64,000 nucleotides of DNA, taken from a virus. How positions within the stretch are numbered: position 1 is the first letter of the stretch; the number at the start of each line of letters is the position of its first letter. A program made the position numbers and the translations under genes. The DNA lies in IMG/VR virus record IMGVR_UViG_3300045988_120048, positions 1 to 64,000 of that record, one strand, 5' to 3'. The notes beneath the pieces were generated by a model that made no database searches, was not told where the DNA came from, and saw only the letters and a program-made list of their open reading frames with translations. Shown in pieces: positions 1 through 64,000 of the stretch.

Positions 1-198
1 AAGGAGATTTAGTATATGTAGATGGAAGTATGTATAGAGTGTCAGATTTATGCTGGCACTTTAATACTAATCCAAAGGAAGAACATGAAATAGTAATCAC
101 ATTAAATCAGGTGAATTAAGATGATAGACTTTCCAGAAATTTGGTATAGCTAAAGAATAGTAGGCTATATCTCTAATTAGTTAACTAAAAAAAAAACA

Positions 199-495
199 AT
201 GGAAAAAGGAAACAAAATGTACAGTGCTGAGGTTGTAGACAAAGCAACCTCAGCTGTAGCAATGGGATTTAGTTTAGATGACCGTAGCTTCAAAGAAAGT
301 ATTAAAGAACTTCCTGAGGAAGTACAGGCTATGGTTGTTGCATCAGTGTTAGCGGGACATGTTGCAATTCATGCGCAAATGAGAAAGGTTCTTTCTAAAG
401 CTTCTGAAATTGAGAAGAAGTTGAAGGAAATGAAGAATCCTACCAAAGAGGATGCAGACAAACTTTTCAAAGAAGCCTTTGAGAAAATGGGCTAG
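199..495 (+). CDS. hypothetical protein (ends at TAG; true stop may be the TAA at 514-516 if TAG is a sense codon)
   Basis: Provided ORF track, 98 aa, no recognisable motif. Confidence 0.4.
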   Translation: MEKGNKMYSAEVVDKATSAVAMGFSLDDRSFKESIKELPEEVQAMVVASVLAGHVAIHAQMRKVLSKASEIEKKLKEMKNPTKEDADKLFKEAFEKMG

Positions 496-917
496 GGAAA
501 GCAGCAATCCTAAAAGAATTGAGTTACACCTCTCAATTAAATGAAAAGGTGAACTTGGGAGCTACCTATGTAGTTGCAAATACATAGGACAGGTGATAAG
601 GCGAAATATGATTATTATCTAAGTAACCAAAGTACGTTCGATTCGTATGGCTCTCACAATTCCCTCTAAAATAGGATAACATCTCCTTAAAAGAAAGTAA
701 ATAGTCCCTGTCCACAAGTATAGCTGTTAACTTTCTTATCTGTAGGCTATAGAAGAGATAGTTACTAGGTTCGATACCTAGAGAGGGAACACATTTCTAG
801 TTTTGTATAGTTTTGAGTGAATAATAGTAGCTCCGCTTGAAAAATTATACTGACTGACAGTCAAAGACTGTAACTTTTCCTAGACGTAACAAATCCTCGC
901 TAGGGAGGTGAAATTCT

Positions 918-1172
918 ATGTTGAAGAATTTTAAAGCTATTATCACTACAAACAAAGATGCACAGGTTGGTCAGAATCAGCAGAAGGCTGTTGTAAATCT
1001 CCCATTTGAATTGGGGATTACAATTGACAAGAACAACCAGATTCATGACATCCATCCTAGAACTTTCCTTGGTGTGGATTTATTCTCCAAGTATCATGGT
1101 CGCACTATGGATTGGTGCTCAGACTTAGTAGAGGAGATGCGCGGACTTCACGAGGAGAAGATCAATGGCTAA
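918..1172 (+). CDS. hypothetical protein
   Basis: ORF track, 84 aa; its stop overlaps the start of the next ORF (ATGGCTAA). Confidence 0.4.
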   Translation: MLKNFKAIITTNKDAQVGQNQQKAVVNLPFELGITIDKNNQIHDIHPRTFLGVDLFSKYHGRTMDWCSDLVEEMRGLHEEKING

Positions 1173-1575
1173 GAAGTTTGATGCTGAGGCGCATATTGTA
1201 GGATTAAATACATTGCGCCACCAGCTAGCTAGAACTCCTTTTACAAGTGATACAATCCGAGAAGGATTTAAGAGTTGTGGAATACCATCAAATACAGTAT
1301 TTTGGACGGTATTTTCCAACTCTGAACTTGTAAAGCAAATTGGAGATGACTTGTATTGCTTTAATAATCCTAATAAGCCTATTCATTTTCATAAGCTTAA
1401 CGAGATTTATAAGGAATACCAAAAGAAAGTGAATACGTACCATAATAAATGGTACGATAAGAAGAGACGTAAGGATGTACTTAAAAGACCTGATATACAA
1501 GCTGCGATCAAACTCTTAAGAGAGAATGGTATGGATGTTGTACTCAGTGTCCAAAAGATATGTCTTGATATATAA
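1165..1575 (+). CDS. hypothetical protein
   Basis: ORF track, 136 aa, TAA stop. Confidence 0.45.
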   Translation: MAKKFDAEAHIVGLNTLRHQLARTPFTSDTIREGFKSCGIPSNTVFWTVFSNSELVKQIGDDLYCFNNPNKPIHFHKLNEIYKEYQKKVNTYHNKWYDKKRRKDVLKRPDIQAAIKLLRENGMDVVLSVQKICLDI

Positions 1576-1727
1576 TCTTTTATTGGGTTAGGATAGTATT
1601 TATGAGGAAGACTTGATTTAGATCAATTTACAAATTTTAACAGTATTTGATTTTGCAATTTTCTTTGTAGATACTATCTTTGCTATACAATTTTATAAGA
1701 GAGAATAAGAGGTTAATAAAAACCTAT

Positions 1728-1800
1728 GTCGTGGTGGTGTTAGTGGTTAGCATGTTAGCCTTCCAAGCTAAATGGGTGGGTTCGAGTCCCATTCACGACT
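1728..1800 (+). tRNA. tRNA-Gly (anticodon UCC)
   Basis: Cloverleaf folded by hand: acceptor GTCGTGG/TCACGAC, anticodon stem TTAGC/GCTAA with loop CTTCCAA, T-arm GTGGG-TTCGAGT-CCCAT. Confidence 0.65.
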
Positions 1801-1942
1801 CTTCTTTTCATCAACAAGATGGCGCACAGCAAAATTACTTATTCCAAACGCAATTTTATGGTAATTGAGTATTCGGAGGTTGTCCGAAGTAAATAAACAA
1901 CCAAAACGCCATCTGATTAGTTATGAATTTTTTGGTTATAGA

Positions 1943-1968
1943 TATAAGAACACTGACAGCAATTTTGT
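1943..1968 (+). promoter_or_regulatory. conserved intergenic motif TAAGA...ACAGCAA...TTT, instance a
   Basis: TATAAGAACACTGACAGCAATTTTG; the same motif recurs at 2033, 12758, 12901, 13084, 13815, 14143, 14255, 27613 and 33560. Confidence 0.5.
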
Positions 1969-2032
1969 TCCGCAACTTTTTGGAAGTACAAAAGTGTTCT
2001 GTTCTCTGACATTTCTTGTAATTTTTAAAGTT

Positions 2033-2060
2033 ATAATAAGAGTATTTACAGCAAACTTTA
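2033..2060 (+). promoter_or_regulatory. conserved intergenic motif, instance b
   Basis: ATAATAAGAGTATTTACAGCAAACTTTACG, about 60 nt upstream of tRNA-Glu. Confidence 0.5.
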
Positions 2061-2117
2061 CGATTTGAATTTTAAACTTATTTTGCTAAAAATACCTTTC
2101 GTTTGTACTCTGCTTCT

Positions 2118-2189
2118 ATCGCCATCGTCTAGTGGTTAGGACTCAACATTTTCAATGTTGCAACACCAGTCCGAATCTGGTTGGCGATG
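2118..2189 (+). tRNA. tRNA-Glu (anticodon UUC), CCA encoded
   Basis: Acceptor ATCGCCA/TGGCGAT, D-arm GTCT..GGAC, anticodon stem CAACA/TGTTG with loop TTTTCAA, T-arm ACCAG-TCCGAAT-CTGGT, discriminator G followed by CCA. Confidence 0.6.
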
Positions 2190-2384
2190 CCATATCACTT
2201 ATCTAGTGATAGAAGTGCGGACCTATTACGCATATAGGTCATAGAATCCTCAGTGTTATCTGTACACTATAATGACAGAAGGATGTGACTACGCCAAAAG
2301 AGAGTCAGTTAGAAGGTAATCTAGAAACCTTCCACCACTATCTGTATTCAATTACAAGAGCTTGAGGAACTCGATAGTGGATTC

Positions 2385-2468
2385 GTACGGTTAGCCAAGT
2401 GGACGACGGCAATAGGCTGTTAACCTATCAGAGTAATCTCATCGTAGGTTCGAATCCTACACCGTGCG
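2385..2468 (+). tRNA. type II (long variable arm) tRNA with apparent anticodon GUU (Asn-like); atypical
   Basis: Acceptor GTACGGT/ACCGTGC, 3-bp D stem GCC/GGC with an 11-nt loop, anticodon stem ATAGG/CCTAT with loop CTGTTAA, 15-nt variable arm containing a GAG/CTC hairpin, T-arm GTAGG-TTCGAAT-CCTAC. Confidence 0.5.
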
Positions 2469-2469
2469 C

Positions 2470-3039
2470 ATGATTTCTGATGATATTAAACAACAAGTAA
2501 TCGAATTGAGGAAGCAAGGAAAGACTTACCCTTAGATTCATGAACTTACTGGAGTAGCTAAAAGCTCTATATCTGACATTTGCAGACCATTGGGTTTAGG
2601 AGGAAATAAGGTAATTCCGCTTACTACAGAACTGATAAGAAAAGCACAAGAATTATATGATGAGATTGGAAGCATTAAGGAAGTTGGTAAAAAATTGGGT
2701 GTTAGTTATGATAGGCTAAATAAAGTAGTTATTCTAAAGAGACCATCCAATATCCCTAAATCAGAGGTAGTAATTCGATGGAGGAATAGGGTTAAGACTA
2801 AGCTAGTAGAGTATAAAGGAGGAAAATGTCAATGCTGCGGATACAATAGGTGTATAAGAGCATTAGAATTTCATCATCTTGATCCTAGTCAGAAGGATTT
2901 TACCATATCTGGAAAAAGTAAATCATTTGAAACGCTTAAAAAAGAAGCAGATAAATGTATTTTAGTATGCTCAAATTGTCATAAAGAAATTCACGCTGGT
3001 ATTAGAAAAATAGAAGATGAAGAAATATATTTATACTAA
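2470..3039 (+). CDS. HNH homing endonuclease with N-terminal HTH; one in-frame TAG at 2533-2535
   Basis: ATG at 2470 gives MISDDIKQQVIELRKQGKTYP-TAG-IHELTGVAKSSISDI, a classic HTH if TAG is a sense codon. It runs in frame into track ORF 2590-3039, which carries the HNH-type motifs CxxC...HH...CxxCH. TAA stop. Confidence 0.6.
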
Positions 3040-3254
3040 CGACATTACGAGAAATATTTGGACAGAATACCCTATGATGAATTTTCCAGATACTTCTCAT
3101 ACTTATGTCTCTTTAGAAGTTCTTAAGAAAGTTCTTTCTAAAGATGAATTTAGAGAGTTACAATTAAAGGTAAGAAAATACTGAGTCCTAAAAACAAAGT
3201 CGAAGTACAAGACTAGTTACTGTTTGTGCCAGAGTGCTTTTTCAGTAACATTTT

Positions 3255-3328
3255 GGGGTCTGTGATGTAATTGGCTAACATATCACTTTTGCAAAGTGAA
3301 ATTTAGGGTTCGAATCCCTCAGACTCCA
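3255..3328 (+). tRNA. tRNA-Ala (anticodon UGC)
   Basis: Acceptor GGGGTCT/AGACTCC with the G3:U70 pair diagnostic of Ala; anticodon stem TCACT/AGTGA with loop TTTGCAA; T-loop TTCGAAT. Confidence 0.7.
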
Positions 3329-3480
3329 CTTCCCTTTTAGTATTTAATAAAAGTAGTAAATTACGTAGAACTGATCCAACGACGGATTTCCTCAATATAG
3401 GTACCGAGTTCTTATTCATTCTTAGAAGTACCTTTTATAAAATAATAGTATTGGTATGTGAATATAGAGTACATTTTTAT

Positions 3481-3555
3481 CCACGGTTAGCTCAACTGGA
3501 CTAGAGCGAGAGTTTCCTAAACTCTAGGTTATAGGTTCGAGTCCTGTACCGTGGA
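3481..3555 (+). tRNA. tRNA-Arg (anticodon CCU)
   Basis: Acceptor CCACGGT/ACCGTGG, D-arm GCTC..GAGC, anticodon stem AGAGT/ACTCT with loop TTCCTAA, T-arm ATAGG-TTCGAGT-CCTGT. Confidence 0.7.
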
Positions 3556-3620
3556 CACTTTGTTTTGTAGGCATGATATGCAAGCTAGGAAGTCTATGTG
3601 AATAGATTTTCTAGCGAATT

Positions 3621-3693
3621 GGGACAATAGCTTAGATGGTCTGAGCGTTGGACTGAAAATCTAAAGGTCGTGGATCGTTACCACGTTGTCCCA
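3621..3693 (+). tRNA. tRNA-Phe (anticodon GAA)
   Basis: Acceptor GGGACAA/TTGTCCC, D-arm GCTT..GAGC, anticodon stem TTGGA/TCTAA with loop CTGAAAA, T-arm CGTGG-ATCGTTA-CCACG (unusual T-loop). Confidence 0.6.
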
Positions 3694-4012
3694 CTCATTG
3701 CAGCAGTACACCTCTCAAGGAAGTGGCAACTTAAGATAGGTAATGCAATTTTCTATACTTAAAATACTGTAGGAAAAGGTATAGACGTTAGTAACAGACG
3801 TGATGACTTAATTGTGGATAGAAAAGTTGTTACACCACAATACTTAGTGTCACATAAAGCATAAAAGTAGCGCCGACTGCCAATTGGTATTCGCGCTTGC
3901 TAAGTATCTTAGACTTAGAAACTGGATTTTAAAGGTAGGAGACAAAAACCCATTGCTCTACTAAGTTAGTCAGGATTAAATAAGGAAACTTGGGTTCTTT
4001 ACTAAGTCATTT

Positions 4013-4096
4013 GGGAGAGTAACCGGTAATTGGTAGCCGCACGGACTGTAAATCCGTTCCCTAACAGGACTGGGAGTTCGAGTCTCTCCTCTCCCA
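4013..4096 (+). tRNA. tRNA-Tyr (anticodon GUA), type II
   Basis: Acceptor GGGAGAG/CTCTCCC, anticodon stem ACGGA/TCCGT with loop CTGTAAA, long variable arm, T-arm GGGAG-TTCGAGT-CTCTC. Confidence 0.7.
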
Positions 4097-4205
4097 CTTC
4101 TCAAATCAACAATTAAAAGACACAAATCAACGACAAAACGCAAACATTGTTTTATTGTTTGTTTTTGTTTTAGTAGAATTGCCTGTGAAGGTAGTTCTAC
4201 TTTAT

Positions 4206-4276
4206 TGGACTATGGTGTAACGGTAGCACAACAGATTTTGGTTCTGTTAGTCCCGGTTCGAATCCGAGTGGTCCAA
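4206..4276 (+). tRNA. tRNA-Gln (anticodon UUG)
   Basis: U1:A72 acceptor pair (TGGACTA/TGGTCCA) typical of bacterial tRNA-Gln; anticodon stem ACAGA/TCTGT with loop TTTTGGT; T-loop TTCGAAT. Confidence 0.65.
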
Positions 4277-4321
4277 CAATTTTTGGATGTAGCATAGATA
4301 ATTTAAATGTTTAATTAAATT

Positions 4322-4493
4322 GTATTAAAATGAAAAAGTTAATTTTTGCATTTGCACTGATGTTTGGAGCAATGTTTGCTTCATGTGGAAATTCTACTAA
4401 CTCAGCTAACGCTGACAATGACAGTATTGATACTGTTCAGGTAGATACCCTCAATGCAGACACTGCTTCAGTTGACACTGTGTGTATGGATTA
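4322..4493 (+). CDS. small secreted or lipoprotein-like hypothetical (about 57 aa; MKKLIFAFALMFGAMFASCGNS...)
   Basis: ATG followed by a hydrophobic signal-like segment and a Cys (lipobox-like); too short for the ORF track. Confidence 0.3.
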
Positions 4494-4578
4494 ATCCCAA
4501 CTTGGCAAGATCTCTCTAAAGAGAGTTAAACCCTTAGGTGGAATATACTAAGGCACGCACATCGAAAGATGTGCTTAC

Positions 4579-4655
4579 GGGCTCATAGCTCAGTAGGTTA
4601 GAGCAGGTCACTCATAATGACAAGGTCGGGAGATCATACCTCTCTGGGCCCACCA
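4579..4655 (+). tRNA. tRNA with CAU anticodon (Met, fMet or Ile2 class), CCA encoded
   Basis: Acceptor GGGCTCA/TGGGCCC followed by A and CCA; D-arm GCTC..GAGC; anticodon loop CTCATAA; T-arm GGGAG-ATCATAC-CTCTC (unusual T-loop). A GCACATC-GAAA-GATGTGC hairpin lies immediately upstream. Confidence 0.55.
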
Positions 4656-4719
4656 AACAAAATATGGTAATTTAGCAAGTAATTAATAATTTAACCTGAA
4701 GCATTAAAATAACATATAT

Positions 4720-4802
4720 CGCGGGGGAGTGAAACGGACATTTATAAATCATGTCGGGGCTCATAATCCGTACGATAGTGGGTTAGACTCCCACACCCGC
4801 CA
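4720..4802 (+). ncRNA. atypical tRNA-like element (initiator-like 5' end CGCGGGG, internal CTCATAA loop, a hairpin with a 9-nt loop TTATAAATC)
   Basis: T-arm GTGGG-TTAGACT-CCCAC and a D-like GAGTGAAACGG are clear, but the body is about 10 nt too long for a canonical cloverleaf and the acceptor pairs imperfectly (1:72 C:C). It shares 5' and T-arm features with the CAU tRNA at 6531. Confidence 0.35.
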
Positions 4803-4829
4803 CATTATTAACAATAAAAATATATAAGT

Positions 4830-5102
4830 ATGTTTATAGTTCAAGTAACTTCTAGAGCATTCATCAGAGTATTTAATGATGAACTCGTAATTACTCCTGA
4901 TAAGGAGAAGGCAACAAAGTATGAAACAATTGGTGACGCAATGCGAGCAGCTGCACTTGCCAATGATTTTCTTGAATCAAAAACCATTCGTGCTATAAGG
5001 TACAATGGTGATGATTTAAGAGCTATCCTTGAATATGCTAAGGATAATAACTTAATGGACAAACCATTTGTAGAGGTGTATAATCTTTATAAGCGTCAGT
5101 AA
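4830..5102 (+). CDS. hypothetical protein
   Basis: ORF track, 90 aa. Confidence 0.45.
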   Translation: MFIVQVTSRAFIRVFNDELVITPDKEKATKYETIGDAMRAAALANDFLESKTIRAIRYNGDDLRAILEYAKDNNLMDKPFVEVYNLYKRQ

Positions 5103-5376
5103 GAATATAGTTCCAGTCGGTACTGGATAATTTCCTTAGCCCTTCTATGAGTCCTAGGCTAGAAGAGCTCTGTCTTTCCTATAGAAACCGGTGCACTCCA
5201 AAATGGAAAGATTACTGTTAAAAACATTGAAGCGAAGTTTCCTCTCTTGGAGTTTTGTACCTTCACATTCTCAGGTTTCTAGTAATCCATAAACTAGTGA
5301 CTTTTGTTGATTTTCAACAAGAAAATGCTGAGGATTGACATTATCCCAAATTAATGTTAGGCTCATAAAGAGTAAC

Positions 5377-5434
5377 ACGTAGGAGACCTTCTAGTAGTTT
5401 GAGAATAAAGCTAGAAACTCCTACGTCATTTTTT
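5377..5434 (+). terminator. long-stem hairpin (ACGTAGGAG...CTCCTACGT) followed by a T-run; candidate terminator or structured RNA
   Basis: 9-bp perfect inverted repeat with a 32-nt loop, followed by CATTTTTTAT. Confidence 0.35.
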
Positions 5435-5538
5435 ATAGATCTTCTCTCTTGAAATAAATATGACTATCCCAGTGTTAGTATTCTTTTTGAACTTTAAAAG
5501 ATTTAAAGTATATTTGAATACTTAAAAGTTCAAAAAAT

Positions 5539-6129
5539 ATGAATTGGGATAAGGAAATTGACAAATTAAAACATTATGTTTTTGTAGAAAAACTTTCATA
5601 TGAAGCTATTGGAAGAATTTATAATTGTTCTGGAAGCAATATTAAGAGAGTTATGACAAGAAGAGGTATAGATTTACCCATTAAATCTAGGAATGCTGGG
5701 AAGATTCCTGTAAATAAAGGAACAGGTAAAAAGCATTACTGTCTAAATTGTGGAAAGGAACTTGGAGGTTCACACAAGTATTGCTCTAATAAATGTTAGA
5801 TGGATTATGAATACAAGCAATGGGTGACAAAATATAAAGAGGACAACTCTATTGCTAAATCTACAAAGTGGGGCTAGATACCAAAAGTTTTAAAACGATA
5901 TATCTTTGAGAAATTTGAGAATAAATGTTGTAAGTGTGGATGGCATGAAGTTAATCCTTACACTAATACAATCCCCTTAGAAATTGATCACATAGATGGA
6001 AATGCAGAGAATAATTCTGAGGACAACTTACAATTAATTTGTCCAAACTGCCACTCCTTAACATCTACATATAGAGGGGCAAATAGAGGACATGGCAGGA
6101 ATATTACTTGGACTATCAAAGATGAATAA
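5539..6129 (+). CDS. HNH homing endonuclease (N-terminal domain paralogous to 26747 and 14331 genes); two in-frame TAGs at 5797 and 5875
   Basis: Track ORF 5539-5799 (zinc-ribbon CLNCGKE...YCSNKC) continues in frame through TAG into ...CCKCGWHEVNPY...EIDHIDGN...NLQLICPNCH (HNH motifs) and ends at TAA 6127-6129. Confidence 0.6.
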
Positions 6130-6329
6130 GTTCTCTAAGCTTTAAGGTGAAGCACGAAACTTTTAATTTCGGGAAAACGGGTCAGTACCGTTAGGGAACA
6201 CCAGGTGATAAATAATCATAGACGCTGTTTGAATCAAATGGCAGTACTACTGTTCGTGAGAATCGTGTGTGGGTAGCTTTCGGGCTATACGTGTTCCTAA
6301 GTCTCTACACGATAAAGAAGAGACGAGAT

Positions 6330-6403
6330 GGCGGAATAGCTCAGCTGGTTAGAGCGCAACATTCATAATGTTGAGGTCGTAGGTTCAAGCCCTACTTCCG
6401 CTA
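6330..6403 (+). tRNA. tRNA with CAU anticodon (Met or Ile2 class)
   Basis: Acceptor GGCGGAA/TTCCGCT (G1:U72), D-arm GCTC..GAGC, anticodon stem CAACA/TGTTG with loop TTCATAA, T-arm GTAGG-TTCAAGC-CCTAC. Confidence 0.65.
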
Positions 6404-6530
6404 CTAAGGTATAGAAACTGCAAACAAGGTTAATTTAGACAATGCCCTTCAATCGTAAAGATAGCGAACTGTTCGTAAGGAATATAGTCGTTGCGTGAGT
6501 CTATCTAATCGCCTGATACCTTTTTAACAT

Positions 6531-6603
6531 CCGGGGTGAGTGAAACGGCTTACACGTCTGTCTCATAAGCAGAAAACAGTGGGTTCGACTCCCACACACC
6601 CGA
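6531..6603 (+). tRNA. tRNA-like with CAU anticodon (initiator-like; imperfect acceptor stem)
   Basis: D-arm GTGA..ACAC, anticodon stem TCTGT/GCAGA with loop CTCATAA, T-arm GTGGG-TTCGACT-CCCAC; acceptor CCGGGGT/ACACCCG has two mismatches. Confidence 0.5.
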
Positions 6604-6953
6604 ACAATTAAACTTACATAATTACGGATTATAAGAGTTTAATAGTTGTTTAACTTTTAAAAATTAAATTATTATGTTTAAATTTGTAAAGAAAGCCGTA
6701 AGTTGGTACTTTAGAAAGTACTCAGAGTTGTATAAGATGGGATACTTGAATCCCTGTGCTTAAGATTAACTAATTATTTACTAAAATTAATTATGATGAT
6801 GAAGACACTTAAGAGAGCAATTAAATGGTACTTAAATTTGGCAGCCAAGACATATGCCTGGACTCCAAGTTGCACAATTCCTTACATTAAGTACAAAGAT
6901 TAATAGATTAATTATAGGATATTCTCAATTGGAGAATACTCCTGCTGCTGTGG

Positions 6954-6990
6954 TGTGATGGTCGCAAATAGAGTTCGATTCTCTATACAC
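6954..6990 (+). ncRNA. tRNA minihelix-like element (acceptor-like stem plus T-arm, no anticodon arm)
   Basis: GTGTGAT...TAGAG-TTCGATT-CTCTA-TACAC; preceded by hairpin GGATATTCTC-aattg-GAGAATACTCC at 6917-6942. Confidence 0.3.
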
Positions 6991-7088
6991 TAACTAATTT
7001 CCTGTCAAGCCTCTTAACAATGCTCAAATCGTACAGGCTCATTTTGAAAACAATAATTATGATATACAAATTTCTTTAAGAAAGGATG

Positions 7089-7200
7089 GCTCTATGGGGG
7101 AATGGTAGACCCGACAGACTTAGAAATAATTTCATTCATAATTTTGAGTGCTCTGATACGAAAGTTCAGAAGTAGAATCTCCCTAATTAAACAACTTAAT
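7089..7200 (+). pseudogene. degenerate tRNA-Leu(UAG)-like pseudogene
   Basis: GGCTCTATGGGGGAATGGTAGACCCGACAGACTTAGAA closely parallels the 5' half of tRNA-Leu at 8476 (GGGGCTATGGGGAAACTGGCTAGACCCAGCAGACTTAGGA) but lacks a matching 3' half. Confidence 0.4.
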
Positions 7201-7684
7201 AAGGTTGAAACACCTATAAGACTAGAATCTTAGAAAATGGAATTATACCGAGTAATCGTTATAATGAATTAAGTTGCGACAGAAGCCTCATCTATGGTGA
7301 CATAGGTTTTGGTGATGACGAGCTAAATTGAATATGCAATAGTACGTATAGAAAATGATTAGTATCTTCCGAGACTAGGCAAAAGGTATTAGTAAGTTTA
7401 AATACAAAATTTTCTATATTTGTGTATTCATAAATGTGTAGAGACTATACAGGAGATACCTAAGTTAATTAAAAGGAATGGTTTAGACTTCATCCTTAGT
7501 AATAAGGTTATAAGAGTAATGCATTATGTAAAAAAGGAGACGCTCATTGAGAGGTAAAACCTAATTCCTTACTTCGAAGTTAATTGATAAGGTAATAAAA
7601 TAGTCCAGACTACAATAACTTAAAAAAGAACAAAAGTGCCTGAATAGTTCAAGATGTGGCGCCGTAGAATAGACGAGAACATTT

Positions 7685-7770
7685 TTAAGTTAGCTTGTGT
7701 AAAAGCAAGTGTGGTAGGAAAATCTGTTGTCCAGGAATGGGCGTGCGAGTTCGACTCTCGCTAGAGCTAC
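7685..7770 (+). ncRNA. tRNA-like ncRNA candidate (T-arm GCGAG-TTCGACT-CTCGC, paired ends AGCTTGT/TAGAGCT, non-canonical body of about 88 nt)
   Basis: Clear T-arm and partially pairing termini, but no canonical D or anticodon arms; it lies in a 1.2-kb noncoding stretch upstream of the vWA/TROVE-like gene. Confidence 0.3.
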
Positions 7771-7796
7771 AAACATTAACATAAAAAAGAAAAGAA

Positions 7797-8342
7797 ATGG
7801 ATTATAGAGATAAATCAATTCACAAGTTGTTGATTTCAATAACTGATTCTTATAAGAAAGCTTCTACTAATAGTTCTAGATATTATCAAAAAGGATCTAC
7901 TACGATTAGGTTTTCTGATCATTACAGCGAACATGAGTTTGTTGATTTTGAAATAGTCAAGCTTTCCAACGGTTGCTATTATTTTACTGACAAGGATCTT
8001 GCAATAACTTCTTGCTTTTATAAGGAAGATATTGTAGGATTTTTAAAAAGTTACTTTAGTATAAGGGATTTATTTGCAAGTCATATAAAGAGCTTACTAA
8101 AGGCTCTCAAAAAGACTAACAAGGAGCTTCAAAAAGTCCATAAAGATCTGAATAGTGCTAAGCTGCGATCAGACTTGGAAGTAGCTGACTCTATATATGA
8201 GGAGAACAAAAGTCTAAAGGAACAATGCAAGACTATAAAGGTAGAACTAAACAACCTTAAGGGAAAGCTACAGAGTAGCAATAAGGCTTTACTGAAAGCA
8301 TCAAATGTAATAAAAGACGCTATCAATACTATTAAAATATAA
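7797..8342 (+). CDS. hypothetical coiled-coil protein
   Basis: ORF track, 181 aa; C-terminal heptad-like K/E/L-rich segment. Confidence 0.45.
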   Translation: MDYRDKSIHKLLISITDSYKKASTNSSRYYQKGSTTIRFSDHYSEHEFVDFEIVKLSNGCYYFTDKDLAITSCFYKEDIVGFLKSYFSIRDLFASHIKSLLKALKKTNKELQKVHKDLNSAKLRSDLEVADSIYEENKSLKEQCKTIKVELNNLKGKLQSSNKALLKASNVIKDAINTIKI

Positions 8343-8475
8343 CATTATGGATTTACAAGAACTAAAGTATTTGCTAGATTATGCCAAAAAGCATAATATG
8401 ATGCATAAACCATTTATTAGTGTTTATCAAGCTTGGTCTAAGGAATTAGAAAAGGCTTATTCCAATTAAAGGTTT

Positions 8476-8560
8476 GGGGCTATGGGGAAACTGGCTAGAC
8501 CCAGCAGACTTAGGATCTGCCGCTGAAATACGCATGTGAGTTCGAATCTCACTAGCCCCA
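8476..8560 (+). tRNA. tRNA-Leu (anticodon UAG), type II
   Basis: Acceptor GGGGCTA/TAGCCCC, 3-bp D stem GGG/CCC, anticodon stem GCAGA/TCTGC with loop CTTAGGA, long variable arm, T-arm GTGAG-TTCGAAT-CTCAC. Confidence 0.75.
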
Positions 8561-8576
8561 CAATAAAATAACTAAT

Positions 8577-8924
8577 ATGAAGAAAATTTTATGTGCTTTG
8601 CTACTTGTACTTATAAGTACTAGTGCAGTCTCTCAAAAGGTATTGAGAGCAAAAGGATGCTATGATTCTAACAATACTCCATATATAAAGACAGAAATAC
8701 TTAATAACACATGGAAAGACATTGTATGTTTGGTATTTACAGTAGAATATGGATATACCTCTAAGTATGATGTTAATCGTTACAAAGAGGCTGTGGTGAA
8801 AACCTATATAGAATCAGGCACATCCAAAATAATTACTTATTATCCTCCGAAGAATTATATTCGACCTATGAGGCAAACTCTTAGTAAGGTAATATTCTCG
8901 GATGGGAGTTATAAAAATTTTTAA
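8577..8924 (+). CDS. secreted hypothetical protein (signal peptide)
   Basis: ORF track, 115 aa; N-terminus MKKILCALLLVLISTSAVSQ. Confidence 0.4.
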   Translation: MKKILCALLLVLISTSAVSQKVLRAKGCYDSNNTPYIKTEILNNTWKDIVCLVFTVEYGYTSKYDVNRYKEAVVKTYIESGTSKIITYYPPKNYIRPMRQTLSKVIFSDGSYKNF

Positions 8925-8946
8925 TAATCATGTAAAAAAAAAAAGC

Positions 8947-10689
8947 ATGGAATTTCAAAAGAAGGTAAATTCACTTCTCGACATTAAACCTGCCGAGAAT
9001 CAGTTCGTAAAGCAAGCACTGAAAGTGTCTTCTGAAACTGAGTCAGGCAATGGAGCAAAGAAGTATTCCACAACTGGAAACGATTTTGTTGATAACTTTG
9101 CTGCTGCTTCATATTTCAAAGAGCCACGCTCTTATGAGGAGGTAGCAAAGGATATGCAAACTCTATGGGATTCAAATCCTACTCTCTGTGTAAAACTTGC
9201 GCTCTATTTCAGACTCATCACACGTAAGTCCAAAGTTGTTACTAAAGACAAAAGTGAAGAACTAGAAGTTCAGCGCGGACAGGGCTTGAAGAATGAAGGT
9301 ATTATGAGAATGCTGTGGTTGGCAATCAATCAACCTGCAACATTTAAAGTAAATCTTCCTCTTTTCATTGCAGCAGGCTCATGGAAGGATGTTATTCAAA
9401 TGCTCTCTTTAGACCTACAATATCATGGCTGGGAAGAGAGAAAGTTAGATTGGAATTTCCTATATCTGACTTTGTCAGCAGGTCTTAACAATCCTGATAC
9501 AACTCACCTGGTGCGTAAGTATTTGCCAACTATTAGAACCAATAAGAACTGTACAACGCTTGAGTCTCAAGCAGACACTCTTATAGGTAGATGGTTAGCT
9601 AGAAAATTCTCTCCTAAGTTGGAGAAGGAATCAGCTTATAAGGCTTATCGAAAGATTAAGTCTGAAGGTGTTGCTCATGAATGGCAACAACTTATTTCTC
9701 AGCAGCTGTATAACTCACTTAACTTTGACCACATTGCAGGTAGAGCGTTAGCTCTCTTGGTTGGTTCTAACTTCTTGGAAAACCACAATCTTACTAAGAA
9801 GTATATTGATTGGATTTCCTCTAAGCCTGTAGCTAAGTTCACAGGATATGTGTTCGAGCTATTTGCTCCTTTCGATGGAAACTATCGACACATAGAGGAT
9901 TACAAGGAGAAGACAATCAATGCTCAATTTGCACAACTTGTAAAGACAGGCAAAGAGAATGTGGATGCTAAGTCGTCACTACTTGTAGTACGAGATACTT
10001 CATGCTCAATGGAATCAACCGCCAGAGGATGCAAGGTGTCTTCATTCTGCATTGCTAAATCTATGGCATTGTATTTCTCTGAGTTCTTAGAGGGATGCTT
10101 CGCCGGTACATTTGCAGAGTTCTCTGATGGTTGCAAACTCCATAAATGGGCTGGAGCAACTCCAGTTGATAAGTACATCAATGATCATTGTGAGGCTTAC
10201 GGAAGTACTAATTTCCAATCTGTAATAGATCTCTTTATAAGGTTAAAATCAGAAGGAGTTGAGGAAAAGGATTTTCCAAGTGGAATCCTTTGCGTAAGTG
10301 ATGGAGAGTTTAATAGATGTGGTACTAACAAATCTACAAATTTCCAACTTGCAATTAGAAGACTTCGTGAGGCTGGATTTAGTGAGGAATACGTCAATTC
10401 CTTTAAGATTATCCTTTGGGATATTCCTAATGGATGGTATGGCGATGATAACAAGGTAAAGTTTGAAGACTTTGCAGATGCTCCTAATTTCTTCTATATG
10501 TCTGGCTATGACCCAAGTGCTGTGTCATTTATTTTAGGAGGAAATAGACCTGAACTTAAGGCTCCTAAGAATGCTGAAGAGTTATTCTTAACAGCAATGG
10601 ATCAGGAGTTACTTAATAGAGTAAGAATCGTGAAGCTTAGTGTAACTAAGCGTAAACGTAAAAAGCATACAGTTCGTACTGGTTCGTGA
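8947..10689 (+). CDS. vWA-domain protein (MIDAS motif DTSCSM); architecture compatible with a TROVE/Ro60-like protein
   Basis: Track ORF 8902-10689; the likely start is ATG 8947 (MEFQKK). MIDAS-like D-x-S-x-S sits about residue 350 of 580, C-terminal to a roughly 340-aa alpha-rich domain, as in Ro60 (TROVE then vWA). The TROVE assignment itself is tentative. Confidence 0.55.
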   Translation: MEFQKKVNSLLDIKPAENQFVKQALKVSSETESGNGAKKYSTTGNDFVDNFAAASYFKEPRSYEEVAKDMQTLWDSNPTLCVKLALYFRLITRKSKVVTKDKSEELEVQRGQGLKNEGIMRMLWLAINQPATFKVNLPLFIAAGSWKDVIQMLSLDLQYHGWEERKLDWNFLYLTLSAGLNNPDTTHLVRKYLPTIRTNKNCTTLESQADTLIGRWLARKFSPKLEKESAYKAYRKIKSEGVAHEWQQLISQQLYNSLNFDHIAGRALALLVGSNFLENHNLTKKYIDWISSKPVAKFTGYVFELFAPFDGNYRHIEDYKEKTINAQFAQLVKTGKENVDAKSSLLVVRDTSCSMESTARGCKVSSFCIAKSMALYFSEFLEGCFAGTFAEFSDGCKLHKWAGATPVDKYINDHCEAYGSTNFQSVIDLFIRLKSEGVEEKDFPSGILCVSDGEFNRCGTNKSTNFQLAIRRLREAGFSEEYVNSFKIILWDIPNGWYGDDNKVKFEDFADAPNFFYMSGYDPSAVSFILGGNRPELKAPKNAEELFLTAMDQELLNRVRIVKLSVTKRKRKKHTVRTGS

Positions 10690-10756
10690 GAATAGGTACG
10701 TAACTCTTTTCACCAAAAAGTAGGAGGGCTCAACTGACTGGGAGCTCTCCGAAAAT

Positions 10757-10829
10757 GCCCTCTTAACTTTAATGGTAGAGTGCCTGTCTTGTAAACAGGA
10801 AGTTGTCGGTTCGAGTCCGGCAGAGGGCT
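10757..10829 (+). tRNA. tRNA-Thr (anticodon UGU)
   Basis: Acceptor GCCCTCT/AGAGGGC, anticodon stem CCTGT/ACAGG with loop CTTGTAA, T-arm GTCGG-TTCGAGT-CCGGC. Confidence 0.7.
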
Positions 10830-10851
10830 CTAACATTCTAAAGGTATCAAT

Positions 10852-11043
10852 ATGGAAAAGCAAGTAATTTATAAAGGTCCAAGTATTCTTGGACTATTGG
10901 GTGTTGCCTTCGTAGTATTAAAGCTAGTTGGCGTAATTGGCTGGTCTTGGTGGTGGGTTACCCTTCCATTCTATGGACCAATAATCTTGTTAATCATTAT
11001 CTTAATCATTGCAGGTTTAATTGTATGCCAAAACACAAAGTAG
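10852..11043 (+). CDS. small membrane protein (two TM segments, W-rich)
   Basis: ORF track, 63 aa, hydrophobic. Confidence 0.4.
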   Translation: MEKQVIYKGPSILGLLGVAFVVLKLVGVIGWSWWWVTLPFYGPIILLIIILIIAGLIVCQNTK

Positions 11044-11285
11044 GTGAAATAAACGGCAATGAAGTTATTTACATTTCTGAGAAGGATGTGATTTTTTGTA
11101 AGAATACTGCTGTTAAGTTCCCTGTAATAGAACGTATCATTAGAAATGGGGAAGACAAAGGAGAAATTCCAGAAAAGAATCTTACAATCACTAAGGACAA
11201 TGGAATTGTCCATCTCGGATGTTTAACAACTACTATGGAAAACTGCCTAGATATTAGGCGCAGAGTTAATAAATTAAAAGTGTAA
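11025..11285 (+). CDS. hypothetical protein (likely start MPKHKVGEINGNEV within track ORF 10947-11285)
   Basis: ORF track; its upstream part overlaps the small membrane protein in another frame. Confidence 0.3.
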   Translation: MPKHKVGEINGNEVIYISEKDVIFCKNTAVKFPVIERIIRNGEDKGEIPEKNLTITKDNGIVHLGCLTTTMENCLDIRRRVNKLKV

Positions 11286-11298
11286 CAAAAAAAACCAG

Positions 11299-12744
11299 AT
11301 GAATCAAATTGCAAGAAAAAGCAAGAGTTCTGTTCTTGAGCAGAAGGTAAACAACTATGAAGAGGCTATGAAGAGTAAGTTCATAGAGGTAATGCAGTTA
11401 CCAGATACAACTTACGCTGATTGCCTTGACTACATTGAGAGTGAGATTGCCCAGTCTAAGAAGATGGCAAAAATTAACTATCGCATTCAGTGTTTCCGCA
11501 ACGATGGTATCTATCAGCTCAATCAGGCTATTTCTCAGGTGTTTGGATCTGTTGTTTCTAAGGAAAGTGGCAGTCCATCAGGTGAGAAAAGTGTTCAAAC
11601 TGTAGACATTACTCTTGCTGACGGAACTAGAGTTAAGGCTCCTTACGGAGATATTCAGCTCGATGGTCTTGGAGAGGATTCTTCAATTAACATTAATTAT
11701 CGTTCTGAGACACATGAACTGGTAATTACTGGAAGACTTCAGTTCCGTTTTTCATCTTTAATGGATGACATTATTGAGCAGACCAAAATGAATTTGAAGA
11801 CTAATTCGATTTATAAGGGTCAAGCTCTGGAGATTTCCAACATTAACAATCCGGAAATTCTCGACTTACGTAACATTGACGACCAGTTGATGGTTGTTAG
11901 TAAGGAAACTGAGTACGCCCTTCGTCCAATCAATGCTCGTATTCTCAATCCAGAAAAATGTATTGAGAAAGGTATTCCATTGAAGTTTGGAGCATTGTTA
12001 GAAGGAGGCTATGGAACTGGTAAAACTCTTCTTGCCTTCAAACTTGCTCGTCAGGCTGTCAAGAACAATTGGATGTTCATTTATCTGAAGGATCCAAAAC
12101 TCTTGGCAGAATCTCTTCGCATGTCTAAGATCATCGATCAATCTGGACATGGCGTTGTAATCTTTGTTGAGGATATTGATCAGGTAACACGAGGCAATCG
12201 TGATTCTGCTATGCAGGATATCCTTAACACATTGGATGGTGGTGATACTAAGGATATGAATGTCATTACCCTTTTCACTACTAATCATATTGAACTCATT
12301 GAGCCTACCTTCTTAAGAGGTAAGCGAGTTGGTACCATCATCTCTATGGGTACTCTGGATGCTGCTACAGCAGAAGAGTTTATTCGTAAATCTTTCGAGA
12401 TTGGTTGTTATCAGATTGAGGATGACCTTACAGATGTTTGTAAGTTCATCGAAGAGAACAACATCGCTCCTGCATTTATGGCAGAAATTATCGAGAAGGT
12501 TAAATCTATGATGGTGCTCACTGATGAGTGTGTCGTAAAGGCAGAGTATATTCTTAACTCTGTTAAGTCTTATCTGCACCAGGTTAAGCTTTCCCAGAAG
12601 AAGGATATGTCCCAAACTCCTGAGAAGAGACTTGTTGAGGCACTCAAGGAATGTCTCAATGTAGACGAGAAGCGTACTAAACAGTTCATTGCAATGACTG
12701 AAAGTTACTTCGACGATAGCTTGGATAACTATAACGTGCAGTAA
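11299..12744 (+). CDS. AAA+ ATPase (classical AAA clade)
   Basis: Walker A GGYGTGKT, Walker B VIFVEDID, sensor-1 FTTN, arginine-finger region LRGKR. Confidence 0.7.
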   Translation: MNQIARKSKSSVLEQKVNNYEEAMKSKFIEVMQLPDTTYADCLDYIESEIAQSKKMAKINYRIQCFRNDGIYQLNQAISQVFGSVVSKESGSPSGEKSVQTVDITLADGTRVKAPYGDIQLDGLGEDSSININYRSETHELVITGRLQFRFSSLMDDIIEQTKMNLKTNSIYKGQALEISNINNPEILDLRNIDDQLMVVSKETEYALRPINARILNPEKCIEKGIPLKFGALLEGGYGTGKTLLAFKLARQAVKNNWMFIYLKDPKLLAESLRMSKIIDQSGHGVVIFVEDIDQVTRGNRDSAMQDILNTLDGGDTKDMNVITLFTTNHIELIEPTFLRGKRVGTIISMGTLDAATAEEFIRKSFEIGCYQIEDDLTDVCKFIEENNIAPAFMAEIIEKVKSMMVLTDECVVKAEYILNSVKSYLHQVKLSQKKDMSQTPEKRLVEALKECLNVDEKRTKQFIAMTESYFDDSLDNYNVQ

Positions 12745-12757
12745 ACTAGCTATCATA

Positions 12758-12782
12758 AGAGAACTTTAGCAATATTGCTAAT
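12758..12782 (+). promoter_or_regulatory. conserved intergenic motif, variant (ATAAGAGAACTTTAGCAATATTGC)
   Basis: Matches the family consensus TAAGAG...GCAA...TT; lies between the AAA+ gene and the minihelix element. Confidence 0.4.
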
Positions 12783-12818
12783 GGTTATTTTATGATTCTT
12801 TTTAAGTTCTCTATTTAA

Positions 12819-12864
12819 GGTGCATTCCTCAGTGGGAAGTAGAGGTTCGAATCCTTATGCACCT
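12819..12864 (+). ncRNA. tRNA minihelix-like element (acceptor stem, D-loop-like segment and T-arm; no anticodon arm)
   Basis: GGTGCAT-TCCTCAGTGGGAAGT-AGAGG-TTCGAAT-CCTT-ATGCACC; perfect 7-bp acceptor pairing; followed by a T-rich run. Confidence 0.45.
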
Positions 12865-12900
12865 CGACTGGATACTTTTTTGTTTTTTATTGTTAATAAA

Positions 12901-12925
12901 TAAGAAGACTAACAGCAAGTATTTC
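12901..12925 (+). promoter_or_regulatory. conserved intergenic motif, instance c (TAAGAAGACTAACAGCAAGTATTTC)
   Basis: About 50 nt upstream of the tRNA at 12974. Confidence 0.5.
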
Positions 12926-12973
12926 ATACACTCGATTAGGGATCAAGTAAGTACAAACAAGTCTTCTGTTTAT

Positions 12974-13061
12974 CTAGGTGTACTCTAATTGGCTAGAGCC
13001 CTGATTTGGGATCAGGTGGAGGCTTAATAAGCGGATGCAGGTTCGAGTCCTGTCACCTAGA
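12974..13061 (+). tRNA. type II (long variable arm) tRNA with apparent anticodon UGG (Pro-like); atypical
   Basis: Acceptor CTAGGTG/CACCTAG, D-arm CTCT..AGAG, anticodon stem CCTGA/TCAGG with loop TTTGGGA, 20-nt variable arm containing a GCTTA-AT-AAGC hairpin, T-arm GCAGG-TTCGAGT-CCTGT. Confidence 0.5.
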
Positions 13062-13083
13062 CGCCGTTTACGTTTTTGACATG

Positions 13084-13112
13084 ATAAGAAGGAATCTAAC
13101 AGCAAATATATT
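13084..13112 (+). promoter_or_regulatory. conserved intergenic motif, instance d (ATAAGAAGGAATCTAACAGCAAATATATTC)
   Basis: Followed by tRNA-like fragments at 13120-13190 (a T-arm-like ATTGG-TTCGAAT-CCAAT, then a tRNA 5'-half-like GGTAGCTCAGCTGGTTTAGAGCA). Confidence 0.5.
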
Positions 13113-13119
13113 CTTGTAA

Positions 13120-13190
13120 AAGCAGCAAGTCATTGGTTCGAATCCAATCCTCAAAGGTAGCTCAGCTGGTTTAGAGCAGCAGCCATAAAA
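13120..13190 (+). pseudogene. fragmented or rearranged tRNA-like sequence (T-arm-like segment precedes a D-arm-like segment)
   Basis: GTCATTGGTTCGAATCCAATC then GGTAGCTCAGCTGGTTTAGAGCAGCAGCC; no consistent cloverleaf. Confidence 0.3.
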
Positions 13191-13233
13191 GAATAGATTC
13201 CTGTTTTAGATTAGTATTTATTAATTAAAAACT

Positions 13234-13755
13234 ATGATTATGAAACAACAGATTTATCAAAATGGATTTTACCTGATGATAGGTTTAATCCTTGGCGCTT
13301 TAATCACCATAATTTCAGTGCCAAAAAGTTCTCCTAAACCATCTGAAAATACTATTCGTATTGAAATGGTAAAGGATTCAGCAAAGGTTACATCTAAGGA
13401 CAAAAATGTTAAAGTTGCTCAGGTGAAACCAGTTGCCAAACCAAAAGTTCTTAATGAGACTAATTTGAGAGCTGAACTTATTAAGAACAACATACCTCAC
13501 GCAAATATTGTACTTGCTCAAGCCAAGCTTGAGACAGGTAATTTTAAGTCCAACTTGGTTCGTACTCATCAGAATATCTTTGGGCTTAAGAAGGGGAATT
13601 GTTATAGACGATATTCCCATTGGACAGAATGTGTAGAGGATTATAAGAAATGTATATCTAATAGATATAGTGGAGGTAGTTATTACGCCTTTCTAAATCG
13701 AATTGGATATGCTAGTCATCCAAACTATACTGGACTGTTAAAAGAAATGGTATAA
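13234..13755 (+). CDS. membrane-anchored peptidoglycan hydrolase (FlgJ-type glucosaminidase domain)
   Basis: N-terminal TM helix; NIVLAQAKLETGNFKS resembles the glucosaminidase LAQAALESGWG motif. Confidence 0.6.
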   Translation: MIMKQQIYQNGFYLMIGLILGALITIISVPKSSPKPSENTIRIEMVKDSAKVTSKDKNVKVAQVKPVAKPKVLNETNLRAELIKNNIPHANIVLAQAKLETGNFKSNLVRTHQNIFGLKKGNCYRRYSHWTECVEDYKKCISNRYSGGSYYAFLNRIGYASHPNYTGLLKEMV

Positions 13756-13814
13756 TGGAAAGTCCTAAGCATGACCTGAAACTGCTTACTATGGGGATGT
13801 TTGGTTTTGATTGC

Positions 13815-13838
13815 ATAGGAGATAAGAAGCACAGCAAA
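13815..13838 (+). promoter_or_regulatory. conserved intergenic motif, instance (GGAGATAAGAAGCACAGCAAAGAC)
   Basis: Same family; followed by a 280-nt structured noncoding region. Confidence 0.4.
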
Positions 13839-13929
13839 GACAGTTGGAAAGACAACAAAACAATAAATGCTAGAGTTATTAATATGACTCCTGCTTATCA
13901 GGCTGCTGCCTAATAAGCCGAGCAGCACT

Positions 13930-14040
13930 TGCTTAGGAACAGAAAGGTGCGCCATTGACAATTCTATAAGTTCTCTGTATACTTTAGGAACAGAGTGGTG
14001 GAAGTTGACAGTATATCAATCCTGTCAGCCCTAAAAGACA
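13930..14040 (+). repeat. imperfect tandem direct repeat (TTAGGAACAGA..GTG...TTGACA, two copies) in noncoding region
   Basis: TTAGGAACAGAAAGGTGCGCCATTGACAAT and TTAGGAACAGAGTGGTGGAAGTTGACAGT about 55 nt apart; preceded by hairpin GCTGC-15nt-GCAGC at 13895-13920. Confidence 0.4.
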
Positions 14041-14075
14041 AGGATAGTCTTTAAAACCTATGCTGTAAGAATGCT

Positions 14076-14112
14076 TTGATGCAAATATGTAAGACAGGGG
14101 TTCGACTCCCCT
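14076..14112 (+). pseudogene. tRNA 3' fragment (T-arm AGGGG-TTCGACT-CCCCT plus acceptor 3' strand) with no recognisable 5' half nearby
   Basis: ACAGGGGTTCGACTCCCCTCATCTCCA; upstream body does not fold as a tRNA. Confidence 0.35.
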
Positions 14113-14142
14113 CATCTCCACTTAAATGTTATATTTAGAAGA

Positions 14143-14170
14143 TTGTTATAGGAATGCACACAGCAAACTT
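14143..14170 (+). promoter_or_regulatory. conserved intergenic motif, instance h (TTATAGGAATGCACACAGCAAACTTAG)
   Basis: Family member. Confidence 0.4.
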
Positions 14171-14254
14171 AGACTATAATACAAGACTTTTAATCTTGAA
14201 CATTTCTAGTAGCATTCCGTTTTTGTTTTGAATCCATTTTTACTATATTGTTTG

Positions 14255-14282
14255 AATAAGAATACTAACAGCAATTTTATCA
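14255..14282 (+). promoter_or_regulatory. conserved intergenic motif, instance e (AATAAGAATACTAACAGCAATTTTATC)
   Basis: About 50 nt upstream of the HNH gene at 14331. Confidence 0.5.
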
Positions 14283-14330
14283 AGAATTAGTGGTTAATTT
14301 CTAAAATGTATTCTGTTTAATTTTTTTTTT

Positions 14331-14807
14331 ATGAATTGTATAAACTGTGGCAAAGAGTTAACTGGTAATTAGAAGAAATTTTGTTCTAGAAAGTGTAAAT
14401 ATGAATATTATAAGAAAGAGAATGAGGGAACTTCTTATAATTCAGCTTATAGTAAAAGAAAAGACGCTCATGGTGTTTATCTTAAATATAAGTTAATAAA
14501 GTATAAGGGAGGAAAATGTGAATGTTGTGGATATGATAAGAACATTGCGGCACTTCAATTTCATCATTTGGATCCCACTACTAAGAAATTTACATTGGAT
14601 TCTAGAACTATAGAGAGAAAAAGTGACGAAGAGATTCTATAGGAACTTAGTAAATGTAAGTTACTTTGTGCTAATTGCCATGCTGAATTGCACAATCCAG
14701 AGATGGCAAAGGAAAATTGTGTAAAGTTTAAAGAGGCTTCGAAAGGAATAAAACGTCGAAAACCTCATAACCTAGATATTTTGAATATCTCCTAGTGTTC
14801 CGAATGA
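14331..14807 (+). CDS. HNH homing endonuclease paralog with three in-frame TAGs (14370, 14637, 14793)
   Basis: MNCINCGKELTGN-TAG-KKFCSRKCKYEYY...GGKCECCGYDKNIAALQFHHLDP...CANCHAELH, closely similar to the 2470-3039 gene; ends at TGA 14805-14807 and overlaps the start of tRNA-Cys. Confidence 0.55.
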
Positions 14808-14860
14808 TTAGGTTCCGCTCTGCAAAAGCGTGTATGTGGGTTTGAGTCCCACCTAGGAGT
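14789..14860 (+). tRNA. tRNA-Cys (anticodon GCA)
   Basis: Acceptor CTCCTAG/CTAGGAG, anticodon stem CGCT/AGCG with loop CTGCAAA, T-arm GTGGG-TTTGAGT-CCCAC; D-arm imperfect. Confidence 0.55.
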
Positions 14861-14893
14861 CAAGGAGGGTTCGACTCCCTCACTGCCCTCTAC
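14861..14893 (+). pseudogene. tRNA 3' fragment (T-arm GAGGG-TTCGACT-CCCTC plus ACTGCCC) abutting tRNA-Cys
   Basis: CAAGGAGGGTTCGACTCCCTCACTGCCCTCT directly follows the tRNA-Cys discriminator. Confidence 0.35.
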
Positions 14894-14911
14894 TTATTAA
14901 GTAGAATTGTT

Positions 14912-15235
14912 ATGAAGAAAATATTATCTTTCGTTAAATTATCTGAACGTTGGTTTGTAGATATTCCTTGGGAAGGAGATGTGTCTGATCTGCAAATGGT
15001 AGCAGGTGCAGATTTACTTCTAGATTCCCTCTGTAATGGAAACACTAGAATCTCTATAGAAGTATCAACAGACCCTATAAAGGATTATATTCATCTCAAT
15101 AGAGTTTCTGAGGATGAATTTGGAGCTACTTATGGAGTAAATACTCCTAACTTTAGCGGGGAGATTTGGCTATGTCCAGTTACATTAGCAGTTTTTCCTA
15201 ATTATCCAAAGGACTTGTATATGAAGGTGTTATAA
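14912..15235 (+). CDS. hypothetical protein
   Basis: ORF track, 107 aa. Confidence 0.4.
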   Translation: MKKILSFVKLSERWFVDIPWEGDVSDLQMVAGADLLLDSLCNGNTRISIEVSTDPIKDYIHLNRVSEDEFGATYGVNTPNFSGEIWLCPVTLAVFPNYPKDLYMKVL

Positions 15236-15239
15236 GAAT

Positions 15240-15313
15240 GGTCCATTTAGTGTAACGGTTAGCACGCAATGCTGTGAACATTGAAGAATGGGTTCGACTC
15301 CCAGGTGTGACCC
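15240..15313 (+). tRNA. tRNA-His-like (anticodon GUG, extra 5' G); acceptor 3' strand pairs poorly
   Basis: G(-1)+GTCCATT, D-arm GTGT..GCAC, anticodon stem CAATG/CATTG with loop CTGTGAA, T-arm TGGG-TTCGACT-CCCA; the 3' acceptor strand is not complementary as I read it. Confidence 0.45.
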
Positions 15314-15340
15314 AAATAGATTATTAATTAAATATTTAAT

Positions 15341-15574
15341 ATGGAAAGAAACTTTAAAGATGAAGCTCTTAAGACCGTAAATGGTTTCAAAGAGGTAAAG
15401 AGTGTAGTATGTATTGTAAGCGATGGTGAATACTCCTCAGCTTGCATTGGTTCAGAAGGACGAGCAAATCTGCAGAATATGATTGTTAATGCAATGCTTC
15501 AGAATGATGCTGTACTAGCTCTATTTAAGGCAGCAGTTATAGCTGCTGAGGTATTCAAAGGTGAAGAGAATTAA
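15341..15574 (+). CDS. hypothetical protein
   Basis: ORF track, 77 aa. Confidence 0.4.
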   Translation: MERNFKDEALKTVNGFKEVKSVVCIVSDGEYSSACIGSEGRANLQNMIVNAMLQNDAVLALFKAAVIAAEVFKGEEN

Positions 15575-15581
15575 TTCTCTA

Positions 15582-15668
15582 GGAGAGTTGACTGAGCGGT
15601 TTAAAGTGGCGCCCTGCTAAGGCGCTGATCGAGTAATCGGTCCAGAGGTTCGAATCCTCTACTCTCCG
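15582..15668 (+). tRNA. tRNA-Ser (anticodon GCU), type II
   Basis: Acceptor GGAGAGT/ACTCTCC, anticodon stem GCGCC/GGCGC with loop CTGCTAA, long variable arm, T-arm CAGAGG-TTCGAAT-CCTCTA. Confidence 0.75.
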
Positions 15669-15670
15669 CT

Positions 15671-15955
15671 ATGAATGATAAAATTAATAAATTTAAGGAG
15701 GAACATAGAGAGTTTCTGGATTGCTTAATGGATGATACTTGGTTATGTGAAGAACCAATTCCATTAAAAGAAACTAAGGCTTGCTGGTATTGGGCTATAC
15801 AAATAGGTATAGAAACTGTGCCAGAAGATAAATTTGAAGATACATTTGGTATTACTTTTCAGGAATTAACTGATTGGTGGAACCAGGACATATTAAAAGT
15901 AGGACAGGAAGAAGCAACACACGAAACAAGTACGCGCGTTAAGGTGAATGAGTAA
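15671..15955 (+). CDS. hypothetical protein
   Basis: ORF track, 94 aa. Confidence 0.4.
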   Translation: MNDKINKFKEEHREFLDCLMDDTWLCEEPIPLKETKACWYWAIQIGIETVPEDKFEDTFGITFQELTDWWNQDILKVGQEEATHETSTRVKVNE

Positions 15956-16006
15956 GGCATATAGAGTAATCTATAGGACACGATGCTTTTCTTAGTTCTA
16001 TTATTT

Positions 16007-16095
16007 GGAGGGTTGGCAGAGCTGGCTTAATGCACCGGTCCTGAAAACCGGAGAACGTGACAAGCGTTCCGTGAGTTCGAATCTCACACCCTCCT
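16007..16095 (+). tRNA. tRNA-Ser (anticodon UGA), type II; position 33 is C
   Basis: Acceptor GGAGGGT/ACCCTCC, anticodon stem CCGGT/ACCGG with loop CCTGAAA, variable-arm hairpin GAACG-TGACAA-GCGTTC, T-arm GTGAG-TTCGAAT-CTCAC. Confidence 0.65.
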
Positions 16096-16183
16096 CTAAA
16101 GCTGGCACTAGTAATAGTGTCAGCTATTTTTGTATATAACGCCGAAAGGCATATTTAATAACTTTTTAAATTTTTTACACAAA

Positions 16184-17164
16184 ATGATCAAATCAATTTT
16201 GTACACTTCAAACCCTAATTTCGTTCCAACAACTTTGGAGCAGGTGTCTAACTTCGCAGAAGAGAATGGTAAGTTTATGACTTGCTTTGCAAAGGAAGGT
16301 ACTGAACTCTACTCAGTAGAGGAAGGTGCTCACATTCTTAGCAGCAAGGGCAATCACATCTATGTCCTTGAGACAGGTGGTGACTACAGCTACGCTAAGA
16401 AGAGCAACATCATCGGTGTTGTACAGGTAGATTATCCATTTGGCGCAAAGAAGCCTCTTGTAAACACTTCTACAGAGGGTGTTACCAAGAACACTATTGC
16501 AGGTTTCTCTGATCGCTTGAAGGAGACATTCATGCCTACAGAGGCTAAGGATGTTCGTGTCTCTATGGATGGTAACATCTGTGTTGCAACCAATCAGGGT
16601 TATGTAGCAATTGACGCTCAGAATCACCTGACTGCTTATCCAGAGGAACTCACTCTTCCACTGCCTGTGTTCATCATGAGCAAGCCTAAGGAGAACCTCG
16701 TAGTAGGTGATATCATTGCTCTTGATCGTAGCTATGCTAAGGTTACCTCTATCAAGGGTGAGAAGATCAACGCTATCAGCTATACAGGTGCTGGTAAGCT
16801 GATCCGCACCATCAAGGACTTCATGTTCAACCAGACTATGGTCCGCGTAGTGGTATCTCTTACTGGTAACATGGGAGGCCAGATGAATCCTATGATGCTT
16901 ATGGCACTTGCTAAGGATGGAAATAAGGATGACTCATTGGCTTCATTGTTCCCTCTCATGATGATGAATCAGCAGGGAGGTGCTGTGGCTGGTAATCCTA
17001 TGATGTTTGCATTGCTTGCTGGTAAGGATGGTTTGTCTACTAAGGATATGCTTATGATGAGCATGATGGGAGGCAACAGTCCTTTCGGTAACATGTTTGG
17101 CGCTGCTCAGGCTCCCGCTCAGGCTGCTCCTGAGAAGGAAACAGAGGAAGACATCGAGGACTAA
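16184..17164 (+). CDS. hypothetical protein with a Met/Gly/Ala-rich low-complexity C-terminal region ending in an acidic tail (EKETEEDIED)
   Basis: Track ORF 16130-17164; probable start ATG 16184 (MIKSILYTS). Confidence 0.5.
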   Translation: MIKSILYTSNPNFVPTTLEQVSNFAEENGKFMTCFAKEGTELYSVEEGAHILSSKGNHIYVLETGGDYSYAKKSNIIGVVQVDYPFGAKKPLVNTSTEGVTKNTIAGFSDRLKETFMPTEAKDVRVSMDGNICVATNQGYVAIDAQNHLTAYPEELTLPLPVFIMSKPKENLVVGDIIALDRSYAKVTSIKGEKINAISYTGAGKLIRTIKDFMFNQTMVRVVVSLTGNMGGQMNPMMLMALAKDGNKDDSLASLFPLMMMNQQGGAVAGNPMMFALLAGKDGLSTKDMLMMSMMGGNSPFGNMFGAAQAPAQAAPEKETEEDIED

Positions 17165-17225
17165 TCCACCCTCATAACCTTAAGAGGCTCTGAATAATAG
17201 TAGGAGCCTCTATTTTTTTTCTTTA

Positions 17226-17987
17226 ATGAAAGATTTTCAATTTTTAGATTACCACACGGAATATTCATGTAAAGGTGCCTTTAAGAAGGATATGGATGTA
17301 GAAGCATGCTTCTCATTCGTATTTAGACACACCGACGAGGAAAATGTAAGTGAAGAATATGAAGTTATCCTTTATAAGGGAACTGATTTTTCTAGAGAAA
17401 AGCATAATTCAAATTCGTGTCTCTTTACAAAGAAACAGATAAGGAACCATCTCAGACAAGCTCAAGGTATTTATCCATTCGATTTCTACATTACAGAAGT
17501 CACCAACTGGGGAGATGGTTATAATGTATTTAAGGTTCGCTTAAAACTCACTAACGTTCCTGGTACGTTTCATAAGTATCTTTTAACTTGGCTGAGATAT
17601 ATGTATGAGTACCCTTATAATGTTATCTTATATGATGCTTATAAGTTAAAAAAGGACCCATGCTTTAGGTTCACCTCTATGTCTGACTTGTTTAATCTTG
17701 TGCTAGGCTGTTTTAACGAAAATCCTAGAGATATTCATCAAATAGCTAGGAACCAAGTTAGCAAGACTATGTTAAAGAGAGACATTAGAGAGAAACTTCA
17801 GAATATCAAAATGTTAAATAACGTTTATGATAAGTTGAAGAATAAAGGCAATAACAACCAAATTCCAAATGAAGATGGAGATCTTACCACCTCTGATTTT
17901 GAATTTTGGGAAAGCGACGACATCTTCGAAAGACGAAGAAAGCCAGTTTACATGAATGTTTATAAAGAAGTAATAAAGAAGAAATGA
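17226..17987 (+). CDS. hypothetical protein
   Basis: ORF track, 253 aa. Confidence 0.45.
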   Translation: MKDFQFLDYHTEYSCKGAFKKDMDVEACFSFVFRHTDEENVSEEYEVILYKGTDFSREKHNSNSCLFTKKQIRNHLRQAQGIYPFDFYITEVTNWGDGYNVFKVRLKLTNVPGTFHKYLLTWLRYMYEYPYNVILYDAYKLKKDPCFRFTSMSDLFNLVLGCFNENPRDIHQIARNQVSKTMLKRDIREKLQNIKMLNNVYDKLKNKGNNNQIPNEDGDLTTSDFEFWESDDIFERRRKPVYMNVYKEVIKKK

Positions 17988-18613
17988 AGATTTATGTTGT
18001 AGGTGGAGCTGATAACTACGTCAACTTCATTGAAAATGTGCAGCTTGTTGATAAACTTGAAGATGCACAATTAGTAGTATTCACCGGCGGAGAAGATGTC
18101 ACACCTTCTCTTTATGGATGTAAGAAGCATAGAACTACTTATTCCAACCTTAGAAGAGATCAGGCAGAACAGGCTATCTTCAATAAGATAGACCCAAAGA
18201 AACAGGTTTGTCTTGGAATTTGCCGTGGATCTCAATTTCTATGTGTGATGAATGGTGGCAAGCTTGTCCAAAATGTGACGAGTCATGCTACTGGATTTAC
18301 CCATGGGATAACTGATGGCGACAAGATTTATCAAATAACTTCTACCCACCATCAGATGCAGTATCCATTTAATCTTAATGGGGAAGATTATGATATCCTG
18401 TTTGCATCTTATGGAGTAGAGAGTGACTATTATGAAGGGGAAGGAATAGACCCTAACGTTGTTCTTGGAAGAGAACCAGAAATTGTTTTATATCATAAGA
18501 AGGGATTGCCTAAGTGTCTCGCAGTACAAGGTCATCCTGAGATGATTCCTGATTCTCCTGTTGCTGAAATGATTAATAACCTTGTAAAAGATCTCGTAAA
18601 TGAAATTGCGTAA
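17984..18613 (+). CDS. class-I glutamine amidotransferase-like / gamma-glutamyl hydrolase (peptidase C26 family)
   Basis: GICRGSQF (nucleophile Cys), HH pair and AVQGHPE motifs characteristic of GATase1/C26. Confidence 0.65.
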   Translation: MKIYVVGGADNYVNFIENVQLVDKLEDAQLVVFTGGEDVTPSLYGCKKHRTTYSNLRRDQAEQAIFNKIDPKKQVCLGICRGSQFLCVMNGGKLVQNVTSHATGFTHGITDGDKIYQITSTHHQMQYPFNLNGEDYDILFASYGVESDYYEGEGIDPNVVLGREPEIVLYHKKGLPKCLAVQGHPEMIPDSPVAEMINNLVKDLVNEIA

Positions 18614-19067
18614 TGTAACTATTGGTGCAGACCCAGAACTGTTTATTATTAATGAGAAGACAAAGAAGGTAGTGTCTGCCGTTGGATTAATCCCTGGTGA
18701 AAAAGGCAATCCATGGAGATCTGATGATATGCCAGAGGGCTTTGGACTTGAGACTGATAATATTCTTGCAGAATTTAATATTCCTCCTGTTAAGGATGGA
18801 ATAAACTTTGTTAACAACATCGTTTATATGCAGGAGTATATAGATAAGTTTGTTAAGAGTAAAAATCCTGACCTTGGCATCAAATGTATAGCCTCCCAGA
18901 CCGTACCTACATCTGAATTGCAGAGCGATCAAGCTAAGCTTTTCGGATGTGATGTTGATTATAACGCCTATACAATGAAGGCAAACCCTAAGCCTAAGGG
19001 TACATCAACTAATCTTCGCTCTGCTGGTCGAATAAGTGAGGGCCAGAAGTATAGAAATATACAGTAG
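18600..19067 (+). CDS. amidoligase (COOH-NH2 ligase, glutamine-synthetase-like fold) 5' exon
   Basis: ADPELF N-terminus typical of phage Amidoligase_2 proteins. The ORF is broken by TAG and a LAGLIDADG gene; the C-terminal continuation (FHIHVGYENP...) resumes at 20192. Confidence 0.5.
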   Translation: MKLRNVTIGADPELFIINEKTKKVVSAVGLIPGEKGNPWRSDDMPEGFGLETDNILAEFNIPPVKDGINFVNNIVYMQEYIDKFVKSKNPDLGIKCIASQTVPTSELQSDQAKLFGCDVDYNAYTMKANPKPKGTSTNLRSAGRISEGQKYRNIQ

Positions 19068-20191
19068 AATTGCGTAAAAACGGTGAATGATAAATTCCTA
19101 TAAATAATTTTGAATTGCTGGAATAATTTTGTATTTTTGGTTAAATTAAGTTTAACTATAAAAATATCGAATTATGACAGAATTTCAACAAATTGTAATT
19201 AATCTAGTTAATGAAGGCAAAACTGTTTCCGAAATTGCAAAACAATTAAATAAAAATATGTCTTCAGTATCTTCAGTTGTTAAAAGATTTAATTTAACTC
19301 CTAAAAAAGCTTATGAAAATACTATCAAAGATGACTTTTTTGATGTAATAGACACAGAAGAAAAAGCCTATCTTTTAGGATTTTTTATAGCTGATGGATG
19401 TATAAATAAATCTACAAGTAGGTGTAAAGGTAGATTTTCAATTAATCAATCTGAAGATGATAAAGAAATTGTAAAAGCTTTTAAGGAGTATTTACAAGTA
19501 CCTTCAAAAATTCAATTAATAAATAATCAATCAGGTGTAAAACATAGAAAAACACAATGGAGAATTAGATGGACATCAGTTCATATGATGGAAACTATGG
19601 AAACTATTTATAATATACACCCACATAAAACTACAGATATTGAATTTGAATTTCCTATAAAATTAATTCCTGAAAATTTACAAGGACATTTTGTTCGAGG
19701 TTTTATTGATGGAGATGGTTATATGGGAAATAATGGAGAAATAAATAATTTTTCAGTAAGTATAGTAGGTGTAAGTGAAAAATTTCTTACTATGATTGGA
19801 GATTTAATTTCTAATACTACTGGAATGACTTACAATTTATATAAATCAAAAGGAAAAACTGTTGATTATATAAGTTTAAGATGGTTCTCTGAAGGTAAAA
19901 ATAAACTAGAAAAAATTACAAAATTAAAAGATTATTTATATAAAGATGCTACTATATATCTTTTTAGAAAGAAAAAAGAAATAGATGCATATATTAAATA
20001 CCGTGCTAATGTATTGAATAATATCAATACACAGTGTAACGCGTAGGAGATGAACCTGGAAACAGAATATAATTCTCCCAAGAGTGCGCAACCCTTAACA
20101 GATAATGCTGAAGGTGAAAATGTACGCTGAACTACTACGAAGGAATATAAGTAGTAGAATTAGAGGATAAAAAGCCTCTAAGATAACAAAA
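19068..20191 (+). mobile_element. intervening sequence (probable group I intron) carrying a LAGLIDADG homing endonuclease gene, splitting the amidoligase gene
   Basis: Host ORF broken at 19067 and resumed at 20192; HE ORF embedded; AT content markedly higher than flanks. Core intron elements not clearly recognised by eye. Confidence 0.5.
19174..20046 (+). CDS. LAGLIDADG homing endonuclease (double-motif)
   Basis: Motifs YLLGFFIADGCI and FVRGFIDGDGYM; N-terminal HTH-like segment; very AT-rich codon usage. Confidence 0.75.
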   Translation: MTEFQQIVINLVNEGKTVSEIAKQLNKNMSSVSSVVKRFNLTPKKAYENTIKDDFFDVIDTEEKAYLLGFFIADGCINKSTSRCKGRFSINQSEDDKEIVKAFKEYLQVPSKIQLINNQSGVKHRKTQWRIRWTSVHMMETMETIYNIHPHKTTDIEFEFPIKLIPENLQGHFVRGFIDGDGYMGNNGEINNFSVSIVGVSEKFLTMIGDLISNTTGMTYNLYKSKGKTVDYISLRWFSEGKNKLEKITKLKDYLYKDATIYLFRKKKEIDAYIKYRANVLNNINTQCNA

Positions 20192-20557
20192 TTGTTTCAC
20201 ATTCATGTGGGATATGAAAATCCTGACGTAGATACTAGTCTTGCTCTTGTAAAGTATATGGATGCCTTTTTAGGTATTCCTTCCGTCGTTAAGGATAAAG
20301 ATAAGAAACGTCGCTCTCTTTATGGTAAAGCCGGCTGCTTCCGTTTAACTGACTACGGTGTTGAGTACCGAGTTCTTAGTAGTGCAATGATGGGTTCCCC
20401 TTCTAAGTTGTCCTTCATCTGGAAGCAATTGCAGAAGGCTTTGAAAGCTTATCAGACCAACTATAGTCTTCCAAGTAGAGATTTAGTTCAGGAAGCCATT
20501 AATAACAGTAATGTTGAACTAGCTGAACAGTTAATAACTCATTATAATTTAGCATAA
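20192..20557 (+). CDS. amidoligase 3' exon
   Basis: Begins FHIHVGYENP (Amidoligase_2 catalytic His motif region). TTG in the track is probably not a real start; this is exon 2. Confidence 0.5.
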   Translation: MFHIHVGYENPDVDTSLALVKYMDAFLGIPSVVKDKDKKRRSLYGKAGCFRLTDYGVEYRVLSSAMMGSPSKLSFIWKQLQKALKAYQTNYSLPSRDLVQEAINNSNVELAEQLITHYNLA

Positions 20558-20559
20558 TT

Positions 20560-21906
20560 ATGTGTGGAATATTTGGTATCGTTACAAAGAGCATGAGGTC
20601 TTTTGACTTTCCAACTTTCTGTACATTAGGTATTGCTAATGACAGTAGAGGTGGTGACTCTTGTGGCTATTTTATTGATGGACACTACGAGTATGGAGCA
20701 AAAGGCGATGATAAGTGGTTCCAGTGTTTTTTCCAAGACAATAAGTTCCTTAATGAGCTTAAAATGAGTTCGGTAGCTTTTGGTCATTGTAGAAAAGCGT
20801 CTGTTGGTATCATCGACGAAACAACTGCTCAGCCAGTGGTACTTACTAATGCCAATGGAAAGGTAGAATATGTTCTAATGCATAATGGAACTATCTATAA
20901 TTACAAGGAGTTAGCTAAAAAATACATACCAGATATTGATATTACTGGTATGACTGACTCTCAGGTAATGGCTAGAATTTTCTATCGTTCTGGATACAAG
21001 GCACTCAGTGAGTATAACGGTGGAGCAGTGTTTGCAATTGCAGACTACCGTGGTGGAAAACCAAAGATTTTACTCTTTAAAGGAGCCTCCAAGAAAGACA
21101 AGTGGGATAAGAAGGAAACGGATGAACGTCCATTGTACTTCTGTGTCGATCCTATAAAGGGAGAGTTAATTTTCTCTTCTATTGCTTCTTATTTAATGTC
21201 TCTTAGACATAAGCTCACAACTTGGATTTTAAATCCAAATTGCCTCTTTGAGTTTAATGGTAAGGACTTAATTGCCGTTGAGGAAGTTTCTAGAGCCAAT
21301 GCTTGTCAAAGGAAGGAAACCGTATATGTAACTCCATCTAAATATGGTGGAAAATATTGGGGAGAATTTGGGCTGGAAGAAAGCAATGGTAATCTTTACG
21401 ACGATTTTATTTCGACTAACCAAGTAGATAATACTTATCATGGAAGGGGCAAAAAGCTCCAAGGACGAGTAATACTTAGTAAGTATGGAATGATGATGGA
21501 TGAAGCTCCTAAGAAGTCAACATATAAGGAGATATTCTTCTGGGATGGAGTTGCTCTTAAGAATGTTGCGTGCTTTCGATTTCTTACAGTCCTTAAGAAG
21601 GACAGCAAGCTCGAAGATAAAGAGTTTAATAAGAAGTTTAAGAACCTTATAAGGTATTTGAGCGTTGATGGTGTATATCATGAGAAGGATGTATGGTATC
21701 GAGCTACCTCTCCAACTAAGAGAGTTCCTTTTACAGGAACATTAAACATGATTACATCAACTTCTTCTACAGAATTTTTTGCTGGAAGCAGAAGAACTAC
21801 TAAATATGGTAGGACTTCTGATGAGGCATTTAGTTCTCTAGAGGAAGCTAAATTGGATGTTAATTTTAAAACAATTAAGGAAGAATGCAAGTCTTTGATG
21901 AAATAA
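20560..21906 (+). CDS. class-II (Ntn) glutamine amidotransferase domain protein
   Basis: N-terminal MCGIFGIV with catalytic Cys2, as in the Gn_AT_II family. Confidence 0.65.
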   Translation: MCGIFGIVTKSMRSFDFPTFCTLGIANDSRGGDSCGYFIDGHYEYGAKGDDKWFQCFFQDNKFLNELKMSSVAFGHCRKASVGIIDETTAQPVVLTNANGKVEYVLMHNGTIYNYKELAKKYIPDIDITGMTDSQVMARIFYRSGYKALSEYNGGAVFAIADYRGGKPKILLFKGASKKDKWDKKETDERPLYFCVDPIKGELIFSSIASYLMSLRHKLTTWILNPNCLFEFNGKDLIAVEEVSRANACQRKETVYVTPSKYGGKYWGEFGLEESNGNLYDDFISTNQVDNTYHGRGKKLQGRVILSKYGMMMDEAPKKSTYKEIFFWDGVALKNVACFRFLTVLKKDSKLEDKEFNKKFKNLIRYLSVDGVYHEKDVWYRATSPTKRVPFTGTLNMITSTSSTEFFAGSRRTTKYGRTSDEAFSSLEEAKLDVNFKTIKEECKSLMK

Positions 21907-22784
21907 CTAAAAGATGGGTGAGCTCTCGAAATTGTGCGAGGATTATCATCCAACAACTCCCAGAGCAAGTTATCTTCGGATATACTAGTAAGCCTGATAA
22001 GGTTGTTAGAGTTCTTATAGCTAGCTCTAGTGGGCATAGTAATTACTTTGAAACGGATTTAAATCTATATAAGGGGAAACTCTTGTATAGTAAGAGAAAT
22101 GGAGTATACTTTTCTCCTATCCATCACAACGAAGATTTTATACTTACAGAGCAGCTCATAAAGGGTTTCGGAGATTTTCCTTATATTCTTACTAGAAGGT
22201 ATGAAGCTGTAGAGAATTTCGATGCTTTCAATGGAAAGCAAGAAATCAAAGACCATGAAACTTTGTATCCCTTATCAAAATATTTAAAGTACACTTTTGG
22301 ACTGGAGTTCGAAACATCTCAAGGATATGTGCCTGAGGACGTATGTTATCGAGATGGATTAATCCCATTAAGGGATGGATCCATTACCGGACCAGAGTAC
22401 TCTACCGTTATACTGAAGGGAGGAGAGGGACTTTCTCTTCTTCATCAGCAGATAGAGACACTCAAAGAGTATACTAACTTTAATAAGGAATGCTCTCTAC
22501 ATGTTCATCTAGGAGGTTATCCTCTTAAGCCTGATACTATCTACAATCTTTATCTTGTATGTAAATCTATTGAACCTGAGCTGGAAAATATGCTTCCTGC
22601 TTTGACTTTCAATAGTGCTAGATATAAGGATAATGGTAAAGACTATTGTAAAAAGCTTGCTTTGTACGGTAGTTTTGAGGATATGTATTCACATCTAGTG
22701 GGAAGACAATTCTTCGGAAGCTTTACCCAAGCTCATCCTGATGATAAAGAACGAAAAAGAAAGTGGAATATACCAACTCGTTAG
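21885..22784 (+). CDS. amidoligase paralog, 5' exon
   Basis: FGLEFETSQG...SLHVHLGGY motifs of Amidoligase_2; ORF terminates at TAG-TAA immediately before intron-like sequence. Confidence 0.6.
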   Translation: MQVFDEITKRWVSSRNCARIIIQQLPEQVIFGYTSKPDKVVRVLIASSSGHSNYFETDLNLYKGKLLYSKRNGVYFSPIHHNEDFILTEQLIKGFGDFPYILTRRYEAVENFDAFNGKQEIKDHETLYPLSKYLKYTFGLEFETSQGYVPEDVCYRDGLIPLRDGSITGPEYSTVILKGGEGLSLLHQQIETLKEYTNFNKECSLHVHLGGYPLKPDTIYNLYLVCKSIEPELENMLPALTFNSARYKDNGKDYCKKLALYGSFEDMYSHLVGRQFFGSFTQAHPDDKERKRKWNIPTR

Positions 22785-23085
22785 TAAAATGGCGAGGCTA
22801 ACTGGAGACAGTTAGAAAAATAAATTGGGTGAATTTAGGGAAACCTAAATAAAATCATTATATTTGTAGTATATCAATTTATGCTACAAAGTAAGTGATT
22901 TTACAAGGCAATCCTAAGCCAAGCTATAGCTTAACAACTATAGAAGGTTCAGAGACTAACAGTTGAAACTCCTTTTAAGGAGAATATAATACTGACACGA
23001 GCGCCCGACATCCTTATGGGATGAAGATATAGTCCGATACCTAGAGGAAACTTTAGGATGCAAGATAAAGAACTTGCTATAACAT
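22785..23085 (+). mobile_element. group I intron (ORF-less) in amidoligase paralog
   Basis: Contains GGTTCAGAGACTAACAG (R element) and GAAGATATAGTCCGA (S element) in correct order; flanked by the two halves of one amidoligase reading frame. Confidence 0.7.
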
Positions 23086-23424
23086 TTGTATTATTGGTGT
23101 AATTTCATTAATGCTCTTTGTTATCAGGTAAATAAAACTATCGAGTTTAGATTTCTTCGTCCAACCTATAGCTTTAAGAAGATCCTCCTATGGCTTTATA
23201 TATTCAACGGCATTTTAAGATATGCTGAGGAGTACTATGTGCCGGGATGTCACACTAATCTAACTGTGATTATGCAGAAGTGTTATCCTTCGGACTTGGC
23301 AAAAGAACTTTGCCTTGGTATAAAGAAGCTTTGGGCACTTAGTGTAAATCAGCGTGGAAACGGTGATCCTATCGGAGCTGACGTTTGGATGGAGGAAGAA
23401 TTGTTTAACAGCTTAAAGATTTAA
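23086..23424 (+). CDS. amidoligase paralog, 3' exon
   Basis: Track ORF (TTG start artefact); continues the amidoligase after the intron. Confidence 0.5.
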   Translation: MYYWCNFINALCYQVNKTIEFRFLRPTYSFKKILLWLYIFNGILRYAEEYYVPGCHTNLTVIMQKCYPSDLAKELCLGIKKLWALSVNQRGNGDPIGADVWMEEELFNSLKI

Positions 23425-23430
23425 CAAAGT

Positions 23431-24012
23431 ATGGCAAAACAGGTATTAGAAATTGAAGTTCCAGATGGTAAAAAAGCCATTTGGAAGGATGGTCGTGTTG
23501 TCTTCGAAGATGTAGATACTATGGAAAGTATCAAAACTATCGAGGACGCTGCTCAATTTCTCGCAGACAAGAGGATCTGTGAGGATATTCTGGACTCATT
23601 ATCTAGACTTCCTAAGGACTCATTTGAGTGGAAGATAGCTGCTTATAGGGCAGTGGTTGCAGCTGTAACCTATAATGAACAGAGGCATCTTACCACTGGA
23701 GAACGTTGGTTTCCTACTATTGAGTTCTGTCGACCTGGAAAGCTTAAGAATTGTTGCGGTGACATCGTTGTAGGACGAATCAAATCAGAAGGAGAAGAGT
23801 TCGATGTCGTGGGCGGTCACGCTTATAACGGCGCGAGTGCGGGTCTCGGTTCCTTCTACTCGTCTTACGGCGTGTCTTACGCCTGGACGTATATCGGCTT
23901 CCGGTCGGTTGGTTCAAAGAAAGCCGCTCTATACATTTCTAAGCAATTTGGAAAGCTTCTGTTTGAGGTTAGTTATGGTGGTACGAACTGTGATTGGAGA
24001 TGGATGGCATAG
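23431..24012 (+). CDS. hypothetical protein (contains a local GC-rich patch 23800-23900)
   Basis: ORF track, 193 aa. Confidence 0.45.
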   Translation: MAKQVLEIEVPDGKKAIWKDGRVVFEDVDTMESIKTIEDAAQFLADKRICEDILDSLSRLPKDSFEWKIAAYRAVVAAVTYNEQRHLTTGERWFPTIEFCRPGKLKNCCGDIVVGRIKSEGEEFDVVGGHAYNGASAGLGSFYSSYGVSYAWTYIGFRSVGSKKAALYISKQFGKLLFEVSYGGTNCDWRWMA

Positions 24013-24088
24013 TCATAATCTGTATATCAGTAGTAGCACTATTCATTGTAGACACAATTTGTGACACTATTAAGGATTGTAAGAAAAA

Positions 24089-24610
24089 ATGATGGAGTGG
24101 TATTACATTCTGGGAATCATCTCTTATGGTATTTTCATTGTCCAATTCCTTCTCTCCAACTTCTTTGGTTGGGGAGATTTGGATTTAGACATTGATTTTG
24201 ATGGTGAACCAGACTTTGGACTTGGAGATGTTCTCTCCTTCAAAGGATTAGTTCATTTTGCAATGGGCTTCTCCGGATGGCTTATGCTGGCGGGAAAGGT
24301 TACCCTTACCACCTTAGCAATAGCTTCTGTAATTGGTTTTGCATTTATTGTGATTTTATACTATGCCTATAGGCTATGTTTAAAGTTCAATAGTGAACCC
24401 CAAATCAAAAGTGGAGAAAGTTTAGTTGGAAAGGAAGTAGCAATTTCTGTCCAGATTTCAGAAATGGAATACTCTGGAAACTGTATAACAGACTCTGGAT
24501 ACATTCCATTGGATAGGTGCAGACTTTCAAAGCCAGCAAACCACACAATAAAGTGTGGAGACATTCTTCACATTGACTCGTATAAGTCAGGAATTTATTT
24601 TATTTCTTAA
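24089..24610 (+). CDS. NfeD-like membrane protein (N-terminal TM helices plus C-terminal beta-rich OB-like domain)
   Basis: Hydrophobic N-terminal half; immediately upstream of and co-oriented with an SPFH/flotillin gene, the classical NfeD-flotillin pairing. Confidence 0.45.
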   Translation: MMEWYYILGIISYGIFIVQFLLSNFFGWGDLDLDIDFDGEPDFGLGDVLSFKGLVHFAMGFSGWLMLAGKVTLTTLAIASVIGFAFIVILYYAYRLCLKFNSEPQIKSGESLVGKEVAISVQISEMEYSGNCITDSGYIPLDRCRLSKPANHTIKCGDILHIDSYKSGIYFIS

Positions 24611-24628
24611 TTAATAAAAATTTTATAA

Positions 24629-26437
24629 ATGTTAACAGAAAGTTTAGTTATTGCAGGCGCAATAGTTGTGCTTGTAATCTTGACCCTCATCGGTCTTATG
24701 TCACGTTATCGTCGTTGTGCAAGTGATGAAATCTTGGTAGTCTTTGGTAAGACTGGCAAGAAAGTTGGAATTAATCCAGCAACTGGCAAGAAGGAAACAA
24801 CAATTCTTCCTTCTAAGATCATCCATGGCGGAGGTACCTTTGTATTCCCTGTAATTCAGGATTGGAAGAAGATGTCTCTGAAACCAATTCAGATTCAGAC
24901 AGAGGTAGAAGGTGTGTCAAGTCAGATGATTAAGGTCAAGATTCCGGTTACCTTGACTACTGGAATTGGTACAACTGATGTACTCATGCAAAATGCTGCA
25001 AGTCGTTTCCTGACTGCTAAACCTGATGAGATTTCTGCTCAAATTACTGATATTCTTATTGGTGAAATGCGTGCTTTGATGGCTACTATGACCATTGAAG
25101 AGATCAATGCTGACCGAATCAAGTTCCTTGGTAATGCTAAGGAGGATATTGAGACTGAATTGAACAAGGTAGGTTTCAGTATTATTAACATTAACAATGC
25201 TGATATTACTGATGATGCTGACTATATTAAGAATCTTGGTAAGAAGGCAGCTACCAAGGCAAAGGCTCAGGCTGAAGCAGACATCGCTGAGGAGGAAAAG
25301 AAGGGTGACATTCAGATTGCTGAAACCAATAAGGAGAAAGCAATTGCTGTAGCTGCTGCAGAGAAGGATCAAGCTACTCAGGTGGCTCAGACTAAGCAGG
25401 AGCAGGAAGTAAAGGTTGCCGAGATCGAGAAGAACAAGGCAATTAGTCTTGCAGAGGCTGATAAGACTAAGGAGTCTGAGGTTGCTAATCAGCAGGCTGA
25501 TAAGGAAGCTGCTACCGCTGCTGCACAGGCTCGTTCAGCTGCTGCTGTAGCAAAGTCTGAAGCAGATGCTCTTGCTGCACAGGCAGAGGCAGAGGCTGAG
25601 AAGAATATTCGTATGGCTAAGGCTGAACAGCAGCAGGAAGCTGAAACCAGAAAGGCTATTAATGAGCAGGAAGCTAAGGTAGCTGAGTATGATGCTGAAA
25701 AGCGTAAGCGTACAGCTGAAGCTAATAAGCAGGCAGGCGTAGCTGAGCAGACAGCAACTATTGAGGTTTCTAAGGCACAAGCTGAGGCTGCTAAGGCACA
25801 GGCTGAAGCAGTCCGTGTTGAGGGTGTATCTAAGGCTGAAGCTGAAGTAGCAATTGCTAAGAAGAATGCTGAAGCTAAGGAGGCACAGTTGAACGCTGAG
25901 TCTATTGTTCCTGCTCAGAAGAAGAAGGAAGCTGTAGTTATTGAGGCTGAGGCTGAGAAGCAGAAGAAGATTGTTGAGGCACAGGCTGAGGCTGAAGCAA
26001 TTAAGCAGAAAGCTTTAGCTGAGGCTCAGGCAATCCAGGCTAAGGCAGAAGCTGAGGCAGAGGGTAACAAGAAGAAACTCCTTGCTGAGGCAGAGGGTAA
26101 GCGTGCCTCTTTGATGGCTGAGGCTGATAAGGTTCAGGCTATTGAGATGGCTCCAGCACTTGCAATTGAGAAGATGATTGAGACAGGTATGACTCCGGAG
26201 ATGATTGTTCAGTATAAGACTGTCGATCAGCTTAAGGGTATTGCCGAAGCTCAGGCTGAGGTTTATGAGCATATCCATCTTGGTGAGGTTACTGTTTATG
26301 GTAACGAGAACACTGCTGGTAACTTCATGGCTTCAATGGCTGAGAATCTCAATCCAGCATTTGAACTTCTCAAGTCTATTCCTTTCAAGAAGACTCTCAA
26401 TGCTATAGCAGGCAAGGAAGAGGTCAAGAATGATTAA
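24629..26437 (+). CDS. flotillin-like SPFH/band-7 protein with long Ala/Glu/Lys-rich coiled coil
   Basis: N-terminal TM segment, SPFH-like region, then about 300 aa of EA/AEA/KAQAEA repeats (flotillin architecture). Confidence 0.7.
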   Translation: MLTESLVIAGAIVVLVILTLIGLMSRYRRCASDEILVVFGKTGKKVGINPATGKKETTILPSKIIHGGGTFVFPVIQDWKKMSLKPIQIQTEVEGVSSQMIKVKIPVTLTTGIGTTDVLMQNAASRFLTAKPDEISAQITDILIGEMRALMATMTIEEINADRIKFLGNAKEDIETELNKVGFSIININNADITDDADYIKNLGKKAATKAKAQAEADIAEEEKKGDIQIAETNKEKAIAVAAAEKDQATQVAQTKQEQEVKVAEIEKNKAISLAEADKTKESEVANQQADKEAATAAAQARSAAAVAKSEADALAAQAEAEAEKNIRMAKAEQQQEAETRKAINEQEAKVAEYDAEKRKRTAEANKQAGVAEQTATIEVSKAQAEAAKAQAEAVRVEGVSKAEAEVAIAKKNAEAKEAQLNAESIVPAQKKKEAVVIEAEAEKQKKIVEAQAEAEAIKQKALAEAQAIQAKAEAEAEGNKKKLLAEAEGKRASLMAEADKVQAIEMAPALAIEKMIETGMTPEMIVQYKTVDQLKGIAEAQAEVYEHIHLGEVTVYGNENTAGNFMASMAENLNPAFELLKSIPFKKTLNAIAGKEEVKND

Positions 26438-26537
26438 CCTTTGTTAATTTTGTAAATTAACTAAGAATTAGTATCTTTATAAGTCTACTTGATATGGGTA
26501 TTAAATGTACTCTATCGAGTAGACTTTTTTATCATTT

Positions 26538-26621
26538 GGAGGGATAGCACGTAATTGGAAGCGTCACAGTCTTCTAAACTGTTGCCATATGGCCTTCAGG
26601 GTTCGAATCCCTGTCCCTTCA
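26538..26621 (+). tRNA. type II (long variable arm) tRNA with apparent anticodon UCU (Arg-like); atypical
   Basis: Acceptor GGAGGGA/TCCCTTC, anticodon stem ACAGT/ACTGT with loop CTTCTAA, variable-arm hairpin GCCATATGGC, T-arm CAGGG-TTCGAAT-CCCTG. Confidence 0.5.
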
Positions 26622-26746
26622 CATTATTATTAATTTTTGATGGGCATTCTTCCCTTATATGTTTAAAAAGAAATGATTTATGTATTATGTAGAGCAAATG
26701 GTTTGAAGAAAAAGAAAATTTAGAGAATATGATTCTCGTGTAGAAA

Positions 26747-27595
26747 ATGAGTTATGAAGACATAGGTAGACATTATGGTTGTAGTGGCTCAAATATTAAG
26801 AAAGTTGCTATTAGAATTGGTATTCAACTCCCTTAGAGAAGAAAATCAAAAGAAAGTGAAACTTTCAATAAGGGAACTGGACAGAAGTATTACTGTCTGA
26901 ACTGTGGAAAGTTGTTAAATCAAGACAATGGTGGTAGCTACAAGCATAAATTTTGTGATAACAAATGCTAGAGGGAATATCAGCACAAAATTGGGTATCA
27001 GAAAATACTAGATGGAGATTCATCAATAATGAGGGCTAATTACTCTCCACATGCTTTTAAGGACGATATACTTCAGGAACAAAATGGAGTATGTGCTATA
27101 TGTGGTTCAAAGCCTGAGTGGAATGGTAAACCTCTAGTATTTATTTTGGATCATATAGATGGTCATGCATCTAATAATATTAGAACTAATCTTAGATGTA
27201 TATGCCCAAACTGTGATTCTCAATTAGATACCTATAAATCTAAAAACAAATGTGGAGAAAGGAGTTACTATCGCTATCATAAATATGAGGATATAACTAA
27301 GCAAAAAGATAATGAACTAGTATTTAAGGAACTAAATCTCAATTTAGACATAAAGGTATGTACTATAGGGGGAGAAGAAATCAACCTTACAAAGAATGAA
27401 TTTAATCTCCTTGAATTTCTTATAAAGAACAAGAACAAAATACATTCTAGACAGGAAATCCTTAATAATGTATGGGATTCTAAAGTTTCTTTAAGAACTG
27501 TAGATACTACTATGTCGAGGTTGCGTAAAAAAATGAAAAATTTAGGTAAGTATTTAATAACTAGATTAGGATTTGGATACGGTATTTTGGAATGA
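26747..27595 (+). CDS. HNH endonuclease fused to C-terminal OmpR/PhoB-type winged-helix domain; two in-frame TAGs (26834, 26969)
   Basis: ATG 26747 gives MSYEDIGRHYGCSGSNIKKV...YCLNCGKLL...FCDNKC-TAG-..., paralogous to the N-terminus of the 5539 gene. It continues in frame into track ORF 27029-27595, which has HNH motifs CAICG...LDHIDGH...CPNC and a trans_reg_C-like LTKNEFNLLEFL...RTVDTTMSRLRKKM. Confidence 0.6.
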
Positions 27596-27612
27596 GGTTT
27601 TGCCATAATCTT

Positions 27613-27640
27613 ATAATAAGAGCACTTGCAGCAAAAATTC
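27613..27640 (+). promoter_or_regulatory. conserved intergenic motif, instance f (ATAATAAGAGCACTTGCAGCAAAAATTC)
   Basis: Family member, about 140 nt upstream of the minihelix element at 27777. Confidence 0.45.
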
Positions 27641-27776
27641 AAAAATAAAATATTATTCATAAAATGACTTTTGAATTTAATAACTAGCTGGTCTAGTCCG
27701 ATTTCTATTGAGGTTAATGTAGAATATTCTCTTGCTACTATTAGAAGATAAATAGAAGTAGTGGAGGTGCTCTGTT

Positions 27777-27823
27777 TAGGTTGGAGTTAAGGCTCTATAG
27801 AGGTTCGAACCCTCTCAACCTTC
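27777..27823 (+). ncRNA. tRNA minihelix-like element (acceptor-like stem plus T-arm; no anticodon arm)
   Basis: TAGGTTG-GAGTTAAGGCTCTAT-AGAGG-TTCGAAC-CCTCT-CAACCTT; 6 of 7 acceptor pairs. Confidence 0.4.
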
Positions 27824-27945
27824 TAAGTTTATAAAGATTAAAGTAGAATAAGATGAAAAAGAATGTTTTTGCCTTGAAATGAGTACACTTAGTACTCTCG
27901 TCTTTTCGGTTATTATTTCACTGTGTTGTATATTTTAATTAATTT

Positions 27946-28959
27946 ATGAAAAATTTTATGAAGAAATTTATTTTCATCATGAGTTTGCTGTTTACTCTGT
28001 GTAGTTTTACCTACTCACAAACAGCGTATGAAGAATCTAAAATCCTTGATAACACTTCTATTAGTGTTGTAGGTGGAGCAACTACTCCTCTGGACTTTAA
28101 CTCAGTATTTCCAGTAAATGGAGTTGCTGGTATTAAGTTGCAGAAGGACTTTACTCCTGTATTTGGGTTTAATATCGAAGGATTGGCTTCCTTTGGTGAT
28201 AACCACTATGGTAGTGCTCCTACTGTAGTAAAATCTGTTAATACCGGATTGAACGGAGTTGTTAACTTCTCTAACCTGCTGTGCGGATATAATGGAGCCC
28301 CTCGGAGGTTTGAAGTAAGCACTGAGACTGGTATTGGCTGGCTGCATAGTTGGACAGGACACTGTAACTATATTACCTCTAAAACTGGAGCGGTATTGTC
28401 ATTCAATCTAGGTAAGGAGAAGGCTCACTCGATTATAGTTAATCCTGCAGTATACTGGAATCTGAACAAGACAGGTCATGTAGAGTTCAATAAGAATTAT
28501 GCTCAGCTTGGTGTCTTGATTGGATGGGTATATCACTTTAAGACTTCTAATGGTACAAGAAGCTTTAAGGCATATGACATTGCATCAATGAACAATGAAA
28601 TTAATTCTCTTAAGAAGGATTTAGCAAAGAAACCTACAGAAATTGTAAAGGAAGTTGTTAAGACTGAAGTTGTTACTAATACAATTGGTAACACAGTGAT
28701 TTTCTTTGCACAAAATTCTGCAAAACTTACTGGAACCGCAATGTCTGAATTGTCTAAGATTCCATCTGGTTCTAAGGTAAGCATTATTGGTTCTGCGTCT
28801 CCAGAAGGCTCCTCTAATTACAATCAGAAGTTGTCGGAGAAACGTGCAAAAACTGTTTCCAAATTCTTAACTGGAAATGGTGTAATCGTAGAGAATTGTA
28901 TTGGAGCTGGTGTTACTGACACTACTAGTGGTCGTGTAGCAATAGTTACTATTAAGTAA
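27946..28959 (+). CDS. OmpA-family outer-membrane protein (signal peptide, beta-rich N-domain, OmpA-like C-domain)
   Basis: Signal peptide MKNFMKKFIFIMSLLFTLCSF; C-terminal GSASPEGSSNYNQKLSEKRAKTV matches the OmpA-like domain motif (NxxLSxxRA). Confidence 0.65.
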   Translation: MKNFMKKFIFIMSLLFTLCSFTYSQTAYEESKILDNTSISVVGGATTPLDFNSVFPVNGVAGIKLQKDFTPVFGFNIEGLASFGDNHYGSAPTVVKSVNTGLNGVVNFSNLLCGYNGAPRRFEVSTETGIGWLHSWTGHCNYITSKTGAVLSFNLGKEKAHSIIVNPAVYWNLNKTGHVEFNKNYAQLGVLIGWVYHFKTSNGTRSFKAYDIASMNNEINSLKKDLAKKPTEIVKEVVKTEVVTNTIGNTVIFFAQNSAKLTGTAMSELSKIPSGSKVSIIGSASPEGSSNYNQKLSEKRAKTVSKFLTGNGVIVENCIGAGVTDTTSGRVAIVTIK

Positions 28960-29138
28960 AACTTTAGGTAACAAACATCTCCCACTGACTCGTTTAAATA
29001 TCGTAAATTACCTTAAAATTAATCATTTGGGTTAGAAAGAAAAAGAACGTACGATAGGTGCTGGGACAATGGAATGTTATAATAAAACCAGTGAAAATAA
29101 CCTAAACTCATTTCTAGTTGGAGTATAACTAACTAGAT

Positions 29139-29218
29139 TACCTCCTTATATCAGTGGTAGAAGTTTAACAAAGTCTATATTAGTGAAACTGTCAGTGGTT
29201 CGAATCCACTAGGAGGTA
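29139..29218 (+). ncRNA. tRNA-like element (perfect acceptor ACCTCCT/AGGAGGT and T-arm AGTGG-TTCGAAT-CCACT; body does not fold into a canonical anticodon arm)
   Basis: Middle segment is about 6 nt longer than a class I tRNA; only an AGTTT/AAACT stem with a 19-nt loop is evident. Confidence 0.4.
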
Positions 29219-29253
29219 CTACCTGTTCCTGTAAACAAAAAAAAAAGAAGAAA

Positions 29254-30528
29254 ATGGCTGATTTTAATATGAGTAAATTGTGGCTCGGTAAAGATGGATA
29301 TTACCGAGATGTAAACGGCAACAAGATTGCCTAGAAAGGGCAGCCCATTTCTGGTGCTGCTTGGAGATATTTAGCAGGAAAATATGGAAGGGAAGTTGCC
29401 AATAGAACCTCAATGAATACTAGAAATGGAAACATATTCTAGAATGGACGTTGGCGTTTTAATGATATCAAATCTTCTAAGCAAGGGAAAACTGCTACAT
29501 GGGATGAAGCAGCTTCTAGAATAGAGGAAAATGCAAAGGCAGCAGGAGCTAGAAAGACAGCAACCGGCTATACATAGAGAAACCCTTTCAATAATAAAGA
29601 TACCTATCTAAATCAAGATACAAAGAATAAAGCTATGAAGGCTTATAGAGCACGACAGAAATCATAGACTTCTGCTGAGAATCCTGATGAATTTAGTTGG
29701 AGTGATCTAAATCCTTTCAAGAAAGGTGCTTGGGAAGGCAACTGGGATAGTGCAGCAAAAAACTTCGTTGATTCCTTTAAATCAATTCCTGATATTTGGA
29801 AAAAGGGGTATGCTAGAAGAGGTGAAATGTACGATAATGTTCCTCAGAGTGTGTTGGGTCCAAAACGAAACACAGGTGCTTTGGCACGATTCAATGATAC
29901 TCTTGGAGATATTTCTAGAACTGGAAATGCTGTTCTGGGAGGAACTATTGGAACTGCCTTGCAGCTCTTGCTACCATAGAAGGTTGAGAGAGAAGCTGGC
30001 AATCTAGGACAATATCTAGATCTAGGTAAAGATGTTAACTCTGTCAGAAGTTATTTAACTCCAGGAGAAGAAGGAATATTGCCAGATGATCCTAGGAATA
30101 AGGGATTTGCTGATTAGAATTTTGCCTGGACTGGACTAGACGAATAGTAGAGAAGAAATATTAACGATGATGCCAACTTTGCTATGGCTATCCTTGGAAC
30201 TAAAGGTATGAAGGGTGGAGTCTCTAGACTTAAGACTGGAGTCTCTGGAATGATAAGAGATGGAGTAGGTACTACGCTGAAGAATAATTGGAAACCTATT
30301 ATGTCTCATACACCAGGTGCTGCTAACCTTTATTAGGCTGGAAGTGCACTTAATTCTGTAAGAAGGGCATTAGCCCCTAAGAGACTAGGAGGAGCAGAAG
30401 GAATTGGCAGTAGATCTGCAAATGTAGGAAAAGCTGCATTTCAGGGGCTTATGGCTTCAGATCCTACTATGGCACTATACCCTTATGCACATAGCAGTTA
30501 TATGGTAAATTTATCTAATAATAATTAA
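29254..30528 (+). CDS. hypothetical protein encoded with about 9 in-frame TAG codons (read-through required); ends at TAA
   Basis: One frame is continuously open from ATG 29254 to TAA 30526 except for TAG codons (for example GCC TAG AAA; TTC TAG AAT; GAA TAG TAG AGA). No in-frame TAA or TGA. Track ORF 29726-30007 is in a different, spurious frame. Confidence 0.55.
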
Positions 30529-30530
30529 AT

Positions 30531-31997
30531 ATGAGTATTAAAAAGAAGGCACAATATTTAGGTGAGGGAGTAAATTGGTTAAAAGGTCATGGTTAGATGA
30601 TACCAGATTACTTCGGAAACCTGATGAGACGAATTGGAGGAGGTGAGAGAGCTGTAGTTAGAGCTAGGCAAGCTTCTCCAGAATTAATTGCATCTAGAAA
30701 TAGTTAGAGAGGAGCTGAAATGAGTCATAATCTTGCAGCTCAAAGATATAAAGAAGCTTAGCAAGCAGAAAGTAAATTATTAGACAGCACTAAAAATTGG
30801 AAGTAGCCTAATAGTAAAAGAAATGTAAAGAGAGTAAATGATGCTGCGCGAAAAACAGATGAAGCTGAAAGAAGTGCAATAACTGCATCATAGAAAAGTA
30901 TGGAAGCTAAGGAAGCTTTCAATAATACTAAGAGACAGGTTACGAATGATGCCCTAAGACAAGTTAGGAATAAAGGTATTAAAAGAACTCTTAAAACTAC
31001 TGGACTTGTAGGTGGTCTTGGTACTGGAGCTTATCTAGTTATTCCAAGAAATTCTAAATCACCTAGTGCTGCAGCTGAAAAGAAATTAAACAAGCTTGCA
31101 AAGTAGAAAATATTGCAGTAGACAGGTAGTTGGAGACCTACATAGAAGATGAGAGAAATCAACTTAGAAGGGAAGAAGCAGTCCATCAGGGATGCAAAAG
31201 CCATGAGGAGTGCAGCTTCTAAGGCTCAACTCAAATGGATGTAGGAAAACTCTGATAAAGCTACCAAGGTTTACAAGAGTGGCGCTAGAGAATTTGGAGG
31301 GGATGAAAATAAATTAGCCCTTCTAAAGGTTAGACAAGAAGCAATGAAACCATTCATTTCGTAGGAAGCAAGTAAAATCCGAAGGAATAGAGCATTAGGT
31401 ACTTTAGGCTTAGCCGGACTTGTCACTGCAGGTTATAACTTTGAACCAACTAACTTTTATGTTCACGATCTTCATAAAGGGTGGAGAAATAAAATTGGTT
31501 TGGATTCAAAGAGTACAACTCGTACCGAAAAAGATATGTCAGATAACTTCAATAATCAAATTCAAGAGTTGGCTGCTCTGGCAATAGCCTCTGATTAGAA
31601 GGGATTAACTCCTTGGGTTTACCAAGTGTATAATAGATCACATGGCAGGGAAGCTAAATATGCAGATTTTAGTAATCCTATAAAATTCCTTAACCCTGGA
31701 TAGAGAGTTGAATATTCTAATGGAGGTATGAGCATGTCCTAGTCTAGAAATAAGGATGGATTTAATGTAGTATTAACTGACGAAGCAGCTTGGGATCCAG
31801 ATTAGGGTGCATCCTATTCAGCACTTTCTCCTAGAGGACTTCCAGTTACATTAGGAGTGACTAGGAAGAATTTGGGAAATAATATTGACAAAATGAGATA
31901 TTAGTATAATATCCCGCTCGAAAAGGTAGATAGTATGCGGAATGTATACAATAAATATTCTGAAATAATAAGAAAAGAAAGAGAAAATAAGGCATGA
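30531..31997 (+). CDS. hypothetical protein encoded with about 23 in-frame TAG codons; ends at TGA overlapping the next gene's ATG
   Basis: Frame open from ATG 30531 to TGA 31995-31997 apart from TAGs; contains track ORF 30900-31106 in the same frame; no in-frame TAA or TGA. Confidence 0.55.
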
Positions 31998-32491
31998 AAA
32001 AGATGTTAGTATTGCTTATTAGCATTCCATGTATGTTTATCGCATGGTATTGCTATGGGATGGGTAAATCTCAGTATTCTGGAAATATCTATTCTTGTAT
32101 AGATATGAAAATAGAATATGGACATATCAATCCGAATAATTTGAAGGAAGTTATTGATTTCTCAAATGAGATAACTTCTCGTACATTAACTTTTTCTACA
32201 AAATCTGAATATAAAGGTTTTGATAAGTTATCATTAAACAAAGAGACTAAAACTCATTGTGTCTATTATGCCAGAACTTATAAGAAGGTATTTGATTACA
32301 TTATCTCAAAAGGTAACTTAAAAGCAACTTGTGAAATAAGAAGAGAACCCATAAAGGGTTTAGGATTTATTCCAAAATTCTTTAAGTCCATTGGAGATAC
32401 TAGAATGTATAATTTTACCAAGGACCATGACTACTGTGTAGTTAATGGCGTAATTGTAGTAGACCCAACTGTTTATGATTTCTTACATTAA
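31994..32491 (+). CDS. secreted or lipoprotein-like hypothetical protein
   Basis: ORF track, 165 aa; hydrophobic N-terminus; start overlaps upstream stop (ATGA). Confidence 0.45.
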   Translation: MKKMLVLLISIPCMFIAWYCYGMGKSQYSGNIYSCIDMKIEYGHINPNNLKEVIDFSNEITSRTLTFSTKSEYKGFDKLSLNKETKTHCVYYARTYKKVFDYIISKGNLKATCEIRREPIKGLGFIPKFFKSIGDTRMYNFTKDHDYCVVNGVIVVDPTVYDFLH

Positions 32492-32499
32492 GAAAAAGA

Positions 32500-32544
32500 A
32501 GCTCTATATGGTATTTTTGGCAGGTTCGAATCCTGCCAGAGCTA
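32500..32544 (+). ncRNA. tRNA minihelix-like element (acceptor stem plus T-arm; no anticodon arm)
   Basis: AGCTCTA-TATGGTATTTTTG-GCAGG-TTCGAAT-CCTGC-CAGAGCT. Confidence 0.45.
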
Positions 32545-32567
32545 CAATTAACTTTAATTTTTAACAT

Positions 32568-33452
32568 ATGGTTAACGAATTTTATCAAGAATTACCTAGT
32601 AATTATGCAAATTATGAAGACGTTGTTCTTCCTAAGCACGAATCAATGAGAGAAAAAACTCGTAGAGAGGGAGTATATGGGTATCATGACCATTGGAATA
32701 AGGATGCCTATACTTGGATAGATAGATTCCTTGAGGATTCTGTTGGGAAGAAGTTTGACAACGTATATCCTAAGGTATGCGAGAGATTTAGAAAGAAGAA
32801 GGACTTCGGGTTCCGTGAAGAGTTTAAGTCAAGAATTGATCCTCATAATATGTCTGATGTATGTTGGCATAGTAACAACTACTATTTGGATTCCAATCAT
32901 ATTATTAGAAGGTATAAACCTATTAAGAATAATAAGCGCAGAAAGTATGTTATGGAGCTAGATAGGTCAGAAGATTACTACATTGTAAACAAGGAAAAAC
33001 TCTTTTTGGAACATCCAGAAATTGTACTATATTTAAAAGCCAAATTGGGCAAGGATATAGATTATATAATTGCATCCAGTGAACGACTCTCGAATGACCT
33101 TGGAAAGAAGGTACAGGAGTGTATTACTGAGGCAATAGGAAAACTGTATACAAATTATCCTCCTAATTGGTCTCTTGATTACTGGTATTCTCCTATCATA
33201 CGAAATAAAAAGTATAAGAGGCTTAGTACTTCTGACCTCATAAAGTGTTATTACGATTCTATCAATAAAACGTATTATGAGGGAACTCCAGAGTATTCAA
33301 AACATTATTATGAGGAGAGATCTGCAGAGCGGAAACGAATGAGGGAGTATAGAAAGGAGAAAGAACTAGTCCACGCTCAAATGTTGAAAGACTCGTTAAT
33401 TAGAGCCAATGCGGAAAAGTGGATTAGAAAGAATACTCGCGAATCAAACTGA
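32568..33452 (+). CDS. hypothetical basic protein
   Basis: ORF track, 294 aa, K/R/Y-rich. Confidence 0.45.
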   Translation: MVNEFYQELPSNYANYEDVVLPKHESMREKTRREGVYGYHDHWNKDAYTWIDRFLEDSVGKKFDNVYPKVCERFRKKKDFGFREEFKSRIDPHNMSDVCWHSNNYYLDSNHIIRRYKPIKNNKRRKYVMELDRSEDYYIVNKEKLFLEHPEIVLYLKAKLGKDIDYIIASSERLSNDLGKKVQECITEAIGKLYTNYPPNWSLDYWYSPIIRNKKYKRLSTSDLIKCYYDSINKTYYEGTPEYSKHYYEERSAERKRMREYRKEKELVHAQMLKDSLIRANAEKWIRKNTRESN

Positions 33453-33559
33453 AAAAGGGTTTATAGTAAGTAGAATACAAACCAGAAACCCTGAGTAGGC
33501 TATAAATTGCCAAACAGCCATCCTTGTAATGAGGTAGGAGCGTTGTTAGGTATCCTTAT

Positions 33560-33590
33560 AAGATAACATACAGCAAAATTATTCTTCACT
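33560..33590 (+). promoter_or_regulatory. conserved intergenic motif, instance g (TATAAGATAACATACAGCAAAATTATTC)
   Basis: About 100 nt upstream of tRNA-Trp. Confidence 0.45.
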
Positions 33591-33674
33591 TCTTAAAAAT
33601 GAATAAAGACCCCTCTATTTTGGGTTCTTCAATGGAGGTTAAAGAGAATGTTAGAACCTTGTTGTCTGATTTTA

Positions 33675-33746
33675 TGCACCTATAGGTTAATGGTTAGACT
33701 AGCGGTCTCCAAAATCGCAGATGGGAGTTCGATTCTCTCTGGGTGT
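33675..33746 (+). tRNA. tRNA-Trp (anticodon CCA)
   Basis: Acceptor GCACCTA/TGGGTGT (with G:U pairs), anticodon stem GCGGT/ATCGC with loop CTCCAAA, T-arm GGGAG-TTCGATT-CTCTC. Confidence 0.6.
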
Positions 33747-33765
33747 GCTAATTAAGTTTAGCAAT

Positions 33766-34071
33766 ATGGAAAATATAAAGGTAAAAGACGAAGAGATTAT
33801 CGTACCTTGTGATGACTCAGTTAATGAGTTATTTATTTGCCAATGTAATAACGTAGAACATCAACTTATTTTCTCATACTTTTCTGATGATGAGGATAAA
33901 GATGTCTATGTATCAGTACATTTATCTCCAGATTCTTTCTGGAAACGCATTTGGAACTCTATAAAGTACATATTCGGATATAGGTGCATGTTTGGTCACT
34001 TTGATGAATTTATCTTTAAGAAGCAAGATGCAGGCAAGTTACAAAGGGTAGTGGATTTTCTCAAGTCTTAA
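33766..34071 (+). CDS. hypothetical protein (likely start MENIKVKDEEI inside track ORF 33721-34071)
   Basis: ORF track; the upstream part overlaps tRNA-Trp, so the internal ATG is preferred. The printed sequence and the track appear to differ by one nt near 33840. Confidence 0.4.
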   Translation: MENIKVKDEEIIVPCDDSVNELFICQCNNVEHQLIFSYFSDDEDKDVYVSVHLSPDSFWKRIWNSIKYIFGYRCMFGHFDEFIFKKQDAGKLQRVVDFLKS

Positions 34072-34072
34072 A

Positions 34073-34543
34073 ATGTTTAGGGCTTCTGTGAGAATTTTTC
34101 TTGCGGAAGCTTTTTTTTTTTCTATGTCTAGTTATAAGTTAATAACCGACGGTGCGTATTCATCTAAACTAGACCAAGGTGGACTTGGCTTAGTATTTTT
34201 AAAAGATGATAAGTTAATCCTTAGATATTCAAAGATGTATAAACATACTACAAATAATCAGATGGAACTAGGGGCAATTATTACTGGGCTAAAGTGTATT
34301 ACTAAGCCTATTGATAACCTAACTATTGTATCTGATAGTATGTATTGCATTGGATGTGCTACTAAGGGTTGGAAAAGAAGTAAAAATGTAAAGTTGTGGG
34401 AAGAGTTTGATAGGCAATATACTCGTGTATCCGAACTATGTCCAAATATTGTTTTTGAACATGTTAAAGGGCATAATGGTGATAAATGGAATGAATATTG
34501 CGACAAGCTTGCAACTACAGCTTCTAAAAGAATGGGAGATTAA
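34073..34543 (+). CDS. rnhA: ribonuclease HI
   Basis: Conserved RNase H residues/motifs: ...LGLVF...ELGAII...SDSMY...HVKGHNGDKWNEYCDKLA. Confidence 0.75.
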   Translation: MFRASVRIFLAEAFFFSMSSYKLITDGAYSSKLDQGGLGLVFLKDDKLILRYSKMYKHTTNNQMELGAIITGLKCITKPIDNLTIVSDSMYCIGCATKGWKRSKNVKLWEEFDRQYTRVSELCPNIVFEHVKGHNGDKWNEYCDKLATTASKRMGD

Positions 34544-34757
34544 GTATGGGATTTTTAATTGTATTAGGAATATTTATGGCTTTAGCCCTATTTTCAATTC
34601 TGACGACAAAGTATTCCTCTATAGAGGTAGACCCTAATGAGGAAATTTAGTAATAACATAAATTAACAATTCGTCCGTCAGATACAGTTATAAAAAGATT
34701 ATATTTACAGACAGAAATGTAGATAAAACTTTTTATTTATATTAATGGTATTTAATT

Positions 34758-35273
34758 ATGGTATCTGAAAACGGAACTAAAGTATGTTGTAAATGTGGAA
34801 AAGAGAAACCAGTGAGTGAGTTTCATAAAGACAAGAACTCAAGTGATGGTTATACCTATCAGTGTAAAGAATGTAGAAATGCAAAATACAAAGAGTATTA
34901 TCACTCTAACATTGATAAAATGAAAGAGAAACGGGAAAATACTAAGGAATATCGAAAAGAATATTATAGCGATCCAGAAAGGAAATTTCAGTATAGAAAA
35001 AGGTATATTGAACGAGAGTTCGGTATTAAATATGAGCAGTATGATAAGATGCTAGAGGCACAAGAGGGGGTATGCGCTATATGTGGCAAACCTGAAACGA
35101 AATCTAATGCTAAATATCTAGCGGTGGATCATAATCACGAAACTGGTGTAGTAAGAGGGTTACTGTGCAATAATTGTAATAGAGCCCTTGGTCTTCTCGG
35201 TGATAACGTGGAAACATTACAAAACGCAATAAATTATTTATTAAAACATGAGAGAAATAATAACAGCATGTGA
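34758..35273 (+). CDS. HNH endonuclease (endonuclease VII-like zinc-binding HNH)
   Basis: CxxC...CxxC N-terminal; LAVDHNHETGVVRGLLCNNCN. Confidence 0.7.
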   Translation: MVSENGTKVCCKCGKEKPVSEFHKDKNSSDGYTYQCKECRNAKYKEYYHSNIDKMKEKRENTKEYRKEYYSDPERKFQYRKRYIEREFGIKYEQYDKMLEAQEGVCAICGKPETKSNAKYLAVDHNHETGVVRGLLCNNCNRALGLLGDNVETLQNAINYLLKHERNNNSM

Positions 35274-36801
35274 TGGATATAAATTATCTCATCATCGTAT
35301 GTACCCAGAGGGTACACAAATGGTTTATAGTAACTGGACTCCAAGAAGTTGCCGTTACTTTCCAGAAGCCACAGAAGGCTCTGTAGTATTTGGTATTCAG
35401 TACTTTGTAAAGAAGTATTTGATTGAGGAATTTAACAAATGGTTTGCTCTTCCTAAGGAAGAAGCTATTAAGCAATTTGCTTATCGTGTAGGTAACTTTG
35501 TAGACCTTAATCAGGTTGGAACAAAGCATATTGAGGAACTTTATGATTTAGGATATCTTCCTATTGAAATTAAAGCTCTTCCTGAGGGTTCTATCTGCCC
35601 TATAAGGGTACCTATGATGACTATTAAGAATACTCTTCCGGACTTCTTCTGGTTGACTAATTATTTGGAGACTCTGATTAGCTGCACTCTATGGCTTCCT
35701 TGTACTTCTGCAACAAGTGCTCGTCTTTATAAGAAGAGACTTATGGAACATGCTAGAAAGACTGGATTCCCGGAGGAAGTAAATCTGGGTTTCTCCTGTC
35801 ACGATTTCTCAATGAGAGGTATGGCTGGACTTGATGCCGCTATTATCTCTGGTATGGCTCACATGACTTCATTCTGTGGTAGTGAAACAATTCCTGCTAT
35901 TGAAGCAGTAGAGCACTATTACAATGCAGATGTTACTAAAGAACTTGTAGCTGCAACTGTTCCAGCAACTGAACACAGTGTAATGTGTGCAGGAGGTGAG
36001 GACGATGAGATTGAAACATATCGTCGTCTTATTAATGACCTATATCCAACAGGTATTATCTCAATAGTATCTGATACTTGGGATTTCTGGCAGGTAGTTG
36101 AGAAGTTCTTGCCTAAGCTTAAGGCAGACATTATTAAGCGTGATGGTCGAGTAGTAATTCGTCCTGATAGTGGTGATCCAGTAGATATTATTTGTGGTCT
36201 TCGTACAAATCCTCATTATCACACTGCAATGAAGGAAGGCAAGTACTACTGTGATTTCAATCCATTTATGGATGATGATGAAAGTCATTATGTAGAAGTA
36301 TCTGAAGGTCAGTACTATGGAGCATATTATATGCTAGGCAAGATCTTTGGCTGGAATACTACTGTAAACGATTATCGTTATCCAAGTACCAAGGTAGGTT
36401 TGCTCTATGGAGATTCTATCACTCTGGAGCGTCAGCGTGATATCTATGCTCGATTAGAGAACGCTCATATGGCAGCTTGTAACCTCGTTCTCGGCATTGG
36501 ATCTTATACTTATCAGTTTAAGTCTCGTGATTCTTTGGGATTTGCAGTTAAAGCAACTGCATGTACTATTAAAGGACAACTTCGAGAAATCTTTAAGCAT
36601 CCAAAGACTGATGATGGAACGAAGAACTCCCTTAAAGGTCTTATTAGAGTTGAGGAGGAGAATGGCAAGTATGTTGCTTATGATCAGCAGACTAAGGATG
36701 CAGAACTGGGAGGCTGTCTTAAAACAGTCTTTGTAAACGGAGACTTAGTAAGAGAATATTCTCTTTCTGAGATTCGAGAACGTGTAAATTCAACACTATG
36801 A
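35248..36801 (+). CDS. nadV: nicotinamide phosphoribosyltransferase (NAMPT/NadV-like)
   Basis: Size of about 517 aa and the VVIRPDSGDPVD motif characteristic of NAMPT/NAPRT-family enzymes. Confidence 0.7.
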   Translation: MREIITACDGYKLSHHRMYPEGTQMVYSNWTPRSCRYFPEATEGSVVFGIQYFVKKYLIEEFNKWFALPKEEAIKQFAYRVGNFVDLNQVGTKHIEELYDLGYLPIEIKALPEGSICPIRVPMMTIKNTLPDFFWLTNYLETLISCTLWLPCTSATSARLYKKRLMEHARKTGFPEEVNLGFSCHDFSMRGMAGLDAAIISGMAHMTSFCGSETIPAIEAVEHYYNADVTKELVAATVPATEHSVMCAGGEDDEIETYRRLINDLYPTGIISIVSDTWDFWQVVEKFLPKLKADIIKRDGRVVIRPDSGDPVDIICGLRTNPHYHTAMKEGKYYCDFNPFMDDDESHYVEVSEGQYYGAYYMLGKIFGWNTTVNDYRYPSTKVGLLYGDSITLERQRDIYARLENAHMAACNLVLGIGSYTYQFKSRDSLGFAVKATACTIKGQLREIFKHPKTDDGTKNSLKGLIRVEEENGKYVAYDQQTKDAELGGCLKTVFVNGDLVREYSLSEIRERVNSTL

Positions 36802-37229
36802 AGCACCCATTCAATCAGCAAGCCTGCTTAGATAGGCTCAAAGGGGAGTATGATAAATACGGTAAGCTGATTGTTGCCTTTGACTTTGACAACACTATAT
36901 ATGACTTCCATAATAATGGAGGTGATTATAGTGAAGTCATTGAACTTTTAAAAGAATGTATTAAACTAGAGTTTGATCTCATTCTGTTTACCGTGGATGA
37001 GGATCCTGATAAAGTATCTGAGAAGGTACGATGGCTAGTATCTAATGATTTATGGAACTACAAGAGTTCCCATTTCTTTGTTAATACTAGTCCAATATTT
37101 AGCAGATCCAGAAAACCCTATTATAATATTCTGCTTGATGATAGAGCGGGATTGGAAGAAAGTTATAACATTTTAAAACAAGTTGTAGATTATGCAAATT
37201 CTAAATTTAGTAAATTTGGAGAAGAGTGA
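36798..37229 (+). CDS. HAD-superfamily hydrolase (phosphatase)
   Basis: Motif I FDFDNTI (DxDxT). Confidence 0.5.
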   Translation: MKHPFNQQACLDRLKGEYDKYGKLIVAFDFDNTIYDFHNNGGDYSEVIELLKECIKLEFDLILFTVDEDPDKVSEKVRWLVSNDLWNYKSSHFFVNTSPIFSRSRKPYYNILLDDRAGLEESYNILKQVVDYANSKFSKFGEE

Positions 37230-38001
37230 CATTAAGTATACTCTATCCAGATTTCCAGATGGGGAAGTACAAATTTCCTTAGGAGACTTCAGTCACAAAG
37301 ACCAAATCTGTGTAAAGTGTAGAATTACTAATGCTGAGGAGTTGTTCATTGTGACTCAGGTTCTCGACATTCTTGACAGACATGATGTCTGTTATGACGT
37401 CGATATATTTTATCTTATGGGAATGAGAATGGATAGAGTCATGGACTTTAACCGCCCATTTACTCTTAAGGTAATAACAAAGATGCTTGGTAATTCTAAC
37501 GCAGAAAATATTTCTGTTTTAGAGCCTCACTCAGATGCGATATACGACTATAGATTTGGAGACAAATTTAGAGCCTTGTATCCTGAGAAACATACACGCC
37601 CAGATGGTTGGACGGTTGATTATCAGTTAGTCTTACCAGACGCTGGAGCAGTGGAGCGCTACGAATATCTTGATAAAGATCCTATATCTTGCAGCAAAGT
37701 TCGTGATACAGCTACTGGCAAAATTTTAGAGATTAAAATAGACAATTCTGAAAAACTTGATGGTAGACCATTAATGATAATTGATGATTTGTGCGATGGA
37801 GGAGGAACCTTCTGTGGAATTGCAGAATGCTTCAAAAAGATTGGAATACCTAAAGACAGACTTAACATCTCTGTAGTTCATATGGTTAATCCTAAGGGCA
37901 TTGAGAATCTATCTAAGAATTTCAATCACGTATGGTTTACTAACTCTTATAAGGACTGGGAGAATCTTCCAGAAAATGTAACAATGATTAAAGTAGTATA
38001 A
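37192..38001 (+). CDS. prs: ribose-phosphate pyrophosphokinase (PRPP synthetase)
   Basis: N-terminal RFPDGEVQISL (compare Prs RFSDGEVSVQI) and PRPP-binding loop LMIIDDLCDGGGT. Confidence 0.65.
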   Translation: MQILNLVNLEKSDIKYTLSRFPDGEVQISLGDFSHKDQICVKCRITNAEELFIVTQVLDILDRHDVCYDVDIFYLMGMRMDRVMDFNRPFTLKVITKMLGNSNAENISVLEPHSDAIYDYRFGDKFRALYPEKHTRPDGWTVDYQLVLPDAGAVERYEYLDKDPISCSKVRDTATGKILEIKIDNSEKLDGRPLMIIDDLCDGGGTFCGIAECFKKIGIPKDRLNISVVHMVNPKGIENLSKNFNHVWFTNSYKDWENLPENVTMIKVV

Positions 38002-38135
38002 TATGAAGTACAAGAAGAAACTTGAAAATCTTAAAGCGGCACAGGCATGGTGGGATAAGCTTCCAGAACGCGATAAAGCTGGTTTAACCCGCCCAGGTGG
38101 AATAAATCAGAAAACAGCTGCCTCTGCTTAAGCTT

Positions 38136-39308
38136 ATGAGGAGAGTAGTTATTGTTGGAATGGGAATATATTCCAGCATAGGCACTAATAAAAAAGAGGT
38201 TCTAGAGTCTTTACGAAAGGGCTTCTGTGGAATTGGAATGGATCCATCTAGGGAAGGGTTTAACTCTAAACTAACTGGAATCGTCCCAATTCCAGATAAA
38301 ATACCTCAGCATATTAGAAGATATATGGCTCCTCAAACCTGCTATATGTACAATGCCCTAAACGAGGCTTTAGAAGATGCTCACTTAGAATGTCCTCCTG
38401 TTAACTGTGGATTAATTATTGGAAATGATAGTAGTTCTCAGGCTACAGTAGAGGCAGTAGAGTCCTATTCTAAACTCAAAAGGACTTCTAAGTTGGGTGC
38501 AACTCATGTTTTTAAGACATTAACTTCTAATCCTACAGCTGTTCTAAGTACATACTTTAGACTAGAGGGTCCATCCTTTAGTGTTGGGGGAGCATGTGCT
38601 TCTGGAGCTCACGCAATAGGAGTTAGCTATAACTTGATTGCTGGGGGCGCTGCAGACATTATAGCTGCAGGTGGATGTCAGGAGGTTAATCCTGCTGCCA
38701 CCTTTGCCTTTGATGCTATTGGAACTTTCTCAAAATCCACTATTCCTAAAGAAGCGGTTAAGCCCTTTGATAAGAATAGAGAGGGGTTAGTTCCTAGCGG
38801 TGGCGCAGCTTGTTTAATCTTAGCAGAAATGGATTGGGCATTGGAGCAGAATCTTCAAATTTATGGGGAGATAGTTGGATATGGAGCTAATTCTTCTAAT
38901 CATCTCTCGAAGAGTGATTTGAACGCTGAATTAGAGTGTATGCAGAAAGCCCTTAGGAACTATTCTCCTAATGATGTTAGTGTAATTAGTGCCCACGCTA
39001 CTGGTACAGTTGATGGCGATCTCAGTGAAGCAGGAGCTATACTAGGATTATTTGATAAATGTAGACCCTACATAAGTGCAACCAAGGCTCTTACTGGACA
39101 CGAAATGTGGGCAGCAGGGTCTACTGAAATAGTATATTCAATATTATCTAGTAAAGCTGGCTTTGTTCCACCTAATATTAATACTGAAGATGGTTCCTAC
39201 TCCCTTAATATCCATAGAGACTTAGTAGAAGTTGAATCCCCAAAGTTCATTTTGAGTAATTCCTTTGGACTAGGCGGTACTAACAGTTCAATATTAATTA
39301 AGTTATGA
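38136..39308 (+). CDS. beta-ketoacyl-ACP synthase (KAS I/II, FabF/FabB-like)
   Basis: Active-site Cys in GGACASGAHAIG; His motifs SAHATGT and ALTGHEMWAAG; C-terminal GGTNSS. Confidence 0.8.
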   Translation: MRRVVIVGMGIYSSIGTNKKEVLESLRKGFCGIGMDPSREGFNSKLTGIVPIPDKIPQHIRRYMAPQTCYMYNALNEALEDAHLECPPVNCGLIIGNDSSSQATVEAVESYSKLKRTSKLGATHVFKTLTSNPTAVLSTYFRLEGPSFSVGGACASGAHAIGVSYNLIAGGAADIIAAGGCQEVNPAATFAFDAIGTFSKSTIPKEAVKPFDKNREGLVPSGGAACLILAEMDWALEQNLQIYGEIVGYGANSSNHLSKSDLNAELECMQKALRNYSPNDVSVISAHATGTVDGDLSEAGAILGLFDKCRPYISATKALTGHEMWAAGSTEIVYSILSSKAGFVPPNINTEDGSYSLNIHRDLVEVESPKFILSNSFGLGGTNSSILIKL

Positions 39309-39553
39309 TAGAGGAAATAATTTCTGACATAATTCACTATATTACGGAAGACATAGGATACCCTGTGCAGTTGAATGAGAACAGCAATTTAGCAGATGAT
39401 GCAGGAATGGATAGTCTAGATACGGTAGATCTCCTAGGGCACCTTGAGGCTAAGTATGATGTTAAGTTCAACGAGGAGGATCATTCTATCTTTAAGAAAA
39501 GTATTCGTGAAATAGCGAAGTATACTGATTCACTAAGAGGAAATGAAGCATAA
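39305..39553 (+). CDS. acyl carrier protein
   Basis: DAGMDSLDTVDLL phosphopantetheine-attachment motif; 82 aa acidic. Confidence 0.75.
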   Translation: MIEEIISDIIHYITEDIGYPVQLNENSNLADDAGMDSLDTVDLLGHLEAKYDVKFNEEDHSIFKKSIREIAKYTDSLRGNEA

Positions 39554-39869
39554 AATTTATCTAAAGGTTGTGAAGGGTAGATGGTATATATCATTGGGGT
39601 GTAAGGGATATAAATCTACATATGCCCTAAATAGAGCCTTATCTACATTAATTCATGGAGAGTCTGCAGAGGTTACATTCACCTCTGATAGAACAGAAAA
39701 TTCCGCTTATAAAGCTGTAGTTACCAGAAGGGATGACCTATACATTCTGGAACTTCATGACTTAGATACTGATGAATTGAAGATGTCTATAGAGCAATGT
39801 CCAAAGATATTTAACGATTTTGATATCGGTTCTGAGTTTTATATAAATTATAAGCCTAATGATAATTGA
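39543..39869 (+). CDS. hypothetical protein
   Basis: ORF track. Confidence 0.4.
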   Translation: MKHKIYLKVVKGRWYISLGCKGYKSTYALNRALSTLIHGESAEVTFTSDRTENSAYKAVVTRRDDLYILELHDLDTDELKMSIEQCPKIFNDFDIGSEFYINYKPNDN

Positions 39870-40128
39870 GGAGAAGGATTTTCGGTTAACTCCAGTTTCT
39901 GAATCTAGTCCTATGTTCGACTTAGAACTTCTGTATACAGTACGTCCTAAGGGCAAAGAGGCTAGACAGGAATTTAAGAATGTAGCCTATGGAATAAGCT
40001 TAGAGTCCGCTCTAAAGAAGGTTATTCAGTATAGAGTATCATGTAAACATGATACTACTGACTTGGCAACATATCTGAAGGACTTTAGAGAGGAATTAGA
40101 TTCACTTAAAGCACTATGCGGAATTTAA
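39859..40128 (+). CDS. hypothetical protein
   Basis: ORF track. Confidence 0.4.
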   Translation: MIIEEKDFRLTPVSESSPMFDLELLYTVRPKGKEARQEFKNVAYGISLESALKKVIQYRVSCKHDTTDLATYLKDFREELDSLKALCGI

Positions 40129-40607
40129 ATGTTCACAGCTTACAGAGATCATTAAACGATTTATGTTTGCAACTTAACAATAAATACCTTATAAACAATG
40201 GTGGATGTTGTTTTGTTGCATATTTGATTGCCTTCCATCTAGATAGGTTGGGGCTAAGATATAAGTTACTTATCTTTACAAATGAGTTGAAAGATGATAT
40301 TAGTATTTCATCTGAAATTCATTCTAAAGTTAAGAATAACTCAAGAAGGACCTCCATAGTAGGTTCGGGAACTTGTCATCATTACGCTCTATATTTAGAA
40401 GGAGGGGGAACTATAAATGTTGGAGGGTTTAATAGTCTTCCTAACAAATATCTGGTTGAAGATATAAAGTCCTCTGATATTAAATGGATTTATAGGTCTG
40501 GAAGATGGAATCCAAAGTATAATGTCCATAACAATAGAATTATTCGTAAAACTTTTAATGCATTTTTTAATGGCTACGAAGAAAGAAACGGTTTATCCAA
40601 TCACTAG
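40116..40607 (+). CDS. hypothetical protein
   Basis: ORF track. Confidence 0.4.
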   Translation: MRNLNVHSLQRSLNDLCLQLNNKYLINNGGCCFVAYLIAFHLDRLGLRYKLLIFTNELKDDISISSEIHSKVKNNSRRTSIVGSGTCHHYALYLEGGGTINVGGFNSLPNKYLVEDIKSSDIKWIYRSGRWNPKYNVHNNRIIRKTFNAFFNGYEERNGLSNH

Positions 40608-40706
40608 GACATTACTATGTCCTAGGTGTAGACAAAGGGGGAAGCATACCCTCTATGTTCCTGAGTATGCAATTTATAAATGTACAATTTGTGGTAATAT
40701 ACACGC

Positions 40707-41153
40707 ATGAAAGAAGAAAATGTTAAAAGTCCTATTAAGGCAGCCCAGGGTGATGAGGATCGCTGGGTAGATGTGCACGATGATGCACTTATGGTTGAAT
40801 TGGGTATTCACCCTCGTCCTGTAACTCCTAGAGACCCTAGTGTCTGGAGCAAGAGCAAACAGGAGAAGAAAATACTCCGAACTCTAAGATGTGCTCATAA
40901 GGGCAAGATGCATCTTGGTACCTCTCCTCGTAAGGTAATTCCTGTACGAGCTAAGCTTATTGTTCAGCTAAAGAAGAACAAACGATTCCCATATACAACA
41001 TACTCCACTATCTGTGGTATGCACCAGATAGGAGATGTTCTTAACTTTTTCCATCAGTGGGATCGTCAAAATAGAATGATGGTTAGTGTTGTAGCTAAGT
41101 ATACCTTCAATGGGAAAACGTACACGCCAAACGAACGACCATTCTGGAAGTAA
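40707..41153 (+). CDS. hypothetical protein
   Basis: ORF track. Confidence 0.4.
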   Translation: MKEENVKSPIKAAQGDEDRWVDVHDDALMVELGIHPRPVTPRDPSVWSKSKQEKKILRTLRCAHKGKMHLGTSPRKVIPVRAKLIVQLKKNKRFPYTTYSTICGMHQIGDVLNFFHQWDRQNRMMVSVVAKYTFNGKTYTPNERPFWK

Positions 41154-41429
41154 GTTTTATAAGTATGAAGGAGGGATTGTTGAACTCCTTCCTACTTTCA
41201 CGTATGAAGTAACCTTAAGTAAGTATTGGAATAATGGTTTCTGCCAACTTGGTAGTAAGTTATACAAGGCTGATAGGTTACTTCATATAAAGGATAATTG
41301 TATTGTAACAAAGTATGATGGATACAGTATCGAGAAAGAAATTTCCTTGGTAGGTGTCCCTCAAGAGTTTGTAGATGAAATGAATCTACCACTCTATGTT
41401 TCTAAACCAAATAAAAAATTAAAGAAAAA

Positions 41430-41990
41430 ATGAATAACGAAATCGTACTTAAGGACAAGTTTGTTGATTATGCTGGTAAAGAGCATCAGTTTGTAATTGC
41501 AGCTACAAAGGTTGCACTCAAGAATACTGACTCTGGTTATCCATTAGTAATGAAGATTGTTAATGGAACTGGTGAAGGACTTGGATGTGTTCAGGTAGGC
41601 TTGCAGATTGGTGTATCTATCTGTAATCCAGTAGATAAGTTCAGTGAGAAGGTGGGTGTACTTAAGGCAGTTGCTCGTGCCAAGAACTCTGAAATTGCAC
41701 TTTATGCTGCACATCCTGGACAGATGAGTGATAATCTCGTCCGTACTTATCTTGCTCAGGAAGCAGAGTATATTAAGGAGAATCCTGAGAAGTACATCAA
41801 GGGATATAATGACGCTAAGGCTCGTTTCTTGAAGCATCAGGAAATGGAGCAGGTGAAGGAGAACTTTACTGACATTGAGAAGGTTATCGTAGAAGGAGTG
41901 AAAAAGGATCCTGCTTACCTTGACAATGTACAGAAGTATCTCGACTATCTGAACAAGCAAACTAAGAAATGCGGAAAGCAGAGAAAGTAA
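41430..41990 (+). CDS. hypothetical protein
   Basis: ORF track, 186 aa. Confidence 0.45.
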   Translation: MNNEIVLKDKFVDYAGKEHQFVIAATKVALKNTDSGYPLVMKIVNGTGEGLGCVQVGLQIGVSICNPVDKFSEKVGVLKAVARAKNSEIALYAAHPGQMSDNLVRTYLAQEAEYIKENPEKYIKGYNDAKARFLKHQEMEQVKENFTDIEKVIVEGVKKDPAYLDNVQKYLDYLNKQTKKCGKQRK

Positions 41991-42167
41991 TTCTGGTTTT
42001 CTTCATATTTACTAGTTTAGCTTTAGGATATATTATATTTAAACCTGAGAAACAAGTTCAGGCTCCGGACTATTCTGAAAGAATAGATTCCTTGGAGTCT
42101 GAACTCTCCTCCATAAAGAGTAAAAGAGATTCTATAGCAGGAAGAATTGATACAACTGTAATTAAAA

Positions 42168-42572
42168 TTGAACAGAATGAAAAGAGCTACAAAGAGACTA
42201 TTAGTAACATTGTTAATAACACTACTAGCGACGACTACATCTTCTTCATCAACTATCTCAAGTGGAATAGAGAAAGATTCGACAGTATCAATAACTCCAG
42301 CCCAACTGAAGGAGACTAATCTAATCTTTGCTGAACACCATAAGTTATTAATTGAAAACCAATTACTTTCTGAGCAATTAAATAATTATAAGGAAGATAA
42401 TAAACTTCTTACAAGAGCTGATTCGGTTAGACAAGCTCAGATTAAAGTCTACAAAGATTGGAATAATTCTTTAACCAAGGATCTCAATAAGAAAAATAGA
42501 ACTCTATTTTTCTGGAAGATTGGAGGCATTATAGTTAGTTCTGGTTTATTAGTACTTCTGTTAGTAAAGTGA
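42168..42572 (+). CDS. hypothetical membrane-anchored coiled-coil protein
   Basis: ORF track; C-terminal TM segment; overlaps track ORF 41969-42319 in another frame. Confidence 0.35.
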   Translation: MNRMKRATKRLLVTLLITLLATTTSSSSTISSGIEKDSTVSITPAQLKETNLIFAEHHKLLIENQLLSEQLNNYKEDNKLLTRADSVRQAQIKVYKDWNNSLTKDLNKKNRTLFFWKIGGIIVSSGLLVLLLVK

Positions 42573-42741
42573 GCCTTATAAGGATAGAAAAAGATAAATT
42601 TGGAGTTAAATTAAAGTTTCCTAATAGGGAATGTAAGTCTTGTAGAAGGTATCCATGCTTTCGTGGAATTGAAAAGTGTTCTTCTAATTTTGCAGCCTAT
42701 GGTTGCACCTATTATAGGGAACTTAATTCTTCAAATTAATC

Positions 42742-43047
42742 ATGACTGTTCTAGCTAAATTATTGGCTAGTGAAGAGGATGCTCTTGGCTATACAACATA
42801 TGTCTTTGAGTGTCTAGATGAGGACGTGATTAAAGAAACTAGGTACATTATGTGCACTAGGTATCCAAATTGGGATCACCGTAAGATAGAGATAGGTGAG
42901 GTTGGGTTTCTAAACTTCTTTGAAGTAAAGGCTGGAGTTGATAAGTGGTTTGACGGAAATAAATTTGTCCCTTATCGCTATAGCAACATTCAGTTTATGA
43001 AGTTTGTAGAGAAACCTATTAAAAAGCCTCACAAGTTTACAATGTAA
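42742..43047 (+). CDS. hypothetical protein
   Basis: ORF track. Confidence 0.4.
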   Translation: MTVLAKLLASEEDALGYTTYVFECLDEDVIKETRYIMCTRYPNWDHRKIEIGEVGFLNFFEVKAGVDKWFDGNKFVPYRYSNIQFMKFVEKPIKKPHKFTM

Positions 43048-43091
43048 GATATAATTTAAAAAATAACAATATGAAAGACAGTAAATAAATT

Positions 43092-43961
43092 ATGACAGTA
43101 ATGAGAGACAAACTTATGGAGGCAATGGAAGCAAAGAATAATGACATTAAGTCATTTGTATGGAAACTTGCACGAAAGGCAGATGGAACTCAGGAGGAGA
43201 TTCATCTTGTTGACGCTACTCCAGAACAACTTAATCAATTCTACAAGCATTGTTTATCAATGCTTCATAGTACTGATAAGTTAAATCCTGGTAGATATGT
43301 TCTTTTGGACATTATTAGTGAGCAGCGTAAGAAGTGTAATGTTGAGCTCTTCCTTCGTAAGTTGGAGTCTGGCGAAATATGCGCAGATGGTAAACCTTAC
43401 CCTCGCCATCTGTATATTCAGGACCTTCGTGGATATATGAATAGTCATAAGGAGGATTTCCCTTCTAATGAACTAAAGAATATCTCTATTGCAGCATGCA
43501 CTGGAGGTCTTCCTAGAGAGTTTGAAAGAATCTCTATAGAGGATGTTCTTGACGGAGGCTTGGATCAACTTGGTTATTTTGATAACAAACATATAACTTT
43601 TAGTTTCATTCTTAATATGGGTGTATATCTTACTCCATCTGAAATGAAGGAGTTTGATGAAAAGGATAAGGATGGAAACACACGTAGTAAGCTTGAGGTT
43701 ATTAAGGAGCGCCTTAATATTAAGAATACTGTACGCTTAACCGTAAAGCCTACAGGTCTTAATTTCAATGAACTGCGTGCTATGGTCAACTTAAGACCTA
43801 AGAAGTATTCTGAATTGACTACTGATCAACTTATGGTGCTTCGTAATAAGGTTCTGTTCCGTTTGGAAAATGAGGTTATGTTCCACATTGACCAGTGGGA
43901 GGAGAGAATCCGTCAGCTTAAACTAGTTGCAGAAAGTCGTGGAATCACACTTGAAGACTAA
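43092..43961 (+). CDS. hypothetical protein
   Basis: ORF track, 289 aa. Confidence 0.45.
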   Translation: MTVMRDKLMEAMEAKNNDIKSFVWKLARKADGTQEEIHLVDATPEQLNQFYKHCLSMLHSTDKLNPGRYVLLDIISEQRKKCNVELFLRKLESGEICADGKPYPRHLYIQDLRGYMNSHKEDFPSNELKNISIAACTGGLPREFERISIEDVLDGGLDQLGYFDNKHITFSFILNMGVYLTPSEMKEFDEKDKDGNTRSKLEVIKERLNIKNTVRLTVKPTGLNFNELRAMVNLRPKKYSELTTDQLMVLRNKVLFRLENEVMFHIDQWEERIRQLKLVAESRGITLED

Positions 43962-44048
43962 TGGATAAGCTATCAGATTTTCTTATTAACTGTCAGAACT
44001 TCATCAATATAGATAACTATGCTATATTGTTATATGGATTGATAGAAT

Positions 44049-45329
44049 ATGCAAGAATCTTCATTTAAAAGGACTACCCGAGACGAAAGACAGGAGAAGT
44101 GTCGAGTCAAATGGGTAAAAAATAAGTGTAAGGGAACAATAGTTGCATCCACTGGTTTTGGAAAGACTAGAGTTGGACTTAACTGTATTAAGACAGTCCT
44201 GAAAAAATATCCAAGCATGAAAGTCATAGTTATAGTTCCTACTACTGCTCTAAAAGAGCAGTGGCTGGGGCTACTTGACTTTAATGGATTGTCTCTTAAT
44301 TGTGAGGTGTTAGTAATTAATACTGCTATTAAGAGATTATACAAATGTGACATTATTGTGATTGATGAAATCCATAGAGTTGCAGCAGATACATTGAAGC
44401 ATGTCTTTGAAACTGTTAATTATAAGTATATTCTTGGTTTGACAGCAACCTTTGAGAGACTTGATGGAAAACATGAGTTGCTTAAGAAATACTGTCCTGT
44501 TATTGATGAAATTACCCTTGCTGAATCAAAATTCCAAGGATGGATTTCTGACTATAAGGAATACCAAGTTATACTGGATGTTGATGATATTGCTACCTAT
44601 AAAGAAATGAATAGGGAATTTACCGAGCATTTTGAGTTCTTTAATTTCGACTGGGAGAAAGTTCTAAATTGCCTAGGACCAAGGGGGTTTATGTATCGTT
44701 CTCAATTGAGGGATGAAATGTGTCCTAATGGGACAGAAGAGCAAAGAAAACAGGTATTTAAGCAAATAACATATCACGCAACACAATTTATGCGGGTTGT
44801 ACAGTCTAGAAAAGCTTTTATTAATAATCATCCAAAAAAGATAGAAGTTGCTAGACGAATTATTCAAGCTAGACCAAATTCTAAGATTATTACTTTTTCA
44901 AATAATGTCAAGATGGCAGAATCTATAGGCATGGGAGGAAAAGTGTTTTCTGGAAAGGATAGTAAGAAGAAGGGGAGAATGACAATAGAGGAATTTAGTA
45001 CTGAAAAGACTGGAATATTACATACTATCAAAAAAGCCGATGAAGGCTTAGATGTACCAGGATTGTCAGTTGCTATTATACTTGGTCTAGATTCTTCTAA
45101 AATCCGCAAGACACAACGAATAGGACGTGTGGCTAGGAAGGAAGGTGACAAAAAGGCTGAAATATTTACGTTAGTCTTAGATCAAACTGTTGAGACAGAA
45201 TGGTTTAAGAGATCCAACAGTTCTGCAAGTGTTATTACAATTGATGAAAAAGGGTTAGATGACGTTTTAGCTGGAAAGGAACCTAGACCTTATGTTAAAC
45301 ATATTAAGGACTTTACATTTAGATATTAA
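44049..45329 (+). CDS. SF2 DNA/RNA helicase (DEAH-type; phage UvsW/RAD25-like)
   Basis: Motif I GFGKT, motif II VIDEIH, motif III LTATFER, motif VI QRIGRVAR. Confidence 0.7.
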   Translation: MQESSFKRTTRDERQEKCRVKWVKNKCKGTIVASTGFGKTRVGLNCIKTVLKKYPSMKVIVIVPTTALKEQWLGLLDFNGLSLNCEVLVINTAIKRLYKCDIIVIDEIHRVAADTLKHVFETVNYKYILGLTATFERLDGKHELLKKYCPVIDEITLAESKFQGWISDYKEYQVILDVDDIATYKEMNREFTEHFEFFNFDWEKVLNCLGPRGFMYRSQLRDEMCPNGTEEQRKQVFKQITYHATQFMRVVQSRKAFINNHPKKIEVARRIIQARPNSKIITFSNNVKMAESIGMGGKVFSGKDSKKKGRMTIEEFSTEKTGILHTIKKADEGLDVPGLSVAIILGLDSSKIRKTQRIGRVARKEGDKKAEIFTLVLDQTVETEWFKRSNSSASVITIDEKGLDDVLAGKEPRPYVKHIKDFTFRY

Positions 45330-45597
45330 TATATGATAAATGAGAAAATGAATGAACTTCTCATTCTAAGCTCCCTCTTAAGTACAATTAATACCAAGGA
45401 TATTGAATATAACGGAGAAACTAGAATGATTAAAAGAAATGACGGAACTTATTACAACGTAGACAAAATGCAAGAAAGAGCAGAAATCTTAGTTGAGGAG
45501 TTTATGAAGCCGTATGCAATTTGATTCCACCTCGAAAGAGGTCTAACTTATGTGCAGTTGTAAGATTAGTATTTTTCAATATTAACTTATAAACTGC

Positions 45598-46215
45598 TTG
45601 AAAAATTTAACTTTAACACTAGAAGAAGAAATATCTATACTCAGTAAGTATAGAATAACCCCAAATGAGCTGATGTTTATCAGAACTTTACTGTTGCTTC
45701 AGGATGAAGAGAATGAAGATATATTCAAATCATACATAGAAGCATTATATAAATGTGAAGTGAAAACTAGGGAGGTTATTCTATCTTTACAGAGTAAAGG
45801 AATTATTCTAAAGAGTTTTCATTGTCCAAAGGAAGGAGAAGCTTTTGATCCATATTCTATACCATTTAATAAGAACTTTATAAAGAATCTTTATAGATGT
45901 TCTTTTGAAATGGGAAAGGAATTGTTTGAAGCATATCCTCAATTTGGAATTATAGGAACCTCCACGGTTCCGTTAAGAACTGTAGCTAAAAAGTTTGATT
46001 CATTAGAAGAAGCTTATTTTAGATATGGCAAAAGCATTAAGTGGAATGAAGAAAAACATAATCAAATCATTGAATTAGTTAGATGGGCGAAAGATAATAA
46101 TATTATTAACTGTAGTCTAGCTAGCTTTATTGTTAATCAGGGATGGATTGATCTAGAAGCCCTTAAGAAGGGAGATGGCGCTAATGTTAATTTTGACGCA
46201 ATTAAGTTGGTATGA
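45598..46215 (+). CDS. hypothetical protein
   Basis: ORF track, 205 aa. Confidence 0.45.
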   Translation: MKNLTLTLEEEISILSKYRITPNELMFIRTLLLLQDEENEDIFKSYIEALYKCEVKTREVILSLQSKGIILKSFHCPKEGEAFDPYSIPFNKNFIKNLYRCSFEMGKELFEAYPQFGIIGTSTVPLRTVAKKFDSLEEAYFRYGKSIKWNEEKHNQIIELVRWAKDNNIINCSLASFIVNQGWIDLEALKKGDGANVNFDAIKLV

Positions 46216-47315
46216 TAACTGGTAGAGAAGAGTTTTTTAACCTAGTTCGTGAAGGACGAGAGGGTAAGAATATTGGCTTATCTGTAGGTTCTAAAAGATT
46301 AGAAAGCTTTATAGATGGCTATTTACCAGGAACTAGCTACTTGATAGGTGCTGCGTCTGGTGTAGGTAAATCAACCTATGCTCTATGGACATTTGTATAT
46401 CAGCCACTTATTCACTTTCTTGATGGAGAGTGTCCGGAGAGAGATCCAAGATGGCTTCTCTTTAGTCTAGAGATGACTAGAAGTCAAGTATATGCAAAAC
46501 TAGTATCCATGTACATTATGGATAAGTTTGGAGTAGAACTCAGATATAAGGAGATGTTCTCTAGAGGTAAAGATTGTATCCTATCTGATGATAGGTATGA
46601 ACTTCTAGAGAAAGCTTCTGAATTTATGGATGTACTTGATGAAAGACTAACCTTTTACGAGGGGAGTCTAACTGAGGCAGTATATCTTAGAGAAGTCGAA
46701 AAAGAACTCAGAAAGTATGGAGAATTTACGGAGGATGGTTATATCCCTAATAATCCTCAACAGATTCTTGGAGTTCTTGTGGATCACTTTACTCTCGTTA
46801 AAGCAACTTCTGGAAGATCTAAGAAAGAGGAAATAGATGCAATTTCTAGAGACTCTGTAATGCTTAGAAATAAAACTAAGATTATGAGTCCTATTCATAT
46901 TGCTCAGTTTAATAGAGATTCTAATAATCAAGAAAGAATGAAGCAAGGATTGCAAGATCCTTCCTCTAATGATTTCAAGGATAGTGGTGCTCTCTATGAG
47001 GATAGTCAAGTAGTTCTTGCACTATTTAGTCCTCATAAATATAAGCTCTCATCTTATAGGAAGTACGATATTAAGACGTTGGAACAATGTTTCATAGGTC
47101 TATTCCTTTTAAAGAGTAGATTTGGTACTTCCGACATAATGGTTCCTCTAGGTTATTATGGTGATAGTTCTCACTATATAGAATTACCTAAACCTGATGA
47201 AATATTTGATTATGAAAAATATAAAAGTCCAGAATGGGCTTTGGAAGAGCAGCAAGATAACGTAAAGATAGAAGATGATAATAAAACTATTCAAAAATCT
47301 AAATTTACATTATAA
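46212..47315 (+). CDS. DnaB-family replicative helicase (C-terminal RecA-like domain)
   Basis: Walker A GAASGVGKST, then LLFSLEMT (H1a-like) and the DnaB-like layout. Confidence 0.65.
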   Translation: MITGREEFFNLVREGREGKNIGLSVGSKRLESFIDGYLPGTSYLIGAASGVGKSTYALWTFVYQPLIHFLDGECPERDPRWLLFSLEMTRSQVYAKLVSMYIMDKFGVELRYKEMFSRGKDCILSDDRYELLEKASEFMDVLDERLTFYEGSLTEAVYLREVEKELRKYGEFTEDGYIPNNPQQILGVLVDHFTLVKATSGRSKKEEIDAISRDSVMLRNKTKIMSPIHIAQFNRDSNNQERMKQGLQDPSSNDFKDSGALYEDSQVVLALFSPHKYKLSSYRKYDIKTLEQCFIGLFLLKSRFGTSDIMVPLGYYGDSSHYIELPKPDEIFDYEKYKSPEWALEEQQDNVKIEDDNKTIQKSKFTL

Positions 47316-47599
47316 TGGCTGAATTAATAGCAATCGTCGGTGAAAGTGGAAGTGGTAAAACTTCAAGTGTTAGAAATCTTGACCCAGCAAAGACCTTTAT
47401 CATATCAACAACTGGTAAGCGTCCTGGAATTAAGGGAGCTAACAAGAAATATCCTTCTTTCACTGTTCAGGATGGAAAAGTTTCTGGCAATTTCTTTGCC
47501 TCTGCAAATGTTGATCAAATCGGTAAGGTATTACAGATTATTGACAAGAAAATGCCGCACATTACAACTGTCGTCATAGACGATAAACAAATCTTTTAA
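47315..47599 (+). CDS. Sak4-like / AAA_24 phage ATPase, 5' exon
   Basis: Walker A GESGSGKTS and Walker B TVVIDD; ORF stops before a LAGLIDADG gene and the same protein family resumes at 48691. Confidence 0.55.
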   Translation: MAELIAIVGESGSGKTSSVRNLDPAKTFIISTTGKRPGIKGANKKYPSFTVQDGKVSGNFFASANVDQIGKVLQIIDKKMPHITTVVIDDKQIF

Positions 47600-48690
47600 A
47601 ACACATTAGATATTTTGAGAACCCACGAAATATTATTATATTTATATCATAATAATTAACTTAATTTATTTTTGATATGAATAGAAAATATAACGATTCT
47701 CAAATCATTGAATTACATTCTGCTGGTCTTACAGACCGAGAAATTGCTGAAACTCTTGGTGTATCTCCTAATAATCTTGCTACTAAGAGAAGGAAATTGG
47801 GACTTACTCCAAATAAAAGTAAGAGAGACACATATAAATTAACAAAGAAAGAATTAGAAATTTTAGTAGGAACCATATTAGGAGATTCTACTATTAGGTA
47901 TGTGCACAGTCAGTGCAAATATCCAAATCTAACTTTTTCACATGGACTTAACCAAAAGGAGTACTTCGATTGGCTTACTGATAAGTTATCTAATCTGAGA
48001 TCTTCCATCGGAAAATATAATTCTAAGTATATTAGAACAAACGGGGAAATCGCTGAAAGATTAGTTTATACAGGAAGTAATATGTTCTGTTTGAAAGAAC
48101 TTCGTGACGTTTTTTATACGAAAGAGGGAAAGAAAATTATCCCCATTGAGTATATCAAGAGTATCTTCTCTGAATTAAGTCTATATTGTTTATTTATGGA
48201 CGATGGAAGTTATGATATTAGAAGCAATAGCTATATAATTAATACACAATGTTTTTCTAGAGAAAATCTCGAAGAATTTGTATGTTTATTACATAACAAA
48301 TTTGGGCTTGATTTTAGTATTAAGTCTGATAATTGTCTATATCTAAAGCATTCGTCAAATGAACAAATGTATAAAATCCTTACTTCAGTAAATGAATGTA
48401 AATCAATGGACTACAAATGTGGTAGTCGTCGTAAAACTCCGTTAAACGGGGAAACCCCAGAAATGGACAATCCCGTGCTAAACCCTCAAGAAATTGAGGA
48501 AAATGCCGATCGACTAGAGGTGATGCCAAATAAGTAATGTTGTGGCTATAAAATCCTCCACGAAAGCGGGGCACTACTCAAAGTACAGTTCGAGAGAATA
48601 GGAAATGAGCCAAAGATATAGTCAGGACTATATAGTAATATATAGAACTGGAGGATAAAGAGCCTTCAGGATAACATATCGTTCCAGTAT
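47600..48690 (+). mobile_element. group I intron carrying a LAGLIDADG homing endonuclease, splitting the Sak4-like ATPase gene
   Basis: P/Q-like element TAAACGGGGAAACCCCAGAAATGGACAATCCCGTGCTAAAC at 48444-48485 (homologous copy in the ligase intron at 63790), S element AAGATATAGTC at about 48608, R-like GTTCGAGAGAATAG at about 48586. Confidence 0.65.
47677..48537 (+). CDS. LAGLIDADG homing endonuclease with N-terminal HTH
   Basis: Motifs ILVGTILGDSTI and LYCLFMDDGSY; N-terminal HTH (LTDREIAETLGVSPNNL). Confidence 0.7.
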   Translation: MNRKYNDSQIIELHSAGLTDREIAETLGVSPNNLATKRRKLGLTPNKSKRDTYKLTKKELEILVGTILGDSTIRYVHSQCKYPNLTFSHGLNQKEYFDWLTDKLSNLRSSIGKYNSKYIRTNGEIAERLVYTGSNMFCLKELRDVFYTKEGKKIIPIEYIKSIFSELSLYCLFMDDGSYDIRSNSYIINTQCFSRENLEEFVCLLHNKFGLDFSIKSDNCLYLKHSSNEQMYKILTSVNECKSMDYKCGSRRKTPLNGETPEMDNPVLNPQEIEENADRLEVMPNK

Positions 48691-49104
48691 GTGATGGGCT
48701 TTGAGGCAATGGATAGAGCTAAGGAGAAGAGCTATGATAAATTTACTGATATGGCACAGCATGCGTATCAGGTATTGAAGTCTGCAATGAACATGCGTGA
48801 CGACTTAAATGTTGTAGTCTCTACTCATAGTGAAAACATGGGTGATAGAGTGTCTCCTTATTACAAAATGAAGACTCTCGGAAAGATGTTGGATTCTGTG
48901 ATTACTCTGGAAGGTTTGTTTACTTATGTGTTCTTCACCACTATACAGCGCGATGAGGACAATAAGCCTTCATATAAGTTTATCACTAATTCTGATGGTA
49001 CTTGTACTGCTAAGTCTCCAATGGGATTATTTAACGATATTTATATCGATAATGATCTTGATTATGTAGTAAAACGTATTAAGGAATATAACGAGGAAGA
49101 CTAA
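48691..49104 (+). CDS. Sak4-like ATPase, 3' exon
   Basis: Continuation of the AAA_24-like protein after the intron. Confidence 0.5.
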   Translation: MMGFEAMDRAKEKSYDKFTDMAQHAYQVLKSAMNMRDDLNVVVSTHSENMGDRVSPYYKMKTLGKMLDSVITLEGLFTYVFFTTIQRDEDNKPSYKFITNSDGTCTAKSPMGLFNDIYIDNDLDYVVKRIKEYNEED

Positions 49105-49703
49105 TGCCTACTGTAAAAGAAACTTTTATCCTAAGTCTAACCTATGAAATGTCGGTGGACACAGAAACCGGCGAAGTGTTAGAAACCAAGCTTATTGACA
49201 GGAGTGTTAATAAGCCAGTTAAAGCAATGAAAGCAACTGCAAATGAAGCAGTGCAAGATGATGATAAAGAGCCAAAACTTTATTTGGAAGATAACAAGTG
49301 TAGACTTAACTCTAAGGCTGTATCCCTTATGGGGATTAGCCCAGGAGATAAGTTAGACATCAAGTATGATGATGGAAAGAATGGTTCAGTTCCTATCATT
49401 GGAACTGATGAGGCTTTTGGTACGAAGGGAGGTAATAAACTGACTAAGTCAAATACCATAGCCTGCAGAGGTAGCAAGAATGAAGAACTTTCCAAATATG
49501 GAAAGGAATTTGTTCTAGCTGTACACCCATCGAAAGCCGGATTATTCGTACTTACTTCTGAAGAGATGGCTGTAGATCAATTAGTTGGAGATGACAATGT
49601 TAACATTGATACTCCAGAAGGGATAGATCTTAATTTAGAAGGATTAGTAGATGACAAAGATGCAAATGTAAGTTCTATAGATACAAACTTCTTTAAACTT
49701 TAA
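49104..49703 (+). CDS. hypothetical protein
   Basis: ORF track, 199 aa. Confidence 0.45.
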   Translation: MPTVKETFILSLTYEMSVDTETGEVLETKLIDRSVNKPVKAMKATANEAVQDDDKEPKLYLEDNKCRLNSKAVSLMGISPGDKLDIKYDDGKNGSVPIIGTDEAFGTKGGNKLTKSNTIACRGSKNEELSKYGKEFVLAVHPSKAGLFVLTSEEMAVDQLVGDDNVNIDTPEGIDLNLEGLVDDKDANVSSIDTNFFKL

Positions 49704-49715
49704 TTTGTAAATATT

Positions 49716-50423
49716 ATGTCAGAATTTAATTTTGGTAGTCTCGCAACAACACAAGCAACTTCTAATGTACAGCAGCGTCTTAAACCTTGGGGAATTTATC
49801 CTGTAAAGTTCTCAGGAGCTCGCAAGGAAACTATTAAGGGTAAGAAAGACCCTAATGCAGTTTATGAAATTCTTAAGGTCCGTTTTGACGGAGCTGACGG
49901 ATATTATGAAGAGTCTATCTTTTATCCTAAGGATGGAGACGAAAAACGTCCTACTTATACAAGTAAAGAAGGTCATGAATATCAGGGAGCATCTTCTTTT
50001 GATAGAACAATGACCTTTATTGCACAGGTAGCAGAGGTTCTCAATCCAGAAGGGTTCAAAAAGATGCAGGCAGCTAGTGCTAAGTTTAGATCTTTTGATG
50101 ATGTAGTTACTGCATTCATAAAGATTACTGACAGCGCCAAAGGTAAGGAAACTAATCTCAAACTTGTAGGAAGAACACAAAACGGAAACGTTGTAGCAAG
50201 TCTTCCTAAGTTTGTTGCAATAAATAAGAATGGAGAGAAGTTTACCTGTGATAACTTCGTGGGTGATAAGCTTTTCTTCTCTGCTTATGAAGAGTCTAAA
50301 AAGGCAGAATATCTGAATGCCAAGCCAACTAACATGGATAGTGGTGAAAATTCTACTATTGCCAAGGAAGTTGATAGCAAAGCAGCAGGTTCTGAAGATA
50401 TAGACTTCGAATCATTGCTTTAA
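49716..50423 (+). CDS. hypothetical protein (possibly ssDNA-binding; unverified)
   Basis: ORF track, 235 aa; sits among replication genes. Confidence 0.4.
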   Translation: MSEFNFGSLATTQATSNVQQRLKPWGIYPVKFSGARKETIKGKKDPNAVYEILKVRFDGADGYYEESIFYPKDGDEKRPTYTSKEGHEYQGASSFDRTMTFIAQVAEVLNPEGFKKMQAASAKFRSFDDVVTAFIKITDSAKGKETNLKLVGRTQNGNVVASLPKFVAINKNGEKFTCDNFVGDKLFFSAYEESKKAEYLNAKPTNMDSGENSTIAKEVDSKAAGSEDIDFESLL

Positions 50424-50515
50424 TAAGAATTGAGAGGTATCTACTGTGATAGTAGGTATCTCTATTTTGGTTTTTACTAGAAATTTAGTATTTTTGTGTT
50501 CTAAACACAATTATT

Positions 50516-51526
50516 ATGGACTTCTCGTTTCAACCAAAAATTACTAAAGAATTAATTTTATCTAGGTTCTCTGAGGAGCAACTTATGGAATACTACTTGC
50601 ACATTCCAGTTAAGAAGGGGCTATTTCGCTCTCCTCTAAGGAGAGATAAGCAACCAACTTGTAGTTTCTATAGGAACAAGTCTGGAACATTAATATTTAA
50701 GGATTTTGCAACTGGACAGCATTTGAACATATTTGATGTAGTCCAATCTATCTTTAGATGTGACTATTTCGAGTCACTTAGAATCATTGCTAATGACTTT
50801 GGAATTGTTCGAGATAATGCTCTACATAAGAATCCAGGTAAGATTAATTTAAATCCTATTAAGATTAAAGATAAAGAGATATCAAAGATTCAAATTGAGG
50901 TGCAGGAATTTACAGACAGTGAACTTAAATGGTGGGGAAAATATGGAATCTCCAAGGACATCTTAAAGCGCTTTAATGTATATTCATGTAAGCATGTCTT
51001 TCTAAATGATCAATTATTTGCTGAATCACAGCAGCACTGCCCTATATTCGGGTATTATGGCAAGAAGTATCAGGGTCTTGAGCTATGGAGATGCTATTTT
51101 CCAAAGAGAACTTCTTTTAGGTTTATAACGAATTGGCCTAGTAAGAAAATTCAGGGCTATGACCAGCTGCCAAAGAAAGGAAAGCTACTAGTGATTACTA
51201 AATCAATGAAGGATAGCATGTGTCTCTACTCCTGTGGAATAACTGCATGTGCCCCGAATAGTGAAAATCTATTTATTCCTGACAAGGTTTTGGAGGACTT
51301 AAAGAATCGTTTCGAGAACATTGTAGTTCTATATGACAACGATAGACCAGGCTTATATAATATGGCTAAGATTCGGAAAGAACATCCAGAGCTTACTTAC
51401 ATATTTATTCCTAAGAGGTATGGAAGTAAGGATATATCAGATTTTTATAAAGATCATGGAAGAAAGGAAACACTCAATTTAATAAAAACATTTATATTAT
51501 GGTTAAAAGAACATAGACAGAATTAG
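50516..51526 (+). CDS. DNA primase (zinc-binding domain plus TOPRIM-like domain)
   Basis: CSFYRNKSGTLIFKDFATGQHLNIFD resembles the DnaG zinc-ribbon region; LYDNDRPG is a TOPRIM-like acidic motif. Confidence 0.6.
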   Translation: MDFSFQPKITKELILSRFSEEQLMEYYLHIPVKKGLFRSPLRRDKQPTCSFYRNKSGTLIFKDFATGQHLNIFDVVQSIFRCDYFESLRIIANDFGIVRDNALHKNPGKINLNPIKIKDKEISKIQIEVQEFTDSELKWWGKYGISKDILKRFNVYSCKHVFLNDQLFAESQQHCPIFGYYGKKYQGLELWRCYFPKRTSFRFITNWPSKKIQGYDQLPKKGKLLVITKSMKDSMCLYSCGITACAPNSENLFIPDKVLEDLKNRFENIVVLYDNDRPGLYNMAKIRKEHPELTYIFIPKRYGSKDISDFYKDHGRKETLNLIKTFILWLKEHRQN

Positions 51527-51756
51527 ACACATCTGTAAGGGCAACTTTCAAGGATGGAACTTCTAAAGACTTTACATCTATAGAGGAGGCTAGTGATGGT
51601 ACAGGAATATCTGTTGCAGCTATTAAGATTAGATGTAATAAGCCTGGAACTGGTGGAAAAGACAAAACCACCTTTGAATGGTTAAATGATACTACTGCTA
51701 GACACTATAGAGCCAAGAAATCCAAGAACAAGGGAGCAGGCTTAGAAGCAGAAGTT

Positions 51757-52068
51757 GTGAATAAACTAAAGGAGATTGGTTATGGCGGGGTATGTAGAGC
51801 TGCTGGAGAGTCTAAGAATTTAGACGCTTCTAAGGTCGATATCGCAGATATTAACCATGAACTTGAGGTAGCCATTCAGTGCAAGCACTATGCTAAATTT
51901 CCGAATTACTTTGACATAAAAGATGAGTGTACAGATCCTCGTGACTTTGTCTTAGTTTGGAAGAAATCAGCCCAAGCAGGAGAGAACAGTAAAGGAACAG
52001 TAGCTGTTCTTGATATAGACTTTTTTTATAAGTTGTTAAAAACTTACCATGAATATGGAAACAAATAA
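51757..52068 (+). CDS. hypothetical protein
   Basis: ORF track. Confidence 0.4.
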   Translation: MNKLKEIGYGGVCRAAGESKNLDASKVDIADINHELEVAIQCKHYAKFPNYFDIKDECTDPRDFVLVWKKSAQAGENSKGTVAVLDIDFFYKLLKTYHEYGNK

Positions 52069-52304
52069 TGTTCATGGTCTAAAAGACCGGGACAAGTAAT
52101 GAATAAATATATAATTCCAGTATGTAATATCTCAAATTCAAAGGTGTATAACCTTAGGATAATCGCAAATTCTAATGCTGATTGTCAGGACAAAATTATG
52201 GAAAAATTTGCAGACTATTCCGAATGTGATTCCTACCGTGATTTCATTAAAGATTTGAATAGCCAGGATATTCTTATTGGAGCAATAACTGATATAGAAG
52301 AATT

Positions 52305-52838
52305 ATGAGATTACGAATAGGACTAGATATTGATGATACAGTCTGTGATTTTATAAATCCTTATTTGAAGCGCTTTGGCACTCCCCATAAGGATAGTGAG
52401 ATCACCAGAAATGTAAACAGGATCCTTATAAAGGATAGAGAATTTTGGTTAAATCTTCCGGTTATCAACCGTCCAGACTTTATGCCTGCTTTGTATTGTA
52501 CTAAGAGAGTACATTCTAAAGCTTGGTCTAAGAAGTTTTTGGAATTGAATGATTTGCCAATAGCTCCTATATATCAGGTTTACTGTCAGGTATCTAGTAA
52601 AGCACCTAGGATTAAAGGTAGGGTTGATGTTTTCGTTGATGATAGTATCTCAAATTTCATTGACCTTAACTTGCATGGAATACCCTGCTTGCTAATGGAT
52701 GCTAAGCATAATAGAAAGTGGGGTCCAGTTGGAAGGATCTTTAGTCTTAGAGAAGAAGAAATAGAGGATTGTTATAATCTATTCTTAGATACACTATATC
52801 CTAACTTTAAAGATTTAGTATATGATAAGTTTGGCTGA
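52305..52838 (+). CDS. HAD-family 5'(3')-deoxyribonucleotidase-like phosphatase
   Basis: Motif I GLDIDDTVCDF. Confidence 0.5.
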   Translation: MRLRIGLDIDDTVCDFINPYLKRFGTPHKDSEITRNVNRILIKDREFWLNLPVINRPDFMPALYCTKRVHSKAWSKKFLELNDLPIAPIYQVYCQVSSKAPRIKGRVDVFVDDSISNFIDLNLHGIPCLLMDAKHNRKWGPVGRIFSLREEEIEDCYNLFLDTLYPNFKDLVYDKFG

Positions 52839-53862
52839 TTTAAATCAGATTCAGATTATACCTCTATTGGATACTTTAAGGTTGCAGAAGATAGACGATG
52901 TAGAGTATTTTAGTGAGAAATACAATAGCTACATAAGCAATTCTAGACTGTCTCTTATAAATCCAGATCAAGACAATGATCCTAAGGCTTTCTTTGAGGG
53001 GTTTGGAAAACACAACAAGTACAGTGATGCCTTAATATTTGGTAGTGCTGTTCATGAACTTACTCTTCAGCCAGAGTTCTTCCACATGTGTACAAGTGTG
53101 GATAGACCTACTGCCAAAGCAGGTTTTATGGCGGATGAACTCTTCGAAGAGTATAAGAAAAATCCTTCTTTAAGCTCAGATGCTCTTATAAGAGCTTCTG
53201 ATAAAGTTGATTATTACAAGGGCAAATTTGATAAAGAGAAACAAGATGCCCTGCTCTCAAAGTGTTCAGACTATTGGGAGGGCAGACAGGAATATGAATC
53301 TTCTCCTTTAAATAGCACCCCAATTTATTTGGATGCTAAGGGTAGAGAAAGAGTTTTACAGTGTGTAAGAGCTTTAAAGGAAAACGAGAGTATCCAGAAG
53401 CTACTTCATCCTGAAGGACTCTTGGAAGATCCTATTTCCGAGAATGAGCAAGCAATTTTGCTTGATGTCAAAGTTATAGTTCCAGGATGTGATCCTTTCG
53501 TGTTAAAGCTAAAGGCTAAACTTGATAACTATACTATTGACAAAGAAACTAATACTATTGTAGTTAATGATGTCAAGACTATTGGGAAAATAGTTTCAGA
53601 ATTTCCTGACAATTTTAAGAGGTTTCACTATCATCGGGAGTTATCCTTGTACAGCTGGATGTTATCTCTTGTAGCTAAGAAGCATTATGGTATGGAGAAT
53701 TGTACAATTCGTTCCAACTGTTTAGTTGTATCTACCATACCAAAGTATTACACTAAGGTATATGAAGTTACCAAAGCTGACTTTACAAGAGGGTGGGAAG
53801 AATTTAAAGCTCTTCTAAGGCTTGTAGCCCACTATTATAATAAAGGATATAGGTTCGTCTAA
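52822..53862 (+). CDS. hypothetical protein (possible PD-(D/E)XK nuclease; weak)
   Basis: ORF track, 346 aa; VNDVKT could be an (D/E)xK motif. Confidence 0.35.
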   Translation: MISLADLNQIQIIPLLDTLRLQKIDDVEYFSEKYNSYISNSRLSLINPDQDNDPKAFFEGFGKHNKYSDALIFGSAVHELTLQPEFFHMCTSVDRPTAKAGFMADELFEEYKKNPSLSSDALIRASDKVDYYKGKFDKEKQDALLSKCSDYWEGRQEYESSPLNSTPIYLDAKGRERVLQCVRALKENESIQKLLHPEGLLEDPISENEQAILLDVKVIVPGCDPFVLKLKAKLDNYTIDKETNTIVVNDVKTIGKIVSEFPDNFKRFHYHRELSLYSWMLSLVAKKHYGMENCTIRSNCLVVSTIPKYYTKVYEVTKADFTRGWEEFKALLRLVAHYYNKGYRFV

Positions 53863-54215
53863 TGGATATTGCCATGGATGTTATAACCACTCCCCCGTAC
53901 CAAGATATGCAGCGGTTATATAACCGTTACTACTCGTTGGGATATTTAGAAACGGACATAAATGCTAAATTTGCATTGATTTCCCTTATAGGGTATCTAA
54001 CTTTTAAGCTAAAGCAAAAGAAGCCAGATGTAACTGCTTATCAGGTTATAAGAAAGATAGTTGAAGACAGCTTACCAGAAGACTTCATAAAAGGAATTGC
54101 GGTGGTTGTAGAAGACTTTTCTTATGGCTGTAAAAGCTTCCCTACATTTGGTATAAACGACAAAGATATTCCTAATAAAATAAAGGAAATTTTGTCAACA
54201 TATGTTCCGTTTTAA
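53862..54215 (+). CDS. hypothetical protein
   Basis: ORF track. Confidence 0.4.
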   Translation: MDIAMDVITTPPYQDMQRLYNRYYSLGYLETDINAKFALISLIGYLTFKLKQKKPDVTAYQVIRKIVEDSLPEDFIKGIAVVVEDFSYGCKSFPTFGINDKDIPNKIKEILSTYVPF

Positions 54216-54493
54216 TTATAAGTAGGTAGATTCATTTATTTTGTGCAGATAATTTTGTTAACATTTGTTAACAATAAAATAGTCACTTTTCGTTTGCATA
54301 GGTTGAGTAATATATTATATTTGCTTTACCAAAGTCAACGAAAGAAGATGAGGTAAAATTTAGAGCTTAAGATAAACTTTACAAATTATTGTTTTGATGA
54401 TTCAATAAAGAATAGTATATTTGTAATGTTAGATGAAAGATGTTGATACGAATTAATGTTTTTGATTTTAAACTTTTTAAATTTTATTGAATT
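54216..54493. promoter_or_regulatory. AT-rich intergenic region with direct repeat TTGTTAACA x2 (palindromic GTTAAC cores); candidate promoter/operator or origin-proximal region
   Basis: TTTGTTAACATTTGTTAACAATAAA at about 54255-54280; about 280 nt without ORF between two gene blocks. Confidence 0.3.
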
Positions 54494-55045
54494 ATGACAC
54501 AAATTATGAATTTTAAGAGAATGGAAGTAACTGGAGCAACTAAGGATGAAGCACTTGCAAAGGCTCCTTTTGACATTATGGGTGATGCTACACAGGCTTA
54601 CAAAATCTGGAAGAAAAAGCAGGTAAACGGTGTAACTGACGCTGACAAGAAGCAGTTTATGCTTGATTATCTTTCTAAGAAATCTAAGAATGTTGCTGGC
54701 GTAGGATTCTCAATCACATTGGAGTCAGCCGTTGCTGATAGCCGTGAGCGTCCTTATAGTATTCACGACAAGAAAAATGAGTCTGGTGCTCGTAAGTACA
54801 AGACTACTTATCAGTTGATTGATAAGACTACTGGTTCAGTTATTGCTGAAACAAACGAAACTAAGGCTAAGGCTAAGGAAATTGCTAAGAATTTGTATGT
54901 AGATAAGGGCTTTAAGGGCAACATTATCTGCACATATACAAAGCAGGTAGTTGATGGCGAGCCAATCGCATTTGAAGCTGAGTATACTCCTTCAAAGAGT
55001 TCTCGTGTTGGTAGTTATCTTGTATTCGGAGTTGAAAGAGGTTAA
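54494..55045 (+). CDS. hypothetical protein
   Basis: ORF track, 183 aa; followed by hairpin GGGCAGTTGTTGAGAAACGACTGCCC plus T-run (terminator-like) at about 55069-55100. Confidence 0.45.
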   Translation: MTQIMNFKRMEVTGATKDEALAKAPFDIMGDATQAYKIWKKKQVNGVTDADKKQFMLDYLSKKSKNVAGVGFSITLESAVADSRERPYSIHDKKNESGARKYKTTYQLIDKTTGSVIAETNETKAKAKEIAKNLYVDKGFKGNIICTYTKQVVDGEPIAFEAEYTPSKSSRVGSYLVFGVERG

Positions 55046-55068
55046 TTCCATATCTAAATCCTATATTA

Positions 55069-55102
55069 AGGGCAGTTGTTGAGAAACGACTGCCCGTTTT
55101 TT
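55069..55102 (+). terminator. rho-independent terminator-like hairpin plus T-run
   Basis: GGGCAGTTG...CGACTGCCC stem followed by GTTTTTTTTTT. Confidence 0.5.
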
Positions 55103-55152
55103 TTTTATAGCATAATAGCTTAATATAAAATTGAATAAATCAATTAAAAATA

Positions 55153-56700
55153 ATGAAACATTCGACTGTTAGAAAATATACTGAAATATTAACCGCAGCA
55201 AAAAATAGCGGACAGAACTTACATCTTTTCTGTGAGAAAAACGGACTTAACTATAATAGTATAGTTGGAGCTATCTCTACTCTTAAGAAGCAGAATGATG
55301 TTGAAACTGACGAGGTAAAGACTTTGCTTCATTTGTATAGTGAAGTAGTCTCTAAGAAGGGAAAGTCCTTGAAGGAGGTGATTGATACGGACGATAGAGC
55401 AGAAACTTCTGTTCTCAGAGGAGAAGATGGAAGGATTAACTTCTATAGTTATCAAATCTTTAGAAGGGATAAGGCACCTCTAACTGGTAAATTAACTAGG
55501 GAGGAAATGAATACTATTCATAGACTCTACTCTTACTATGGAGACTCTCTAACTCAGAGAGTTATTTCTAGACACTTTGTGGACTTATCTCTTGTAGACT
55601 TTAAGAGAATCCTTCGTGCATTTAATATCACTAAAGCATCTGCTCCATTTGCTCCTCATATGTTTGAGGAATTGAGTGAGGATGAGCTTAGAGAAATTCA
55701 ACTTCGTGAGAAGGAGAATAGCTTCCTCCGCAAAGCGGAAGAGGATCAAATCAAAAATACAGAGAAGCTTCTAAAGAAGTATGCCAAAGAGAATATCGAA
55801 CTTAAAAGACAGATGAAGGATCTGTCTGAATTTAAAGTAAAGCTCCCAGAAAATCTTAATCCTATTCTTTTAGAAGAGAGAAAGGAGGTGGGAAGGAACA
55901 TAAATCTTTATCTTTCTGACCTACATTTAGGAGCTGCTTTGACTACAGGTTCTCTTTATAAGGAGAATATTAAGTATGGTTTTGTCGAAGCTCAGAGAAG
56001 ACTCGCTGAGATTCTGGAGAGGCTTCATCAACTCGGAACTTTTGATACTATCAATCTTGTGCTAATGGGAGATAACATTGACTGTGCAGGAGTATATGGT
56101 AAGACAGCAAGGCTTGATCATGACCTTCCAGAAAATATGGATGCCAGAGAACAAGCCAACAAATTCATAGAGCTCTTGCTATGGTTTATAGGATCTTTAG
56201 TGGAGAAGGAAAATAAATTCTGTTCTCACATAAACCTGTATTCAGTTCCTTGTGGTAATCATGGAGGCAATTATGAATATATGTGTAATAAAGCATTGAT
56301 TGCAACAGTAAATGCTAAATTTCCAAATATAAAAACTATATTTTGGGAGGATTTCTTTGGAATATTTGAGTTTAATGATAACACCTTTATATGTTGTCAT
56401 GGCAAGGATGACCAATATATGAGACGAGGTCTTCCTCTAAATCTTGACGATAAGTCAAAGGTTATGCTCTATGAGTGGCTTCATGAAATGGGTATTCATA
56501 AAGATAATGTCCATTTTATAAAGGGAGATTTGCATTCTAATTCTTTAAACTCTTGTAAGAGATTAGATTATAGAAATGTTTTAAGTCTCTTTGGAGCTTC
56601 CGATTATTCTAATTACAACTTTAGCAGAAATTCCTATGGTATGTCTTATGACTTATTTGTAGGAAGCAATCTTATTAGAGGAACATTTGAAAATCTTTAG
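55153..56700 (+). CDS. Mre11/SbcD-like metallophosphoesterase nuclease
   Basis: Calcineurin-like motifs LSDLHLG, MGDNID and CGNHGG in the C-terminal two-thirds. Confidence 0.6.
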   Translation: MKHSTVRKYTEILTAAKNSGQNLHLFCEKNGLNYNSIVGAISTLKKQNDVETDEVKTLLHLYSEVVSKKGKSLKEVIDTDDRAETSVLRGEDGRINFYSYQIFRRDKAPLTGKLTREEMNTIHRLYSYYGDSLTQRVISRHFVDLSLVDFKRILRAFNITKASAPFAPHMFEELSEDELREIQLREKENSFLRKAEEDQIKNTEKLLKKYAKENIELKRQMKDLSEFKVKLPENLNPILLEERKEVGRNINLYLSDLHLGAALTTGSLYKENIKYGFVEAQRRLAEILERLHQLGTFDTINLVLMGDNIDCAGVYGKTARLDHDLPENMDAREQANKFIELLLWFIGSLVEKENKFCSHINLYSVPCGNHGGNYEYMCNKALIATVNAKFPNIKTIFWEDFFGIFEFNDNTFICCHGKDDQYMRRGLPLNLDDKSKVMLYEWLHEMGIHKDNVHFIKGDLHSNSLNSCKRLDYRNVLSLFGASDYSNYNFSRNSYGMSYDLFVGSNLIRGTFENL

Positions 56701-56713
56701 AAATTAAATTATT

Positions 56714-57037
56714 ATGGTAAAAGAAAAGAAAGTAAGAAGAGAAGTAAAAAATAAATATGCCTTTGGTGTATATAAACCAAACAAGAATTGCAAACCAGTT
56801 ACCTATAATGGTACTGAGTATTTATCTAAAGCACAGTGTATGGCTCTTGAAGGAATTACACGTAAAGAGCTGGATGAATACTTAAATGGGGGCTTAGGCG
56901 AAATTAACGAAGCGATTAACGAAGCAATTGATGTTAAAGAAGACCAACCAGCAGAGGGACCTCTAGAAGGACCTTTGGAAGGACCATGGGGTCCAGATGA
57001 AGCTCCTGGAGATGTGAACTTGGACGACATATTTTAA
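56714..57037 (+). CDS. hypothetical acidic protein; followed by terminator-like hairpin (57040-57075)
   Basis: ORF track; GGAGAGAACAGTATTCTCTCC plus T-run downstream. Confidence 0.4.
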   Translation: MVKEKKVRREVKNKYAFGVYKPNKNCKPVTYNGTEYLSKAQCMALEGITRKELDEYLNGGLGEINEAINEAIDVKEDQPAEGPLEGPLEGPWGPDEAPGDVNLDDIF

Positions 57038-57155
57038 TTATAAGGAGAGAACAGTATTCTCTCCTGTTTTTTTTAGACTGAATACAGATAAACCAGATTA
57101 TGGAGATTACTTAGATAGTAGATATATTTTCACAATCAATCTGATATTTTAGTCA

Positions 57156-57938
57156 ATGGAATTAAACCTTAACGAATTATTGAAAGGAAAAGCCACGGTT
57201 ATACGTGGAAAAGAGTATTTGAGTGCGGAAGCTTATGCTGTTCCATTTTTGGAAAGAATGTCCAAATTTACTAAGGACTTTAGAATCCAAGCAAAGTTAC
57301 CAGACCAAATGAGTCTCACAAGAGATAAAGATCTCAACGCTGAAGATACCGTCTTTAATAGAGTTTGGATTCAAGCAATTCTCCCAGAGGAATTTAGCAT
57401 TGATAATCACAACGAGGTTATAGGTATGGTCTATGGACTTGATACTAGGAAGCCTGTAGCTAAGATTTATAGAGGAGCTTTAAATATGGCATGTCTTAAC
57501 TTATGTGTATTTAATCCATCCTTTCTAAATTTACAGGAAATAGAACCAGAGAAACCTTTAGATTTTGGATGTATTCAACCTCTTATGGAACAAACCTCTA
57601 CCTTGAAGGTATGGTTAGATAAATTAAAATCTACCGAAGTACCTTATGATAATCGTCTAATTAACGAGAATCTAGGAATGTGGGTAAGAGAGACGATAGC
57701 ATGCTCCTATAATACGGGATTTGGAAAGGTAAAACTTGCCAGCAATACTGCTATTGATGCATATAAACTTCTTTATGAGAAAGAGGATTCCCCTTATTTT
57801 GTAGGAGAGGGAGAAAGTACATCTATGTTTAATGTGTATAATGCATTTACAGAACTTATAAGTAATGCAGACACAAGGGATATAGTAAATAAAGTTGAGA
57901 AGACCTTGCTCCTTAGAAATATTTTACATTTATCTTAA
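57156..57938 (+). CDS. hypothetical protein
   Basis: ORF track, 260 aa. Confidence 0.45.
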   Translation: MELNLNELLKGKATVIRGKEYLSAEAYAVPFLERMSKFTKDFRIQAKLPDQMSLTRDKDLNAEDTVFNRVWIQAILPEEFSIDNHNEVIGMVYGLDTRKPVAKIYRGALNMACLNLCVFNPSFLNLQEIEPEKPLDFGCIQPLMEQTSTLKVWLDKLKSTEVPYDNRLINENLGMWVRETIACSYNTGFGKVKLASNTAIDAYKLLYEKEDSPYFVGEGESTSMFNVYNAFTELISNADTRDIVNKVEKTLLLRNILHLS

Positions 57939-57995
57939 GATTTTAAAATTTCAATAACTTTTATTATATTTACTAAATATTAATCTAAGTAAATT

Positions 57996-60164
57996 ATGTA
58001 TAGAGTTACAAAACGCGAAGGAAATTTAGAGTCTTTTGATATTAGCAGAATAGAAAGTGCTATACGTAAGGCTTTTATGTCTTGTGAGACAGAAGTTAGT
58101 GAAGATGTTATTAAAAATATTGCAAAAGCAGTTAATATCTGGGATACAATCAGTATAGAGGACATTCAAGATCAAATAATTGAACTCCTCGGAGATTATG
58201 ACTATCCCGATGTAGCTGCTGCCTATAGATCTTATAAGGATAAGCAATCAAGAGCTAGAATGCTTTGGCGGAAAATTCATTATATGGACGAATATATAGA
58301 CAGTAATGAAAATGCTGCTACTATGTCCAATACTGATGGAAATGCGAATACTTCTGCTAAGAATGTTGCAACTCTGGAGCCAGAGGTATTTAAGGACGAT
58401 TTCAGAACTATACAGAGGTATAGGATGAAGAGGAAGCTTAAGCAGATGTATCCAGAGGTTGCATATGATTATGAGAGAGATATAGAAGGACATGAAATTT
58501 ATGTTCATGATGAGGCTTCAACTCCAACTCTAAAGCAATATTGTATGGCTGTATCCCTATATCCTCTAATGTTGGAAGGATGTGGAGTTCTAGATAAAAC
58601 TACTCCATCAGAGCCAAATGACTTGCAGTCCTTCAGTGGGCAATTAGTAAATTCTATATTTACTCTATCTGCTCAATGCAAGGGAGCCGTAGCAGTAGGT
58701 TCGTATTTTATTGCTTTAAATTACTATATCATTGCTGAATATGGAGAAAAGTGGTATGAACATTTAGATGATGTAGTTACATCTAGCAACTGCAAAAAGT
58801 CTAGAACTATGAGAAATATGATTGAAAAAGCATTCAAGCAATTTGTTTGTGGAATCAATCAGCCTGCAGGTAATAGGGGTTATCAAAGCCCATTCACCAA
58901 TATCTCATATTATGATCATACTTACTTCTCATCATTGTTTGGAACTTTCTACTATCCAGATGGTACTCAACCTGAGTGGGAAGCAGTTGATGCTTTGCAA
59001 AGATTGTTCATGAATTGGTTTAATCAGTGGAGATTGAGACAACTCGTGGCGTTTCCAGTAGAAACTATGGCTATGGTATATGATCCAAAAACAGGGGATA
59101 TCATAGATAAGGATTACAAGGATTTAACTGCTGAGATGTATGCTAAGGGTCATTCCTTCTTCACTTATATATCTGATAGTGCAGACAGTCTTGCTTCATG
59201 CTGTAGACTAAGAAATGAGTTATCAGAAAATACGTTTAGTCCTACATCTGGTATGACGGGAATCAAGACCGGAAGTGCCAATGTTATTACTTTGAATGTG
59301 AACAGAATTATTCAAAACTACTTTGGACCTTGTAAGCATAAGGAGGTAGTGGAGAAAGAGCTCTGGAATGATTCTGTGCATAGGTCAGAATTTGTAAGGT
59401 ACCTTACTTCAATCTTGGAGAGAGTTTATAAGTATCATATTGCTTATAAGACTATGCTTTATGAGTGGGAGAGTAAAGGTGCCTATGCCTCTTCTAATGG
59501 AGGATTTATTAATATAAAGGACTTGTATAGTACAATTGGTATAAATGGATTAAACGAGGCTGCCAGATTCTTGGGTTTAGAAGTCTCTAACAATCCAGAA
59601 TATATTCAATTTCTACAATTAGTTCTTGGAACTATTAAGGAACAGAACAAGAAACATTCTATTCACGACAAGAAGAGACCTTTCTTATTCAATAGTGAAT
59701 GTGTTCCTGCTGAGTCTTTAGGAGGTAAGAATTATCGCTGGGATAAATCCGATGGGTTTTGGGTTCCCGAAGACGAGAATCTTTATAATTCATATTTCTA
59801 TAATGCTCACGACAATACCTCTGTTCTTGACAAGTTTATATTGCATGGAAGGCAAACTGCCTCTTATTGCGATGGAGGTTCTGCACTTCACTGTAACCTA
59901 CAAGATCATTTAAGCAAGGAACAATATCTTAAGCTTATTGATTTTGCAGTAAGTCAGGGAACCAATTACTTCACTTTTAATATTCCAAATAGTCAGTGTG
60001 ATGATTGTCATTTCATTACTAAGCATCCTATAAAGGTATGTCCGAAATGTGGAAGCTCTCATATTACTCAATATACAAGAATTATTGGTTATTTAAGACC
60101 AATTACAGCCTTTGGTTCTGATAGAAAAATAGAGGCTGGAGAAAGAACTTACAGTACATTATAA
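57996..60164 (+). CDS. nrdD: anaerobic ribonucleoside-triphosphate reductase (class III)
   Basis: N-terminal ATP-cone (VTKREGNLESFDISRIESAIRKA), C-terminal Zn ribbon CDDCHF...CPKCGSS and glycyl-radical motif TRIIGYLRP. Confidence 0.85.
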   Translation: MYRVTKREGNLESFDISRIESAIRKAFMSCETEVSEDVIKNIAKAVNIWDTISIEDIQDQIIELLGDYDYPDVAAAYRSYKDKQSRARMLWRKIHYMDEYIDSNENAATMSNTDGNANTSAKNVATLEPEVFKDDFRTIQRYRMKRKLKQMYPEVAYDYERDIEGHEIYVHDEASTPTLKQYCMAVSLYPLMLEGCGVLDKTTPSEPNDLQSFSGQLVNSIFTLSAQCKGAVAVGSYFIALNYYIIAEYGEKWYEHLDDVVTSSNCKKSRTMRNMIEKAFKQFVCGINQPAGNRGYQSPFTNISYYDHTYFSSLFGTFYYPDGTQPEWEAVDALQRLFMNWFNQWRLRQLVAFPVETMAMVYDPKTGDIIDKDYKDLTAEMYAKGHSFFTYISDSADSLASCCRLRNELSENTFSPTSGMTGIKTGSANVITLNVNRIIQNYFGPCKHKEVVEKELWNDSVHRSEFVRYLTSILERVYKYHIAYKTMLYEWESKGAYASSNGGFINIKDLYSTIGINGLNEAARFLGLEVSNNPEYIQFLQLVLGTIKEQNKKHSIHDKKRPFLFNSECVPAESLGGKNYRWDKSDGFWVPEDENLYNSYFYNAHDNTSVLDKFILHGRQTASYCDGGSALHCNLQDHLSKEQYLKLIDFAVSQGTNYFTFNIPNSQCDDCHFITKHPIKVCPKCGSSHITQYTRIIGYLRPITAFGSDRKIEAGERTYSTL

Positions 60165-60367
60165 TGGAAATAAAGAATCTTAAGTCCGTTTCGGATGATT
60201 TAAATAAGTATAGCTATGTAGCTAAAGAGGGGGATTATATAACTGTCACTGAGTGGGCTAACGGGGAAGGATGGGATATAGACCTTAACGGTACTCCTAT
60301 CAAACTCCATGACACCGAGCTTGCTGCAATTAATTATTTAACTCAGGTATTAATGTATGAAAAATGA
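60164..60367 (+). CDS. small hypothetical protein
   Basis: ORF track, 67 aa, tightly packed between nrdD and the phosphatase. Confidence 0.4.
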   Translation: MEIKNLKSVSDDLNKYSYVAKEGDYITVTEWANGEGWDIDLNGTPIKLHDTELAAINYLTQVLMYEK

Positions 60368-61007
60368 AATTTTAGTGATTCCAGATGTTCATGGGCGTGA
60401 TTTCTGGAAAGAACCTTGCAGAGAATGGGAGGGGAAGGTAGTCTTTTTAGGAGACTACCACGACCCATACCCTCAGCAGGTGAGTAAAAACAATTCCTTA
60501 GAAAATTTAAAAGTTCTTATAAATTTCTATGAGAATAACAAGTCCAGAGTAGTCTGCCTCTTAGGAAACCACGATGGCAACTACCTTATAATGGATGGGT
60601 TTGCTGATAGAGTTGACTATGGCAATTACCACGAAGTTACTTCCCTTCTAAAGAGGCTAGATCTTAAGGTTGCTTATCATGTTAATGATGTTCTATTTAG
60701 CCATGCTGGAGTCCTTCCTAAGTGGTTAAAGGTTAATAACCTCTCTATAGAGGATGTTCCGAACCTGAAATTTGATCATAAAGCCTTAACTGATGTATCT
60801 CCTTGGAGAGGAGGATTTTCGGAAGTTGGAGGAATCCTTTGGGGAGACGTTAGAGAGTATGCGTCAGAGGATCATATACCTGATCTCTATCAAGTCTTTG
60901 GACATACTCAAATGAAGAAAGAAATAATTCAACCTGACTTTGCTTGTCTAGACTGTAGGAAGTGTTTCATTATGGACTTAGATTCTAAGGAAATAAGGGA
61001 ATATTAA
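60357..61007 (+). CDS. metallophosphoesterase (PPP-family Ser/Thr phosphatase-like)
   Basis: Motifs IPDVHGR, GDYHD and GNHD. Confidence 0.7.
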   Translation: MKNEILVIPDVHGRDFWKEPCREWEGKVVFLGDYHDPYPQQVSKNNSLENLKVLINFYENNKSRVVCLLGNHDGNYLIMDGFADRVDYGNYHEVTSLLKRLDLKVAYHVNDVLFSHAGVLPKWLKVNNLSIEDVPNLKFDHKALTDVSPWRGGFSEVGGILWGDVREYASEDHIPDLYQVFGHTQMKKEIIQPDFACLDCRKCFIMDLDSKEIREY

Positions 61008-61017
61008 ATGTGAATGT

Positions 61018-61491
61018 ATGCTTAAATACGTTAATTATGAAGTAGTATTCGCAGAAATTCCAGATGAGATTTCCTTAGCAATAAACATTTCTAATTGTCC
61101 TTGTAAATGTTCTGGTTGTCATTCCCCTTATTTAGCAGAGGACATAGGTACCTTATTAACTCAGAGAAGGTTGAAAGACATCATTGAGAAAAACAAAGGA
61201 ATTACCTGTGTATGCTTTATGGGAGGTGATCTTGAGCCACACTATATTAATACTTTAGCCAAGCAAATTAAGGAAACAACGGATTTGAAGGTTGGATGGT
61301 ATAGTGGAAGGCAAGTACTGAGTGCAGAAATCAATCCTAAATGGTTTGATTTTATTAAGATTGGACCATATGTTGAGCAATTCGGACCTCTAAACAATCC
61401 TAATACTAATCAGATTATGTATAAGGTAGTTCATGAAAGTGGTAAAAATGTGCTGCTTGACATTACAAATAAATTTTGGAAGGAATCATGA
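61018..61491 (+). CDS. nrdG: anaerobic RNR activating enzyme (radical SAM)
   Basis: CPCKCSGCHSP cluster (CxxxCxxC-like) and placement after nrdD. Confidence 0.7.
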   Translation: MLKYVNYEVVFAEIPDEISLAINISNCPCKCSGCHSPYLAEDIGTLLTQRRLKDIIEKNKGITCVCFMGGDLEPHYINTLAKQIKETTDLKVGWYSGRQVLSAEINPKWFDFIKIGPYVEQFGPLNNPNTNQIMYKVVHESGKNVLLDITNKFWKES

Positions 61492-61694
61492 AGATATGGG
61501 CAATTATTTTAATCATACTTAGCTTAAGTAAGCTATGTATAATAGGAAGTCAGGAGAAACATGAGCTTGCACGAGATCTATTTTATCAAATAAGAGATAA
61601 TTTAGAGGAGTTTCAAAAGAAAGCTATGTTTGTTCTGATTATTGACAGTATCATTGGATTAGTCTGTGGTGCTGCTATATTGTTTATTTTATGA
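61476..61694 (+). CDS. small membrane protein
   Basis: ORF track, 72 aa, two hydrophobic segments. Confidence 0.4.
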   Translation: MEGIMKIWAIILIILSLSKLCIIGSQEKHELARDLFYQIRDNLEEFQKKAMFVLIIDSIIGLVCGAAILFIL

Positions 61695-61957
61695 CAGACG
61701 TTATTGTTGTTTACAGTGACAAGAATCAGCTTGACAGAATCGGAGATACTTCTAAGTATACTCCGATTTTTCGTTTTGTTGATTCTTTAGCCAAGAAGAG
61801 TAAAAAGGAAGCATGGAGGATTAAATCCTACTATGGAGCCAAATTAGATCCATTTGCAGTTATATTAGATGACGAAAAGCCAGTTAGAGCTTTTTACACA
61901 GAAGCAGAAGATGTAATTGATTCTCTTATTAAATACTTAAACAACAATGGAAAATAA
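61691..61957 (+). CDS. hypothetical protein
   Basis: ORF track, 88 aa. Confidence 0.4.
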   Translation: MTDVIVVYSDKNQLDRIGDTSKYTPIFRFVDSLAKKSKKEAWRIKSYYGAKLDPFAVILDDEKPVRAFYTEAEDVIDSLIKYLNNNGK

Positions 61958-62468
61958 AATAGTAGTAAACGTAATTAACAAGTCTAACAACCCTCTTCCT
62001 AAGTATGAAACAGCAGGTGCTGCTGGTTTTGACATTAGAGTCGATTTGAGTCGTGTTACTCCAGACACTCCTATTAAGGGTTTCGGAGATGCGGAGGTTA
62101 TTTGGTCCGGTGAGGGACATACAGTTCCGATGATTCGAATTGCTCCAAGGTCTAGAGCTTTGCTTCCTACTGGTATATTTGCTGCTATTCCTGAAGGATG
62201 GCAGGTAAGCTGTCGTCCAAGAAGTGGTATGTCTATAAAGAAGGGATTGACCCTTGTAAATACCCCTGGCACTATAGATGCAGATTACCGTGGAGAATGG
62301 CATCTTCCTGTAATTAATCTTGGACTAGAGGATGTATACATTGAGGATGGGGAGCGTATTTGTCAAGGTATTTTAGAGCCTGTTTACCACATTGAGTGGA
62401 ATGAGGTGACATCTTTAGATGAAACTGAGAGAGGAGATGGAGGTTTTAATTCAACTGGATCAAAGTAA
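61947..62468 (+). CDS. dut: dUTP diphosphatase
   Basis: dUTPase motifs AGAAGFDIR, RPRSGMSIK, GTIDADYRGE and C-terminal GDGGFNSTG. Confidence 0.75.
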   Translation: MENKIVVNVINKSNNPLPKYETAGAAGFDIRVDLSRVTPDTPIKGFGDAEVIWSGEGHTVPMIRIAPRSRALLPTGIFAAIPEGWQVSCRPRSGMSIKKGLTLVNTPGTIDADYRGEWHLPVINLGLEDVYIEDGERICQGILEPVYHIEWNEVTSLDETERGDGGFNSTGSK

Positions 62469-62471
62469 GCT

Positions 62472-62834
62472 ATGGGATTAGATATATTTCTTACTAAAAA
62501 GAAACGTTCAGAGATTGGTTACTTTAGAAAAGTTAATTTTCTAGTAAAATTCTTTGAGAAGAAGGGGTTTGATGTTCCAAATCAGACTCCACTGGTAATC
62601 AAGAGAGAAGATGCAGAAGAACTACTTTCTAAGTGTGAGGAAGTTTTGTGGGATCACTCAAAAGGTCCAGAATTGCTTCCTACCATGTCTGGATTCTTCT
62701 TTGGAAGTACAGACTATGATGATTACTACTATGATGACGTAGAAGCAGTTAGAGACTACGTCAAAGACAAGTTACTTCCTGAGTTTGATACTCTAGAGGA
62801 AGGAGAAGACATATACTTTGAAACTTGGTATTAA
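62472..62834 (+). CDS. hypothetical acidic protein
   Basis: ORF track. Confidence 0.4.
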   Translation: MGLDIFLTKKKRSEIGYFRKVNFLVKFFEKKGFDVPNQTPLVIKREDAEELLSKCEEVLWDHSKGPELLPTMSGFFFGSTDYDDYYYDDVEAVRDYVKDKLLPEFDTLEEGEDIYFETWY

Positions 62835-63038
62835 ATGAAAGGATTTATTAAAACAGAAGCAATAGATGGATGGTTAGATAAAGGAAATGGTATAACTACC
62901 GTGTACCTACGTAGTGGCATTGCAATTAATATTCCAACTAGTGATTTTATGACTGGATGGAATAGTAATAAGGAAATTGCCGAAACCATAACAAAAGATC
63001 AAATGATTTGTATTGGTGGTTTAAATAAAAATAGTTAG
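62835..63038 (+). CDS. hypothetical protein
   Basis: ORF track. Confidence 0.35.
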   Translation: MKGFIKTEAIDGWLDKGNGITTVYLRSGIAINIPTSDFMTGWNSNKEIAETITKDQMICIGGLNKNS

Positions 63039-63039
63039 A

Positions 63040-63348
63040 ATGATAACTAAGGAAGAATTTATTGATCTTATTTTGAAACAACAGGAGTGGTCTAATAGAA
63101 TTGATGAAGTTTCAGAAGCTCTCAGTGTGCCTACACTCTTCGAGAGTGACTGGGTAGAGTATGCATCTGTCCTCTTCGATAAAACTTTAGATCTCTTGTT
63201 TAATGAGGATGGAGTAGATGACATAGACTGGTGGATGTATGAAAAATCTGGAAACCCAGAACTCAAGATGTGGGATGAAAATGGAAAGGAAATTCCTACA
63301 GATACAGTAGAAGATCTTTGGAATTTGGTTAAGGATAATCAGAAATGA
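63040..63348 (+). CDS. hypothetical protein
   Basis: ORF track. Confidence 0.4.
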   Translation: MITKEEFIDLILKQQEWSNRIDEVSEALSVPTLFESDWVEYASVLFDKTLDLLFNEDGVDDIDWWMYEKSGNPELKMWDENGKEIPTDTVEDLWNLVKDNQK

Positions 63349-63780
63349 TTAAGTATCTCCTTGGTAAAGCATCAACTGGAAAGTTTCGTTTCGCAGTAGT
63401 TGAATGCGATGAAGAATGGCATGAACCTGAACATGGCTACGTAATACAGCGTAGCTATGGTCAGGTAGGCGGCAAGACTACACTATCGCCTAAGATTATT
63501 GTAGATAGGGCTAAACAGAAAAGAACTTGGAAAGAGCAATATACTCTTCAATTCAATTCTGAAACCAAGAAGTTCTTAGACAAGGGATATGTTGAAGTAG
63601 AAAAGCATCCTAAGGAATACACCCTTGATGAGCTTCAGTCAATTTTTGGAGAGGTTAAGACTAATCAATATGGGGTAATTAAACCCCAACTTGCTAAACA
63701 AGCAGATAAGGTGACTAATCCAAAGATATTTGAAAAGAAGTGGCTTATTAGTAGAAAGCTTGACGGTAGATTTATGCTGT
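63345..63780 (+). CDS. ATP-dependent DNA (or RNA) ligase, 5' exon ending just after motif I
   Basis: Adenylation motif I ISRKLDGRF (KxDG). The reading frame then runs into an intron-like structured element and stops at 63876-63878. Confidence 0.55.
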
Positions 63781-64000
63781 CGTTAAATCCGGCTAAACGG
63801 GGAACCCTGAGATGGGAATCCCGTGCTAAATTAGTTAGTAATAACTATAAATGCCTAGAGACTAGGAATGCTTCCTAAAAATACTTCAGGAAAATAAATT
63901 TCCCACGAAAACCGGATTTCGTCTAAATATTTTATTTTGATGGGATAAAAATTTTAGTTATTATTGCATAAGTTTAATTTTAAAAATTAATTTAGCTTAT
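63781..64000 (+). mobile_element. group I intron-like element interrupting the ligase gene (extends beyond window)
   Basis: TAAACGGGGAACCCTGAGATGGGAATCCCGTGCTAAAT (63793-63830) is homologous to the P/Q-like element of the intron at 48444; a downstream TAGAGACTAGGA resembles an R element. Confidence 0.5.

What the first reader, a model, noticed from the sequence alone, without database searches (positions are those of the whole stretch)
1943..33590. Recurring ~25-nt intergenic motif TAAGA(A/G)..(3-6 nt)..ACAGCAA..(A/T-rich) in tRNA/HNH regions
At least ten instances share the core: 1943, 2033, 12758, 12901, 13084, 13815, 14143, 14255, 27613, 33560. Examples are TAAGAAGACTAACAGCAAGTATTTC and AATAAGAATACTAACAGCAATTTTATC. 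All are intergenic and on the coding strand. Most lie 40-150 nt upstream of a tRNA, tRNA-like element or HNH gene, often just after a T-rich run. The motif does not resemble the Bacteroidota sigma-A promoter (TTTG / TAnnTTTG) or the group I intron R element. It is therefore a candidate phage-specific promoter (phage sigma factor or RNAP), an RNA processing site, or a recombination/insertion hotspot linked to tRNA-HNH cassette spread.
Basis: seen in the sequence. Interest (0 to 1): 0.6.

Follow-up and report, generated by a model that had tools for sequence, protein, structure and literature searches.

The report
Small RNAs partnering a phage Ro60-like protein
The repeated "TAAGA…ACAGCAA" motif is not a promoter: it is the front end of a family of small folded RNAs that sit beside a phage gene for a Ro60-like RNA-binding protein, in phages of many bacterial phyla, and so are probably that protein's unidentified "Y RNA" partners.

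Summary
Eight of the ten listed sites, one degenerate variant (14150) and one missed site (1816) form one family. The site at 13815 lies inside a tmRNA and is not a member.

The motif is the 5' module (AAG, 7-9 nt, ACAGCAA) of a 54-155 nt element. The variable 7-9 nt pair with a stretch downstream that ends in YCU-G. The stem covaries strongly. All copies are intergenic and on the gene strand (9 strict hits against 0.1 expected).

Some copies carry a YrlA-type tRNA-like module. About a third end 5-9 nt before a tRNA or tmRNA.

Best reading: these are Y-RNA-like partners of a divergent phage Ro60. All conserved features also match Dictyostelium Class I RNAs; that link is unproven.

The parts
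1816..1915 (+). AAGAUGGCG-CACAGCAA ... CGCCAUCU-G, 98-nt stem-to-stem. Starts 15 nt after tRNA-Gly.
   Evidence: Strict scan; MFE fold keeps the terminal stem, z = -2.7; RF01414 15.5 bits.
1946..2001 (+). Element 2. AAGAACACU-GACAGCAA ... AGUGUUCU-G, 54 nt (short class).
   Evidence: own covariance model R1 42.8 bits, E = 7e-8.
2038..2112 (+). Element 3. AAGAGUA-UUUACAGCAA ... GUACUCU-G, 73 nt. The stem ends 6 nt before tRNA-Glu (2118).
   Evidence: RF01414 20.2 bits.
8947..10689 (+). Gene for the Ro60-like protein (580 aa): an alpha-helical TROVE-like ring plus a vWA domain with the MIDAS motif DxSxS. Proposed protein partner of the RNAs.
11299..12744 (+). AAA ATPase gene between the Ro-like gene and the RNA cluster. 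Possible accessory factor; membership in the system is not shown.
   Evidence: Pfam AAA, E = 3e-14. Conserved next to the Ro-like gene in L125-L127 but absent in L121-L124. An AAA ATPase also lies upstream of the homologue in Acinetobacter phage ME3.
12757..12813 (+). Element 4. AAGAGAACUU-UAGCAA ... AAGUUCUCU-A, 55 nt (core variant UAGCAA). Ends 6 nt before a tRNA-like minihelix (12819-12863).
   Evidence: z = -3.1; 27 bits.
12902..12968 (+). Element 5. AAGAAGACU-AACAGCAA ... AGUCUUCU-G, 65 nt. Ends 6 nt before tRNA-Pro (12974).
   Evidence: RF01414 18.4 bits.
13089..13203 (+). Element 6. AAGGAAUCUAACAGCAA ... UAGAUUCCU-G, 113 nt. Encloses a YrlA-type permuted tRNA-like module (T arm, short stem-loop, D arm).
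   Evidence: RF02553 YrlA 28.1 bits, E = 0.0018, below the gathering score of 69. A close relative lacks the insert (59 nt).
14150..14219 (+). Element 7, a degenerate variant. AGGAAUGC-ACACAGCAA ... GCAUUCC-G, directly after the tmRNA.
   Evidence: stem in the MFE fold, z = -2.2; only 9.8 bits. Conserved in relative L047.
14258..14315 (+). Element 8. AAGAAUAC-UAACAGCAA ... GUAUUCU-G, 56 nt. Followed by a U-run and an HNH gene.
   Evidence: R1 47.8 bits, E = 4e-9; RF01414 26.7 bits.
27618..27774 (+). Element 9. AAGAGCACUU-GCAGCAA ... AGGUGCUCU-G, 155 nt. Ends about 6 nt before a tRNA-like minihelix (27779-27820).
33560..33668 (+). Element 10. AAGAUAACA-UACAGCAA ... UGUUGUCU-G, 107 nt. Ends 8 nt before tRNA-Trp (33676).

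Best explanation
The motif is the 5' module of a multi-copy family of small structured non-coding RNAs.

Anatomy. Each RNA has its 5' and 3' ends paired in a 7-9 bp stem. The stem always starts A-G-R and ends Y-C-U, and is flanked by an unpaired A on the 5' side and a G on the 3' side. A single-stranded ACAGCAA follows directly after the 5' strand, at a fixed offset of 10 nt. The interior is variable: a small hairpin in the 50-70 nt class, or a YrlA-type tRNA-like domain in part of the 100-150 nt class.

Proposed mechanism.
- The RNAs are transcribed with the phage tRNA arrays, or from their own promoters in other phages.
- Where a copy abuts a tRNA or tmRNA, RNase P cleavage 5-9 nt after the stem releases it.
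- The released RNAs are bound by the Ro60-like ring protein encoded next to them (8947-10689). They would then be the Y-RNA equivalents of a divergent phage Ro60 RNP.
- By analogy with Ro60/Rsr-Y RNA complexes, the stem plus ACAGCAA module is the protein-binding site and the variable module recruits or mimics other factors such as tRNA-binding enzymes or exoribonucleases.
- The RNP would act in RNA metabolism or quality control during infection, or in counter-defence. The Bas63 homologue gp130 counters the Ppl defence system.

Shown here: the RNA family, its structure by covariation, the Ro60 fold of the protein, and the genomic linkage across distant phages.

Inferred: binding, processing and function.
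For: Structure.
- Sites picked only by AAG-N6-7-ACAGCAA: 36 of 37 have a perfect 7-bp closing partner within 260 nt, against 21% with mismatched partners.
- Alignment A3: 91.9% of cells paired against 40-53% in slid controls. 7 of 9 pairs show compensatory changes, 74 such cells against 22 in shuffles.
- Conversely, frames picked only by AAG + 8-bp stem + CUG carry ACAGCAA at offset 10 in 143 of 257 cases on the gene strand. No 7-mer dominates on the other strand (the commonest occurs 3 times in 48 frames) and none recurs in the background.
- The MFE folds keep the terminal stem in 9 of 9 window copies.

Protein.
- AF2 model with pLDDT 92.3.
- The family profile hits the Ro60 MIDAS region.

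Linkage.
- 80 viral loci holding the gene: 288 elements on the gene strand, 5 on the other, in 1.45 Mb. 116 background loci (1.12 Mb): 13 on both strands together.
- Element density and the element-to-tRNA ratio peak within -1 to +6 kb of the gene.
- The same frame lies next to homologues of 22-45% identity: Leptolyngbya phage Lbo-JY46 (five tandem copies starting 8 nt after the stop codon, no tRNAs between), Bacillus Tsamsa, Fusobacterium Fnu1, E. coli EC6 and Bas63, Listeria LP-124 and cka11.

Y-RNA likeness.
- YrlA-type T / stem-loop / D modules sit inside the same frame.
- ACAGCAAAU against the YrlA Rfam consensus ACGGCGAAU, which holds the proposed Rsr-binding GNCGAA: 7 of 9 identical, at the same position (PMC4201824).

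Literature.
- Bas63 gp130 is Ro60-like and counters Ppl; its Y RNAs are unidentified (PMC11482910).
- Listeria CKA15_055 is Rsr-like with highly expressed ncRNAs within 2 kb upstream (PMC12282133).
Against: - No binding or expression data exist for these exact RNAs.
- The motif differs from the established Ro-binding motifs (GGUCCGA, GNCGAA, CGAA). No copy reaches the Rfam YrlA gathering score (28-34.5 bits against 69).
- Most of the 80 loci are related phages with conserved synteny, so the co-occurrence counts are not independent events. The five distant cultured lineages are the stronger evidence.
- Elements also cluster with tRNAs. 99 of 288 abut a tRNA at a fixed 5-9 nt spacing, which could point to a role in tRNA maturation instead.
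- Loci whose Ro-like gene is only 32-36% identical (L201-L207) and Acinetobacter phage ME3 show essentially no elements within the sequence held: 1 gene-strand hit in the seven loci and none in ME3.
- The most abundant Listeria-phage ncRNA near the gene is probably a ROOL RNA, not these elements.
Confidence: 0.7

Rival explanations
1. The elements are cis-acting 5' leader or spacer structures of the phage tRNA and tmRNA precursors. They guide or protect processing (a fixed distance to the RNase P site, protection from nucleases) and work without the Ro-like protein.
For: - 23 of 42 elements and 99 of 288 elements end 5-9 nt, most often 6, before a tRNA or tmRNA 5' end.
- In the window this holds for tRNA-Glu, tRNA-Pro, tRNA-Trp and two minihelices.
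- Elements lie inside tRNA arrays in Bas63 and EC6.
Against: - About two thirds of copies are not followed by a tRNA.
- In Lbo-JY46 five copies are tandem with no tRNA between them. In Listeria phages three copies lie between a promoter and the Ro-like gene. In Tsamsa and Fnu1 copies have their own sigma-A promoters.
- The element-to-tRNA ratio is 0.6-1.2 next to the Ro-like gene but 0-0.25 in tRNA-rich stretches further away.
- A conserved single-stranded heptamer plus conserved closing pairs is more typical of a protein-binding site.
- This reading can coexist with the main one.
Confidence: 0.15
2. The motif is a phage-specific promoter, recognised by a phage sigma factor or RNA polymerase.
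For: - Intergenic, strand-specific and A/T-rich upstream, with UAAUA-like sequence just 5' of the stem.
- Many copies precede tRNAs or genes.
Against: - Conservation lies in and directly around a covarying stem whose partner is 40-150 nt downstream. A promoter would not need this.
- No position upstream of -2 exceeds 0.41 bit.
- In phages of Firmicutes and Fusobacteria a consensus sigma-A promoter lies upstream of the motif; cka11 has TTGACA-N17-TATCAT.
- The same motif occurs in phages of at least four bacterial phyla (inferred Bacteroidota for the window) with different transcription machinery.
Confidence: 0.03
3. The repeats are DNA-level features: inverted-repeat target or recombination sites for HNH homing endonucleases, or a MITE-like mobile element that spreads tRNA-HNH cassettes.
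For: - Multi-copy.
- Terminal inverted complementarity.
- Two copies flank HNH genes (14258-14315, 27618-27774).
Against: - Strict strand asymmetry: 288 against 5.
- The stems differ between copies but stay paired, including G-U pairs that do not pair as DNA on the opposite strand.
- Only the 5' side carries the conserved heptamer.
- Copies occur in phage loci without HNH genes (Lbo-JY46, Listeria, Fnu1).
Confidence: 0.03

Closest known systems
Bacterial and phage Y RNAs / YrlA (Rfam RF02553) bound by Ro60/Rsr, including Thermus phage phiLo Yrl1/Yrl2 and mycobacteriophage YrlA
   Same: - Encoded within a few kb of a Ro60-fold protein and on the same strand.
- The 5' and 3' ends pair in a terminal stem.
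- A short conserved purine-rich motif lies next to the 5' strand (ACAGCAAAU against the YrlA consensus ACGGCGAAU).
- A subset carries the T arm / stem-loop / D arm tRNA mimic.
- Several paralogues per genome.
   Different: - The protein is not a Pfam TROVE member. It belongs to the DUF2828/DUF7788 (PHROG 850) branch, with 11-14% identity to Ro60.
- The motif is ACAGCAA, not GNCGAA, CGAA or GGUCCGA.
- The closing pairs A-U and G-C plus flanking A and G are invariant.
- Most copies are minimal (50-70 nt) and lack a tRNA-like domain.
- There are up to about 10 copies per 20-35 kb, often fused to tRNA precursors.
- Rfam scores are 28-34.5 bits against a gathering score of 69.
Dictyostelium Class I RNAs (Rfam RF01414; Kjellin et al. 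2021, PMC7919456)
   Same: All published defining RNA features are shared:
- Start AAG and end CUG(U).
- A short covarying terminal stem.
- A conserved single-stranded ...U.ACAGCAA directly after the 5' strand.
- An A/U-rich variable interior.
- 42-65 nt, against 50-69 nt for the main phage class.
- Tens of paralogues with different stems.

Infernal hits to RF01414 are recurrent: 15-30 bits in the window and its relatives, and 39.3 bits (E = 5e-4) in Leptolyngbya phage Lbo-JY46.
   Different: - Found in a eukaryote, with a DUSE promoter about 60 nt upstream and probably Pol III transcription.
- 6-bp stem, and the core sits 1 nt further from the start.
- The known binder is the RRM protein Rnp1A/CIBP.
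- No hit reaches the Rfam gathering score of 41.5.
- Class I RNAs were reported as unique to Dictyostelia.
- Homology, convergence, or a shared DUF2828-type protein partner could not be tested here.
Bas63 gp130 and Listeria phage CKA15_055 (Ro60/Rsr-like phage proteins noted in 2024-2025 papers)
   Same: They are homologues of the window ORF (tblastn; PHROG 850). They lie next to tRNA arrays. The authors proposed unidentified Y RNAs nearby.
   Different: Those papers did not define the RNAs. One guessed that some annotated tRNAs are the Y RNAs; the other pointed to highly transcribed regions, the largest of which is probably a ROOL RNA. The ACAGCAA-frame elements found here are a specific, testable candidate set: Bas63 MZ501086.1 82072-82138, 82239-82296, 82694-82761 and 82781-82906.

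Membership tests
Y RNA / YrlA (Ro60-associated ncRNA) | Encoded close to a Ro60 orthologue (within about 4 kb) and on the same strand | tested here: met
   Elements 12757-13203 lie 2.1-2.5 kb downstream of the Ro60-fold gene 8947-10689 on the same strand. Across 80 loci the density peaks from -1 to +6 kb. The elements also lie next to the gene in five distant cultured phage lineages.
Y RNA / YrlA (Ro60-associated ncRNA) | Terminal stem formed by the 5' and 3' ends | tested here: met
   7-9 bp stem with covariation: 7 of 9 pairs compensatory, 91.9% paired. 36 of 37 sites close in the unbiased test.
Y RNA / YrlA (Ro60-associated ncRNA) | Conserved Ro-binding motif GNCGAA(N0-1)G (bacteria) or GGUCCGA (metazoa) near the 5' end | tested here: not met
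   The conserved heptamer is ACAGCAA. It aligns to the YrlA consensus ACGGCGAAU at 7 of 9 positions but does not satisfy GNCGAA.
Y RNA / YrlA (Ro60-associated ncRNA) | tRNA-like domain (T arm, acceptor-like stem-loop, D arm) | tested here: inconclusive
   Present in window element 13089-13203 and in 16-41 of 77 unique long elements. Absent from the 50-70 nt majority.
Y RNA / YrlA (Ro60-associated ncRNA) | Rfam RF02553 gathering score (69 bits) | tested here: not met
   28.1 bits in the window and at most 34.5 bits in relatives.
Y RNA / YrlA (Ro60-associated ncRNA) | Physical binding by the Ro60-type protein | not testable with these tools
   Needs EMSA, RIP or cryo-EM.
Dictyostelium Class I RNA (RF01414) | Conserved ends: AAG at the start and CUGU at the end, flanking a short covarying stem | tested here: met
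   A0 95%, A1 and G2 100% (imposed by the scan), C-1 and U0 100% (imposed), G+1 96%, U or A at +2. Published features from PMC7919456.
Dictyostelium Class I RNA (RF01414) | 11-nt motif CCUUACAGCAA adjacent to the 5' strand (U3, C6, C9, A10 and A11 most conserved) | tested here: inconclusive
   ACAGCAA is conserved at 75-96% per position, with U at the equivalent of position 3 in 64%. The spacing is 1 nt shorter and the CC is not conserved.
Dictyostelium Class I RNA (RF01414) | Rfam gathering score (41.5 bits) | tested here: not met
   Window maximum 26.7 bits, relatives 30.1 bits, Lbo-JY46 39.3 bits (E = 5e-4). No hits at gathering threshold in the window or in 139 kb of relatives.
Dictyostelium Class I RNA (RF01414) | DUSE promoter about 60 nt upstream; dictyostelid genome | tested here: not met
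   Phage context. No conserved upstream element; sigma-A promoters in other phages.
Ro60 / TROVE protein family (for ORF 8947-10689) | HEAT-like helical ring plus C-terminal vWA domain with MIDAS | tested here: met
Ro60 / TROVE protein family (for ORF 8947-10689) | Sequence membership (Pfam TROVE) | tested here: not met
   Pfam reports only DUF7788 and DUF2828. Profile against PDB sequences: Ro60 at E = 0.014, limited to the MIDAS segment.
Bacteroidota sigma-A promoter | -33 TTTG and -7 TAnnTTTG at a fixed distance from the start | tested here: not met
   The position profile of 227 unique elements shows no such boxes; information content is at most 0.41 bit upstream of position -2.

The most novel reading that the evidence does not exclude
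The phage ACAGCAA-frame RNAs and the Dictyostelium Class I RNAs would be one RNA family: the cognate 'Y RNAs' of the DUF2828/DUF7788 branch of the Ro60 fold. That branch occurs in phages and giant viruses of protists (BFVD matches), and Pfam also records DUF2828 in eukaryotes (from memory, not tested here). On this reading Class I RNAs, reported as unique to Dictyostelia and without a known mechanism, act as partners of a Ro-like ring protein, and this RNP is ancient or was horizontally transferred between viruses and eukaryotes. One specific lead is the uncharacterised Class I pull-down protein DDB_G0281243.
Probability: 0.3. Interest if true: 0.9.

Novelty: new variant of a known kind. Interest (0 to 1): 0.72.

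Why it matters
- Ro60-Y RNA particles are known in animals, some bacteria and a few phages. For the large PHROG 850 / DUF2828 group of phage 'RNA-binding proteins' (388 cultured-phage records, including Felix O1-like coliphages and P100-like Listeria phages used in biocontrol) no RNA partner has been defined.
- Two recent papers explicitly left that partner open. One of them showed that the protein counters a bacterial defence system (Ppl).
- A precisely defined, easily mutated RNA family next to the gene makes the question directly testable in model phages.
- It explains much of the 'spacer' sequence in phage tRNA arrays. It also flags mis-annotated mini-ORFs that overlie the elements.
- If the match to Dictyostelium Class I RNAs reflects common descent or a common protein partner, it would give a mechanistic handle on an abundant eukaryotic ncRNA class whose function has been unknown since 2004.

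Tried and rejected
- Known ribozymes and riboswitches. An Rfam scan of the window at gathering threshold and at E <= 10 around the elements gave no hammerhead, twister, pistol, hatchet or HDV-like hit.
- Pairing between ACAG and the 3' CUGU. It is geometrically incompatible with the stem and does not covary: the tails are GAUU, GCUU or AUUU in several copies.
- Integron attC-like sites. The R'/R'' boxes are absent.
- The tmRNA site at 13815. Rejected as a member: wrong spacing and no closing frame.
- Covariance model R1, built on trimmed alignments. It recovers the short copies (22-48 bits) but only fragments of the long ones. Its extra hits are a terminator-like hairpin (57039-57070) and a chance-like minus-strand site (687-740).
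- A pattern scan of viral contigs was mostly chance matches. Only 4 of about 120 loci held real elements.
- Looking for a link between Dictyostelium and DUF2828. Four routes were unavailable or empty: afdb50; Avesson 2011; the supplements of Kjellin 2021; and papers mentioning DUF2828, DUF7788 or DDB_G0281243.
- Mapping the highly transcribed regions of Listeria phage CKA15 onto the elements. The largest region is probably a ROOL RNA. The other two regions could not be placed.
- Alignment-based search of genome contigs failed. The single-protein search returned only Bacteroidaceae, Bacteroides, Alistipes and Coprovivens MAG contigs.

Full report
**1. What is in the sequence**

The window looks like part of a large, TAG-recoded phage.
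- All long ORFs are on the + strand.
- ARAGORN tRNAs, including a CUA suppressor.
- Rfam finds a tmRNA and two group I introns.
- A NAMPT gene is closest to those of Bacteroides crAss-like phages. Close relatives of the Ro-like gene (section 3) sit in Bacteroidaceae, Bacteroides and Alistipes MAG bins.

The variable bases between TAAGA and ACAGCAA are repeated as a reverse complement 40-150 nt downstream, and that copy is always followed by G. Examples:
- GAACACU / AGUGUUC
- GAAGACU / AGUCUUC
- GAAUAC / GUAUUC
- GGAAUCU / AGAUUCC

A strict structural definition gives 9 hits on the + strand and 1 chance-like hit on the - strand. 200 dinucleotide shuffles give a mean of 0.105. Adding a degenerate copy at 14150-14219, the window holds ten elements. 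The copy at 1816-1915 was missed.

**2. It is a structured RNA**

I ran two tests that avoid circularity.
- Sites chosen only by the 5' sequence AAG-N6-7-ACAGCAA, in the window and related loci. 36 of 37 have a perfect 7-bp partner within 260 nt, against 21% when 5' strands are paired with other elements' downstream sequence.
- Frames chosen only by AAG + 8-bp closing stem + CUG. 143 of 257 on the gene strand carry exactly ACAGCAA at offset 10. No 7-mer dominates on the opposite strand (the commonest occurs 3 times in 48 frames) and none recurs in the background loci.

On an alignment of 37 elements, 7 of 9 stem pairs show compensatory changes. 91.9% of cells are paired, against 40-53% when the partner is slid. 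There are 74 double-change cells against 22 in shuffles. Those 37 sequences had been selected for a stem, so the two tests above carry the weight.

ViennaRNA keeps the terminal stem in all nine window copies tested and usually leaves ACAGCAA unpaired; z-scores run from -0.7 to -3.1.

The profile of 227 unique elements gives this consensus: A0 (95%), A1-G2-R3, C7, A10-C-A-G-C-A-A16 at a fixed offset in 190 of 227, an A-rich stretch before the 3' strand, then Y-C-U and G+1 (96%). Upstream of position -2 nothing is conserved.

Sizes are bimodal: 50-69 nt (191 of 288) and about 100-150 nt.

**3. The neighbour is a Ro60-like protein**

ORF 8947-10689 hits only DUF7788 and DUF2828 in Pfam and PHROG 850 'RNA-binding protein'. 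An AlphaFold2 model built from 52 homologues has pLDDT 92.3.
- Foldseek against the PDB: the top eight hits, over the full length, are all Ro60/Rsr, including the Thermus phage phiLo Ro60.
- The MIDAS motif DxSxS is invariant in the family.
- In BFVD the family includes proteins of phages and of giant viruses: Pithovirus, CroV, ChoanoV1, Marseillevirus and Bodo saltans virus.

**4. Linkage of RNA and protein**

In 80 viral loci holding a homologue (32-99% identity; 1.45 Mb) the strict scan finds 288 elements on the gene strand and 5 on the other. In 116 unrelated viral loci (1.12 Mb, and biased towards the motif because of how they were collected) it finds 13 on both strands together.

Elements peak from -1 to +6 kb around the gene. 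The element-to-tRNA ratio is 0.6-1.2 next to the gene and 0-0.25 further away. Many of these loci are syntenic relatives, so the counts are not independent.

The stronger evidence comes from distant cultured phages.
- **Leptolyngbya phage Lbo-JY46** (44.6% identity): five head-to-tail copies start 8 nt after the stop codon, with no tRNAs between them.
- **Bacillus phage Tsamsa** (22%): three copies within 1.8 kb upstream of the gene. One is YrlA-type. One sits 8 nt downstream of a TTGACA-N17-TATAAT promoter.
- **Fusobacterium phage Fnu1** (22%): one copy lies between a consensus promoter and the gene.
- **E. coli phages EC6 and Bas63** (25%): four copies directly downstream in the tRNA array, one of them YrlA-type.
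- **Listeria phages LP-124 and cka11** (23%): three copies 70-340 nt upstream of the gene.
- **Acinetobacter phage ME3**, and loci with only 32-36% identity: essentially none in the sequence held (none in ME3, one hit in the seven loci).

**5. Relation to tRNAs**

In 23 of 42 elements and 99 of 288, the next tRNA or tmRNA starts 5-9 nt, most often 6, after the stem. RNase P would then define the 3' end. In the window this applies to tRNA-Glu, tRNA-Pro, tRNA-Trp and two tRNA-like minihelices. This supports co-transcription and processing. It does not explain the tRNA-free arrays or the concentration around the Ro-like gene.

**6. Comparison with known families**

*Y RNAs.* Bacterial YrlA RNAs are encoded within 4 kb of rsr on the same strand. 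They have a GNCGAA motif near the 5' end and a T / acceptor-like / D tRNA mimic (PMC4201824). Here the location, the terminal stem and, in a subset, the tRNA mimic all agree (RF02553 28-34.5 bits). The heptamer aligns to the YrlA consensus at 7 of 9 positions. But the defining motif and the Rfam threshold are not met, and the protein is a divergent branch. So this works like a Y RNA but is not a member of YrlA as currently defined.

*Dictyostelium Class I RNAs.* RF01414 gives recurrent sub-threshold hits: 15-27 bits in the window, 30.1 in relatives, and 39.3 bits at E = 5e-4 in Lbo-JY46, against a gathering score of 41.5. No hit appears at gathering threshold. The published definition reads: AAG start, CUGU end, short covarying stem, CCUUACAGCAA after the 5' strand, variable interior, 42-65 nt, many paralogues (PMC7919456). 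It matches point for point, apart from a 1-nt spacing difference and the eukaryotic promoter. I could not test whether this is homology, convergence or a shared protein partner.

*Literature on the protein.* Bas63 gp130 was noted as Ro60-like and shown to counter the Ppl defence system, with the guess that some annotated tRNAs are its Y RNAs (PMC11482910). Listeria phage CKA15_055 was noted as Rsr-like, is present in virions, and has very abundant ncRNAs within 2 kb upstream (PMC12282133). The most abundant of those is probably a ROOL RNA. Neither paper defines the RNA family described here. No paper in the library links DUF2828 or DUF7788 to Ro60.

**7. Verdict**

- The promoter and recombination-site readings are not supported.
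- The most likely explanation (confidence 0.7) is a family of Y-RNA-like small RNAs that partner a divergent phage Ro60-type protein. They are partly embedded in tRNA precursors and released by tRNA processing.
- Binding, RNA ends and biological role (RNA quality control, nuclease recruitment, or counter-defence as for gp130) are inferred, not shown.
- Novelty: a new variant of a known kind.
- The most novel reading not excluded is that Dictyostelium Class I RNAs belong to the same RNP type (probability about 0.3).

Noticed in passing
window 13793-14123: A phage-encoded tmRNA (RF00023, 65.7 bits) that ARAGORN did not call. In relatives L125 and L127 an ACAGCAA element ends 6-7 nt before the tmRNA 5' end, as it does before tRNAs.
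   Followed up: partly
window 29140-29219; 29250-31990; HNH ORFs 2470-3039, 5539-6130, 14330-14760, 26740-27595: A suppressor tRNA with anticodon CUA, together with many in-frame TAG codons in long reading frames. This points to TAG stop-codon reassignment in part of the genome.
   Followed up: no
window 22773-23057 and 48363-48645: Two group I introns (RF00028, 88.3 and 50.1 bits). The first directly follows the amidoligase-like ORF 21885-22784, so that gene is probably split.
   Followed up: no
window 7001-7038: An abiF RNA motif (RF03085, 50.2 bits; gathering score 37) inside a long non-coding stretch (about 6900-7790). The same motif occurs in relative L129 at 8204-8241.
   Followed up: no
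window 12819-12863, 27779-27820, 32511-32545, 14775-14895, 4720-4800, 655-790: Several tRNA-like minihelices or odd tRNA-like sequences: an acceptor-like stem plus a GGUUCGAAUCC T arm, but no full cloverleaf, or with a long insert. The tRNA finders do not call them. Two lie 6 nt after an ACAGCAA element.
   Followed up: partly
window 13089-13203 versus L047 4727-4785: A 93%-identical relative lacks the 54-nt tRNA-like insert of this element (59 nt against 113 nt). The deletion lies between AGCAGCA direct repeats, so the tRNA-like module is gained or lost as a unit.
   Followed up: partly
window 57039-57077: A terminator-like hairpin, AAGGAGAGAA-CAGU-AUUCUCUCC-UGUUUUUUUU. It mimics the AAG...CUG frame but has no ACAGCAA core. 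It was picked up by covariance model R1 at 22 bits.
   Followed up: yes
L212 4006-4557 (Listeria phage LP-124); L215 about 1460-2040 (cka11): A ROOL RNA (RF03087, 87.4 bits, E = 3e-16, just under the gathering score of 99.1) about 1 kb upstream of the Ro-like gene, behind a sigma-A promoter. It probably corresponds to the 'CKA15_059-061' region reported as about 67% of phage transcripts.
   Followed up: partly
L214 7040-7314 (Bas63 bas63_0137 and bas63_0138, minus strand): Annotated antisense mini-ORFs overlap the predicted RNA elements 6986-7053 and 7073-7198. They are probably mis-annotations.
   Followed up: no
window 11299-12744; L213 (ME3) 4426-5985; L212 8392-12104: Genes that recur next to the Ro-like gene in different phages: an AAA ATPase (window, L125-L127, ME3), a NUDIX hydrolase (ME3), and an RtcB-like ligase plus an RNA ligase (Listeria). 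This is an RNA-repair-like neighbourhood.
   Followed up: no
L209 11490-11810 (Bacillus phage Tsamsa): A roughly 320-nt GC-richer, apparently structured non-coding stretch lies between two ACAGCAA elements, just upstream of the Ro-like gene. It was not identified.
   Followed up: no

What the first reader, a model, noticed from the sequence alone, without database searches (positions are those of the whole stretch)
6954..32544. Family of 45-50 nt tRNA minihelix-like elements (acceptor stem plus T-arm, no anticodon arm)
At least four loci (6954-6990, 12819-12864, 27777-27823, 32500-32544) have a 5-7 bp acceptor-like stem closed around a canonical T-arm (NNNGG-TTCGAAT/C-CCNNN) with only 10-15 nt between them. 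That is too short to hold D and anticodon arms. Two have perfect 7-bp acceptor pairing. They resemble the tRNA-like module of bacterial and phage Y RNAs (YrlA) and minihelix substrates of RNase P, RNase Z and CCA-adding enzymes. They are scattered among real tRNAs and sit next to the conserved intergenic motif. Separately, bare tRNA 3' fragments (T-arm plus acceptor 3' strand) occur at 14076-14112 and 14861-14893.
Basis: seen in the sequence. Interest (0 to 1): 0.6.

Follow-up and report, generated by a model that had tools for sequence, protein, structure and literature searches.

The report
Anticodon-less tRNA remnants in gut phage
Four short conserved elements in this large gut phage are tRNA genes that lost their anticodon half but kept the half that tRNA-processing enzymes grip, so they most likely act as cutting marks between genes rather than as adaptors or Y-RNA parts.

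Summary
Four 42-47-nt elements lie on the coding strand in intergenic DNA: E1 6951-6993, E2 12818-12865, E3 27777-27823, E4 32500-32544. Each has an 11-12-bp acceptor/T-stem stack, a canonical T-loop and an 11-16-nt GG-containing connector, with no anticodon arm. Shuffled windows give 0.055 such elements. Rfam tRNA and YrlA models do not hit them. They derive from tRNAs. E4's ends match this phage's tRNA-Leu(UAA), and a distant homologue of its downstream gene has a full tRNA-Leu(TAA) in the same slot. E2's slot holds full tRNAs in relatives. They are also under structural selection. E1's T-arm is invariant and every acceptor change keeps pairing. E4 is 96-100% identical where the adjacent gene is 66-85% identical. 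E4 has three stem-preserving variants and two decayed or lost copies. The likeliest role is a t-element-like RNase P / RNase Z processing signal in tRNA-punctuated transcripts; this is inferred, not shown. They are not YrlA modules, although a separate YrlA-like RNA lies at 13091-13208. The "bare fragment" at 14076-14112 is the tmRNA 3' end. The one at 14861-14893 is the remnant of a tRNA-Cys displaced by an HNH cassette. Similar elements occur in unrelated viral contigs.

The parts
6951..6993 (+). E1 top-half element. Acceptor 6951-6957 / 6986-6992, connector 6958-6968 (ATGGTCGCAAA), T-arm 6969-6985, discriminator A6993.
   Evidence: Orthologues occur in 8 contigs of two clades. All 60 pair cells are paired, one pair is fully compensatory (U-A to A-U) and the T-arm is invariant.
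6917..6942 (+). Hairpin GGATATTCTC-AATT-GGAGAATACTCC, ending 8 nt before E1. It follows the small ORF 6793-6903.
   Evidence: The hairpin is kept with a different sequence in L006/L008/L010. fold.
12758..12817 (+). Leader module in front of E2: AGAGAACTT + TAGCAA ... AAGTTCTCT + ATTTA.
   Evidence: It has the same architecture as the module before tRNA-Pro (12904-12973).
12818..12865 (+). E2 top-half element in 8/4 configuration, with a D-like hairpin at 12825-12838.
   Evidence: Four variants keep the pairing (T-stem A-U/G-U to G-U/G-C). It is absent in L069. The slot holds full tRNAs in L065/L066/L070.
27619..27773 (+). Leader module in front of E3: AGAGCACTT + GCAGCAA ... AGGTGCTCT + GTTT.
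27777..27823 (+). E3 top-half element: 6-bp acceptor plus 5-bp T-stem, with connector hairpin GAGT-TAAG-GCTC.
   Evidence: It is conserved in L054-L057, with changes only in loops, one connector-hairpin position (L055) and an A-U to G-U change at the first acceptor pair.
32479..32495 (+). Hairpin TTTCTTA-CAT-TAAGAAA spanning the stop codon of ORF 31994-32491. It ends 4 nt before E4.
32500..32544 (+). E4 top-half element (6/6 bp) with connector ATATGGTATTTTT. Its 3' end lies 23 nt before the ATG of ORF 32568-33452.
   Evidence: Homology with relatives starts exactly at E4. There are three stem-preserving variants. The element is decayed in L073/L089 and absent in L094. A full tRNA-Leu(TAA) occupies the same slot in L095.
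7088..7769 (+). tRNA-Leu(UAA) split after U34 by a 597-nt intron (exons 7088-7121 and 7719-7769). It is the paralogue whose ends and 3' trailer resemble E4.
   Evidence: The uninterrupted version is L001 8784-8869.
13793..14123 (+). tmRNA.
14861..14893 (+). Remnant (T-arm plus 3' acceptor strand) of the ancestral tRNA-Cys(GCA).
   Evidence: The intact gene is at L001 16925-16996, L004 7390-7461 and L005 15056-15127. In the window its 5' two-thirds is replaced by HNH ORF 14331-14807 plus a new tRNA-Cys at 14789-14861.
13091..13208 (+). The actual YrlA-like RNA of this phage: a T-arm then a D-arm inside a GGAATCT/AGATTCC stem with ACAGCAA. It is not part of the minihelix class.
   Evidence: RF02553, 28.1 bits, gathering score 69. 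The Ro60-like ORF is at 8902-10689.

Best explanation
E1-E4 are tRNA genes reduced to their 'top half'. They keep the acceptor stem stacked on the T-arm, plus a D-loop-like GG connector that can still form the elbow.

They can no longer decode. They keep what RNase P, RNase Z and the CCA-adding enzyme measure on a tRNA.

The phage transcribes this all-plus-strand island as long RNAs in which tRNAs are interspersed with small genes. The elements probably act in cis as processing marks:
- RNase P cuts at their 5' end. The upstream RNA is left ending in the hairpin or module that precedes each element.
- RNase Z cuts after the discriminator. The downstream RNA gets a short leader.

Shown: the anatomy, the tRNA ancestry, the structure-preserving evolution, and a genomic context shared with real tRNAs.

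Inferred: transcription, cleavage, and any benefit to neighbouring genes.
For: Anatomy
- The elements have an 11-12-bp coaxial stack (7/5, 8/4, 6/5, 6/6), T-loop TTCRANY with G53-C61, and GG in every connector.
- Four are found against 0.055 expected.
- Acceptor/T-stem/T-loop hairpins are efficient model RNase P substrates (PMC11143913).
- RNase P, RNase Z and the CCA-adding enzyme measure from the elbow along this stack (PMC4919913).

tRNA ancestry and slot continuity
- E4's ends and 3' trailer match tRNA-Leu(UAA): AGAGCTACAA..TTAAC.
- The 36%-identity homologue of its downstream gene carries a full tRNA-Leu(TAA) ending 23 nt before the ATG. E4 shows the same spacing.
- E2's slot holds tRNA-Ile, tRNA-Pro or tRNA-Arg in L065/L066/L070.

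Selection
- E1: 100% of cells are paired, there is one compensatory pair, the T-arm is invariant, and both flanks are unalignable.
- E4 plus its UTR is 96-100% identical where the gene body is 58-86% identical.
- E4 forms A, A' and B keep 6+6 bp through two compensatory T-stem pairs and a base-pair deletion.
- The one decayed copy is about 70% identical with broken stems. This shows what neutral drift looks like.

Context
- E1, E3 and E4 have N73-C74 trailers like the phage's tRNAs.
- E2 and E3 follow the same leader module as tRNA-Pro, tRNA-Glu and tRNA-Trp.
- 8 of 32 tRNA-like 3' ends, E4 among them, lie 10-40 nt before the next ATG. For random intergenic positions the figure is 7.2% (P=0.0016).
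- In L006/L008/L010, E1 ends roughly 15-25 nt before the Ro-like ORF's ATG.
- There is no excess of sigma-70-type promoters or terminators near the elements.

Precedent
- Plant mitochondrial t-elements were found with the same GGTTCRANYCC motif. They define mRNA ends through RNase P and RNase Z (PMC1920247).
Against: - There are no expression or cleavage data.
- E2 and E3 end 368 nt and 122 nt from the next ORF.
- E2 lies 108 nt upstream of a real tRNA-Pro that could do the same job. E2 is missing from a 96%-identity relative (L069).
- E4 is decayed or absent in two lineages. The E1-like copies in L007/L009 keep only 4 acceptor pairs. The elements are therefore dispensable.
- E1's acceptor is weak: two G-U pairs, -8.5 kcal/mol, z = -1.05. 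It is not in the minimum-energy fold when flanks are included. E4 has a competing extended hairpin.
- Covariation statistics are thin: 5 distinct E1 sequences, and 51 of 500 shuffles reach the observed score.
- The high identity of E4 could partly reflect recombination, because E4 sits exactly at a mosaic junction.
- My hairpin-before-+1 test was not discriminating: 25 of 29 observed against 64% of controls.
Confidence: 0.5

Rival explanations
1. The excised 42-47-nt minihelices are themselves the functional product. They would be stable, CCA-tailed small RNAs acting in trans. Possible roles are a decoy or sponge for a host factor or defence nuclease that recognises the tRNA acceptor/T-arm, a cofactor of a phage protein, or an aminoacylatable or SmpB/EF-Tu-binding mimic like a tmRNA tRNA-like domain without its message.
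For: - Sequence, not only pairing, is conserved. E1's T-arm and ATGGT connector are invariant across clades.
- E4 is identical across genomes whose neighbouring gene is 66-72% identical.
- The architecture [acceptor][0-2 nt]ATGGT[5-8 nt][T-arm][acceptor] recurs in unrelated viral contigs. Many of these have no tRNA in the stretch held here. Ten of 54 unique matches are closed, against 0-4 in shifted controls.
- A tRNA-like-domain-only derivative of tmRNA that keeps G3:U70 exists in relative L034.
- E1 sits 8 nt from a lone abiF antitoxin-type RNA, so the island may carry anti-defence RNAs (PMC12373285).
Against: - No partner protein or target has been identified.
- There is no common identity element. 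G3:U70 occurs only in the L010 copy of E1, and discriminators differ among the elements.
- The elements have different parent tRNAs and different sequences, which is odd for a single specific ligand.
- They are lost in close relatives.
- The contexts of the unrelated elements are heterogeneous. One lies next to an integrase.
Confidence: 0.2
2. They are decaying tRNA pseudogenes: accidental internal deletions with no present function. Their apparent conservation would reflect short divergence times and hitch-hiking with neighbouring genes.
For: - The elements clearly have a tRNA origin.
- They are patchy: E2 is absent in L069, E4 is decayed in L073/L089 and absent in L094, and the acceptor is eroded in L007/L009.
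- E2 and E3 are known only from genomes more than 90% identical.
- A definite relic exists nearby, the tRNA-Cys remnant at 14861-14893.
Against: - Four independent deletions all leave an intact 11-12-bp stack plus T-loop. The true relic is a one-sided fragment.
- E1 and E4 are far better conserved than their flanks or the adjacent coding sequence.
- All stem changes in 11 intact E4 copies and 8 E1 copies preserve pairing. The single decayed E4 carries about 11 substitutions and 2 deletions.
Confidence: 0.15
3. They act at the DNA level. They would be short conserved sequences serving as crossover points for exchanging gene modules between co-infecting relatives, or as attachment-site-like tRNA fragments.
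For: - E4 is exactly the left border of homology in four relatives that have four different upstream genes.
- E1 is the right border of a conserved block with three different downstream contexts.
- One unrelated minihelix (L171) lies 71 nt from an integrase gene.
Against: - Selection on DNA identity would not give compensatory base-pair changes or register-preserving indels.
- Each element is single-copy in the genome.
- attP sites need only the 3' part of a tRNA, not a complementary 5' strand.
- An exact-match scan of 185,579 genomes with the 24-nt T-arm/3'-acceptor part of E4 (32520-32543) found only an unrelated archaeal sequence, apparently an intron-containing tRNA that ARAGORN did not call.
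- Junctions are expected at any locally conserved functional element.
Confidence: 0.07
4. They are Y-RNA (YrlA-type) tRNA-like modules that work with the phage's Ro60-like protein.
For: - A Ro60-like ORF (DUF2828 + DUF7788) lies at 8902-10689. E1 is 2 kb upstream of it, or directly upstream in L006/L008/L010. E2 is 2 kb downstream.
- E2 and E3 follow stem + (A/G)CAGCAA modules. That motif aligns to the GGCGAA 5' strand of the YrlA model (GNCGAA motif in PMC4201824).
Against: - The elements have no Ro-binding stem of their own.
- Arm order is tRNA-like, not permuted.
- RF02553 gives no hit at E<=10.
- The same modules precede ordinary tRNAs.
- None of the 43 more distant Ro-encoding relatives has such an element within 10 kb of the Ro gene. 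The few scan hits there are pieces of ACAGCAA-framed RNAs, the L034 tmRNA derivative and one coding-region match.
- E3 and E4 are 17-22 kb from the Ro gene.
Confidence: 0.05

Closest known systems
Plant mitochondrial t-elements (Hanic-Joyce 1990; Forner et al. 2007, PMC1920247)
   Same: - Both are tRNA-derived, non-decoding structures that keep the GGTTCRANYCC T-arm and an acceptor stem.
- Both lie in intergenic or UTR positions of polycistronic transcripts.
- Their ends coincide with mRNA 5' or 3' ends.
- They are thought to be cut by RNase P and RNase Z, and they acquire non-templated C/CA.
   Different: - t-elements are mostly imperfect cloverleaves in an organelle genome.
- These are 42-47-nt pure top halves in a bacteriophage.
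- Processing is experimentally mapped for t-elements and untested here.
Synthetic acceptor/T-arm minihelix substrates of RNase P, RNase Z, CCA-adding enzyme and some aminoacyl-tRNA synthetases (McClain/Altman; PMC11143913, PMC4919913)
   Same: They share the same two stacked helices plus T-loop, about 12 bp in total. This is the minimal unit those enzymes recognise.
   Different: - The laboratory constructs join the two strands directly.
- The phage elements keep an 11-16-nt D-loop-like connector with GG, so they may still form an elbow.
- They are natural and conserved.
tRNA-like domain (TLD) of tmRNA
   Same: - Both have an acceptor stem, a stemless D-loop analogue containing UGG, and a T-arm.
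- The phage's own tmRNAs read GGGCTTG-CATGGTTTTGAC.
- L034 carries a 44-nt TLD-only derivative.
   Different: - E1-E4 lack G3:U70 (except the L010 copy of E1), lack any message domain, and are not hit by RF00023 beyond an 11-nt T-loop match.
- E4 demonstrably comes from tRNA-Leu.
YrlA / bacterial and phage Y RNAs (Chen et al. 2014, PMC4201824)
   Same: - Both are tRNA mimics without an anticodon loop, encoded near a Ro60-type gene.
- M. smegmatis YrlA is cut by RNase P and receives CCA.
   Different: - YrlA nests a permuted T-acceptor-D module inside a Ro-binding stem with a GNCGAA motif.
- E1-E4 are open-ended, unpermuted and have no Ro-binding stem.
Phage-encoded non-tRNA RNase P substrates (phi80 M3 RNA, P1/P7 C4 antisense RNA; listed in PMC11143913) and mascRNA-type 3'-end formation (my own knowledge)
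   Same: These are small phage or cellular RNAs, or mRNA ends, matured because a tRNA-like fold recruits RNase P.
   Different: Those RNAs have their own effector parts or full cloverleaf mimicry. Here nothing but the recognition module remains.
Non-canonical 8/4 and 9/3 tRNAs (Mukai et al., PMC5389517) and armless mitochondrial tRNAs
   Same: E2's 8/4 split of the 12-bp branch matches tRNAs described in bacteria and phages. Loss of whole arms is tolerated in mitochondrial tRNAs.
   Different: All of those keep the anticodon arm and still decode.

Membership tests
tRNA (RF00005) | Anticodon arm and D-arm in a cloverleaf of about 70-90 nt | tested here: not met
   Only 11-16 nt lie between the acceptor 5' strand and the T-stem. 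ARAGORN does not call them.
tRNA (RF00005) | Score at or above the Rfam gathering threshold (29 bits) | tested here: not met
   No RF00005 match at E1-E4 even at E<=10.
tRNA (RF00005) | Acceptor/T-stem stack of about 12 bp, T-loop TTCRANY with G53-C61 | tested here: met
   Stacks are 7/5, 8/4, 6/5 and 6/6. All four have a G-TTCRANY-C T-loop.
YrlA / Y RNA (RF02553) | Long stem formed by the 5' and 3' ends that carries the Ro60-binding GNCGAA-type motif | tested here: not met
   The ends of E1-E4 form a 6-8-bp acceptor stem with no such motif. The motif-bearing stems are separate upstream modules that also precede real tRNAs.
YrlA / Y RNA (RF02553) | Permuted tRNA-like domain (T-arm, closed acceptor-like stem-loop, then D-arm) | tested here: not met
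   The order is acceptor 5' strand, D-like connector, T-arm, acceptor 3' strand. Compare the true YrlA-like RNA at 13091-13208.
YrlA / Y RNA (RF02553) | Rfam score at or above 69 bits | tested here: not met
   No hit at E<=10 on E1-E4.
YrlA / Y RNA (RF02553) | Co-occurrence with a Ro60 gene | tested here: not met
   43 Ro-encoding relatives (Ro 38-57% identity; 0.86 Mb, 896 tRNAs) have no E-type element within 10 kb of the Ro gene.
t-elements (tRNA-like processing signals) | tRNA-derived fold with a conserved T-arm motif and acceptor stem, non-decoding, in transcribed intergenic or UTR sequence | tested here: met
t-elements (tRNA-like processing signals) | Element ends coincide with mapped mRNA ends; cleavage by RNase P / RNase Z; non-templated C/CA added | not testable with these tools
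   This needs RNA end-mapping or in vitro cleavage. The only indirect support is the spacing to downstream ATGs.
tmRNA tRNA-like domain | G3:U70 alanine identity pair | tested here: not met
   E1 has G2:U71 (G3:U70 only in L010). E2, E3 and E4 have Watson-Crick pairs at 3:70.
tmRNA tRNA-like domain | Linked message domain with tag reading frame and pseudoknots | tested here: not met
   The elements are 42-47 nt in all. RF00023 matches only 11 nt of the T-loop at 5.8 bits.
Phage attP tRNA fragment | Exact copy of the 3' part of a host tRNA gene next to an integrase | tested here: not met
   No integrase domain was found among the roughly 40 window ORFs scanned against Pfam. The 24-nt T-arm/3'-acceptor part of E4 has no bacterial match among 185,579 species genomes. 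Only E4 was scanned.

The most novel reading that the evidence does not exclude
Phages of many lineages carry a previously unrecognised class of genes for 'top-half' tRNA mimics: acceptor stem + ATGGT-type D-loop remnant + T-arm, about 40-47 nt.

On this reading they are excised, CCA-tailed and act in trans. For example, they could soak up or misdirect host factors or anti-phage nucleases and transferases that recognise the tRNA acceptor/elbow. They could also work like message-less tmRNA domains.

E1-E4 of this gut phage, the TLD-only tmRNA derivative in L034 and the unrelated IMG/VR elements (L099, L111/L113, L114, L126, L132/L148, L152, L206) would all be members.
Probability: 0.2. Interest if true: 0.75.

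Novelty: new variant of a known kind. Interest (0 to 1): 0.5.

Why it matters
**For phage biology.** If the elements are cutting marks, a large gut phage organises expression of a 34-kb gene island the way mitochondria do, by tRNA punctuation. It also keeps the punctuation after the tRNA has lost its decoding half. That would explain why tRNAs in such phages are scattered between small genes rather than clustered. It would add a reason other than codon usage for phages to carry tRNA genes.

**For annotation.** tRNA finders and Rfam miss these elements. Orphan T-arms in phage genomes should not be dismissed as noise or filed as Y RNAs.

**For evolution.** The elements are natural, selected examples of the acceptor/T-arm minihelix, which has long been used as a laboratory model and proposed as the older half of tRNA.

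**If the trans-acting reading holds.** They would be a new kind of phage small RNA aimed at the tRNA-handling machinery.

Tried and rejected
- **Rfam at relaxed thresholds**. No tRNA, YrlA, tmRNA or ribozyme family explains E1-E4. No Rfam family at gathering score covers the unrelated IMG/VR elements either.
- **Parent tRNAs by half-alignment**. E2's acceptor equals that of tRNA-Asp(GTC) in the 55% clade, and E1's T-arm resembles it. The rest does not align, and E2's slot holds tRNA-Ile in L066. The parents of E1, E2 and E3 are left open. Only the E4 to tRNA-Leu(UAA) link is firm.
- **Test for a hairpin ending 2-10 nt before position +1**. It was too permissive: 64% of random positions pass. 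I dropped it as evidence.
- **Sigma-70 promoter and terminator scan**. Nothing rises above the shuffles. Bacteroidota-type or phage promoters are not covered, so this says little.
- **Theta/HDV-like ribozyme idea for the ACAGCAA module**. Theta ribozymes lie 3' of tRNAs and Rfam gave no HDV-type hit. I did not pursue it.
- **Exact-pattern IMG/VR scan for E1**. It returned only the eight contigs already known.
- **Host-tRNA or attP idea for E4**. The only hit was an unrelated archaeal sequence, apparently an intron-containing tRNA that ARAGORN did not call.
- **E1 as a dedicated processing handle for the abiF RNA.** I rejected this as a general explanation. E1 occurs without the abiF RNA in L005, L006, L008 and L010.
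- **L004 523-566** (AU-only acceptor, inside the tRNA-Leu intron). I treated it as probably chance or part of the intron.
- **ARAGORN at a lowered threshold** calls E3 in L054 'tRNA-Pro'. I rejected the call as spurious.

Full report
**Setting**

The window is part of an AT-rich phage genome of about 175 kb from the human gut. The closest relatives are IMG/VR contigs of 165-190 kb and ENA gut assemblies.

The first 34 kb form an all-plus-strand RNA island. It contains:
- 22 tRNAs found by ARAGORN or Rfam;
- a tmRNA at 13793-14123;
- a group I intron at 22773-23057 (a second lies outside the island at 48363-48645);
- an abiF-motif RNA at 7001-7038;
- a weak YrlA hit at 13099-13207.

A Ro60-like ORF (DUF2828 + DUF7788) lies at 8902-10689, followed by an AAA ATPase at 11299-12744. 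The phage reads TAG as sense in some genes. A CTA-anticodon tRNA at 29140 is followed by ORFs with 9 and 15 in-frame TAGs.

Yes. Reading the four loci and running an explicit T-arm/acceptor scan gives the following.

| Element | Coordinates | Acceptor | Connector | T-arm |
|---|---|---|---|---|
| E1 | 6951-6993 | 7 bp, two G-U | 11 nt, ATGGTCGCAAA | TAGAG-TTCGATT-CTCTA |
| E2 | 12818-12865 | 8 bp possible | 4-bp D-like hairpin | 4-bp T-stem |
| E3 | 27777-27823 | 6 bp plus T.T | 4-bp hairpin | 5-bp T-stem |
| E4 | 32500-32544 | 6 bp | 13 nt, ATATGGTATTTTT | 6-bp T-stem |

- Each has G53-TTCRANY-C61 and a GG in the connector.
- The two stems sum to 11-12 bp, as in tRNA.
- The T-arm core GGTTCRAWYCC occurs 10 times against 0.09 expected.
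- A full-architecture scan finds exactly these four on the + strand and none on the - strand. Dinucleotide shuffles give a mean of 0.055.
- All four are intergenic under code 11 and under TAG-as-sense.
- Thermodynamic stability alone is unimpressive for E1 and E3 (z about -1) and better for E2 and E4 (z = -2.0 and -3.0).
- With flanks included, E1's acceptor is not in the minimum-energy fold, and E4 has a competing extended hairpin.

**The two 'bare 3' fragments'**

14076-14112 is simply the 3' tRNA-like end of the tmRNA.

14861-14893 is a genuine orphan, and relatives explain it. In L001, L004 and L005 the same T-arm and 3' strand (GAGGG-TTCGACT-CCCTC-ACTGCCC) close an intact tRNA-Cys(GCA), preceded by the usual leader module. 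In the window the 5' two-thirds of that gene is replaced by an HNH-type ORF (14331-14807, three in-frame TAGs) plus a different tRNA-Cys(GCA) at 14789-14861. This shows what an unselected relic looks like here: a one-sided fragment.

**What the four elements are not**

- Rfam's tRNA and YrlA models do not hit them even at E<=10. The only match is 11 nt of T-loop to the tmRNA model.
- The real YrlA-like RNA of this phage is at 13091-13208. A GGAATCT/AGATTCC stem with ACAGCAA encloses a T-arm followed by a D-arm. That is the permuted order described for YrlA (PMC4201824).
- E1-E4 have the normal tRNA order and no enclosing stem.
- Across 53 Ro-encoding relatives, E-type elements occur only in the two closest clades. 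The 0.86 Mb from the Ro 38-57% clades, with 896 tRNAs, contains none. The few scan hits there are pieces of ACAGCAA-framed RNAs, one tmRNA derivative and one coding-region match.

**Origin**

E4 is a tRNA-Leu(UAA) derivative.
- Its 5' part (AGCTCTA-TA-TGGTA) and its 3' part with trailer (..AGAGCT-A-CAA..TTAAC) match the phage's tRNA-Leu(UAA). That gene is intact in L001 (8784-8869). In the window it is split after U34 by a 597-nt intron (exons 7088-7121 and 7719-7769).
- In a metagenomic contig the homologue of E4's downstream gene is only 36% identical. There, a complete tRNA-Leu(TAA) ends 23 nt before the ATG. E4 shows the same spacing.

E2's slot after the AAA gene holds module + tRNA-Ile(GAT), module + tRNA-Pro, or module + tRNA-Arg in relatives with 73-81% identity. 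In a 96%-identity relative, both E2 and the following tRNA-Pro cassette are absent.

The parents of E1-E3 remain uncertain. A 7-bp acceptor identity between E2 and tRNA-Asp of a distant clade may be coincidence.

The four elements therefore seem to be independent reductions, not one gene family.

**Selection**

*E1.* It is found in eight contigs spanning Ro identities of 74-99%.
- Both flanks are unalignable between clades. The upstream hairpin is kept with a different sequence. Downstream there is the abiF RNA, another sequence, or the Ro-like ORF itself.
- Despite this, the 17-nt T-arm and the ATGGT of the connector are invariant.
- All six variable acceptor positions preserve pairing: one U-A to A-U swap and three G-U to G-C or A-U changes.
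- All 60 pair cells are paired, against 28-77% when the partner strand is slid.
- With five distinct sequences the shuffle control is weak (51 of 500).

*E4.* It is present in 11 of 14 contexts that have the downstream gene.
- Homology with four relatives begins exactly at E4.
- E4 plus the 23-nt leader is 96-100% identical, whereas the gene body is 58-86% identical.
- Three variants exist. Form A' has a connector 2 nt shorter. Form B (L072/L087/L092) has two doubly compensated T-stem pairs and loses one acceptor base pair, offset by a new A-T pair. Every variant keeps 6+6 bp.
- One lineage has a decayed copy of about 70% identity, with the T-loop TTAGAAT and broken stems. One lineage has none.
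- This bimodal pattern, intact or wrecked, is what a dispensable but selected element shows.

*E2 and E3.* They are known only from close relatives. Their few changes fall in loops or preserve pairing, apart from one connector-hairpin position in the L055 copy of E3. For example, the E2 T-stem changes A-U/G-U to G-U/G-C.

**Context shared with real tRNAs**

- E2 and E3 are immediately preceded by the same leader module as tRNA-Pro, tRNA-Glu and tRNA-Trp. The module is a covarying 7-9-bp stem whose 5' strand is followed by (A/T)ACAGCAA or a variant. Its 3' strand is followed by TGTTTAT-like sequence 4-9 nt before position +1.
- E1 and E4 are preceded by plain hairpins ending 8 and 4 nt upstream.
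- E1, E3 and E4 have the N73-C74 trailer typical of this phage's tRNAs.
- 8 of 32 tRNA-like 3' ends lie 10-40 nt before the next start codon. These are E4, tRNA-Leu(UAA), tRNA-Leu(UAG), tRNA-Thr, tRNA-His, the suppressor tRNA, the YrlA-like RNA and the Cys remnant. For random intergenic positions the figure is 7.2% (binomial P=0.0016).
- In L006/L008/L010, E1 ends roughly 15-25 nt before the Ro-like ORF's ATG.
- No excess of sigma-70-type promoters or intrinsic terminators flanks the elements. That scan does not cover Bacteroidota-type or phage promoters.

**Mechanism proposed**

The features retained are those that RNase P, RNase Z and the CCA-adding enzyme use: the 12-bp stack, the T-loop and a possible elbow. 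Acceptor/T-stem/T-loop hairpins are efficient model RNase P substrates (PMC11143913). All three enzymes measure from the elbow along this stack (PMC4919913).

I therefore read E1-E4 as tRNA genes that lost decoding but are kept as cis-acting processing marks in tRNA-punctuated polycistronic transcripts. RNase P would leave the upstream RNA ending in the preceding hairpin or module. RNase Z would give the downstream RNA a short leader.

The closest described analogue is the plant mitochondrial t-element, which was found with the same GGTTCRANYCC motif and tied to mapped mRNA ends (PMC1920247). Transcription, cleavage and benefit are all inferred here. I put this at about 0.5.

**Rivals**

1. 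*The released minihelix has its own trans function* (0.2). Sequence-level conservation favours this.
   - Of 54 unique matches outside tRNAs, 10 are closed by a 6-7-bp acceptor placed exactly as in E1 and E4. Shifted controls give 0-4.
   - The hits are in unrelated contigs (L099, L111/L113 with a covarying T-stem, L114, L126, L132/L148, L152, L171, L206).
   - For most of these, no tRNA lies in the stretch held here, and none has an Rfam family.
   - Their contexts are mixed. One lies next to an integrase.
2. *Neutral pseudogenes* (0.15). tRNA ancestry and patchy loss support this. The conservation pattern contradicts it.
3. *DNA-level recombination or attachment sites* (0.07). The elements sit at mosaic junctions. 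But compensatory changes point to RNA, and the 24-nt T-arm/3'-acceptor part of E4 has no bacterial counterpart among 185,579 species genomes.
4. *YrlA/Ro partnership* (0.05). See above.

**Verdict**

The finding is real and not ordinary noise. The Y-RNA reading does not hold. The best label is a phage counterpart of t-elements: a new variant of a known kind.

I found no description of such elements in phages in six full-text literature searches. That library is incomplete, so absence there is not proof of novelty.

Noticed in passing
window 1826, 1956, 2048, 12904-12973, 13091-13208, 14151-14225, 14259-14320, 33563-33675; many loci: A family of stem modules with this layout: a covarying 7-9-bp stem (outer AAGAA/TTCT conserved), then (A/T)ACAGCAA right after the 5' strand, a 25-100-nt variable insert, and CTG(T/A)TT after the 3' strand.

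In the fetched loci, 443 lie on the gene strand against 83 on the other strand. About 28% end 6-9 nt before a tRNA. One frames the YrlA-like RNA.

The motif aligns to the GGCGAA Ro-binding strand of the YrlA model. The module also gives sub-threshold hits to Rfam Dicty_Class_I_RNA (stem + CUUACAGCAA; 26.7 bits at 14260-14315, 18.4 bits at 12904-12968). These may be mini Y-RNA-like partners of the Ro-like protein, or tRNA leader elements.
   Followed up: partly
window 7001-7038: A lone abiF-motif RNA (RF03085, 50.2 bits, gathering score 37) lies 8 nt after E1. No Abi_2/AbiF gene was found among the scanned neighbours.

abiF-motif RNAs neutralise AbiF toxins like type III antitoxins (PMC12373285). 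A phage-borne copy could therefore be an anti-defence decoy.

It is present in the window and in L001-L003. It is absent in L005 and in the mid clade.
   Followed up: partly
window 7088-7769: tRNA-Leu(UAA) is interrupted between U34 and A35, the classical cyanobacterial/plastid trnL site, by a 597-nt insert. The insert has no ORF and no Rfam group I hit.

The gene is intact in L001 (8784-8869). Insert length differs in L002 (about 385 nt overall). L007 has a tRNA with an Rfam-detected group I intron at 17706-17909.
   Followed up: partly
window 14331-14893: An HNH-type ORF with three in-frame TAG codons, plus its own tRNA-Cys(GCA), has replaced the 5' two-thirds of the resident tRNA-Cys(GCA). 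Only the T-arm and 3' strand of the old gene remain. This looks like a homing cassette that brings a replacement tRNA.
   Followed up: yes
L034 5207-5250 (compare L013 about 7632-8229): A 44-nt tmRNA derivative that consists of the tRNA-like domain only: GGGCCTA-TTATGGTTTTGAC-AGCAG-TTCGACT-CTGCT-TAGGTCC-A.

G3:U70 is kept. The stems differ compensatorily from the roughly 600-nt tmRNA that relatives carry at the same place. Rfam finds no tmRNA elsewhere in L034.
   Followed up: partly
IMG/VR loci L099, L111, L113, L114, L126, L132, L148, L152, L171, L206: Top-half elements with the same architecture occur in unrelated viral contigs: [acceptor][0-2 nt]ATGGT[5-8 nt][T-arm][acceptor], 39-44 nt long.

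For most, no tRNA lies in the stretch held here. L206's connector ATGGTTGTAAG is identical to that of E1 in L008, although neighbouring proteins are unrelated.

   Followed up: partly
window 29140-31997: A suppressor-type tRNA with anticodon CTA (ARAGORN calls it 'Pyl') sits immediately upstream of two long ORFs that appear only if TAG is sense. These are 29254-30528 with 9 TAGs and 30531-31997 with 15 TAGs. Most other genes in the window have none. This pattern fits partial or stage-specific TAG recoding.
   Followed up: partly
window 557-655 and 661-788: Two adjacent RNAs of 99 and 128 nt are closed by a 7-bp acceptor stem and a canonical T-arm, but with non-tRNA interiors (long hairpins in place of the D and anticodon arms). 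Fold z-scores are -2.9 and -3.4.

Homologues in L001/L002 differ in length (155 and 129 nt), and their acceptors covary: GGCTCTC, GGTTCCC, TACTCCC.
   Followed up: partly
window 6676-6763, 6793-6903; L008 9766-9861: Small conserved ORFs of about 30-36 codons with a K-W-Y-(F/L) motif lie just upstream of the E1 hairpin. They are kept together with E1 across clades.
   Followed up: no
L105 1499-2396: Eight tandem matches to ATGGT..GGTTCGAATCC occur at a 125-nt period in an unrelated 129-kb viral contig. This is an array of T-arm-bearing repeats of unknown nature.
   Followed up: no
L006 180-278, L010 178-284, L034 6316-6417: Relatives of this phage carry RAGATH-1 hammerhead ribozymes and a RAGATH-34 RNA in the same RNA island.
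   Followed up: no
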